Positions 1 to 64,000 of a stretch of 64,000 bases of DNA are shown one piece after another; the first letter of the stretch is position 1, and each line of letters starts with the position of its first letter. This DNA comes from Octopus vulgaris. Its lineage: Eukaryota. Position numbers and translations under genes: made by a program. The notes below the pieces were generated by a model. The model did not search any database. It was given only the letters and a program-made list of their open reading frames with translations, and was not told where the DNA came from. The stretch lies in NCBI GenBank assembly GCA_951406725.2, contig OX597816.1, forward strand, positions 372,001-436,000, written 5' to 3'.

Positions 1-352
1 GATTGTAAAAGAGACTGGGCATTGGAGAGAGAATCACTGATAAGAGCGATGTCGTCAGCAAAGTCAGTGTCTGTCAAGTACTCAGCTGGGTGTCTGGAAC
101 TTCTTCTTGGTTTTATTTCAAAGCCCTTGCCAGAGATGGTATCAACTGACATACGTAGCACATAATCAACAACAATGATGAAAAGAAATGGGGCGAGTGT
201 GTCTCCCTGCAGTATTCCGGCTTTGATTGAGAAAGATGATGTTTCTCTGTCAGGGGTTAAGATGGTTGAAGACGTATCTGTGTAGAGGACCTTGATCGCA
301 GAAATGATTTTGTCTGGTATCCCATAGAGCTTAAGGATTTCAAACATCTTGT
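1..352 (-). mobile_element. Non-LTR retrotransposon RT fragment (RTE-like family distinct from the main one)
   Basis: Minus strand translates to GILQGDTLAPFLFIIVVDYVLR...DTDFADDIAL (RT motifs QG..LAP.LF and ADD). Confidence 0.8.
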
Positions 353-354
353 AC

Positions 355-1350
355 CTATCTAAAGCGTTCGACCATCCATAGTACATGACCATACCAACAC
401 AAACGTCTCTCTTGCACACCACATCCAAAGCTTCTTATGTCCAACATTTCTCTCAGGGCACATACACTCTGTCGTACATGCACACTGACATTACACATCC
501 AGTGGATCGTGCTAGCTTCATTTCTTTCGAGCCTATGCATGTCCTCTGCAGTCACAACCCATGTTTCACTGCCATGAAGCATGGCAGTTCACACACATGC
601 ATCGTACAATGTACCTTTCACTCCGAACAAGAGGCCCTATTGTCACCAGTAGGGGTAAAAGCTTTCTGAACTTTGCCCAGGCTATTCTTATTCTAGTGTA
701 ACACTCTCTGAGCATCCACCCCCACTACAGGCTTGGTCACCTAGGTAGCAGAAGCTATGAACTACTTCTAGTTTCTCCCCTTGTCATGTGATGGAATCTG
801 TTTTCTGAGCATCTGTGGTGTTTATTGCCCCTGTGCATCTGTCACACATGAAAGCTATCTTCCCGGTTAATCTTCCTCTGATGTTGTTGCAGCTCTTATG
901 TGTCCATAGCTTGCACTGGGTACATCTTATGGAACTTCTACCTATACCTTTTCTACAGATTGAGCAGGGCCACCTACCTGAAGGGGTGTTGATGTGTTCA
1001 CCTTCCTACTTACTAGAACTTTGGTCTTTGCGGCATTGACTCTAAGGCCCTTCAATTCTAAACCTTGCTTCCACCTCTGAGATTTCTTCTCTAGTTCCGG
1101 TAGTGATTCTGCTATGAGAGCCAGGTCATCAGCATAGAGGAGTTCCCAGGGGTAACCTGTCTTGAATTCTTCTGTAATTGCTTGGAGGACTAAGACGAAC
1201 AAGAAGGGGCTGAGGGCTGATCCTTGGTAGACCCCTACTTCTACCCGGAATTCTTCACTATACTCACTACCAACCCAAACCTTACTAATGGCATCTCTGT
1301 ATAGGGCCTGTACAGCCCTTATTAACCATTTGTCAATCCCCAGTTTCCGC
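355..1350 (-). mobile_element. RTE-clade LINE fragment (RT C-terminal part), degenerate
   Basis: ORFs 942-1355 (QGSALSPFLF, LLYADDL) and 355-582 (LHGSETW, RRLCWYGHV). Confidence 0.9.
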
Positions 1351-1416
1351 ATCACCCACCAAATAAAAAGATAAACATGCTGGCAAGCACTGGTAACTCA
1401 GAAGAAAACCACTTAC

Positions 1417-1621
1417 TGTAACAGGAAGGACAGCAGCCATCAGTGTTTGCCGGATGCTGACATTGCAAATCAGGACAAGAGACTGATTGACAGGTGACTT
1501 GCGAGTTTTGACAGATACATTCTTCACATTCGTTATGGCTTAAGAAAACCTCGGCTTCTTTGTAAGTTTTCCCTTCATATGAACAAGTTGAACCATCTGC
1601 ATCACAGACAACGGAACCAGC
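1417..1621 (-). CDS. Exon 21: end of half-VWC9 and VWC10
   Basis: tttcag|GCT GGT...TAC A|gtaag; 205 nt, phase 0-1; AGSVVCDADGSTCSYEGK...ECEECIC...DGCCPSCY. Confidence 0.9.
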
Positions 1622-1889
1622 CTGAAATTTTAAAAAAATGTTTCTCTCTTTAATAATCATATTTTTGTTGAAATATACTGCCTTTGTTTCAATTTTGAAA
1701 ATTGGGAAGGATTTAGAAAATTAACTTTATCATTATGAAGCTTGTGTTTGGAACATAAATTACCATGATGTTTTGATGAAAGGCTCCAATCTAAATAACT
1801 TCAAATTGTTTATTTTTGACATTACACAAAAATTAATTCTGAAAAGTTACTTCTTACTTCTAATTATTTATTTCACTTGTTTCATGCTC

Positions 1890-1921
<32 letters not shown>

Positions 1922-3379
1922 TTGGCCGTTGCCAGCCTCGCCTGGCCCCCGTGCCGGTGGCACGTAAAAAGCACCATCCGTCCGTGGCCGTTTGCCAGCT
2001 CCGTCTGGCACCTGTGCGGGTGGCACGTAAAAAGCACCCACTACACTCACGGAGTGGTTGGCATTAGGAAGGGCATCCAGCCATAGAAACACTGCCAGAT
2101 CAGACTGGGCCTGATGCACCCTTCTGGCTTCCCAGACCCCAGTTGAACCGTCCAACCCATGCTAGCATGGAAAGCGGATGCTAAATGATGATGATGATGA
2201 TGATGACTACTACTACTACTGAGTGAGAGAGCAGCACATGCCATCAAAATGACACTGGTGTACAATTATACGAAGCTCAATACAACCATCATGACTACCC
2301 GTCTGATAAGAGTACACCAGGTATATGCAATCACAACCACACATGGATAAGATGGTGATCTTATATCAAGATAAACAGCGCATGACCTTGCAGATGGGGC
2401 CCAGTTGGAATTTTCTTTAGGTTGAATAGCCCATCCCACTCAAATGGTCCTTGAATAAGGGTTGTTTAAGGATGTTGAATGAAACACTCATGTTCCCAGA
2501 TGTGAATTATTCAAACTCCAAAGACTTCCTCTCAACACATGGCTATGATACTTCCCCACCATCTTGTGACCAGAGATGCACAGATTGTCATGCTGAACTG
2601 GTTTAAGGTCAAACAACTGACAAGCAAATCTGTGGTATTGAGCAGAATATTTGCTGTTGCCCATCTTTTATACCAAGACAAAACAATGGACATGATAACA
2701 CTTCCAATCAGTTATGGTCAGAAGCCACACAAGAGCCACTGCCTGGTACTGCATCAAGGCATTTATTATCATTATTAAGAGGATGCATGGCCTAGTGGTT
2801 TGGGTGTTACACCACAATTGCAAGATCATGATTTCAATTCCTAGACTGGGCGGTGTGTTGTGTTCTTGAGGAAAACATTTCATCTCACGTTGGTTGCTCT
2901 GTAATCACTTTAACACCTGACATGTGGTACACCATGCACCTGTTCAGGTAATGCCAATTTGGTGGAGGGAGTGAACACATACATCACTATAGGTCGTTCA
3001 GAAAAATCTGAACACACATGCACTGTCTTGGAAGGGAGAGCCCATCATTATTATTAAATAAGTTATATTCCAATGGAAGTTAACTTGCACTTATTCTTTT
3101 AGAAAGGAAAATTTAAATGAAAGAATAATTTTAGATAAGCTCAGACAAGAGGGATGAACATTTAATGAAAACATGAAATAATATGTGAAAATTTATGATT
3201 TCATAATTCAGAGCAACTGCACAGGTTAGGCTGTGTGGTTAAAAAGCTTGCCTACCAATCACAAGATTCTAGGTTCAGTCTCACTGCATGGTACCTTGAG
3301 CAAATGTTTTCTGTTATAGCTCTGGGTTGATTAAAGCCTTGTGAATGGATTTGGTTGACAAAAACCAAAAGAAGTAAGT

Positions 3380-3431
<52 letters not shown>

Positions 3432-6400
3432 GTGCCTCATTGTATCGATGTCAGGTGATAGTTGTAAATGAGCATCAACATCAGGTAAGTGGTATCATTC
3501 GTTTTCAATCTTCCAAGAAAATGATGTCTGGAGAGAAATATTAACTTCCTTGGAAAGAGATTAGTGTTGGCAAGGCAACAGGAAAGGCACCTGGTAATAG
3601 GAAATCTGCCACACCAATTTTTATGTGATTCATCCGAGCATGGAAAAGTGGACATCAAAACACTGATGAAATAGCAACCAGATTATAAGTTTAAAAGTAA
3701 AAAGCAGAGATTTGTTTGCAGAAAAAACAAAAGAAATCCAGAGATAAATATGGTTTAAAGATAGAAGTAGAAGAACATCTCTCTGAAGCACCAACAGGAA
3801 GGAGAGCAGAAATTCTAGTAACATAAGAAGATATAAGGTAGCATTAAGCAATTGCTGAATTACAATGGGATCTTTTTATGGTGGAATTTAGGCAAAAGGT
3901 TGGGTCTAGAAACGTAATTTCCAGAAAAAAATGAAAAGCAGGTGCACATTTACACCTGCCTAACATCACACTTGATGCTAGGGTACAAATCTCCCAAAGT
4001 AATCTAAATCAAAATTTCAAGTTAATTTATGTTCCAAACATCAGTTTAATAAAGACCAAAAGTTATTTTACTAAAGTCTTCAGTATTTTCAAAATTTAAT
4101 TCAAACCAAAGGGAGTTTTTGTTTCAAAAGAAATAACAAAAGTGTTCGACTTACCAAACATTCACATGTTCTTGTTGGAAGTCGAGGGTCAAAAAATCTT
4201 TGCTTGTCTCGGAAGATTCTCCGGTCATATTCACAAAAATCACAAGTTGGACAGCAGCGGTTAGTTTCTCGAGCTGGGTGAGAACATGAGATTGGAGGGC
4301 ATTCTTTAACTCTACAAATAATCTGTCTGTTCTACAAGAAAAATGTCAAATTTTTTTTTTATATAATTTTAGTTTTACAAAATGGAAGCAAATTTTTTAT
4401 AATACAAAGTCTACTGACTTTTGTCATCAAATTAATTTTACTAAATGTTTTTAACTATTTTATATCATTTCATAAAGTGAAATCAAAATCAGATTAGTAT
4501 ACTACTGATCAATAATTCATTAAAAGAATCTACAGTTATAATCTCCAGTGAATGAGTAGGTCTAGAGTTTACCAAAAGAAATCTAATTGAATTTTTGTCA
4601 TGTGAAATCATAAAAAAGTAAAGAAGGAAATTTCTTACTAAACAGATGCATGTGCGACAGTCATCTTCTGGGTCATCGAAGTTTTGTCCTTCTAAATAAT
4701 AAGAACCTCTTTCCGAATGACAACCACTTTCACAGACTGGACAACACTGGTTTGGAAGTTGCATAGGATTTGAACAATTTAAAAACGGACATTGCTTTCT
4801 TTTACATGAAACTTTTCCATCCTTCAAGAAACAAAACAAAACATGAATTAAGTCAAACACTATTTTATCAATTTTAAAAAAATTTTTACAGAATTTTTAG
4901 CTTTCTTATTTCAGTCACTGGAGGAAAAGCAACACCTATGATCTTTTGCAGGGCCTCCATAACTGGAAGGGAGGAAGAGAGTAAGCTATCCTCAAACCAG
5001 ATATCTAGCCTGAATGCTTGCAACAATGTGGACTGCTAAAAACACCCTCAGGCCAGGTGGTGATATGATATTAAACTAGGCTACAAATTTAATCTTACTT
5101 CCCAGAAACCAAAACAGTCCCTCCAATAAACTTCCAGACTATCAAATTCCTCCACAACTCTGTAGCTGATCTGAGGCTGTGGTAGAAAACATTTTCCCAA
5201 AGTGCTACACACTGGAATTGACCTAAACCCTTATAGTTACAAAGTGAACTTGTTAACCACACGCACACACTCTTACTTTTGTCCAAATTGTTGTTGTTGC
5301 CATCCTTTTGTCTCGGAAGGCAATGGAGTTGCGCATAAACTAATCCAGTCTGGTTTTTATATTTCATGTCCTTTCCAGTTTCCTCCCCAGTTTTGCACAG
5401 GCCTGGGCTGCATGCAAGAAAATCCTGGGTAGCCCAATCGTCAGGATTTCTCTCTCGACCTTACTGACGTAATCCAAAGGAGTTCAGAGCATTATGTTTG
5501 GAAGCAGCTTGGTTGCAGAAGCTGCCAGAAGAGTGTCGAGTTGAACACTAAACTGCCTACGGGGCATCACTCCGGATTTCTTTGAAGGTTGTCTCCTTTC
5601 CGTAACCCTGGACAGGGGCCCATACCAGGTACTGTCAGCTAAGCCCAGAACTCGTCATGAAGAAAATCACTACCCACTACCTAAATATAGATGTTTTCGA
5701 TCTAGTTTGAATTTTTTGCCATCAAATTGGAATTTTTCAGTTGGTGCTCAAGCCTTGAAAAAGAAAGAGAGTTAAACTGCATCAGCCGTAAGGGAATGCA
5801 TGTCTGTCTTATCTGACTCGTCCAGTAGAGCCCACCAATTGATATCTGAAAAGTTCGATGAAATAACTCATGAACACTGCCATAGCTTCTACCAAAAGAT
5901 GCTTCAACATATTTACATCGTCGACCGGTCTGAACAAGGGGAGATAATAAACAAATGATTCTTTTCCTATTACCTCCCCTTGTTGAGACTGGTCGTCGTA
6001 AAAGAACATCTTTTGGTAGAAGCTGTTGCAGTGTTCATGAGTTATTTCATCGAACTTTTCAGATATCAATTGGTGGGCTCTACTGGACGAGTTAGATAAG
6101 ATAGACATGTGTTCCCTAACGGCTGATGTAGTTTAACTCTCTTTCTTTTTCAAGGCTTGAGCACCAACTGAAAAATTCCAATTTGATTGCAAAGAAGTCA
6201 AATTTGATTGAAAAGAATTCAAATTTGATGGCAAAGAATTCAAACTAGATCGAAAACATCTATAATATCTTTAAAAAAAAAACACGAAAGCAAATATTTA
6301 CGCATTGTCCTCAGCCACTCACTTTTATTTGCCTCATATCTTCAAGGCCCAACCTGACATCTCATCAATACCATTTAGTCTTTTTTCTCCTTTCAGCTCC

Positions 6401-9400
6401 ACCCTTGTAACTCCCACTGTTCCTTTTATTATGTGAATAACTGTGTGACTCCTCTACAATAAAAAACTTGTTCTAGCCCTTTCTCTTGAACTTTAACCCC
6501 TCATCCCATAGCATAAAGCGGTCTTCCTCTCTATTATAGCCCCATTTGATTGATGGGGATCTTAGTCTTGTTGGTTGCATGGTGACCTCACTAACGTTGG
6601 CACCATGAAAAACCACCCTGTCCACACTGTTAAGTGGTTGGCATTAGGAAGGGCATCCAGGCATAGAAACCACACCAAAGCAGACATTGAAATATGATGC
6701 AGTCTTCAAACCTACTGAATCCTGTCAAATTATCCAATCCATGCCAGCATGGAACATGGATGTCAATGGTGATGAGGACAAAGGCACGGATGGGCATTTG
6801 AAAAGTTTGCTTCCCAGCCAAATGGTTTCAAGTTCAATTCCTTTTACAATAGCCCAGGAATGATTTCATAAGTGGAAACTGAAAGAGGTCCTTGTATATG
6901 TGTGTATAGGTGGGGTGGGTCGTAGAGTCTTGGTTGTATGATTAAGAAGTTTACTTCCCAATTATATGGACTGAAGTTCAATCTCAATGCATGAACCCTT
7001 GATCAAGTGTCTCTACCACAAATGTTTTTTTCTTGGTATAATTGTATCAAGTCCCACATGTAGAAAACAAGTTCGCAAAAATTTTATAAAAACTCCGGAA
7101 AATAAAAAAGTTCTGAGGGATTATAATGTCGTGCGTAATTCTATGATTTCATGTGAAAACACAATTGCTATTTTCAGAATGCTGACACAATGTGCAGTCA
7201 CGCACAAAATGACAGCTTTGAAACCCTATTTTTGGACTGGGTGAAAATGATCAAACTTTAAACCTCTATAACTTTTTTTAAATATTTTTCTGGAAAAAAT
7301 TGAATAATTCTAGCAATTTAGCTTCGAAAGGTATATTAATGTGCCAAATTTTAAAATTTTCAATAAACTTCAATTTTTGAAATGCTGGTAGCCAAACAAA
7401 CTAGATCCGTATTTGCTCCAGGAAAGACGTGTCATCTGACTCTGCTCTATCGATGACTTCTCTTTGGGAATACGATACTACCTTTCAGACGCCATCTATC
7501 ACTACCTTCATTTCGAAATTGATGTTCTTTAAGACTAACATTTCAAAATGTCGATTCCATCAAATTCCACAACTTGATTCTTTGAAAGATGAATTGATTG
7601 ATGAGGCTTTAACTACATATTGCAACCATTTAGAATCATTGTACGATGACATGGTGGAGCGATTTCAAGATGTTATTATGCTGAATATTCCAAATTGGTA
7701 TAGCAATCCGTTTGAGGTCGATGCAGTCGATAATGTCAGAATTTTTATTACACAGGTGGGCGAGGGAGCACTTTTTGGCCAATAGGCGGGCAATATTGCA
7801 ATCTGGCATGAAAAGTTTGGGAAAAACTGTTCTACATTGAATAACCATTATTATTACCGCCACCTTAGCAAAGGTGGAGGTATTGTTTTCAGTCGTGTTT
7901 GTCCATGGTCAAGATATCTCAAGAACCGCTGGATGGATTTGGATGAAACTTTCAGGGATGCTTGGCCTTGTAACTGGCACGAACTGATTAGATTTTGGGA
8001 TCGATCTGGTACCAGACAAGGATTCTGGATTATTTTTCCTGCTTTTTTTTTACTTAATTTTTGAGAGTGGTCTGGTTCATTTTTAGTATTCTCATTTGTG
8101 AGAGCAGTCGACTTTATTTCATCTATTCTCATTTTAAAAGTCATCTCTGGTTAATCATTGAAAGGATATTGATGTTGCCTTGGCAGAGGTTTGCACTCTC
8201 TGAGTGCTCTTGTTATTATTATAATCACTACAGAACTGTATATTTGGAAGAAATGACACTTACCTTACATGTACACACTTTGCAAGGGTCACCATCAGGT
8301 AATGTAAAGCTTTGATTATTGTAAAAGATCCTCCTTAAATAATAACAGTTTTCACAGACAGGACAACATTGATCTGGCATCCTTGCAGGGTGACTACATT
8401 CGGTAGGTTTGCACTGGTCTTTTATGTACAAACATTGTATGCTGGGGACCTGAGCAAAGAGAAAAGTGTTAATATGAGGAAACGTAAATTTTGATCAATC
8501 TAATGCGTGTGTATGTGTGTGGAGCTGGTTATTATTTAAGTGGGGATTTTCCAACAGGAAGCCCAAGAAAACTCTGTCCTATGGAAGCATGAAAAGAAAA
8601 GACATGATGACGATAGTGACAACAGTGAGGAATTGTCAGCAAGACAGGGCGCATCATACTATCGCAAACAAAATGATTAAACAAAACAAAATGATAAAAG
8701 CCACTGAAGACATGATCATACAACACAAAACATTCCAAAGTGAAATAGGCCAGGTTATCTTAATTAGGTCAGGTTATCTTAATGGATGTGTTTTCAGATC
8801 TAAGCTATGAAAAAAGGTCTTTGAATTGGTCAATCTGTTCAAATAATGGTAGCTAAAAATTAATCAGAAATCAGTTTAAAAGACAAACATTGAGATTTTT
8901 TTGCTTTTTTTTTCTTATCTTCAAACCAGTTTCCATTTAATAATATATTCATGGAACAAATGCATGTGAATGTTTCTTGTTTTACCTGTTTTGAGTCAAC
9001 TTTGAGAAGGTAGTGATTGCTTTTCTGATGAATTTTCAATTTATGAATGTCAGCATTTAGAAAAATGCCAAAATTAACAGTGTTTAAACCCATTGGGGAA
9101 TTTTTTATCTTAAAACTGAGAGTCAATATAAAGAATTTTTAAAGGCTTTGAAGGAGCATTAATCTTTTGTCGAAAAACCAAAGGCTTGCTTTGGAAACAG
9201 TGATAAGGCAATTCTGGACAGTGCAAAGGGTGAAGCGACATTTTTAATTAATTTAGTCCCTTGGGGGTAACCTTTGCACTGAACTATGCTTGGTGAGCCA
9301 ATGAGAAAATCCCTACATGATTTTGCCATGTTCTAGAAATAACAACCAATATTCCTTCAAATCACACTGTCTTACAAAAAAAAAAACCTTGCCCAATGTT

Positions 9401-12400
9401 GTCCTGGTTTCACTGCACCTAGGAAAAAACCAGGGCGGTTACGGCTAGAATGCTTTTGATCAAAGCCTGTCCAATCAGCTGCCTCTTCTATTCACCTGAA
9501 GTTATAGGACCCTGCTTAGGCTTTTCATCCTGCAAATTGTAAGGTGATCTTCATTAGTACTGATACCTCCAAAAAAAGTATCCAGTGCATCCTATAAAGT
9601 GGTTAGCATTAGGAAGAGCATCAAACCAGAAAAACTCTGCCAAACCAGTGATTGGAGCTCAACACACTCCTCTGGTTCATTGGATCCTGATTAACCATCC
9701 AACCCGTACCAGCATGGAAGACATGTTAAATGACAATGATGTAATTAATATCATCATCATCATCATCGTTTAACGTCCGTTTTCAATGCTAGCATGGGTT
9801 AGACGATTTGACTGAGGTCTGGCGAACCAGATGGCTGCACCAGACTCCAATCTGATCTGGCAGATATTCTACAGCTGGATGCCTTAAAATATATATATAT
9901 AGTTCATCTCTATAGCTACGTGTGTATATGTATACAATAACAGAAGTAATAACAATAACAGCAGCATGCCATAGCAGTAGAAATAGTTACATCAACAATT
10001 TTCTAATACACAGGGTACAGACAAAATTATTTCTTCTAACAGAATGGAAAGATCCTCAGGGGTTAGTTTTAAGGGGTATATTTGAAGAATAGAAGTTATA
10101 TAACTTACTAAATGATGTTCTCCCACAGAATTGATTTCTTCTTTCACTTGACAACTGCACTGTAAACAAGGATCGTTGGAGTCCTTAACTGTTTCTCCTT
10201 CACTGAATACTGTACCTTTGAATTCGCAGAAGGGTTCACACTGGGGACAACACTGTCCTGTAATATTTCTGCTACGTGGACACTCCAGTTTGGGACATTG
10301 CTTCTCCCTGCAGAGCACAATACCTTTCAAGAAATAATAACAGGGCTACAGATTGGTAACATTGATAGAAAGAAATAGAAATGAATACCTGACTTCTTTT
10401 TTTTTTTACATTATAATACAATTGCTGTCTACCTCCCACCCTGCATCTCTTACTCTCACCCCATATGCTCTTACAAACACTCACCCACCCGCACCCCTAG
10501 TTCTCACCTCATACCTGGATTTGCAGTGGCTGCTGATCCTTCTCACTCTATTCTAAATGCATCTGTATAGCTCCTCTACAACAAGAACCTGCTCACCCCA
10601 TTTCTCTCGTCCCTTCACACAAATCCCTTGGTTTTCTAGCCTTGCAAAGCTGTATGACAACCTCAGCAATACTGGTAGCATGAAAGAAAGAATCCAATCC
10701 ACTCTATGATGTGGTTGGCATTAGGAAAGGCATCTAGTCATAGAAATTATGCCAAAACAGACACTGGAACATGATGTAGTCCCACATGAAACACGGACAT
10801 TAAATGATGGTAATAACGGTGAATATATAGTCATATAAAGTCCTATTTAACATTGTTGCGTACACTCAGAGGGGGTAAAACATGCTGTGGAAATGGTTTG
10901 GTGTTATTAGTGGTTATGATAGCCATAATAACACACAGATGCATACAGCCAACAGTCTGATCACATCATTCACAGCGAACTAATGTCATCTCACACATAC
11001 TGACTAGGAGGAGATTTGGTTTTTTTTTCTTAAGACAATTTCTACAGAATGTATTTTTCCATGTCCAAGTCTCTATGAATATGATAAATATGATGGAATC
11101 TATTTTCTGAACAGTTGTAATGTTGATTGTACCAGAGCACCTACCACACAAAAACTGTTTTCCCCTCTGATATTTGCTCACCTCTTATGTATTCATAGCT
11201 TACTCTGCATATATCTTATGGAATTTCTACCTATGCCTTTCCTACAGATTGAGCAGGGCCATTTACCTGAGGGGATTTATGATTTGTTTGCTTTCCTACT
11301 TTCTAAGACCTTGGTTTTTGCGAGGTTAGCTCTAAGGCCCTTTGATTCTAGATCTTGCTTCCACACCTGAAACTTCTCTAGTTCAGGTAGGGATTCAGTT
11401 ATAAAAACAAGGTTATCAACATAGAGAAGCTCCCAGGGGCAGCCTGTCTTGATTTCCTCTGTTATTGCCTGGAGGACTATGATGAATAAGAGAGGGCTGA
11501 GGACTGATCCTTGGTGAACCCCTACTTGTAACTTGAATTCATTATACTCATTGCCAACCCTCACCTTACAGACAGCATCCCTGTACATGATTTGTACAGC
11601 TCTCACCAACCATTCGTCTATCCCTAGTTTCCACATTGACCACCAGATAAGGGATTGGGTGACCCTGTCAAAGGCTTTCCCCATGTCAACAAAAGCCAAA
11701 TACAGAGGTTTGTATTTCTCCTGCAGATGTCTTAGCAGAAATATAGCATCAGCAGTGCTTGCCCCTGGCACAAAACCAAACTGCATCTCATCTAAACTAA
11801 CTCTCTCCCTAATTAGTTGGGCTCTGACTCTCTCTGTAACTTTCATCACCTGATCCAACAATTTGATACTTTTGTAATTATTCCTATCTGAGGCATTGCC
11901 TTTACCTTTGTAGCAGTTGACTATGGTGCTGCTGCTACACCAGTCATTGGGTATGACTCCTTTGTGTAGCACATGGTTAACTATACGGGTGACTAGCCCA
12001 TAACCCACACCGCCCGATATTTTAAGCATCTCAGTGGTGATACCTGATGGACCAGGGGCTTTCCTTATCTTCATATCCTTAATTGCTTTATCTACCAAGA
12101 TACTATCAATTTGGATAGCTGGTCCCTCAGTTGGATCAGCATTTAGCAGACTCTCCTCCCATTCATTCTCCACATTCAGCAGTCTTTCATAATGGCATTT
12201 CCAAGCCTCTTTCTTTGCAGGATCATTAAATACATTTTTTAAATATAAATAACAGTTAGTTTATGGGAGCAGCAGAAATATAAACTACCAAGCAAAGACC
12301 CTAATATGTGGTAGTTACATTGTCTGCTCCCTTTTTTTACCCTTTTTCATTGAGCTGTCTGTAGTGCACCCAAATGCTATGCAATGAACTCCTTAATATT

Positions 12401-13863
12401 ATTGTTTTTATTAAACTAAAATAACTACAAAAATGCAATAAAACATAAACTGTAAAGAGTTGAGAACTAAATTTATTTTATTCAATATTCTGTTCTGGGC
12501 TTTTAGACAAAACTTTGAATCCTAGAAACTTATAGAACAATTGAAGTCAAAGAATACAAATGATACACGATCAATTCTTGCAGCCAAAGAAAACATCAAA
12601 TATTTTGAACAACATTTGAATGCATAAACCAAGCAAGAAAGCTGTAGAAAAATTTGGTAAATTCAACTTCTTTGAGTTGGGAAGAATCCAGTTTTCTTTT
12701 TGCCAGTTGGAGAGAAAAAGTCATTATAATATTCTAGAATATAATAACCAAAATATTGCCAAATTTATTGTTAGGAATGGACATATATTTTGAAATATAT
12801 TGTAAGAATATCCTTAATAGGAAATGGAAAATATAAGGCAATGAGAGTGATGTTAAGAAGATATATGTGATTAACAAACTGTTGGATATCACTAATCCAT
12901 ATCAAGCTAGAAATTTTAACACTTCTTGACAGTGCTTGCAGAATTATTAGCTGAATATAGTAGTGAGGATATGTGGCCTTGTGGTTAAGATGCTGCACTT
13001 ACAATCTTATGATTATGGTTTCAATTCCAGGATTGGGCAGTGCTGTACCTTTAAGCAAAATACTTCATTTCATGTTGCTTTGCAGTCATTTCGACATCTG
13101 ACATGTGGCACACGAGCAACTGTACCAGCAATGTTGATCTGATGGAGGGAGTGAGCTTAATAGAAAGCACAAACATTTGATCACTGATCAAAATTATCTG
13201 TGCAGGTTGTTCAATAAGAAGGTGTGGAACCCTCAGCTGTTGTCTACAATAGGAGAGTCCAGTCTAAGATATATATATATAAAACTGAGGTGTCATTGCC
13301 AGGTAAGTGGCTTGAGCTGAGACTGTGTGTTGAAGCTTAAACGATTACAGCATGGAAGGCATAAATTGGCCATTCAGCAGAAATACACAAAAAACTGTTA
13401 ACTTCACTGAAACATTTCTTAACAGACTTTGTGTGTTTCTCAATGGCTAACGTCTGTCTTTCCTGCTGCAATCATTCATATCGTGGCCCTCCCTTGGCTG
13501 CAACAACAAGGGTTCCAGTTGATCTGATCAACAGAACAGCCTGCTCATGAAATTAACATGCAACTGACTGAGTACTCCACAGACATGTGTACCCTTAATG
13601 TAGTTCTCAGGGAGATTCAGTGTGACAAGGCTGGCCTTTTGAAATGCAGATACAACAGAGCCACTGAGCCAATGCACATCCCCAATCATCATCATCATCA
13701 TCGTTTAACGTCCGCTTTCCATGCTAGCATGGGTTGGACGGTTCAACTGGGGTCTGGGAAGCCAGAAGGCTGCACCAGGCCCAGTCTGACCTATACACAC
13801 ATCATCATCATCACTGTTGGCATGGGTGGGACTTACATATGTGTGTGTGTGTGTGTGTGTGTG

Positions 13864-13899
<36 letters not shown>

Positions 13900-16800
13900 G
13901 GCGAGCTGGCAGAAACGTTAGTGCGCCAGGCGATATGCTTAGCGGTATTTTGTCTGCCGTTACGTTCTGAGTTCAAATTCCACCGAGGTCGACTTTGCCT
14001 TTCATTCTTTCGGGGTCGATAAATAAAGTACCAGTTACACACTGGGGTCGATGTAATTGACTTAATCCCTTTGTCTGTCTTTGTCCCCTCTATGTTTAGC
14101 CCCTTGTGGGCAATAAAGAAATATATACATATATATATATATATTCAGGAGAGAGTAAAACAGTAAAATGACAATACACTCAATAATGAATATAAATTTT
14201 CATAGGTTATATTTTATTATAGACTAGCACACCCATGTTGGCCAAAATGTTGACAATTTTATTAACGATAGAAAATAGCACATCAATACAATGAGGGACA
14301 CTTAATACATGTCAGCAATCTAGTAAATATATATACCAGGAGTAGTAGAGGGAGGACAGGGGAGGAAGAGGAGGAAAGAGAGAGGGATAGAAGGGATGAG
14401 GAGGGTGAGGACAGGGGGAGAAGGCCAAGGGAGGAAAGCTGTATCTCAAGAATTTAAAAAGTATAACATCTTCTATGCGCAGTAATATATATATATAAAA
14501 AGGGCTTGAAAAAGAAAGCCATGGAACTGAAAAGCTTAAGTTTAGTTATTTTACAAGATTTTATATTTTCTTTGTATTCATCATCATCGTTTAACGTCTG
14601 CTTTCCATGCTAGCATGGGTTGGACGAACCAGATGGCTGCACTAGGCTTCAATCTTGATCTGGCAGAGTTTCTACAGCTGGATGCCCTTCCTAACGCCAA
14701 CCAAGAGTGTAGTGGGTGCTTTTACATGCCACCGGCACGGGGCCAGTCAGGCAGCACTGGCAATGACCTCGCTCGAATCTTTTACACATGCCACCGGCGC
14801 GGGTGCCAGTAAGGTGACGCTGGTAATGATGATGCTCGAATGGTGTCTTTTACGTGCCACCGGCATGGAGGTCAGATAGTCGCTCTGGCAATGATCACGC
14901 TCGGATGGTGCTCTTAATACCCTACTAGCACGGGGCTCAAGTGCCAGTAGTGCGACACTGGTAACGATCACACTCGAATGGTGCCTTTTAAGTGCCACTG
15001 GCATGGAAGCCGGTTAGCCGCTCTGTCAATGATTACACCCATATGGTGCTCTTTGCACCCCGCTAGCACGGACGCCTGTCATCAAATTTGATTTTGATTT
15101 TTGATTTTTGATTTCACTTGCCTCAACAGGTCATTGCAAGCAGAGTTTTAGTGTCCAAAGAAGGAAAAGGTACGCATAAGTGGGCTGGTAATGCCCCTGG
15201 CATAGGCCACGAGATTATGGTCTCATTTGGCTTGCCGGATCTTCTCACGCACGGCATATTTCCAAAAGTCTTGGTCCCTAGTCATATCCTCGGTGAGGCT
15301 CAAAGTTCGAAGGTCATGCTTCACCACTTCATCCCAGGTCTTCCTGGGTCTACCTCTTCCACAGGTTCCCTCAACCGCTAGGGTGTGGCACTTTTTCACA
15401 CAGCTGTCTTCATCCATTCTCGCCACATGACCATACCAGCACAGTCGTCTCTCTTGCACACCACATCTGATGCTTCTTAGGTCCAACTTTTCTCTCAAGG
15501 TACTTACACTCTGTCGAGTATGCACACTGACATTACACATCCATCGGATCATACTGGCTTCATTCCTTGCAAGCTTATGCATGTCCTCTGCAGTCACATC
15601 CCATGTTTCACTGCCATGTAGCATGGCTGTTCGTACACATGCGTACAGCCATGCTACATAGCAGTATTCTGTAAGATAATGAAAACAGTTACTAAAAGGT
15701 GACAGATGCTGAACAAATAATGATGAATATATTTCTCTCCATAATCTTAAAACATTTTATTCTAAAATGGAAGTCAGTTCTAGCTGGCATGTTCCATATA
15801 TAATGAAAGAAATAAAAATCTGCAAAGCTGAAATACCTTCAATACACATGCAATTCGTACAGGTATTGTTGCTTGGTACAATATCTCCATAGCTGTAACT
15901 CATGTGGTCTTCTTTGCAACCTGAAAATAAACCGTGAATTACATAGTAAATATGAAATTTCTGCTGGGAATTCTTAATACATTTCTGCTTAGTTATGTGT
16001 GAGAGAGAGAGAGAGCTGCTCATGGTCTTGTGGAGGTGTCTGAATTTACAAAAGGTTACTACATTAAATATTTTGAAAGTTTTGTATCAAAAACATAAAT
16101 GCAATTTCCCCAATGTAGTTTTAAGTATATTTGGGCTGTGGTAATATAATATAGAAGAGTTAGTTAGCCTGGAATCTAACTTTAGAGGAGCTCAAGGTAG
16201 ATTATCATCAATCCACACTGACATAGTTTGAAAGGATCCAGCTGGTCCAAGGCCCGCATTGTGCTCCAATGCCTGGTTTCTATGACTCAATGCCATTCCT
16301 ATTGCCAGCCTCTTTACAGAGTGCACTGGGTGCTTTTTAGCGGACACTAACACAAGTGAGGTCACCATGCAGTGTACAGGACTACAAAACTTGAGAGAGG
16401 TGACTTTATGCTAAGAGATGAAGGATTCAGGTGAGAGAGAAGGAACCAGAGCAGAACCGGTTCCTTGCTGTTGAGAAGCTACATGACTACTCACATTTTA
16501 CACGAGAGGGTGGAGGGTTGGTTTGGAGAAGAGAAGAGAGGGCTGACAAGGTGTCAGTGTGGACCCTTAATGTAAGAAGTGAGTTGAAGTGAAAGAGAGC
16601 AAAAGAACCAGGAGTGTTGATGAGGCAAGGTTAAAAACGTGTATGAGATGATGAATAGGAATGGATGAGGCGATGAATAGGAATGGATGAGGCAGTGAAT
16701 CGAGTGGACGAAGAACAAGTTTAGGTAATGAGACAAAGGGATTCAGTAAGGAAGTCAATAATGATAATCATAAATTAGGGTTTTTTTTAATTATTAAATC

Positions 16801-18861
16801 CCTCCAAATTCTTGATTATTTTCAGAATTTATTGAAACATAGGAAGTGTAGTTGGTTAGAAATTCGGTCATGAAAGAGTTAAACCATCAACATTACTCTA
16901 CTTTTAAATTAGAAATAATTTAGAAATACTTTAATAAGAAAATCAAGTGAAAATAACACAGTCATCTCACAATACAATAATTGTTTCTGATTTAAATACA
17001 AAGCCAGAAATGTTGAGACAAAGAGGTTAGTCAGTAGCATCAATCTCAGTGTTTGATGGGTACTTTATTAACTGTGAAGGAATGAAAGACAAAGTTGGAG
17101 GGATTTGAACTGAGAGGGGGGCAAAAACATTGAAACAACTGCCATGAGACATTTTCTTTCAAAGCTCTTCTGCCAGCCCATCTGCTTAACCCTTTGCTAC
17201 TGACCCTTACTCCAGGCTATATAATACAAACATCCTGTCTAAAAGGAAATGCTCCAACAAAATTTCACATTAATTTAATCTAAATATTAACAAAATGGTT
17301 TCCCTAAATTTTACTTTATCTTCAAAATTAATTAAAACACAGAGTATTTCTATAATAATATGCAAACGAAAGAGTTAACTCACAATACAATCACACAGCA
17401 CAAAGTATATCTACAATCAACACATAGAGAAGACTTCAAGTTCAAAACAAAAACACAGAGACAAATAGATAACCCGAAAAGCCCAGGACTGACAAGTATT
17501 TACAACATACAGGACATAGCAATGCAAAGCAATTTATGAATAAAGTATTGTAAATATAATAGAATATAGAAAATCAAAAGAAAACAGCACATACCAAAGC
17601 ATACAGAGCTGTATTCAATAATGCAGACAAGGTCAAAAAAGAAAAAAAATTTAAACCACAGGATATTAAGAGCAGAGATAAAAATCAAAGCTTCAAAAGT
17701 GAAAAGTGTCTGTTATGAAATGCAGCAGACACGATAATGAGAGAAAGCTTAATTACTCAACTGAATGGGATTTTACCTTTGCACTGAGGACAGCATTTTC
17801 CTTTTGGTGTTATGACATTCCTGCAATCAAGTTTATCACAGGAGTCGACTGTTTTACACAGTATATCCCCTTGGCTACAGTAACATTCTTGGCATCCATT
17901 TCCAGAAAGTGTGAAGACATCATCGTTCAATACTATTTTCTCATCAACCAGGCAGTCTACAAGAAAAACAGAATTGTTTTCAGATTTACAGAGATATTTT
18001 TTTATGCTTTTAACATCCTGGTAACACACACACACACACACACATATCAGCACAAATATATAGATCACATGACGTTAATTGATAGTAAATGACATTTTTA
18101 CATTTGCTTTCTACGCTGGAATGGGTTGGATGGTTAGACAGAATCCAATGGCTTGGAGGATGACATCTTGCACCAATGTCTCAGTTTTGACATGGTTTCT
18201 ATGGCTAGATGTTTTTCCAAATGCCAACACTTAACAGAGTGTACCAGAAACTTTTCCATGGCACCAGTACTAGTGAGGTTGCCTTGTAACTCACAAGACC
18301 AACAGGCTTCTTAGCTCAAGAGTGGGAACAGGAGATGGTGCGGGGGCTTTATATAAGGTGTTGGGAAGGTAATGTATGATGGGAGGATTAGGAAGAGGTT
18401 TGTTGTGGAGGAGATTCGTGGTTGCTTTACATTTTAGATGGGTGGCTGGAGGGGTGCCAGAACATAATCTCAAGCGGGTATGACCAAAGAAGTGAATAGA
18501 AGACAGCATAGAGTGAAAGATGGCTATAAGCAAGGGTTGGATGCAGTCAGATGGCTGCAGGAACATAGGGAAACAAAGCAGACCGGTACACTACAGTTGT
18601 GTTTTTAAATGCTTTTGTCAGAAAAATCAGTTTTTTAAAACTAAAACATGAAAAATATATAAAGAATACATTTTCTTGAAACATTAATAAATTATTCACA
18701 TAAAAAGAATAAAATAATCAGTTGCCTGAAATATGTTACCATGACAACGAGGACAACATTCTCCATCAGGAAGTACCGGGTATTTACACTCAATTGATGG
18801 ACACACCTTTTGCTCACATTTGACAGTGCCATTCTGCAATATCAGAAGTTAAAATACTCAA

Positions 18862-18893
<32 letters not shown>

Positions 18894-20903
18894 CAAATAT
18901 AAAACATTAAAGTAGAAGATTACAGAGGATAATTTATAAGTGAGCTGAAAATCATTCAATTTTAAGAGAAAATGTCTTAAAAATTAAGTTCACAAATTCT
19001 AAGCAAGAAAGAATAAAGAACTCTTCAAAACATTGTTACCATCTGAGAAGAGGCCATACTTAAAATGGCAAAATGGTAGACAAAGGATTTCATACTTTGT
19101 ATCAAATGTAATAATGTATAAAAATCCAAGAGACACAGTGGGATCACAGGCAGGTTCACAGAAATGCAAGATTTCATACATAGATGCAGAGAAGTAGTTT
19201 AGCAGTAAGGGCCCATCATCAAATTAACATCCATTTTCCTGTACTTGGTTGGGTGAAACAGAATTCCCTAAGGCAGATTTTCTACAGTTGGGTGCACTTC
19301 CTGTTTGCTAGGGTCAAAAATTCCATCACTGAAGCTGCACAGAAGGCTAATAGTTGCCTTTAGATAAAAAGGAGAGCCCAGTGGTTTGCTGCTGGGATGC
19401 AAGCTGGAAATTGATGCATCTCAGGTGAGTCAACTGTGCAAGGGAGGCTGATGTTGAAAGACCTGGAACCCTGTAAGATCCCAGAAACACCACCGATGAT
19501 GCATCCCAGGGAATCTGCGAGATATATCTTGGAAGCAAATAGCCAAACATATTTTTAAGAGAAACTGGAAATGTACGACACAGCTTATATGACAGAGACA
19601 CTTGTCTTCATCATATACAACTTATATGACACAAACACAAACACACACACATATATACGTATCCATATATACACACATGCATGCATACACACACAAATTA
19701 TAGCTGCTCACTTGTGACTGAAGGTCATCACTGACCATTAAGAATATTGTAAACTCAGACAAATTTATACTTTACACTTGTGGCCTTTGCCGGTGACTAA
19801 TAAGCTCAGCCCTTGATAAACATCCACTGCACAGGTTGTGCGTTTTTGAGCAGCTTACTTAAATTCTGCATGGAAAGTGCATGTTTCTTTCAAAAACACC
19901 AACTCCTCCTCCTCCTCCTTCCTTTACTTGGTTTTTCTTTTCCCATTGGTGGTGGTAACAAGCATTGCTTCCCCAACTGGCTTCCCATATTTCCCATGCT
20001 TTCAACGAGGATCTTACACAATCCTTAAATCATAGTCTTGATTTCTGCTCTGGGCTCTCCGCAAACAAGTTCACCATACAGAGTTTGTTTAGGCATCCTC
20101 TGATCATTCATCCAAACAAGATGTCCAATCCAATGTAAATGGTGCTTGTGCACCGTTGTTTCAATGCTCAGGACATCTGTTCTTTCCAAGAGTTCTGTTC
20201 CTGGAGTCAGCCAACATTCAGAACATGTCTGAGACATCTCTGATGGAAGCATTCAAGGTCTCCTACATGATGCCAGTAAAGGCTCCATGTCTCATATGAG
20301 TAAAGGAGTGATGCCAGAATACGCACACACACACACACAGAAAGTGCACAACAACTTTTGTCTGCCTTGTGATGCCATGTTGGGACTGGATATAAGACTC
20401 AAAAGAGCCCTGAAGGAATCAGTTGCCTTCTGAAGCCTCTGAGGTATTTCATCATCCAAGGAGCAAGAACAGCTGAGTGTGCTGCCCAGGCAGATCAATT
20501 TCACTCACAATATGGAAAGTAACTTCTATAATGGCCCTGGTTCGACCAAAGCCCTGTGAGTCAGTTTCACAGAAAGAAACTGGAAGAAGCCTCTGTGTGT
20601 GTGTGTGTGTGTGCCCTTATCTTCATATTACACAATGATTGTAAATTACCATCGCCATCATACAGGTGAAGTTGTTCACTTCCAGTCTTCTGAGAAAAAC
20701 ATGTCTGACCATGGAGAAATATTACCTTACTTGGAAACAGGTGACCGTTTCAATAAACGAAGAGCATCCAGCTTTTAGAATATCTGCCTCAACAAACTCC
20801 AAATGACCCCTACCCACATGGAAAAGTGGACACATGAACAATAATAATGATAATGTGATTTGTAATTAGATATGAATTAGTGTCAATGTCTGTGTGTGTG
20901 TGT

Positions 20904-20942
<39 letters not shown>

Positions 20943-23900
20943 TGTGTGTGTGTGCATATGTAGACATCACATTCTCAAAAAGGAAAATATGTAAGAAAAT
21001 ATGTTTCCTTTTTAACGGAAAGCCATATCAAAATGAGTGAAAGATAATTAGAAAAATAACAAGAAAACTTACCAAACAAACACAATGTTGGCAGTGGCCT
21101 TCTATCCATTGAGAGCCATTGGGATGTTGACCACAGTCCATACAAGTAGGACAGCATTCGTTAGCCAGAACAACAGGTGTGTGACAAGAATCAAGAGAAG
21201 TACACACTTTTTCCTCACAGAACACATTGCCTTTCTGACAAGAACATGTTTGACAGGGGTCCGTGGAAGGAGTGAAGGAACTATTCAAGGCATGGAAATT
21301 CTCATCATAATTACAGCCAACTGAAATATAGATTTTAAAAAAAAACCTGTCAATATACAATAACGATGCAGTTAATTAAACTTATACTCCATTAACAGAA
21401 CGATGAGACAAAAAGAACTAACCACATTTATGGACATTATTTACATTATCTACATTTGACAGATATGTCCTCATATGGTATTGTGGTTAAGAGCGCTGGC
21501 TACTAACTCCAAGATTCCGAGTTCGATTCCAGGCTGTGACCTGAATAATAATAATAATAACATCATAAAATAAACTTAAGAATGAGAACCCAGGTTTGAA
21601 ATTTCCCCAAGACACCTGATGAAGGCTGGAGGGTATATCAGCCGAAACGCTGTGTTAACAACAAATAAGATAAGGACAAATATCTTTCAAATGTAAATAA
21701 TGTAAATAATTCCTCATCTCTTAAATATAGAACTTCACATTTATGGAGTTTGACTCTTCTGATACCCGACCACCACTTTAGACTGCCCCTGCTTCAAGGA
21801 TACAAAAAAAAAACTTTCTTGTTTTAAAATGATTTAAATTAAAACATTCCCTCAAAATTTCATGTTACAAACACCAGTTTATGAAAGACAAAATTATTTT
21901 ACTAAATTCTTCCTTATTTCCAAAATTAATGCACTTGAGCAGTAATATGGTAACAAAGAGGTTAACACTTATTCTTTCAACAAATATATGGAAGCATAAT
22001 CATGAGTTTAAATCTTGTTAAAGACATTACATAAAGACATAAAGCACGAAGCACACCTGTTTGACTTACCTGGAAGAGGAAACGGTTGTTCTTTTAGAAT
22101 GGCTTACCTTTACAACTTGGACAGCATTCCCCTGTAGCTGTGGCAGGGAAGAGACATGAAACCTCAGGGCAGAGCACAGGCTGACAGTCAATAAAATCTG
22201 ACTGAAGAAATATAGTTAAAAAGAGGAAAATAAATGGGTTGATGAATATAATCAGAGATTTACAGTTAAAAGCAAGAAAAATGAAATAATTCTCTAATTT
22301 TAGACCATCTCCTACAATATGAAAGAAGAAAAAATGGTCCAAATACTTCTAAATGTCTTTTCATTTAAGTACAAAAATAGCTGCTAATGTTTGAAAATCT
22401 GACGGAATTTTTGTTGTTGTTTTTTATCACATAGAGACACAAAGCATGGCTGCGTGATCAAAAAGTTTGCTTTGCAAACAGTTCAACTGTGCAGCACCTT
22501 CAGCAAGTATCTTCTACTATAGCACTGGGCAGACCAATGCCACATAAGTGAATTTAATAGAAAGAAACTAAAGGAAGCTTGAGAGAGAAGGAGAGATAGG
22601 GGGGAGGATGGATGTGTGTGTGCATGCTTCCCTATGTAAATAATGTCATTCTTTGTTGAGAGTAGGACTGGTTTGCTCCACACTTTGGAAGACCTTTGAA
22701 ATAAAATGAAAAATCCTTTACTTGAAAAATAGTTAAGGGTTGGTGAAGGGTTGGTGACAGGAAAAGCATTCAGCTGCAAAAATTCCTGCCTCAAATAACT
22801 CCTTGTCTTACCCATACTAGCATGGGAAAACAAACATTAATAAAACAAAAGAACAAATCCAGTGTAGTATATTTATCTATTTAATATAATTCATGTGTTT
22901 TAACCCTTTTGATAGAAACCTACCTGAGACAGACTTGGCTCCATGACAGAAAAAAAATTTCCTGTTTTAAGTCATTTATTTTATAAATTTGCACAAAAAT
23001 TTCCTGTTAATTTATGCCTCAAAGTTGAGCTTAATAACGATAAAATTAGTTTCACATATTTTCAAAATTATTTGAAACAAAAGAAATGAATTTCAACAGA
23101 AATATTTAAGAACAACAAAATGGCAGGTGTACGCAAGGTGGAATAGCTAAGATGTTTGCTTTTCAATTACATGGTCACAGGTTCTGTTCCACTGCATGGT
23201 ACTTTGGGCAAGTGTCTTCTATTATAGCCCTAGGCCAACCAAAGCCTTGTGAGTGGATATAATAATAATAATTGTGTACAGTGCTCAGGTGCACTACAAC
23301 TCATCTAAAGTGTATATATAATCAGGTGAAGTTTCGGCGGATTTCGGAAAGCATGAGGGCCTTAAAAGATGCAGTGTCATGGCAGTCAACAACTGACGCA
23401 GGCAGTTTATTCCATGCTTCAGCAACTCTGAGCGTGAAAAAATGTTTCCGAAAGTCATGGGAGCTGTATTGTTTTCTGACTTTGTAGGCATGTCCACGTG
23501 TGTTAGACACATGGAGATCAAAAAGGTGTTCAGTGTTGTTGTTGGTGAGGTGGTTGATAACTTTGTGGGTGTTTACCAAGTCCGTCGCCAAACGCCGGAG
23601 CTTCAGTGAATCCATGCCCAGGGAAACAAGGCGCTCAGAATATGGTAGGTGTCTGATGGAGGGTATGCATTTGGTTGCACGTCTCTGGACAGATTCCAGG
23701 AGGTCAATGTTCTGTGCAAGATAGGGGTTCCAAACTGATGATGCGAATTCCAAGTGTGGTCGTACCATAGCTGTATACAGTTTTAAATAGATGGCTGGAG
23801 AGCGGCTAACAAAAGACCTGCTGAGTGATGCCAAGACACCCTCGGCCTTCCTGACAATCTTAGAGATATGCTTTGACCAACGCAAATCACTGCTGACAGT

Positions 23901-26900
23901 GATGCCTAGGTCACGCTCGCAAGAGGATTTCTTGATATCAGTGTTGTGGAGGGAGTATGTGAACGCAGGGTTTTTTCTCCCAAAATGCATGGTGGTACAC
24001 TTGTCCACAGCCAGTTTCAGTTGCCAGTCCGTGATCCATTGCTGCATTGTGTCTAGGTCTGATTGCAGGAAAGAGTTGTAGACATCAGGATCTGTCCTCT
24101 TGATTTCAAGGTACAGCTTGATGTCGTCTGCATATTTCAATACTGTGGCATTCTTTAAATTGGCATCTATGTCGTTAATGTATGCCACAAACAAGAGGGG
24201 GCCAAGGACAGATCCCTGTGGTACACCCGATGACATCTCATATGGTGTAGAGTGCTGTCCTAGAACTGTGACTACCTCCTTTCGGCTGAGGATGAAGGAT
24301 TTCAACCAGTTAAAAAGTTATGGTAGACGGAAACTGAAAGAAGCTCCTTATATACATATGTGTGTGTGTGTGTATGTGCGTGTGTGTGTGTATGTGTGTG
24401 TGTGTGTGTGTGTTATTGTCTTTACGTCCTGTGATGGTTGTAAATGAATGTTACCATCATAGAAGCAATATTCTATGAAAACATGTCAGGCCAGGAGGAA
24501 CCCATGCAAGAAAGGAAACGTGAGCATTAAATGATGATGATGATGATGATGATGATGATTAGTAAGTAAATAAACTCTCCTTACCTTACAGGTACAATTG
24601 TTGCACTCAGAGTTGATCCAGGATGTTTTATCAGGTCTATGTCGATTGTGTTCATCTTTACAACCTTGAAAAATACACCAAAACAGATTGCTATAAGAGT
24701 CCACTCCACTCATATCCATGTGGCCACCACCAATGAGAAAACCACAATAAGGTTGTTTACTCTGCAAAAGTAGTAGCCTAAGTCCCCCAAACACACCCAG
24801 TCATCTAAAAGAAAAATTCACATTGGTTGATAAAATCCCTCACATTTGGAAAGACAGTACAAACATCCGCCAGAGATATCTTTCAGCATTGGTCTACTGA
24901 ATTACGGCAAACTGAGGACTAAACAACATTGGACATACAAAAGTAGGCTTGACAGGAAGGAAGCTGGAACAGACCCAAACTGCCACCCTACATCCAATCA
25001 TTTGTATCTATAAAGTGAATTCATCCAATTTGTTCACTTATTAAGTTATTCATCAAGTGATAATTGTAAATGAGAGTCACTGTTATATAAGCAGAGACAT
25101 TTTTTTCAATCTTTGGTGGGAAAATGTCTAATGATGGGCAAATGTTAGGGTTAGTGACAAGAAGGACATCTGACCCTAGAAAAATCTACTTCAAATTGTA
25201 CCTGACCCATGCAAGCATAAAAAGGTGAACAGCAAAAGGATGATGATGGTGGTAGTGATGATGATAATGATGAGGCTGTTGATGGTGGTAGTGATGATAA
25301 TGAAGAACATTGTTTGGTTGTTTCTGCAAGCAGTACAATGTTTAAATATCTATTTACCCATTCATAAGACTCCTCACTGTTGCACTATGTCCTCATCCAA
25401 AATTTATATAAATCTACAGTCATAAATCATATGTTTTACAATTTCTAAAATGTTCAATTCTATTTCCCTCAACACTGCTCTTTATAATAACTATTATTGT
25501 TATTCATTTACATCAGCAGCCATAGTGCTTTGCCATTTTATGGTGCACCCTCCCATCCCAGCAGTCTTTATCCTCTGACCTCTACTGGATATCTTTGTCT
25601 AGAGTACCTCCAATGGCTTACTATACGGAATGCTTCCCCCATCCTTACCCAACGTCTATCTCCTATGGAATGTAGTGATTATGTAGCGCATAAAATGATA
25701 GTGTATGCAGGTTGAAGGCTATTGTATGTTTACGAGGTCTGCCAAATGTGAGCTTTCTTTTCAGATGCATGATGCTGCTGTCTCCCATCCCAGGGTGTCA
25801 CTGGCCCACGTCTTCCACACCCACCAAGTTGGCACACTGAAAAGTAGGTCTAGTGAGAGTGTTGAAATGCTTGAACGGAGACATGTAGATTTGTGTTGCA
25901 TCCAAGAAGTAAGGTGGAGAGGAAGTTCTGCTTGGCTCCTCACAAGCAAAGAACATAGGTATAAGATTTTCTGGGTAGGGAACAGGTAGGGAACACTGAT
26001 GGGGTTGTGGACGTCGGTATACTTCTTGTGGAGAAATGGGTTGATAAGGTAATCAAAGTAGTCAGAGTGACAGAATACTTAAGCTTCGACTAGTACTGCA
26101 ACATGGATTAACAGCCATTATCTCAGCTTCTGCCCCTCAGCCAGGGCTACCTGATGAACAGAAAGACAGATTTTACAACACTCCTTTGCAGACCCCCTCA
26201 TTGACAAATGACAGGGATCTTTGTGGCTGACGACTTCAATAGGCATATTGGACAACATCCAGGGAGCTTCCATGGTGTACTGGAGGCTACAGATTTGGTT
26301 CCCACAGTGAGGAGGGAACCAAGCTGCTGGAGTTCTGTGATGCAAATGATGATCTGTAATTACGAACTTCAGGAAACCTGCCAGTCACCTGTCTGGTGAG
26401 GACACTAGTCAGATTGACTACATTATTACCAGGAACAGAGAAAAATGGCTACTTATAAATGCCAAAATCTTCTCAGGTGAAGAATGCACCCCACAACATA
26501 GGTTAGCAGTCAGCAATTTCAGGATCAGGGCTAAATGGATGCCCAGAAGATGACCAGCATGGAAAAGAAGGGCCTAGAAGCTTAAGGACAGAGATTTAGA
26601 GACGTATTACTTGAAGCTTTTGACAACAAACAGGAGGATGTAGCATCACATAATGTGGAAGACAACTAGAAGTTCCTACAGGACAACCTGTTGCGGGCTA
26701 CTGACGAGATCTGTGGATGGTGCAAAGCCCCCTCTCGACTTAAGGTAACGTGATGGTGGAACAATGTAGTTGACAAGGCCATTAGGGAAAAGAAACATGC
26801 ATGGAAGGACTGGAAGTGCAGTAGTATCCGATCACCAGAAGGGAAGCTACGAGACAGGTTTACTTAGCTAGAGGGAAAGCAGAAGAAAAAAATTTGCCAA

Positions 26901-29900
26901 TGTTCTGCAATGTGAGGGCCAAAGTGTTTCATATTACAAGACAGTATGTAAGAGAGAATCATGATGTCACAGGAGAGAAATGTGCTCACATGGAAGATGG
27001 CTCACTTTGCAGTGATGCTGCAAAGAGAGAGACTTGGAGATGCCACTATGAAAGGTTGCTAAATGAAGAGAATGCATGAGAGAAAGAGAGTCTGCCAAAT
27101 GTCGACTCAACAGAAGGACCAGCTATTCGATTTGACAGTACCTTGGTAGATAAAGCAATTCATGGTATGAAGAGAGGGAAAGCCTCTCGCCCATCAAGAA
27201 TCACTGCAGAGATGCTTAAAATGTCTGGTGGTGTAGGCTGTAGTCTAGTCACCCACATAGTCAACCAGGAGATACATGAAAGAGTCATACCTAATGATTG
27301 ATGTAGCAGCACCATAGTCAACTGTTAAAAAGGTAAAGGTGATGCAATCAACAGGAATAATTACAAAGGAATCAAATTGTTGAATCAGGTGATGAAAGTC
27401 AAGGAGAGGGTCATAGCCCAACTAATTAGGGTGAGAGTTAGTTTAGATGAGATGCAGTTTCGTTTTGTAACAGGGAGAAGCACCACTAATTTCTGGTAAG
27501 ACAGCTGCAGGAGAAATTCCTAGCCAAAGATAAACCTCTGTACTTGGCTTTCATTGACATGGGGAAAGCCTTTGACAGGGTTACCTGATGCTTTATCTGG
27601 TGATCAATGTAGAAGGGTTAGTGAGAGCTGTACAAGCCATGTACAGGGATGCTGTCAGTAAGGCGAGGGTTGAGAATGAGTATAGTGAAGAATTCCAGGT
27701 AGAAATAGGAGTCTACCAAGGTTTAGTCCTTAGCCCCCTCTTATGTGCAGAAAACAGATTCCATCACATGTCAGGAGGAAAAATTAGAAGTAGTTGATAG
27801 CATCAGTTACCTAGGTGACCAAATCAGTAGCCAGGGTGGATTCTCTGAGAGTGTAGCTGCTAGAATAAAACAGCCTGGGTAAAGTTCAGAGAGCTCCTAC
27901 CTCTGCTGGTGACAAAGGGTCTCTTGCTCAGAGTAAGAGGTAGATTGTATGATGCATGTGTATGAACAGTCATGCTACATGGCAGTGAAACATGATCTGT
28001 GACTGCTGAGGACATGCGTAAGCTTGAAAGAAATGAAGCTAGTATGTTCTACTGGATGTGTAATGCCAGTGTGCATACACAACACAGTGTAAGTGCCCTG
28101 AGAGAAAAGCTGGACATAATAGGTATCAGATGTGGTGTGCAAGAGAGATGACTGCGCTGGTATGGTCGTGTGTTGCGAATGGATGAGGACAGCTGTGTGA
28201 AGAAGTATCACACCCTAACAGTGGAGGGAACCTGCGGAAGAGGTAGACATAGGAAGATCTGGGATGAGGTAGTAAAGCATGACCTTCAAACGTTGGGCCT
28301 CACAGAGGCAACAAGTGACCGAGACCTTTGGAGATATGCTATGCTTGAGAAGACCTGGCCAAGTGAGGTCATAGCCATGGCCTATGCCAGTGCCACATAA
28401 CTGGCTCATTTAAGAGTACCCTTCAATCATCAGACTATATGCTGTGCTTGAGAAGACCTGTTGAGTCAAGTGAAATCATTGTCATGGCCGATGCCAGTGC
28501 CACCTGACTGACACTCATGCTGGTGGCACGTAAAAAGCACCATTCAAGTACGGTCAATGCCAGTGCCACCTAACTGGCTCCTGTGTCGGTGGCATGTAAA
28601 AAGCACCATTTGAACGTGGTTGATGTCAGTGCTGCAGTACTGACTCCTATGCTGGTGGCACGTGAAAAACACCATATGAATGTGGTCGGTGCCAGTGCCG
28701 CCTGACTGGCTCCCATTCTGGTGGCACGTAGAAAGCACCCACTACACTCTTAGAGTGGTTGGCATTGGGAAGGGCATCAAGCTGTAGAAGCCTTGTCAGA
28801 TCAGATTGGAGCCTGGTGCAGTCCACTGGCTTGCCAAACTGTCCAACCCATGCTAGCATGGAAAGCAGACATTAAACAATGATGATGATGATTTTAAAAA
28901 AAACATTTTTTCACAGTTTCATCTAGCTAAAGCCATTATTTGAAAGTACCTTGGCATTCTACAACATCACCAGAGTGAGCATCATACCATTCAACAGAAC
29001 AGGTCCCACAATAGTTCACTCGGCAGATGGCACCAGATATACCTAGAAACAAGAAACAAATTTAAATGTTTTAGAAAAAAAAAAGCATTATCTGTATTAA
29101 AGAGATTATATTAGTACAAACATGGCAGAGTAGTTGAGAAGTTTGCTTTGCAAGCAGATGGTATCAGTTCTGTTCTAATGCATGACACCTTGGGCAAAAT
29201 ATCTTCTGCTATAGAGCTAGGTAAACCAAAACCTTGTGAGAAGAAACTGAAAGAAGCCTATCATGTATACATGTGTGCGTGTGTGTGTGTGTTTTCTTGA
29301 CGTCACATGATGTTTATGAATAAGCATGACCGTCATATAAGTGATGTTGCTTACTTCCAGTCTTCCAGGAAAATCATGTCTTGCCATGGGGAAATATTAC
29401 TTTGATTGCAAACAGATCAGGGTTGGGGCAAACAAGTACATCTGACAGTAAAAAATCTGCCTCAACAAATTTAGTCTGACCCATGCAAGCATAGAAAAGT
29501 AGACATTAAAACAATCATGATGATTTCTAGACGGCAAAACATATTTATTAATACAAATTTAATCCAAACGTGTGTGCACATGTCAATGTGTGTTTAATTA
29601 GTGAAATGTGTCTGTTCAAGTTGTATACATGACTGTATACAAGAATACAAACCCACTCTCAACCGTAAGTCTGAATGGGGTAACACCCAGATTCCACTGG
29701 GGAGTACCCCTCTATAACCACCCCTTTGTCTCATTTGCATGTAGAAATCCATACATACATGTTGAGATGTATAATATTGATATATATATATAAAGCACCC
29801 ACTACACTCGCGGAGTGGTTGGCGTTAGGAAGGGCATCCAGCCGTAGAAACACTGCCAGATCAGACTGGGCCTGATGCAGCCTTCTGGCTTCACAGACCC

Positions 29901-29964
29901 CAGTTGAACCGTCCAACCCATGCTAGCATGGAAAACGGACGCTAAATGATGATGATGATGATGA

Positions 29965-30000
<36 letters not shown>

Positions 30001-33000
30001 TATATATAACTTCAAGAAAGTTAGGGGTTGTGAGTCCAACCCACTAAGGGATAATATCTATCCAATATACTGTTGATAGAATACCCAATTATTAATACAC
30101 AAGTATTTTTTATTGCAATGCAATAACATTACCTAGTGTATTAAATGGGTGAAAGTAAAGAAATATTTTACCATTAATTTATATTGCAAATAAGAAAATG
30201 GAGGAGAACAATAGTTGGTTCATCAACTTTAGAAAGTTGATGAACCAACTATTGTTCTTTCCATTTTCTTATTTGCAATATATATATATAATGTGTGTGT
30301 GTGTGTGTGTGTAATTACATTTAATTGTATGAGTGTACATAGATTAATACGTATGTACGTATATGTATATATGTATGTATGCACATATAGAAATAAGAAT
30401 AAAATTTTTAAAAAGTAAAGAAAAAGAAAGCAAAAACAAGAAAAAAAAGCGAATTTGGGATCTTTTCACTCTGACCGACAGATTTTGAAAATAATTTCTT
30501 TGTAACTAAAAAATTTTAAACTTTGTATACTGGTAGAATGTGTTTATAAAACATCTTTTTCTCTTGGCTTTCTTGAGAAAATTCTGTAGTTTGTAACATA
30601 TTTGTTGTTTAATTTCTTGCATTTCGGCAATTTCAACCAATCAATGACGTCTATTGAGGTGAAAACAATTTCTGCCGTAACATTTAATGGGTGCGTCATA
30701 TGAAAATGTCCCTGTTTTTTATGAGACAAAAGATACCCTGTGGCCATAAACTGAGGGGTCACTTGTAATGCAATAGATCGATACTAGGGTCATAATTATG
30801 GGTGAACACTAAAGAGGGAATGGTTTTGTTATCCAGCTCTGTTTATATATATATATATATATATATGTATACATATATATATATATACACATATACACAC
30901 ACCATATCATGTGTGAGAGCTGAACATCTGACCTCAAATCTTTTGATAATTCACAACAATAATGACCCCTCCAAAATACTCCCCTTCTTTATTCTTAAGG
31001 GATTTAACTCTACTTTCTCCTCTTCTCAAATACCATTAGTCTTATCGTTATTCTTATCTTTATTTCATTTACTTGTTTCCCCCACTTCTTCTCCACCTTC
31101 TATACACATGCCTTTGTATTTTTTATATATTTTTCCTCTTTTTGTGTATATACTCCTAACAAAAAAATTTTTTGGCTATTTAAGCAACCAGTAGAACATA
31201 TATTTTTCAGTTTGAAAACAGCTACTTGAAAGCTTGAAATTCATGTCTGAGTAACTCACTGTAAACATTATGAAGATTAAAAGAAAAATTATCCAGAGCA
31301 AAATTTCTACTCATTTTTTTTCCAATATATAAAGATATATAAGCATGGAACATGGACATTAAATGATGAGGATATACGTAGTAATGCCTTATTGAAAACA
31401 CATGAGTATAACCAAGATGAAGCTATATGAAAATGAGAGATTGAAATGTTATAAAGAATGGAATTTTGTTTAAAAAAAATATAATATATTGAATTAAAAA
31501 TAATATAAAAAATAAATGAATCTTACCAGGACAAATTGTATCAAAGCACAAATCTGATGAACATTTGACAGGAGCATGACCCAGGGGACATTTTGAAAAG
31601 AAGTTCGTTTCCAAACAAAACCTGTAAAATGCAGAATAAATATCACAGATATTGATCCTTAAGGATCTATATTGACAAATAGCAGAAACAATTTGAAGCA
31701 TAAATATCACAGATATTGATCCTTAAGGATCTATATTGATAAATAGCTGAAACAATTTCAAGCATAAATATCACAGATATTGATCCTTAAGGATCAATAT
31801 TGATAGATAGCTGAAACAATTTGAAGCATAAATATCACAGATATTGATCCTTAAGGATCTATATTGACAAATAGCAGAAACAATTTGAAGCATAAATATC
31901 ACAGATATTGATCCTTAAGGATCTATATTGATAAATAGCTGAAACAATTTGAAGCATAAATATCACAGATATTGATCCTTAAGGATCTATATTGATAAAT
32001 AGCTGAAACAATTTGAAGCATAAATATCACAGATATTGACCCTTAAGGATGGTGTTTTATATGCCACCGACACAGGTGCCAGACGAGGCTGGCAGACGGC
32101 CACGCTCGGTGATAAATAGCTGAAACAATTTGAAGCATAAATATCACAGATATTGACCTTAAGGATCTATATTGATAAATAGCTGAAACAATTTGAAGCA
32201 TAAATATCACAGATATCACATAATGATATTGATTGACCTTAAGGATCAATATTGATAAATAGCTGAAACAATTTGAAGCATAAATATCACAGATATTGAC
32301 CTTAAGGATGGTTATTGACCACCACACAGGTGCCAGATAAATACGCTGATAAATGCTGAAACAATTTGAAGCATAAATATCACAGATATTGATCCTTAAG
32401 GACCTATATTGATAAATAGCTGAAACAATTTGAAGCATAAATATCACAGATATTGACCCTTAAGGATCAATATTGATAAATAGCTGAAACAATTTGAAGC
32501 ATAAATATCACAGATATTGACCCTTAAGGACCTATATTGATAAATAGCTGAAACAATTTGAAGCATAAATATCACAGATATTGATCCTTAAGGACATATT
32601 GATAAATAGCTGAAACAATTTGAAGCATAAATATCACAGATATTGATCCTTAAGGACTATATTGATAAATAGCTGAAAAATTTGAAATAATACACATATT
32701 GATAGTATTGATAAATAGCTGAAACAATTTGAAGCATAAATATCACAGATATTGATCCTTAAGGATCTATATTGATAAATAGCTGAAACAATTTGAAGCA
32801 TAAATATCACAGATATTGATCCTTAAGGATCTATATTGATAAATAGCTGAAACAATTTGAAGCATAAATATCACAGATATTGATCCTTAAGGATCAATAT
32901 TGATAAATAGCTGAAACAATTTGAAGCATAAATATCACAGATATTGACCCTTAAGGATCTATATTGATAAATAGCTGAAACAATTTGAAGCATAAATATC

Positions 33001-36000
33001 ACAGATATTGATCCTTAAGGATCAATATTGATAAATAGCTGAAACAATTTGAAGCATAAATATCACAGATATTGATCCTTAAGGATCAATATTGATAAAT
33101 AGCTGAAACAATTTGAAGCATAAATATCACAGATATTGACCCTTAAGGATCAATATTGATAAATAGCTGAAACAATTTGAAGCATAAATATCACAGATAT
33201 TGACCCTTAAGGATCAATATTGATAAATAGCTGAAACAATTTGAAGCATAAATATCACAGATATTGACCCTTAAGGATCAATATTGATAAATAGCTGAAA
33301 CAATTTGAAGCATAAATATCACAGATATTGACCCTTAAGGATCTAATATTGATAAATAGCTGAAACAATTTGAAGCATAAATATCACAGATATTGACCCT
33401 TAAGGATCAATATTGATAAATAGCTGAAACAATTTGAAGCATAAATATCACAGATATTGATCCTTAAGGATCAATATTGATAAATAGCTGAAACAATTTG
33501 AAGCATAAATATCACAGATATTGATCCTTAAGGATCAATATTGATAAATAGCTGAAACAATTTGAAGCATAAATATCACAGATATTGACCCTTAAGGATC
33601 AATATTGATAAATAGCTGAAACAATTTGAAGCATAAATATCACAGATATTGACCCTTAAGGATCAATATTGATAAATAGCTGAAACAATTTGAAGCATAA
33701 ATATCACAGATATTGACCCTTAAGGATCAATATTGATAAATAGCTGAAACAATTTGAAGCATAAATATCACAGATATTGACCCTTAAGGATCAATATTGA
33801 TAAATAGCTGAAACAATTTGAAGCATAAATATCACAGATATTGACCCTTAAGGATCTATATTGATAAATAGCTGAAACAATTTGAAGCATAAATATCACA
33901 GATATTGACCCTTAAGGATCTATATTGATAAATAGCTGAAACAATTTGAAGCATAAATATCACAGATATTGACCCTTAAGGATCTACATTGATAAATAGC
34001 TGAAACAATTTGAAGCATAAATATCACAGATATTGATCCTTAAGGATCAATATTGATAAATAGCTGAAACAATTTGAAGCATAAATATCACAGATATTGA
34101 TCCTTAAAAATCTATATTGATAAATAGCTGAAACAATTTGAAGCATGAATATCACAGATATTGACCCTTAAGGATCAATATTGATAAATAGCTGAAACAA
34201 TTTGAAGCATAAATATCACAGATATTGACCCTTAAGGATCAATATTGATAAATAGCTGAAACAATTTGAAGCATAAATATCACAGATATTGATCCTTAAG
34301 GATCAATATTGATAAATAGCTGAAACAATTTGAAGCATAAATATCACAGATATTGATCCTTAAGGATCTAATATTGATAAATAGCTGAAACAATTTGAAG
34401 CATAAATATCACAGATATTGACCCTTAAGGATCAATATTGATAAATAGCTGAAACAATTTGAAGCATAAATATCACAGATATTGACCCTTAAGGATCAAT
34501 ATTGATAAATAGCTGAAACAATTTGAAGCATAAATATCACAGATACTGATCCTTAAGGATCAATATTGATAAATAGCTGAAACAATTTGAAGCATAAATA
34601 TCACAGATATTGACCCTTAAGGATCAATATTGATAAATAGCTGAAACAATTTGAAGCATAAATATCACAGATATTGACCCTTAAGGATCTATATTGATAA
34701 ATAGCTGAAACAATTTGAAGCATAAATATCACAGATATTGACCCTTAAGGATCAATATTGATAAATAGCTGAAACAATTTGAAGCATAAATATCACAGAT
34801 ATTGACCCTTAAGGATCAATATTGATAAATAGCTGAAACAATTTGAAGCATAAATATCACAGATATTGATCCTTAAGGATCAATATTGATAAATAGCTGA
34901 AACAATTTGAAGCATAAATATCACAGATATTGATCCTTAAGGATCAATATTGATAAATAGCTGAAACAATTTGAAGCATAAATATCACAGATATTGACCC
35001 TTAAGGATCAATATTGATAAATAGCTGAAACAATTTGAAGCATAAATATCACAGATATTGACCCTTAAGGATCAATATTGATAAATAGCTGAAACAATTT
35101 GAAGCATAAATATCACAGATATTGACCCTTAAGGATCAATATTGATAAATAGCTGAAACAATTTGAAGCATAAATATCACAGATATTGATCCTTAAGGAT
35201 CAATATTGATAAATAGCTGAAACAATTTGAAGCATAAATATCACAGATATTGACCCTTAAGGATCAATATTGATAAATAGCTGAAACAATTTGAAGCATA
35301 AATATCACAGATATTGATCCTTAAGGATCAATATTGATAAATAGCTGAAACAATTTGAAGCATAAATATCAGATATTGATCCTTAAGGATCAATATTGAT
35401 AAATAGCTGAAACAATTTGAAGCATAAATATCACAGATATTGACCCTTAAGGATCAATATTGATAAATAGCTGAAACAATTTGAAGCATAAATATCACAG
35501 ATATTGATCCTTAAGGACCTATATTGATAAATAGCTGAAACAATTTGAAGCATAAATATCACAGAGAGTGATCCTTAAGGATCAATATTGATAAATAACT
35601 GAAACAATTTGAAGCATAAATATCAGATATTTATCCTTAAGGATCAATATTGATAAATAGCTGAAACAATTTGAAGCATAAATATCACAGATATTGACCC
35701 TTAAGGATCAATATTGATAAATAGCTGAAACAATTTGAAGCATAAATATCACAGATATTGATCCTTAAGGACCTATATTGATAAATAGCTGAAACAATTT
35801 GAAGCATAAATATCACAGATATTGACCCTTAAGGATCAATATTGATAAATAGCTGAAACAATTTGAAGCATAAATATCACAGATATTGACCCTTAAGGAT
35901 CTATACTGATAAATAGCTGAAACAATTTGAAGCATAAATATCAGATATTGATCCTTAAGGACCTATACTGATAAATAGCTGAAAGAATTTGAAGCATAAA

Positions 36001-39000
36001 TATCACAGATACTGACCCTTAAGGATCTCTATTGATAAATAGCTGAAACAATTTGAAGTATGAATATCACAGATATTGACCCTTAAGGATCAATATTGAT
36101 AAATAGCTGAAACAATTTGAAGCATAAATATCACAGATATTGATCCTTAAGGATCAATATTGATAAATAGCTGAAACAATTTGAAGCATAAATATCACAG
36201 ATATTGATCCTTAAGGATCAATATTGATAAATAGCTGAAACAATTTGAAGCATAAATATCACAGATATTGATCCTTAAGGATCAATATTGATAAATAGCT
36301 GAAACAATTTGAAGCATAAATATCACAGATATTGACCCTTAAGGATCAATATTGACAAATAGCTGAAACAATTTGAAGCATAAACAGTGTTGAATTTTTA
36401 GCAAAACGAATTGAAATGAGTGTGAGTAATTTAAGGCTAAAACTCACTAATTTCCAGCCAAATATTCTTTTCTACTCTAAGCACAAGGCTTGAAATTTTT
36501 GGGGAAGGAGCCAGTTGATTAGATTGACCCCAATATGCAGCTGGTATTTAATTTATCGAACCCACGAAAGGATGAAAGGCAAAGTCGACCTGGGCAGAAT
36601 TTGAACTCAGAACGTAAAGACAGACGAAATACTGCTAAGCATTTTGCCTGGCATGCTAAAGATTCTGCCAGCTTGCCGCCTTATTTCCAGCCAAATATTT
36701 GATGCCAAAACTAGTATTCACCAAACATATATTTTACTTTAAATATTCCAACTAAATCAATATGACTGAATTTTGATTTATGTTCATTAACTTGTTTTGC
36801 ATGATTCCTGATGTGAAACCGTGTATTGAAACAGATATTGTTATATTTTGGAATGGTCATTCATTTTTCTTGCCAAGTATACAGTTGCATTAGACATTCA
36901 TTCATTCTTCCTTCTTTTATAATTGTTCTTATTTTACTTGATGTCCATTGTCTAGAAATCTTTTGTCCCACACCTGTGAGCTCTTCAGTGATTCTTCCAT
37001 CCCACGTCCCCTCCTGCTCTGTTTAGTCTATTCTGTCTTTCTATGGTGTGTATCCTTATCTAAACATGCATTTGCATGTGTGTATGCGTGTCTGTGCATG
37101 CGTATATGGATGTGCTCACTATATTGTTTGTATCCGTGCCCTTTATATAGTTTTTTTTTCGTTTATTTACTTATCTCTCTTTATAATTTATTCTTATTCC
37201 ATCTTAATTTTACGCATGTGTGTCTTGTGTGTGTGTGTATGAGTTTTATGTATGTATGTCTTGTGTGTGTGTATGAGTTTTATGTATGTGTGTCTTGTGT
37301 GTGTGTATGAGTTTTATGTATGTGTGTCTTGTGTGTGTGTGTATGAGTTTTATGTATTGTACTGTTTCTATGTCATTTTTCCCCCCTTCTGTCTTTAGTT
37401 GTCAGTGTTCCATAGTGCAGTGGTAGTGTTATTGTCCCATTCATGTTTCCTGCTGAGGCTTGATCTGTCTATTACTATGTGTGTAGCCTCTGTAATCTAA
37501 ATGTCATGTCTGTTCTATGTGTTGATAATACCTTAACCTCTACGTTATTAACCAAGCCTTTATATTTTACTTGAGTATGTTCGTTGAGCACTGACGAACT
37601 TTTCTCCTCTTTGAGCTCCTCCTGCCAGTATTTGCCAGTCTGCTCCCCCATGCTGCATGCCATCTCCCCAAAGTAAGTTGTCATCTTGTTTCCATACCAT
37701 TCCTTAATACATCTTAAGCTATAGACTACATTCCTAATCTTACAGTTAACCTGTGGGTTCATCTTGCATTCCATACAGCTGTTCTCTGTACATGGGGATC
37801 CATGTACCACACAAAACACACATAAAAAACACATAGACATGTGCACACACACACACACACACACAGATACAAACATATTTAGATAAGGATACACACCATA
37901 GAAAGACAGAATGAACTAAACAGAAAATGAGGAGACATGTGGGAGAAGAGTCGCTGAAGAGGTTACAGGTGTGTGATGAAAGATTTCCAGAGAATGGACA
38001 TCAGGTAAAATAAGAACAATAATAAAAGAGCGTAAAACAAATAGTGTGTGTGTGTGTGCGTTTATTTGGCAAGAAAAATCATAAAAATGAAAAAATGACA
38101 GTGCCAAAATATAAGAATATAAACTTTTATTGTTCCTTGTCAATTTCATAAAGTATTTTCATTAAATTTGTTCAAAAGCAGTTATGATGAAAGAAAAATG
38201 AAGAAATTATTGTTTGTAAATGAAGAAAGTTTAACTAATTACACTTTTTAATTTATTTTAGAAATTTACATGATGGTGGTCATGGGAGGAAGCATAAGTT
38301 ATCAACAATTTTGTGAAGGGATCAATGATATATTAAGTTTGTTGATCCTTGGTTTAAACAGTTAATTTAATTTAATTTTTCTTTCATACATACATTTTTT
38401 CTTTCAGTATTTTTATGCAAATTCTCTTAGGTTGCAGGAATTTAGTTAATCTACAAATCTTTGTGGATTTGTTGAGAGTAAAATCTTTTGCAGTTTTTTT
38501 TCTTTAATGCTAATCAGTTGATCCTGTCATGGCTTTGTTTATTGTTTCCAAAAGAACAGATTAGTGGAGATTATGTGTTTAGTCCTTTTATAACCATTTT
38601 TCACATAAAATACACTCACTGACTTTGTTTTAATTAATTTTGAAAATAATGAAGAATTTATTAAAATAACTTTGCCATTATTTAACTGGTGTAAGGCAGC
38701 GAGCTGACAGAAACATTAGCATGCTGGGCGAAATGCTTAGCGGCATTTCCTCTGTCTTTACGTTCTGAGTTCAAATTCCGCCAAGGTCAACTTTGCCTTT
38801 CATCTTTTCTGGGTTTATAAATTTAGTATCAGTTGAATACTGGGGTTAATCTAATCGACTGGCCCCTCCCACAAAATTTTGGGCCTTGTGCCTAGAGCAG
38901 AAAAGATTATTTAACTGGTGTTTGGAACATAAATTAACATTTCAGAAATTTCAGTGGAAGGGCTTTTTTTTTATTTATTTAGATTACTTTAAAAGAGGAC

Positions 39001-40138
39001 ATTTGTGTCATAGAATGAGGAGCGGGCCTTCTCAGGCAGGTTGATATCGTAAGCGTTGCAAGTCATCAATCAAACAAGTTTCATTATATGTCTTGTTCTC
39101 TTTCTTCTCTACATCAACCTCCTCCATGTCATCTCTAAACCATACAGGTAACTATCAATATTAGACTGTGTTACACATTAGCAACTGTTTGTAGAAAGCA
39201 AACACCTACCACCAGGTTTGCACTGCTTCCATCAACAGGAATTGCAAAAGCATGTTGTAATTGATTCCTCACAATTTAAAAACTACCAAGACAGACAACA
39301 CACTGCAAGGGACTGATGGATATCCCTTCTTTTAACCCATAGATAAGAAATTCCTTTCATACTCATATCACTCAATACTACATCCCACTCAGTTGAAGGA
39401 TCTTGTCTTGCAAGTACTTTGTGACCTTGCCAGAGCTGGTATCACAAAAGAGGCACCAGTGCACTATGAAGTGATTGACATTAGGTAAGGCAACCAGTTG
39501 TGGAAACCATGATAAAGCAGATGTTGGAGGGCAGCATGGTCCTTTGGTTCCTAACTAACCATCCAACCCATGCAAGCATGGAAAAATGGATGTTAAATGA
39601 GCATGACTCATTAAGTCCATTATCTTCTAGGAAATTCTCAAGAAAACACAGACAAAATTAAACCACAAAGATTCTTCTTCAGAATTTATATGGCTAATTC
39701 TTTATAAAAAAAAAATAAAGTATGTTTCACTATAGAACCCTATTCACATATCTGAAAACTACACCAACCTTCTTTTCATGAATTAGGCACACATAGAAGA
39801 GCACTTCAAGACTGATATAGGCAAATGTTTAATCTATAAATTCAGTTGGTCAAAAGTCCAAGAAAAACAGGTGGAAAGAGAATTTCATAGAGCTGAAAGG
39901 AAGAAAGGATCATACAAAACATTTGGTGTTTTATATATAAACTAATGTGGTATTATAGGAATGAGGACAAGATGTAAATAGGGAACCTAGTGAGTTTGAG
40001 GCTATGAAGTGTGCTAGTTTATAGGGCCAAAAGCTATTGAAGTAGAAATAGAAGAAGCAGAGAGAAGAAACAGGCTAATCAGTAACATGGGTTCCTTAAG
40101 ATATAGTTTGAGGCATCATCATTATCATCATTATTATT

Positions 40139-40176
<38 letters not shown>

Positions 40177-41292
40177 ATTATTATTATTATTATTAAAGTG
40201 ACAAGTTGGCAAAATTGTTAATGTAATGGACAGCAATTCTTCGAGATCTTTACATTCTAAGTTCAAATTCCATCATGGATGAAGTGCTACTATGAGAGAT
40301 TATTACATGTGAAGAGTGAATGGCAGAAAGGCAGTTTCCTCAGTGTGAACCCAACAGAGGGACCAGCTATTTGTGTTGACAGCAGTAAGGCAATTAAGGG
40401 ACAGGGAAAGCCCCTAGCCCATCTTTTCAGGGAATCAAGTACTGGATTTGACTTGCTCCTGACCCCTAAAATTGTTGGCCTTGTGCCAAAATTTGAAGCC
40501 ATTGATGCATTCATCACCCTTAGTGATATCACTTCTCTTATCCACTAACTTTAAATGCCTTTATACAAGCCATCAATATGTCTAATCAAGATGTTGTGGA
40601 AGAGAAGTGTGTACAGGCATGGAAGTGCTACTATGAGGGATTATTACATGTGGAGAGTGAATGGGAGAACGGCAGTTTCCTCAGTGTGAACCCAACAGAG
40701 GGACCAGCTATTTGTGTTGACAGCAGTAAAGCAATTAAGGGACAGGGAAAGCCCCTAGCCCATCGGTGACAGAGTACTAGTGTGGTGAGAGAAAATTATG
40801 GCATAGGAGGAATTAGTGTGGTTTGGTCAGGTGATGCATATGGATGTAGACAGTTGCATACAGAAGTGCCGATCACTTAAAGTTGGAGAGAACTTGTGGA
40901 AGAAAGAAACCCAGAAAGACATGGGACGAAGTATTGAAGGCCAATCTCAAGACACTGAGCCTTACGAAGGAGTTGACAAAGGACCAAGATACCTGGCACC
41001 TAGCTGTACTCAAGAAGACCTGTCCACCGTAGCAGAATTGATAATGGTGCTGGTGCCACAATTAAAATCAGAGAAATAAAAATTGTTAAACAAATACAAA
41101 TTAACACAATTATCAGTCTCAACCAAGGTTCAAATTTTCAGCACAAAAATTTACTTTTGAATTGCATTGTGAATTGAATAATCCTCTTCAATTAAAGAAA
41201 TTTGACTTGAAGAACTTGTGTGCACACATTTTTAACCCTCTGTCCACTAGTCGTAAAAGCTGTAAAATGTGTGCAAAACACAAACATGTGCA

Positions 41293-41342
<50 letters not shown>

Positions 41343-44300
41343 GCCAGGAATTGGTCAGAATAGAATAAATGAATTTTTTTTAGAAAATCAATAAATCAAA
41401 ATTGTTATTGTTTACCTCGGATCAGGAACAGGAGGAACCCAAATTTTGTCAAAGACATCATCAAATGAATAAGGATTTTTCAGTCTGTCCAGAGCCATTA
41501 TTGCCAAAACTTCTGGAATGTTTTTTTGCCGGTTCAACCAATAAACTTTATACATCCACTGAGGAAGCTGTGACACTGCAGGACACAACCTTGGAATATT
41601 TATCAAAGAATGCATGGATTTTATCTCGCTAAGTTTATTTTTAAGTGACTGGTATATGATTATATAAAACGGGCCATTGAAATAGTAATTGCAACCAAAG
41701 CGATTGAATCCATCCTTGTCAAAACCAAAAATGTCAAACCCTTTGTTATTAAAACCCAAGTTATTTAATCCAAGTTCATTGAACTCATTCTTTCTGAATG
41801 TAGAGACATGTTCACTGAAGACATTCGTTTTGATTCTACTGAAACCATATCTGTTATGACCAGATCTGTCATAGCCAGCAACATCAAAGCCGTCAGAATT
41901 GTAACCATCTTTGAAAAAAAGATCTTTGTCGTAGCCCATACTATCAAAACCTTGTCGAGAAAAGCCTTCTTTGTCAAATCCCTCATTATTATATATTCCT
42001 CTGAGATCAATATAGCCATCAATGTTTATTCCATGTACATCAAATCCATCTTTATCATAACCATTTTTATCAAAGCCATGACGATCATAACTATCACTAT
42101 CATATCCATAGGTCTTTATTTTGGTCTGGTTACATGGTGATCCAAATGGTAAATTCAGATAGGTTATACAGATTTGTTTTTTGCAATCTAATACATCATC
42201 AGGAGTAACTTTGAAAGGTTCCATAGGAACATATCGAAAATTAGGAGGAAATCGCAGCAAACCTTTTTTATGACTCCTCTGCCAATCATCCCAGAGTTTA
42301 TCAATAAAAGCTACATGTGAATAGAAAAGGGGGTCGTAAGCACTGAGAGGTGAGTCCATGTGGCCTCCAACCCACATCTGGAAAAGATGCAGCATTGATT
42401 CCATGTAAGCTGAGAAATCACTAAAGGTACTTTCCTGTAAAGCCAAGTAAACATGAATTGCGTCTGGAAGATGTACTGAAGAATTGAAGTGTCTACGGAG
42501 ACAAGGTGTCCAATATGGTGGATGATAAGACTTAAACGGATGATATCTGACACAGTCTGTTCCATTTTCACCATTACCACCAAAAAATTTTGATGACCAA
42601 ATAACCGATTTATTCAAGACACCAATATCAAGGGTCCAATCATAATATGGGATCACAACACCACATTCAACATCTTGCATCAACTTTTCAACCATAAACA
42701 AAAAGTAGCGATGCCATGGCAAAAATAAAGGATTTCCGGAAGCTTGAGGAATATATTCTGAATACATTTCAGCAAATTCAAACCACACAGATTTACCATT
42801 TCTTTTTTCATGCTGTAGATTCTGGATGACAAGTTGGTAACGCTTTATTTCATCAAAACTCATGTCACGAATCTCTTTGCGTTGTAAATGTTTTTGACAA
42901 GAATTCATTTCTGAAAACCCTCCCAAGTGACACTGAAATTTCTCACAGCCTACATTGAAATCGTCCCAAATCCTATGGAACTGATTATTAAACCAACACA
43001 TACAATTTGGCTTGCAACTGACATCTTCACATTTTTTTCCTGGAGAAAAACGAACAATTTGAACATCATCTTCGGTTTCCAAATGTTGACACCTTTTCCT
43101 TGTGGTTCTCATGCAAGTATACTTGAAGCCAGCATGACGTCCATAAATATCCAAACCATCTCGGTTAACACCTTCACAATTGAACCCTGCCCTGTAAAAA
43201 GAAACAGAAATAAATTTCCTTAATCTGTTTGAATCAATTTTATTTTACATCACAACATTCCATCACATATACACTGGTTTAGAATGGATTTAGAGTAATG
43301 GTATCTTAGTTCTGTTAAAGTTAACTTAGCTTTTCCTGCCAATTAATATAATTTTGAATAGCAAGGCATTCTAATGGCCTGCCAGTAACGAGACTCAAAA
43401 TTAAATAATTGGCATTTATAAGGTTACCAACAGGCCACCAAAATAGCCGGCAGGTAACAATACATTTTGTCTGAACTCTATTCTTTTTCTTTTTTTTATA
43501 TTTTTTGAAAGGGGAATCTTTCTCAAAATATTATAGGATCACTAAATAACTAACATATGGTAATACATCATCTTTCTCTATATTTTCATTTATTGGCATC
43601 ACCTTACCTATTTTTCATCAATTAGATATTATTACCTCAAAATTGTTATACAAATCAGTGATGCAGGTGAGAAATTAGGCAAAATAAGAATGATATTCTG
43701 TGATTTTTATGTAATCATTTGCCTCATCATTTCTTTTCATTAAAATGCAATTTTATCTTGAGTTAAAACCCCAAAAGATTACAAATAATTTGTTTTGAGG
43801 CCCCGTGTCGGTGGCACGTAAAAGCACCATCCGTTCGTGTCCGTTGCCAGCATCGCCTGGCCCCGTGCTGGTGACACGTAAAAGCACCATCCGTTCGTGG
43901 CCATTCGCCAGCTCTGTCTGGCACCTGTGCAGGTGGCACGTAAAAAACACCCACTACACTCGCGGAGTGGTTGGCGTTAGGAAGGGCATCCAGCCGTAGA
44001 AACACTGCCAGATCTGACTGGGCCTGACGAAGCCTTCCAGCTTCACAGACCCCAGTTGACCCGTCCAACCCATGCTAGCATGGAAAGCGGACGCTAAATG
44101 ATGATGATGATGAATAAATGACAACCAATGGAAAAATGCAAAGAAACTGAAAACCTGGTGATTCTTGTCAACTTAAAATTATGAATTAACTGGACTAGGA
44201 AACAAAAAAAAAAGAATAGTTTAACTTACTTTACACTAATCTGTACATTGTGTCTATGTACATGCAAGTATGTGTCCCCAGGCTTCTTAATTCTTCATTA

Positions 44301-47300
44301 CCTCACTTTCCTTAGCTATGAAGAACAATTATCAGGAATTATATTTATTCTGGAAATGTTATTAGTGATAAAGTTGCATCTTATCCACAAGTTTGATCCT
44401 TCATCTACTTACCCAAGAATACCGCTTCCATTATTCATGGTCCTCTGAGAACTACCATTTATATATTTAAACATCAAATGGGAAATTTGCTGATGTGTGC
44501 AAAACTTTGACAAGCTGAGACTAACTTACTAGAGGAGCACTAAGCAGTGTTGATTCAAATACAGGTGTGTACAATTATATTTAACGCATTTGTGTTTCAA
44601 GAGAGAAATTCTCCTCCACAGACAAAGTGTGTGAGAACCACATCAATGACATCATTAGACTGTAAGCTGCATGTTTCAGCATTGTTGTGCTTCATCAGCA
44701 GAGACACTGAATCCACTGTTCACAGCCCATTAAGAACTACAATTCTTAAACAGTAAATGTTACATTTGCTGATGCATGCAAATCCTTGTCAAGCTAGAAT
44801 TAACTAATTAGAAGCACATTAGGCAGTGTTCACTGAAATATAGAGAATCTCTCACCTGAGAGATTTCTGCACTGAGAATCACCAGATTTCAATGTACTTA
44901 GGCCTATTAACTACACATATATCTTAATCGTCATTGCTTAGTGAGCTTTCCTATAATAGACATTTAGAGTTTTGATTTTTGCTATTAATTATTTTAATGC
45001 ACTGAATTGGATAATAGGGAATCACCACCGACAATACCATCATCTTTACATCCACTTTTTCCATGCCTGCATCAGTTAGAAGAGACTTACTGAGCCAGTA
45101 TTCTAATGGCTGAATGCCTCTCTTGCCGGCGGCCCTTATTTATTATTTTTTTTAAGGTATATTTTATTCTGCTGATCTTCAAACACCATAACAACTCAAG
45201 CCAGAGGGTGTGCTGTTTATGTAGCAGTGCTGTGAAACATCACCACTGCCCCAGCTGTGTCAACAGGGAGACAAACATTTACACACACACACACAATGGA
45301 TTCCCATCCCAATGCATTGGGTAACTGAAGCTGAAGACGCTGGTCCAGAGTGCCACAGAGTGGTATTGAACCTGAAGTCGTGTGGCTGTGAAACAAACTT
45401 CTTAATCACAAAATCCAGGCTTTTGCCATATTACACATTCATATTCCTAACTAAACCAACCTTTATCCTGTTGTGCATGGCTTAAGGGACAGGGTTAGGG
45501 TATTCAGGTCACAATCGTAAGGTCATGAGTTCGATACCTGGTAATGTGTTGTAGCCTTGAGCAAGACACTCTATTTCACTTTGCTCCAGTTCACTCAGCT
45601 GGTGAACATGAGTAGTACGTACATTTCAAACGGCCAGCCTTATCACATTTTGGGCGTCACCAAATCTTCCTGAAATCTACATTAAGGGGACACATGTCTT
45701 TGGAGTACTCAGCCATTTACATGTTAATTTCATGAGCAAGCAGTTTGGTTGATTGGATCAACTGCAACTCTGCAACCAACAGAGTGCCAGGTTTTTCCTT
45801 ACTTTAGTAGAATGTTCTGAACCAAAATGACAGTGACACCTGCCCCCCTCCTCTCTTTCTCTCCTTTCCTCACCCAACAAAGTGCAACTACTAAAAATAT
45901 TAGATTCTTCACTCCTCATAGCAACAGAACTCACCAAATTCTCGAATGAACCTTCCTATACACCTACTTTTGATAGGAAACACTGTCACTACCTCCTTCA
46001 GAGACAGGATTTCATTTATTGCCTTGTTTGTGGTTTGTACATGAGCTTCTGCGTGTGTGTGAGGGAGAGGGAGAGTTTGTACCTTGTCTTGACGTCTTGT
46101 GATAGTCGTAAATGAGCATCACTGTCGTAGAAGCAGTGTTGTTTGTTTTCGGTCTTCTGTGAAAAACCTGATGGCTATGGGGGAAATAAATTTGCTTAGA
46201 AATAGGTGAGGGTTGACAACAGAAGGGGCACCTGGTCACAGAATATGTGCCTCAACAAATTCCATCCAACCCATACAAGTATGGAAAAACAGACATTAAA
46301 ACAATGATGATGAAAAAGAATCAATAAATAGTAATAAGAAATCTCACCTGTTGTAACCTTCTTCATCGTAGCCATCATCATCATAGTCGATCATGCCATC
46401 AAACTCACCTTCTCTGCTATATCCCGTCATGTTGAATCCGAACGGATCGTAACCTTCAGAATTGTAGCCTAATCTATCATAACCAACAGAGTTGAATCCA
46501 TTTTTGTCATAACCTGCAATAGAGAAACCATTAGTGTTCACAGATCAGAAAGAAACAAAATTACTTTATGATAAAAACTAAAACTGTAAAAAAGTTAGTC
46601 AAAAGGAAACAAAAGACCAGTTTCCTGGTTTCTCTGATGTAAATATATTTTTCTCTGGATGCCAGTCCGTCGCAGGACCAGCATCCCATCCAGAGATGCA
46701 TTTTTACCAGCTGAGTGGACTGGAGCCACATGAAGTGCTTTGCTCAAGAACACAATGCATCAGCCAGTCCAGGAATTGAAACCACAATCTTACGATCACA
46801 AGTCCAACACCCTAACCACTAGGCTATGCATGTCCACCAAAACTGTATAAGATTAACAGAAACTATAGTGGATTAACCCTTTTGATACCAAACTGCCTGA
46901 AACCACCTCTGGCTCTGTAGTACAAATGTCTTGTTTTCAAAAGTTCTGAATTAAATTCCTCCACCAAACCTTAGTCACAATTTATGTTCCTAACACTAGC
47001 TTAATGATAACTAAGTTATTTTACTAAATTCTTTGTTATATTTAGAATTAATTGAAAGAAGCACACAGCATCTCAACAGAAATATGGTAACAAAAGGGTT
47101 TACAGAAGCTATGTTAAACTGATTGTCTTTTAATCCTTGCAGAGATATACATCCTGGAGACAAACTCTCCAACAGTCACCATATTTTCAATGTCTTGCTT
47201 CTCTGAGCATTGACACACTAAACTTTCAATATGTAGATAAATGACTTGGTAGAATCCCACAAGAAGATTATCCGTTACCTTTCCAACAATAATTTTGGTC

Positions 47301-47833
47301 CTCTTTTTTAAATCCATTATCTCTGCTCATAAAATCAAAGAACAGCGCCTCACCCATAACTTTCAGAAAGATTTTGTTCATACTCAGAATTGTTAAAGCA
47401 TGGAATAAACTACCAACATTTGTTATTAGCCATTAGGACATGGAACCCTTCAAAAATTCTAGGCTCCCCAACATTACTCCTGATGTGTCTAGACATTCTT
47501 TTCTCTTTAGGACTCATTTAATGTTCCCTTTTTATTATTTTATTCTGTCTACTATACATGTAATTTTGGCTATCGTTGTTGTCTTTCTTTGTTCAATTAT
47601 TGCTGCTTTCTGTCCCTCTTTTACCTGAGTATCATGCACCTGAGTATCATCATCATTTACTATCCATATTCCAGGCTGGCATGGATTGGATGGTTCAGCA
47701 GTATCTGACATGCCAGAGGACTGCGCTCCAATGTCTGCTTTTGCAAAACTTCTACAGCTGGATGCCCAAGCTCATCATTATTTTTATGATTATCATCATT
47801 ATAGCAACAAGTATGAATAATCAGGGTCTCTGA

Positions 47834-47865
<32 letters not shown>

Positions 47866-50743
47866 TAATAATAACAATAAAAAAAATTATCTTACGCTTT
47901 GAAAAATCTTTACACAGGCAAGAAATAGGAAATTTTTTTTTAAATATATTTATCCACCATCATTTATTAATAAGATAAATGAAACATGAAGCCTACTCAT
48001 TTACAAAAGAATCACAACCAAATATAGAATTCACTGCTTTTATGATGAGACTCATTTACAAGACACCACACCATCAAGCCTACACAATACATGCAAGAGA
48101 ATAACTTGTTAGATTTGTGTATAAAATGGGAAATGCCTCACCATGCCAATCATAGCCATTCTTCTTGAATCTGTTGATTCCCATCTTCATCCCAGTTTTC
48201 GCATTGAATATTTTCCTTAACTGGTTGTAACCTTTTGCATTAAACCCATATCTGAAAGTTAAAATTTTGGAAAATTATTTATTTTAATTATTTCCATTTC
48301 TTTGGAGTAGGTGTTGGTTCAAATTTTTAGGGGAATTTATATATTTGAATTGGATCATTGTATCACTAGTATTTATTATATTGGCCCTGCAGAGGATGGT
48401 GAATGAAAGGAGCATCTATGTTCAACAAGTTGCAGAGAGTCCACTATTGTAGTCTCCTCCAGCTCTACCACACCAGCAAACAGATTATCAGAATTATAGA
48501 TTCATAGACAAGAGTAAGATTGTATGATTCTTCTGACTTTCTCATCTGATCCATTAATCATTCTCATATACTTTTCCAGGTCACATGGAATTCATTGAGG
48601 TAGATTTTCTACAGCTGGATGCCCTTCCTGTTACCAACCCTCACCTATTAGCAAGCAAGATAATATTTCTCTATGGCATGGAATACTGATAATGAAGAAC
48701 ATTGCTTACATAACAGTGGCACTCATTTACAACTATTGCATGATGTCAATACAACACACACACACACACACAACAGTCAGTTTCCATCTACCAAATCCAC
48801 TTACGAGGCTTTGGTTAGCCCAAGGCTATAGAAGAAATTTTCCCAGGGTGTTACACAGTGAGACTGAACTTGAAACCACGTGATTGGGAAGCAATCTTTT
48901 TAACCCCAAAGCCATACCAGCTATTTGTTTGGTGCAGACTACAGGTTCAATTCTTTTTTTGTGGACTGACTTAGATAAGTTGTCAAAAAATTCAAACCAA
49001 GTAAAACAATCCATTCTGATGAGCAGCTAAAATATCAATTAGCTTAAGTAATTGTCAGTTAATAAATAATAGAAAATCCATAGAAACATCAGTACTTCAA
49101 GCAAGAGTTAGAGACCCAGAACACAATAATAGAATCATTAGTGTCTTGTAGCAGAAACAGAAGAAAATTTAGCCTAAAGTCAATAATTTGTGCCATATAT
49201 AAACTTGAAACTGAGACACCAACCAACTGTGGAGTCTTAAATCTGTGCATCTGTAATTTCAGGTTTACATGGGTAGGGGGAAATTTACCAGCTCATCAGT
49301 TTTCTTATCAACTGACTAGCAGTATCGCCCGGCGTTGCTCGGGTTTGTAAGGGAAATAACTATATAAGCATTTTTAGAGAGTTATAGCCAAAAAATAGCA
49401 AAAAATGCATTAAAAATGGAAAAAGTATGATGGTAAATTTTTTGAAAAATCGTTGACTCATCGTAGACATTTTTAGAGAGTTACTTCCCTTATATAATAG
49501 CGAAAAAATGCATTAAAATGGAAAAAAAACGATGGTAAATTTTTTTTTAAATCGTAGACTCATGTAGACGCTTTCTTAGCCATTTCTGTTTTGGTGTCTT
49601 CAAGCCATGAAGTCGTTATTCTAAAAGAACACTGGTCTCCTTGACAACGCATTACGACGTTGATTTCCTTACACTCCCTTCCCCAAAGGTGCAGGTGTGA
49701 GCGTGGACGCCAACTCCGCCGCCATCAACACACGAAAAATTATGCATTAAAATGGAATAAAAAATGATGTTAAATTATTTTTAAAATCGTAGACTCATCG
49801 TAGACGCGCTAATACTCAGACGGGCTCGATATGAATCACGACTATAAGCTACCCGAATTTGGTTAAACTGCACCGCAAAATGTGGGAGTAGTTAGGAATC
49901 TAAATCGAAGGGGACAGACACTCACACAACTACAGTTTTATATATATAGATATACATAGCGCAGTAGTGGTGAGATGTGACAGCAAAGAAAAGCATACAT
50001 TCACTCTCTGCATGCAATTAGACTCGGAAAGTTCGTGAGGAACCCATTGACCCAATTTGCTGACTTTTCCGATAGCACACAGGTCTCAATGAATGGTTGA
50101 ATGACCAAATCCAAGCTTCTCTGCTAGTTCCTCAACAGTTACGATGAGATTTTGTTCCACCAGGGTTTTCAGGATGTCCTTGTCGAGTTCTACAGATCTT
50201 TCAGGATGAGGCTCGTCTTCTAGGCTGTTCCAATATAGCTTTGAAAAAAATAGCTGTTAAAATCGAAATGCACTCTTCAAAACTTGCACTATGAATAAGG
50301 ACAAGATAAAATTACTAACTGCTTTTATAGCAAGTTAATATAAGTAGTTTATCCCATTCCCCTCTGACTTTTAGTTCAAGCTGTTGAAAAAACCGCATTA
50401 TTATATATATATACATACATACATACATACATACATATACACACACTCTCTCTCTCACACACATGCACACATTTATATTCTGTTATTCTTTTATATGTTT
50501 CAGCCTTGAGGTTGTGGCCATGCTGGATCATGTGTGTGTGTGTGTGTGTGTCTATCTGTCTGTCTGTATGTATATATGTATATGTATGTGTGTGAACAAT
50601 AATATTTTCAACAGATGTGTTGCAAATGTATCTGATTGTTCTCAAGCTTCAATACTGTGTGTGTGTGTATGTGTGTGTGTGTGTGTATGTATGTATATGT
50701 ATGTATGTATGTATGTATATGTATGTATGTGTGTGTGTATGTA

Positions 50744-50794
<51 letters not shown>

Positions 50795-53700
50795 ATGTAT
50801 GTATGTATGTATGTATGTATGTATGTATGTATGTATGAGTGTTCCTCAAATCACTATCTCTGGCTATTTACTCTCTTCCAAGAACATTTTCACTCACACT
50901 TATGTGTTAGCTTCCCATACATTTTACTCATGTATCTATCAGCGTGATAGAGAGAAACAAATATTACATCTAGTTTCACTTTATTCGTTGCCCACTGTGT
51001 GTGTGCGTTTGCGTGTGGTGTAAACCAGACTAAGAAAAGCATTTGACACACACACCAGAATGTGAGTTTTCTGTAAATTTTGCTTAATTGGAGTTGAAAT
51101 TTTAAAAACTGGACCTGGCATGACGCGATGCATTGTACTCTTAAAATTGCTAGGTAAATTGTAATTGAAGAAATCCTATATTGTAGATTTGTATAACTCC
51201 CAAAGGGAGGCAGATAAAATCTGCCTTTTATAATAAGAGATATTCACACAAATGAAACTATTGCTGTCATCAACATCACTTTACATTTGTTTTTCCATGC
51301 TAGCATGGGTTGGATGAATCACCATAATCCGAGTGATATCCCATTAAACGCTATCATTCCCAAAGACTAAGTGCTCAAGTGTGTTATCTGATTTGCTTTC
51401 TGCAACTTGATGCCCTCTCTAACATCAATGGTTTCACAACATGTACTGGAAGCATTTTCCCATAACACTAATACAAGAGAGGCTGAATAACCCTTAGTGA
51501 TAGAGCGAAAGTAAATCTTAAGGCTTAAAAGGATAATACAACAAACAATTAGAAAAATTAATCTTACTTATCATAGCCATCAGGACCAAAGCCAATGGTA
51601 ACTGCTGGATTAAGTTGCTGCCGGTAACAACAAGCACCAACAACACATTTTTTCTGGCAATCTGTAAGTGTCTCAAATAAATTAGCATTGCCCCCACAAC
51701 CAGAATAATCAAACTGGACACATTTTGATCGATGGAAGTCAAAGTACCAACGACTCACATTCCTTGAACAGGAACCTGTAAAAGATAGAATGATGTTGGG
51801 TTTTTACATCTATGTCTTTATAAATTGATAAATAAGTGTATAAAAAAATTATAGATAGCAAAAGGAAATATTTAAAATCCTTATCACAATATGTATTGAT
51901 GGAGTTCTCTATGACTCACATTCCATAATGTCTTGTGTACCCCAGGGTTCAGTTTTGAACCCCACATTCATCAGAGACCCACTCACCGTCACCTTCAAGC
52001 ACTTATACATAAATTATATCACCCTTCATTCTGCTCTAAGTCTCCAACAACCAAAAATTATCCCCATGCAGCCTAGTCACCTCTCCACACCAAACCTATA
52101 ATGATTCCATGAATAGAAACCTCGCAAACATTCTTCAATGAGATTTTATCAATTTTGTCTTCTTCAAAAGCACAAAAGAAATCAAAACATTAAAATCAAG
52201 AAAACATTACTGCAGCCCATTCCAGTCTTAAAACATGAGCAGCATGCAGCTAGAACCCTGAATGTCACTACAACTGATTGGATTCACTATCTTGGTGAAG
52301 GTATATCCTCAACATAACAAAAACTGATGCAGCCAAAGACTGGCATTCCTCCACTTCACAGTTGGAAAATAATTCCCAACAACACTGAGCCATTGTTGCT
52401 GCCATATGCACAAACAAAAAACAAAACTGCATTCAAAGGAAAGGTCAGAAGAGTAGGTGTGAAAGAACACCACATCCTGCAAGCTCAGGCAAATACGATT
52501 ATTATAGCCAACTGTATACCATTCTTAACTTATATACATCACTGAAAGGCATCCTAATCATGATCATCATCAACATATAATGTCCAGTCCATGCCAGTAT
52601 GGGCTGGATAGCTGGACAGGAGCTGGCAAAGTCAGGGGTTGCACCAGGTTTCATGATCCGATTTGGCATAGTTTCTACAGCCCTTCCTAATGCCAACTAT
52701 TTTACAGATTATGTTTAGCTCCTTGTGGGCAATAAAGAAATAAGATTGTACTTGGTACTTTTTACATGACACTATCACCTGTGCTTTTTATGTGGCACCA
52801 TCATCATCCTCATCATTATCGTTTAACATCCGTTTTCCATGCTAGTGTAGCAATATTGCTATCTTCACTGTTTGAGAAAAACATTAGGAATGATCTCGTT
52901 TGAGATTACAAACATCTTTGGCTAGTTTAACCTTGTTGTGTCCACTGATCTGATTGGTTAGCATCTAAGCGCAGTCTGTTTCTCTACTTATTTCGCACCA
53001 GTGTGTAAACTGACCAATCACGGCTTTCAGATAGGATCTTTCAATTGAGCCATCTTCACTCCATAAATAGGCTAGTATTTCCACGATTCACCGTCTTTCG
53101 ACTCAAGACCTTCTAAGGTCTGGTTGGAGACCTCACAGAGCTTACTCAACCATGTTCCAGTTCAAAAGACAGACGTCAGCCAAGCCAACTATACTATAAA
53201 GACGCTATTGTATAGCAGCAACAGACAGAACGTCATCACCAACGTCATCTCCATCTCCGGAGATTCAACTTGTACACAAGATAAATACCCAGATTCATCT
53301 CACGCTGTTTGTGTGAAACTATGACCATGGAAAAACAGTTGCAGAATATATACTTGAAAGAACATCTATATCAAGAGAAACCTGCTCAACAAGAGACTCA
53401 ACTAATCTCCTCTTCGAGACCCAAATCTTGTTATAGAACTTATTATCGTGTACTACATGAACTGATAAAATAACTCTATCTTAACTCAATATGTTGAGAC
53501 TTCTTTTATGCTCTGTATTTCTGGTGTATTCGCATGCACCTTTATCTGTACCTCCTGTCGCACGCACAAACACACAGACACAAATATTATACGCATGCAT
53601 TCATACCACAACACTACGCTAGTAATCACAACTCACTTTGTACACTGTGAATAAAATCTATCTTCTCTTTATAAAAGTAGAACGGTTTTGGCGTCCTTTA

Positions 53701-61784: not shown

Positions 61785-61920
61785 TATAATAACATATATA
61801 TATATATACATAATATATATATATATACAATATATATATATAATACATATATATATATATACATACATATATATATACATACATATATATATAATACATA
61901 ATATATATATATAAAAAAAA

Positions 61921-61990
<70 letters not shown>

Positions 61991-62128
61991 CATACATATA
62001 TATATACATACATATATATATATACATACATATATATATATACATACATATATATATATACATACATATATATGTATGTATATATATATATAATAATATA
62101 TATATATATAAATATATATATAATAATA

Positions 62129-62173
<45 letters not shown>

Positions 62174-62212
62174 TATATATATATGTATGTATATATGTAT
62201 AAATATATATAT
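61735..62212. repeat. (TA)n-rich microsatellite with poly-A
   Basis: Directly visible. Confidence 0.95.
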
Positions 62213-62213
62213 A

Positions 62214-64000
62214 CATCCGAAAGTGGCCGTAGCCAGTACCGCACCGACTGGCCTCCGTGCTGTGGGCACATGACAAACACCATCCGATCGTGGCCGTTCG
62301 CCAGCCTCATCTAGCACCTGTGTCGGTGGCACATAAAAACACCATCCGAAGACCCGGCAAGACTAGTCAGGCCATAACCCATGGCCCCTACCTGGGACGT
62401 AGTCAGTCCACCTGTGCATACCTTCCTTCTTGTGACACTTGTGAAGACCTGTTGAGGCAAGTGAAAATCAAAACAAATCAAAATAGATGAACATCAATGG
62501 AATCTGTATCTTTGTGGTACCAGTAGCCGGTGGCACACACTTGGTGGTACCAGTGCCGGTGGCACACACTTGGTGGTACCAGTGCCGGTGGCACACACTT
62601 GGTGGTACCAGTGCCGGTGGTACCAGTGCCGGTGGCACACAAGAAAACCATCCGAACGTGGCCGTAGCCAGTTCCGCATCGACCGGCCTCCGTGCTGTGG
62701 GCACGTAACAAACACCATCCGATCATGGCTGTTCGCCAGCCTCATCTGGCACCTGTGTCGGTGGCACATAAAAACACCTTCCGAAGACCCGGCAAGACTA
62801 GTCAGTCCACCTGTACATACCTTCCTTCCTTCTTGTGACACTTGTGAAGACCTGTTGAGGCAAGTGAAAATCAAATCAAATCAAAATAGATGAACATCAA
62901 TGGAATTTGTATCTTTGTGGTACCAGTGCCTGTGGCACACAAGAAATCCATCCGAACGTGGCCGTAGTCAGTACCGCATCGACTGGCCATCGTGCTGTGG
63001 GCACATAACAAACACCATCCGATCGTGGCCGTTTGCCAGCCTCATCTAGCACCTGTGTCGGTGGCACATAAAAACACCATCCGAAGACCCGGCAAGACTA
63101 GTCAGGCCATATCCCATGGCCCCTACCTGGGACGTAGTCAGTCCACCTGTGCATACCTTCCTCCTTGTGATACTTGTGAAGGCCTGTTGAGGCAAGTGAA
63201 AATCAAAATGAAATCAAAACAAATCAAATCAAATCAAATCAAAACAAATCAAATCAAATCAAATCAAAACAAATCAAAATAGATGAACATTAATGGAATT
63301 TGTATCTTTGTGGTACCAGTGCCGGTGGCACACAAGAAAACCATCCGAACGTGGCCGTAGCCAGTACAGCACCGACTGGCCTCCGTGCTGTGGGCACGTA
63401 ACAAACACCATCCGATCGTGGCCGTTCGCCAGCCTCATCTGGCACCTGTGTCGGTGGCACATAAAAACACCATCCGAAGACCCGGCAAGACTAGTCAGGC
63501 CATAACCTGTGGCCCCTACCTGGGACGTAGTCAGTCCACCTGTGCATACCTTCCTTCTTGTGACACTTGTGAAGACCTGTTGAGGCAAGTGAAAATCAAA
63601 TCAAAACAAATCAAAATAGATGAACATCAATGGAATTTGTATCTTTGTGGTACCAGTGCCAGTGGCACGTGGCACACAAGAAAACCATCCGAACGTGGCC
63701 GTAGCCAGTACCGCGTCGACTGGCCTCCGTGCTGTGGGCACGTAACAAACACCATCCGATCGTGGCCGTTTGCCAGCCTCATCTGGCACCTGTGTCGGTG
63801 GCACATAAAAACACCATCCGAGCGTGGCCGTCTGCCAGCCTCGTCTGGCACCTGTGTCGGTGGCACATAAAAAACACCATCCGAGCGTGGCCGTTTGCCA
63901 GCCTCGTCTGGCACCTGTGTCGGTGGCACATAAAATCACCCACTACACTCTCGGAGTGGTTGGCGTTAGGAAGGGCATCCAGCTGTAGAAACACTGCCAG
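62214..64000 (+). repeat. Tandem array (~5 units of 300-435 bp) derived from the RTE LINE 3' UTR
   Basis: Units start catccgaa.gtggccgtag near 62214, 62649, 62949, 63342, 63686; contain gaagacctgttgag.caagtgaaa as at 28450-28480; array runs into the standard 3'-end sequence. Confidence 0.85.

Follow-up and report, generated by a model that had tools for sequence, protein, structure and literature searches.

Chordin is built from CHRD domains placed between a few VWC repeats. Vertebrate KCP is described, in the available parts of PMC6750614 and PMC10315795, as a secreted cysteine-rich protein that augments BMP signalling and inhibits TGF-beta signalling, and the same texts mention valve defects in Xenopus mutants. 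Mammalian KCP consists of 18 cysteine-rich repeats and a VWD domain (accessible text of PMC10315795), and was compared with the octopus protein studied here by this description alone. Type-3 copper sites require six histidines, arranged as CuA H1-H2(8)-H3 and CuB H1(3)-H2-H3 (available part of PMC3658974). The tunicate protein Tuphoxin (EGF-TSP1-tyrosinase) is a secreted protein and, like the octopus protein, a mosaic of a tyrosinase with matrix domains. Unlike the octopus protein, it has an intact copper site, carries TSP1 instead of Kunitz and VWC, and is reported as tunicate-specific in the portion of PMC9395347 that we could draw on.

The octopus gene is already modelled in databases as kielin/chordin-like, and is less new than the initial annotation of this DNA held. 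Public models from molluscs, Lingula, chelicerates, sharks, coelacanth and salamanders share the same architecture under the names 'kielin/chordin-like', 'chordin isoform', 'zonadhesin-like' or 'uncharacterized'. These labels are automatic, and we found no functional or evolutionary study behind them. A search of mostly open literature, with supplements outside its scope, yielded no published study of this kielin-tyrosinase architecture, one passing mention aside; the word 'kielin' is absent from PMC3658974 and PMC11608171.

We analysed a window of 64,000 nucleotides of the Octopus vulgaris genome (contig OX597816.1, positions 372,001 to 436,000). Exon borders were set with a full-length Argonauta homologue as guide, after six-frame translation and a Pfam search. 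On the minus strand, from 61316 to 1417, the window contains 21 exons, all 21 with AG acceptors and GT donors and with compatible phases at 20/20 joints. Their spliced frame measures 5031 nt and 1676 codons with 0 stops; the 21 phase-compatible exons in one frame that had been proposed are confirmed, with the codon count corrected from about 1664. The translation is identical at 1676/1676 residues, without gaps, to residues 923-2598 of the public 3875-aa Octopus vulgaris model P0370, named 'chordin isoform X2' in the database. The O. sinensis and O. bimaculoides sequences differ from it at 6 and 75 residues, respectively, and it is 80.4% identical to the Argonauta protein P0240, again without gaps. 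A frameshift in exon 6 was considered and rejected, as the frame of this exon matches Argonauta at 92%. The 8-mer peptides of P0370 gave 1543 exact matches in the six frames, all on the minus strand and all within residues 922-2598, and this exact 8-mer search found no additional P0370 exon in the 64-kb window. Because the matches are confined to residues 922-2598, the gene continues beyond the window on either side, and the window encodes 43% of the protein. An Rfam search of the window gave 0 matches.

The domain order of P0370 is LamG/TSPN, coiled coil, VWC1, two copies of a cassette, about 25 VWC domains and VWD. Each cassette comprises EGF, Kunitz, GYD repeats, a small VWC-like module, a tyrosinase fold, further GYD repeats, and two modules that we named cysteine modules A and B, and both copies sit between VWC1 and VWC2. 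Of these parts, the window covers the end of copy 1, the complete copy 2 and 10 of the VWC domains, while LamG/TSPN and the coiled coil lie outside it; Pfam detects 22 VWC stretches in P0370. EGF, Kunitz, tyrosinase and VWC domains were each found by Pfam in the expected exons, which bears out their proposed linkage in a single frame. That earlier reading covered a smaller extent of the protein, and lacked the second cassette upstream and the VWD tail downstream.

All exons are on the minus strand. Copy 1 closes with GYD pentapeptide repeats in exon 1 (61128..61316; residue ~923 of the 3875-aa protein), the final GYD repeats and cysteine module A in exon 2 (59896..60138), and module B in exon 3 (56150..56395), where this copy ends. 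Copy 2 begins in exon 4 (54782..54940) with EGF (Pfam E=5.5e-08) and Kunitz cysteine 1. Exon 5 (51568..51775) encodes the Kunitz domain, a GACC motif and GYD repeat 1, exon 6 (48142..48251) a GYD repeat block and spacer, and exon 7 (46348..46513) GYD repeats. The large exon 8 (41416..43191; 1776 nt) contains the small VWC-like module, the tyrosinase fold (about 42150-42890), GYD repeats and module A. Module B follows, with its first half in exon 9 (31527..31621) and its second half in exon 10 (28950..29042), whose phase-1 donor is the 3' border of the cassette. VWC2 starts in exon 11 (24585..24664). The VWC array then continues through exons 12 (22108..22201), 13 (21073..21320), 14 (18740..18833), 15 (17777..17956), 16 (15837..15920), 17 (10109..10323), 18 (8264..8449), 19 (4639..4821) and 20 (4155..4331), all of these except exon 16 with Pfam matches, to exon 21 (1417..1621; residue ~2598). 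Beyond base 1 of the window, ~15 further VWC domains and the VWD assembly follow.

A satellite at 31636-36384 consists of 74 copies of a 64-bp unit with a higher period of 192 bp; it begins 15 nt from the exon 9 acceptor and supplies the intron sequence upstream of this exon. Its unit contains a perfect palindrome of 24 nt, present in 16 exact copies. LINE-type reverse-transcriptase fragments (Pfam RVT_1) are located in introns at 3-434, 945-1397, 11280-12260, 23325-24317 and 56882-57244, and the translations of two LINE-type copies, at 23.3-24.3 kb and 56.9-57.9 kb, resemble one another. A junction of 23258 with 24321 recurs in many contigs and signals an empty site or the end of an element. 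Furthermore, tandem 60-66-bp units of a dispersed repeat occur at 14715-15071, 28485-28739, 43799-43945 and 62510-63935. This repeat, with very high contig depth at 13.7-15 kb and 29.7-30.3 kb, is likely a common octopus SINE-like family. Contig depth is no guide to expression level or tissue.

The initial annotation had not recognised the architecture and treated it as an unknown mosaic. Profiles, collinearity and trees identify it instead as Kielin/KCP. Like the Kielin/KCP proteins of Xenopus and mammals, the octopus protein has an N-terminal LamG/TSPN domain, a coiled coil, a long VWC array and one VWD. Profiles built from the N-terminal domain and the coiled coil of the Argonauta protein match Xenopus kielin at 87 and 298, and Pfam Laminin_G_3 was found on the crinoid orthologue with E=1.7e-05, below its cut-off. 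The single, C-terminal VWD domain lies outside the window (Pfam, P0370 3553-3699) and matches solved VWF D assemblies. From exon 11 onwards the octopus protein aligns collinearly with Xenopus kielin, with 700/2024 identities, and the kielin-like VWC array that had been proposed is accordingly a long tandem array of this family. A true chordin was rejected as a candidate since Pfam finds no CHRD in P0370, and the public label 'chordin isoform' is unsuitable.

The octopus protein differs from the Xenopus kielin model by a double cassette of 1603 residues between VWC1 and VWC2. In Xenopus and lungfish kielin the end of VWC1 runs straight into the start of VWC2, and exactly this joint corresponds to the points where the cassette is entered and left in coelacanth, shark, salamander and octopus. 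VWD-region trees (a quick tree of 49 rows, and one of 29 rows in which the octopus branch is long) largely follow the species tree, and cassette-bearing and cassette-less vertebrate rows are interspersed in them. A topology that groups the 14 rows lacking the cassette was rejected (p-AU 2.7e-52). Because the borders are exact and the trees mix both kinds of rows, the long and short forms are the same gene. Judged from these alignments, and from trees calculated without a BMPER/Crossveinless-2 or mucin outgroup, the gene in the window is the middle of the octopus Kielin/KCP orthologue. The only hydrophobic stretch of P0370 comprises residues 58-79, after an internal Met, and corresponds to a stretch at the N-terminus of the Lingula, shark and salamander forms. 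The octopus kielin would hence be secreted.

For transcript evidence on the continuity of the gene, we compared 4 runs out of the 24 listed, which came from 4 studies, with 11700-31632; the run type ('RNA?') was presumed and we relied on spliced contigs. Among the pieces listed, exon 9 was present in 1 of these 4 runs. This was record 15 of run X5, an RNA-type contig of 9524 nt that holds exon 9 (contig positions 6297-6396), exon 12 (6567), exon 13 (6661) and exon 15 (7003). The spacing is exactly that expected with exons 10, 11 and 14 spliced in, so that the junctions 31527-29042 and 28950-24664 agree with the contig. Upstream of exon 9 the contig has 6298 nt, which are accounted for exactly by 5861 coding nt and a leader of 437 nt. 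The contigs of X1 and X5 both stop at codon 3029.0, which is the branch point of annotated isoform X3, and this coincidence validates the length arithmetic. The junction 41416-31621 between exons 8 and 9 was deduced from the upstream length of the X5 contig and from the public models. A contig of run X9, which has a different organism code, has an upstream length that places its start 5 nt ahead of the start of exon 8.

Could two adjacent genes, one tyrosinase-like and one with VWC domains, have been falsely joined? Intron 8 (9.8 kb) is the longest and contains the 4.7-kb satellite, models are split in some genomes (Osmerus, Arapaima), and the joint 41416/31621 was deduced by length. Against this stand the 9524-nt contig, in which exon 9 is preceded by 6298 nt and which ends exactly at a known alternative-splice point, the end of exon 8 in an open phase-2 donor with no stop, and the combination of tyrosinase and VWC in one chain in 23/23 matches of a protein database search. 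The exon 8-9 junction is, moreover, retained in each of the 15 Octopus models listed from a cluster of 16. Two genes are therefore largely refuted and extremely improbable. The X5 contig fits a single mRNA and is by itself not proof of one transcript; together with the identical single-gene public model it supports the claim of one gene. It had been suggested that automated annotation may label the gene kielin/chordin-like or split it in two; the label occurs, and the gene is modelled as a single gene in three Octopus species.

The exon 8 domain belongs to the tyrosinase family (PF00264, E=3.4e-24) and matches the solved tyrosinase 1wx2 (E=1.3e-23); an ESM Atlas search with exon 8 returned generic tyrosinase clusters alone. 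It shares PF00264 and the framework motifs around both copper sites with tyrosinase, catechol oxidase and molluscan hemocyanin. In contrast to these type-3 copper proteins, five of its six copper histidines are replaced: the ligand positions are occupied by Y, S, H, L, Q and V. Five of these positions were checked pairwise against solved hemocyanins, and the first rests on the multiple alignment.

Once 10 proteins had been removed as redundant or partial, 103 tyrosinase domains were aligned. Those of kielin, 57 in number, formed one clade (FastTree support 99) composed of copy 1 (22 domains) and copy 2 (35 domains). None of the 57 has the full six-histidine site or the first CuB histidine, and 56 of them have at most three of the six histidines, compared with a complete set in 39 of the 46 other domains. 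Some orthologues retain 0/6 canonical ligands (copy 2 of Mya, Aplysia and krill; copy 1 of amphioxus). Even so, the fold is well conserved, with 120-124 of 242 residues identical (about 50%) between octopus and shark, coelacanth or salamander; the corresponding values for the VWC array are 203-214 of 581 (35-37%), which out-of-register repeats may have lowered.

On this pattern of residues, the tyrosinase fold in the window is very likely not an enzyme. An active cross-linking enzyme was rejected as a candidate, with five of the six copper ligands missing, and matrix cross-linking is unlikely because these ligands are replaced. The reading that no metal is bound is less safe for copy 1, which keeps a histidine set of its own. 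The tyrosinase folds might instead hold a remodelled metal site, with one Cu or Zn or with a different set of ligands. The cassette would in that case add a sensor of metal or catechol, or an unusual redox function, to a BMP modulator. Copy 1, upstream of the window (P0370 residues 626-870), conserves histidines at five places, two of them new (21/22 and 18/22 domains) and three canonical (17/22, 20/22 and 17/22), and is as such a candidate remodelled metal site. Copy 2 conserves them at four places (31/35, 34/35, 34/35 and 26/35). However, just one of the latter four is a canonical ligand, and the orthologues without any canonical ligand also speak against such a site, which we regard as rather unlikely.

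The Kunitz domain has six cysteines (PF00014, E=1.9e-16). At the P1 position, as known from BPTI, the window has Ser and the orthologues have S, A, G, E, N, D, K, T, Q or P, with a loop of variable length. This variation suggests that the domain has no conserved protease target, and would still be compatible with inhibition. The GYD repeat has the form G-[YF]-[DN]-x-x and occurs in 36 copies; the proposed acidic pentapeptide repeats are pentapeptides indeed, whereas their acidity is only mild (62 D+E versus 44 K+R). An ESM Atlas search with the GYD block gave nothing usable. Most of 120 listed matches were rejected as homologues, because they cover ~25% of the query and this part consists of the GYD repeats. 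The repeat is also found in a snail FERM protein and in many bacterial and metagenomic proteins, in which it is frequently joined to helicase domains; some of the bacterial and metagenomic proteins carry the Pfam domain Decapeptide (PF25296).

The architecture is not specific to molluscs: chelicerates, ambulacrarians, amphioxus, sharks, coelacanth and salamanders have it as well. Named cassette-bearing proteins of protostomes come from cephalopods, gastropods, bivalves, Lingula, Owenia, spiders, a scorpion and horseshoe crabs, together with prawn and krill (partial). Among deuterostomes, the cassette was present in a hemichordate, a crinoid, amphioxus, sharks, rays, a chimaera, the coelacanth, three salamander genera and some teleosts. 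Two copies are found in molluscs, Lingula, arachnids and the hemichordate, copy 1 only in the crinoid and amphioxus models, and copy 2 only in vertebrates. A MetaClust entry of 5988 residues (P0369), with domains at the Lingula positions, has five tyrosinase domains, probably owing to a duplicated assembly segment in the model.

Models that lack the cassette include frogs, caecilians, lizards, lungfish, gar, sturgeons and many teleosts. A count of 119 out of 120 vertebrate KCP matches without a tyrosinase domain was rejected as a frequency, since the search had a length limit of 2837 residues and the long forms measure 3100-3500. Among the named cassette matches (30 proteins named) there was no cnidarian, sponge, insect, nematode, bird or mammal, which is weak evidence of absence. 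Some of the apparent losses may be exon skipping or annotation. In Arapaima, one model is without the cassette and a separate model contains it, and a white-shark model lacks the cassette that 11 of the 13 listed members of its cluster possess.

These cases raise the possibility that the cassette is an alternatively spliced block, and that cassette-bearing animals make both a long and a short, canonical kielin. The 3' border in phase 1, the short form as an exact excision, and the Arapaima and white-shark models are consistent with such splicing. Furthermore, a contig of run X13 has 1718 nt upstream of exon 11, close to the 1677 expected for cassette skipping. This contig either starts inside exon 8 or is a cassette-skipping mRNA; against skipping, X13 also holds 85% of the exon 8 words. 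Copy 2 is kept in 15/15 listed Octopus isoform models, and cassette-less models may also be annotation errors or true losses. Alternative splicing, though compatible with our preferred reading of the gene, is accordingly possible but doubtful.

The best non-animal matches over the tyrosinase region were choanoflagellate proteins. Salpingoeca rosetta, S. urceolata and Hartaetosiga (P0260, P0257, P0266, P0269, P0261) have several large tyrosinases, most of them with Kunitz and a likely anchor. Like the octopus protein, the Kunitz-tyrosinase proteins of Salpingoeca and Hartaetosiga contain, in this order, Kunitz, GACC, GYD repeats, a VWC-like module, tyrosinase and a cysteine module. Unlike the domain in the window, 5 of 7 choanoflagellate domains have all six histidines. 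A C-terminal hydrophobic segment, likely a membrane anchor, was present in all 5 proteins tested, and neither a VWC array nor VWD was detected in the choanoflagellate proteins. The link between these proteins and kielin is drawn from the shared module order and the search rank; in the tree of 103 tyrosinase domains the choanoflagellate clade was not resolved as sister of the kielin clade. A survey of 2013 reported no type-3 copper protein in Monosiga (text available from PMC3658974).

From these comparisons, we propose that a choanoflagellate-like, active surface module of Kunitz and tyrosinase would have entered a phase-1 intron of kielin. The captured module would then have lost its copper site and been duplicated before the split of protostomes and deuterostomes. 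Vertebrates would have retained copy 2 only, and several lineages would have dropped the cassette or skip it. Long kielin with one or two copper-less cassettes is likely to be the ancestral form.

With respect to function, the initial annotation offered two options, a BMP-modulating hybrid and, as its lead idea, a secreted matrix or scaffold protein (egg case, beak, cuticle or mucus). The former agrees with our reading, by analogy with vertebrate KCP. We consider it probable that the octopus Kielin/KCP is a secreted protein predicted to bind BMP-family ligands via its VWC array, with the tyrosinase module as a non-catalytic binding or anchoring unit. In this proposal, the VWC array would bind BMP-family ligands as suggested by vertebrate KCP, and the coiled coil would form oligomers, by analogy with thrombospondins. 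The cassette would, without catalysis, tether the protein to the matrix or to a partner, a role proposed because it is conserved without catalytic residues. This anchoring is the weakest step and one guess among several non-catalytic roles. For the VWC-VWD part taken separately, action on BMP and TGF-beta signalling in the manner of vertebrate KCP seems reasonably likely by analogy.

The alternative is a structural matrix or sclerotisation protein of the cephalopod egg case, beak, cuticle or mucus. Proteins labelled 'kielin/chordin-like' are the most frequent in the Argonaut egg-case matrix according to the accessible part of bioRxiv 10.1101/2021.07.10.451900, and proteins with this label occur in mussel footprints (available text of PMC12993968); the VWD assembly, moreover, resembles those of VWF and mucins. 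However, the same portions of these sources describe the Argonaut egg-case proteins with VWC domains only and tyrosinase as undetected in the proteome, and give 5-15 kDa for the mussel footprint proteins. Sharks, coelacanth and salamanders share the conserved architecture, and the domain has lost the copper site on which cross-linking depends. A dedicated role in egg case, beak or mucus is argued against because the architecture occurs across bilaterians. A matrix or scaffold protein is hence disfavoured and appears quite improbable.

A further proposal goes beyond the predicted BMP-binding protein with a non-catalytic cassette. The ancestral animal kielin might have been a BMP regulator with a captured choanoflagellate-type tyrosinase module turned into a ligand- or metal-sensing pseudo-enzyme, which would be spliced in or out in octopus, sharks and salamanders, and of which frog and mammalian KCP would be the reduced form. 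We regard this as speculative and rather unlikely.

What appears undescribed is that long kielin with one or two copper-less tyrosinase cassettes is a widespread and likely ancestral form. In the papers that we consulted, knowledge of kielin and KCP comes from the frog and mammalian forms, which appear short and derived. A module of 900-1600 residues, kept since the bilaterian ancestor, is unstudied in the literature that we found. Its tyrosinase fold is better conserved than the BMP-binding array, and yet is without the catalytic metal site. A practical consequence is that the number of tyrosinases counted in mollusc and arthropod genomes is inflated by these genes, which also carry the wrong labels 'chordin' or 'zonadhesin-like'. 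For the biology of the family, the gene would be a case of a type-3 copper protein that has become a likely pseudo-enzyme, and of a pre-animal module that may have been incorporated into a developmental signalling protein.

Follow-up and report, generated by a model that had tools for sequence, protein, structure and literature searches.

A domain of the tyrosinase family encoded in the genome of Octopus vulgaris has lost five of its six copper-ligand histidines while keeping a fold that is predicted to be intact, and it is real, ancient and apparently so far undescribed as a pseudoenzyme. The domain, referred to here as T2, lies on the minus strand of the window, by which we mean the whole stretch of 64,000 nucleotides analysed (contig OX597816.1, positions 372,001 to 436,000), and is the second tyrosinase-fold domain of a Kielin/chordin-like (KCP) protein. 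Type-3 copper proteins require six histidines, and given that requirement T2 would almost certainly have neither a binuclear copper site nor oxidase activity. Judged from the sequences, the decay of the histidines extends across Bilateria and is seen in the two paralogues T1 and T2. A first-pass annotation of the same DNA had recognised the dead tyrosinase fold, which stands, and had missed the identity of the gene as Kielin/KCP, the bilaterian extent of the decay in the two paralogues and the variability of the residues that replace the histidines.

The gene and its cassettes

The minus-strand open reading frame at 41412-43244 carries T2, the actual exon within it being 43191-41416 (1776 bp, phase 2-2, AG/GT ends), which encodes residues 1362-1953 of the 3875-aa O. 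vulgaris protein P0209. Translation of 43193-41415 is identical to residues 1362-1954 of that protein at 593 of 593 positions, and 21 exons with AG/GT ends running from 61316 to 1417 reproduce its residues 923-2598 exactly. In P0209 Pfam matches the tyrosinase family PF00264 in two stretches and VWC in 24, besides a VWD domain. The protein has the long VWC array followed by VWD by which KCP is recognised, the VWD lying outside the window. Records are called KCP, with one source using 'chordin', and the cluster of P0209 carries the name kielin/chordin-like in two other Octopus species. Identity to Xenopus tropicalis KCP is 35% over 2024 columns, and the KCPs of shark, newt and coelacanth carry the cassette that contains T2 at a common junction. 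We assign the gene to Kielin/chordin-like (KCP); its orthology to vertebrate KCP as against chordin or BMPER is putative, on the basis of this identity and of the common cassette junction. The N-terminal end of P0209 contains a signal-like stretch, secretion and BMP/TGF-beta binding of octopus KCP being putative; this stretch begins at Met 63 and the start of the record (aa 1-62) may be placed too far upstream.

Octopus KCP contains two such cassettes of ~740-870 aa, placed after VWC1. Only the last three exons of cassette 1 fall within the window (61316-61128, 60138-59896 and 56395-56150; 56150-61316 overall, minus strand), T1 itself (aa 610-884) being encoded upstream. Cassette 2 is complete (28950-54940, minus strand; aa 1148-2016, 869 aa, 7 exons, with a phase-1 intron at each end) and consists in order of EGF-like, Kunitz-like, GxD repeats, a small beta module, T2, further GxD repeats and a Cys-rich end. 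Exon mapping places the EGF-like exon with the start of the Kunitz-like domain at 54782-54940, the Kunitz-like exon at 51568-51775 (supported also by its Cys pattern), two GxD-repeat exons at 48142-48251 and 46348-46513 (supported also by spliced contigs) and the two exons of the Cys-rich end at 31527-31621 and 28950-29042, all on the minus strand. The EGF and Kunitz assignments derive from the Cys pattern in octopus and Pfam matches in orthologues, both domains being absent from the Pfam listing for whole P0209.

The T2 exon comprises a Cys loop, a short VWC/FnI-like beta module (42891-43004) that precedes the tyrosinase domain, the pseudo-tyrosinase itself, a run of Gly-(Phe/Tyr)-(Asp/Asn)-x-x pentapeptide (GxD) repeats (41637-42074; 17 units, 13 of 16 spacings equal to 5) that is predicted to be ordered, and a helical segment (41493-41666) predicted, as a hint only, at the place of the haemocyanin/PPO shielding domain. 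Long GFDxx pentapeptide runs are also found without a tyrosinase domain in P0220, P0221 and P0222 (~2000-2350 aa), two of which have a weak 'Decapeptide' Pfam match. Downstream of cassette 2 the chordin-type VWC array occupies eleven exons (1417-24664, minus strand, aa 2017-2598) and the gene continues past window base 1. Contigs from four runs of four studies, whose samples we could only guess to be RNA, skip the intron at 46511-48140 at its canonical ends in 4/4 runs and that at 43190-46347 in 3/4.

An AT-rich 64-bp minisatellite (31636-36384, 74 copies, 4.7 kb) sits 15 bp from the exon at 31621 within the intron after the T2 exon, and reverse-transcriptase-like (LINE) fragments, judged by eye from translations, occur in introns at 3-434, 942-1397, 11277-12260, 15223-15756, 23322-24317, 40261-41079 and 56882-57949. 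Another repeat, interspersed in high copy and built of internal units of 60-66 bp, is present at 43799-44113, 46700-47100, 28485-28739 and 61653-63942, and contig cover is very deep at 43941-44176 and 46773-47244.

Loss of the copper ligands and its age

The PF00264 match (42276-42791, minus strand; E 3.3e-24, 86.9 bits against a curated cut-off of 22.6) forms the core of a 273-aa domain at 42096-42914, and both a structure model and fold searches place it in the four-helix tyrosinase fold. To set the ligand register, T2 was aligned with 108 domains that carry six His, some of them haemocyanin units. In CuA the His1 position is occupied by Tyr (42762-42764) and His2 by Ser (42738-42740), with His3 (42711-42713) the sole ligand kept; in CuB Leu (42390-42392), Gln (42378-42380) and Val (42312-42314) stand at His4, His5 and His6. 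Neither the CuA triad H-(n)-H-x8-H (here Y, S, H) nor the CuB triad H-x3-H-(n)-H (here L, Q, V) is present and the identity of an active type-3 copper protein was rejected. Passages of PMC3658974 describe a Phe four residues before the third His of each site and an Asp four residues after that of CuB; these landmarks fall at the expected places in T2 (F64/H68 and F197/V201/D205 in the numbering of the 273-aa domain) and the register is therefore secure. The His adjoining V201 corresponds to the non-ligand 'seventh His' position described in a passage of PMC11803259. The first-pass annotation had pointed to one His offset by one at CuB, and this residue, one off His4, is present yet is His in just 4% of 45 T2 orthologues; it is therefore no conserved rescue ligand. 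Its claim that about five of the six ligands are replaced was borne out exactly by the alignment and landmarks, every motif that it quoted was found in the translated frame, and the comparison it had proposed with PF00264 and haemocyanin units returned the strong Pfam match with one of six ligand histidines at the site. The ligand string YSHLQV is identical in 14/14 Octopus protein records listed and in Argonauta, which rules out chance or sequence error as the source of the loss.

The scaffold around these positions is well conserved. The predicted model of T2 is intact and aligns with haemocyanin 8tnv over 227 residues for the domain alone and 276 with the helical segment. Identity in the T2 core exceeded that in the VWC array in 5/5 comparisons, the VWC values being lowered by differences in repeat number. 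Between octopus and either sharks or newt, identity stands at ~49%. Three histidines outside the ligand positions are also kept (H125 in 96%, H185 in 89% and H200 in 76%). The spliced contigs, the model and this conservation fit the first-pass reading of a dead fold retained for a structural or binding role. The substitutions themselves, whose conservation in orthologues had been suggested as a check, did not prove conserved, with a modal residue at the five replaced sites of only 33-67% across the 45 orthologues, and structure is therefore favoured over a re-purposed pocket.

The loss is not confined to octopus. Of 45 T2 and 24 T1 domains, 69 in all, not one retains all three His of either CuA or CuB, and His is never found at His4, while 9/45 T2 domains and the amphioxus T1 have no ligand His at all. 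Left out of this count were the query, two rows nearly identical to others, four T1-like domains with 2-4 His and without a full triad (three unnamed, one of Owenia) and the unplaced fragment P0073, which has an intact CuB triad. Taken with the six-His requirement, the figure supports the earlier suggestion of a catalytically dead domain whose use is structural or in binding. In a careful tree of 62 selected rows from which the ligand columns had been removed, T1 (100/99) and T2 (99/99) are sister clades (96/90) and seven choanoflagellate-type domains, five of them from named choanoflagellates, form one clade (100/100) in which 5/7 keep six His. A sister position of this clade to T1 plus T2 received an SH-aLRT of 91 in a quick tree and was not resolved in the careful one. 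Compared with the whole octopus cassette, 5/6 choanoflagellate sequences align over ~820-850 residues and the sixth over 530 (E 1e-69 to 1e-108).

Two of the choanoflagellate domains, P0054 and P0059, have 4 and 3 His respectively, with Tyr at His2 as in Lingula and Ptychodera T2. Outside the family, the short tyrosinase-like proteins P0103, P0143, P0124, P0132, P0109 and P0082 retain 0-3 His, which suggests other independent losses, and P0080 (3109 aa) combines multicopper-oxidase and subtilase domains with two tyrosinase domains that have 5 and 6 His.

Searching with the shark cassette gave 39 matches among 1044 candidates, 35 of them with both PF00264 and VWC, from molluscs, a brachiopod, chelicerates, a crustacean, tunicates and amphioxus as well as hagfish, cartilaginous fish, sturgeon, teleosts, coelacanth and the newt Pleurodeles. 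The newt N-terminus, in a search with mammals and birds outside its coverage, matched 63 of 2005 candidates, with the domain in 10 and absent from 53, among which is every row from frogs, caecilians, lungfish and reptiles. In 40 of these 53 a stretch of at least 800 residues is skipped, its start no more than 25 residues from one junction (13 fail this rule), and long and short Latimeria models differ by 895 aa at the same junction. The domain was not found in 14 further frog records, and a passage of PMC10315795 describes mouse Kcp as made up of 18 cysteine-rich repeats and a VWD domain. These protein models suggest that frogs and amniotes may have lost the cassette from the genome. In several fish the cassette is annotated as a separate record (32 matches among 332 candidates). 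Amphioxus and crinoid records (P0047/P0219, P0051) hold T1 only, as against vertebrate and horseshoe-crab (P0037) records with T2 only; either each side has lost the cassette that the other kept, or the models are incomplete.

Candidate roles of the copper-less domain

T2 likely acts as a metal-free structural core rather than as an oxidase. The domain is predicted to retain the four-helix tyrosinase fold, with the GxD repeats and flanking modules packing with it as one rigid unit, and on balance we favour a role for this unit as a rigid anchor or spacer that would tie the BMP-binding VWC array into the extracellular matrix. KCP enhances BMP signalling and suppresses TGF-beta signalling, according to passages of PMC6750614, while Kielin-like proteins are reported to make up the leading class by abundance in the matrix of the Argonaut eggcase (bioRxiv 2021.07.10.451900) and to occur in the sea-star skeleton (PMC5460417). 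The 'kielin' contigs of such matrix proteomes are described with VWC domains alone and might derive from other genes of the VWC type.

The main competing idea is that the emptied pocket binds a catechol, a phenol or a Tyr/DOPA peptide but does not turn it over, working instead as a sensor or as a trap for substrate, the peptide perhaps being the protein's own Tyr/Phe-rich GxD repeats. CuA His3 (36/45 T2 domains), the 'waterkeeper' Glu (33/45) and mostly the pocket Phe are retained, and Tyr makes up 7.5-11% of the GxD repeats vs 2.3% of the VWC array; however the former ligands lining the pocket vary widely, with 10 residue types each at His2 and His6, and the helical segment is predicted to lie where a shielding domain would, so that we regard such binding as unlikely. 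A single metal held by a new residue set in a Lewis-acid or structural role has a precedent in the haemocyanin-like zinc enzyme AsqI (passages of PMC6053404), and could draw on the conserved H125, H185 and H200 of T2 or on T1, where Tyr stands at His1 in 24/24 domains and three His remain in 14/24, making T1 on sequence grounds a more plausible candidate than T2 for a one-metal site. AsqI however keeps a whole tri-His site, which none of the 69 domains does, and with one ligand left in octopus T2 and none in the ligand-free T2 and amphioxus T1 domains this is a quite unlikely explanation.

A third possibility is that the cassette forms a product of its own, nested in the gene or ended alternatively, which gene models fuse to KCP and which has no role alongside the BMP-binding array. 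This would fit the several fish that have a short cassette-only record and a cassette-less KCP record (in the Centroberyx and Diretmus pairs the longest contigs are equal in length) and the paired Latimeria models. It is very unlikely given the fused architecture of the 35/39 shark-cassette matches and the T2-array join, with the same six ligand-site residues, in all 14 other Octopus records listed. Single contigs in two studies also extend 6013 and 5960 letters beyond the 3' end of the T2 exon, against 5.77 kb of coding sequence remaining, a link to the VWC array inferred from matching length and not from letter alignment. A decaying relic under relaxed selection is harder still to credit: the cassette is dispensable in many vertebrate models and four of the six differences between sequencing runs in the T2 exon are non-synonymous (two synonymous; no purifying signal, in numbers too few to weigh), but octopus shares with sharks or newt the identity given above, the 1776-bp exon is open and T2 is among the best-conserved regions of the protein.

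Under the favoured structural reading, a six-His cassette of the type still found in choanoflagellates would have been inserted after VWC1 of KCP and then duplicated into T1 and T2, the binuclear site being lost before the protostome-deuterostome split; the cassette would be optional, as short KCP forms omit it in frame. More tentatively, the ancestral bilaterian Kielin may have been a two-part protein of which the frog and mammal forms are truncated versions, with a copper-enzyme cassette from single-celled animal relatives that became a pseudoenzyme, was duplicated and has been kept for >500 million years as a spliceable switch, holding the BMP regulator in the matrix or linking it to a catechol or metal cue. 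If true, fish and newts would make cassette-plus and cassette-minus KCP of different BMP range. As an enhancer of BMP and suppressor of TGF-beta signalling, KCP has been studied in its frog and mouse forms, which lack the cassette; if the longer form is ancestral and common, studies of how BMP gradients form in invertebrates, sharks, fish and newts overlook a 100-kDa module. Within the PF00264 branch, T2 is in addition a candidate for a pseudoenzyme of great age, and since six-His relatives exist in choanoflagellates the change from enzyme to scaffold is directly testable.

Relation to known systems

The kielin-tyrosinase architecture is visible in database annotation. It is mentioned once, as very long outliers, in PMC11667028, the main text of which lacks the words 'histidine' and 'inactive' and the supplement of which lists the KCPs of Octopus and Lingula as tyrosinases; such proteins should be set apart in surveys. 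'Kielin' and 'chordin' are likewise absent from PMC3658974. The PPO 'type d' of PMC11803259, reported from O. vulgaris, Mytilus and a few chordates and mainly zoopagomycete, may include these KCP domains, the top Atlas match being a Zoopagomycota-rich cluster; passages of that paper treat PPO histidines as conserved and are silent on their loss, and no row naming P0209 was found in the supplement files covered. Nothing on the loss of His, on the cassette or on its choanoflagellate relatives was found in the open literature covered, to which the original Kielin and KCP papers do not belong.

The arthropod branch offers known examples of type-3 proteins that lack copper (PMC6034248); there, hexamerins and cryptocyanin/pseudo-haemocyanin (PF00372) likewise have a type-3 fold without copper or O2 (passages of PMC6034248 and PMC6850205); T2 lacks the arthropod haemocyanin domain set and that identity was rejected. 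The AsqI cyclopenase also has a type-3 fold with a broken binuclear site, and an AsqI-type mononuclear enzyme was rejected as T2 has no intact tri-His site. The relatives of T2 are the tyrosinases, catechol oxidases and molluscan haemocyanin units of PF00264 (Streptomyces 1wx2, Priestia 3nm8), from which it differs in keeping one of six His and in its setting within a VWC/VWD protein. Choanoflagellate Kunitz-GxD-tyrosinase proteins, such as Salpingoeca rosetta PTSG_11343 and PTSG_12389 ('mantle protein 9') and those of S. urceolata and Hartaetosiga, are collinear with the octopus cassette; they are uncharacterised and differ in mostly keeping six His and in having no VWC array or VWD that we could find. 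Kielin/KCP of Xenopus and mouse resembles the octopus protein in its VWC array plus VWD, whereas the characterised forms are described in passages of PMC6750614 and PMC10315795 as having VWC and VWD domains only, to which octopus adds two cassettes.
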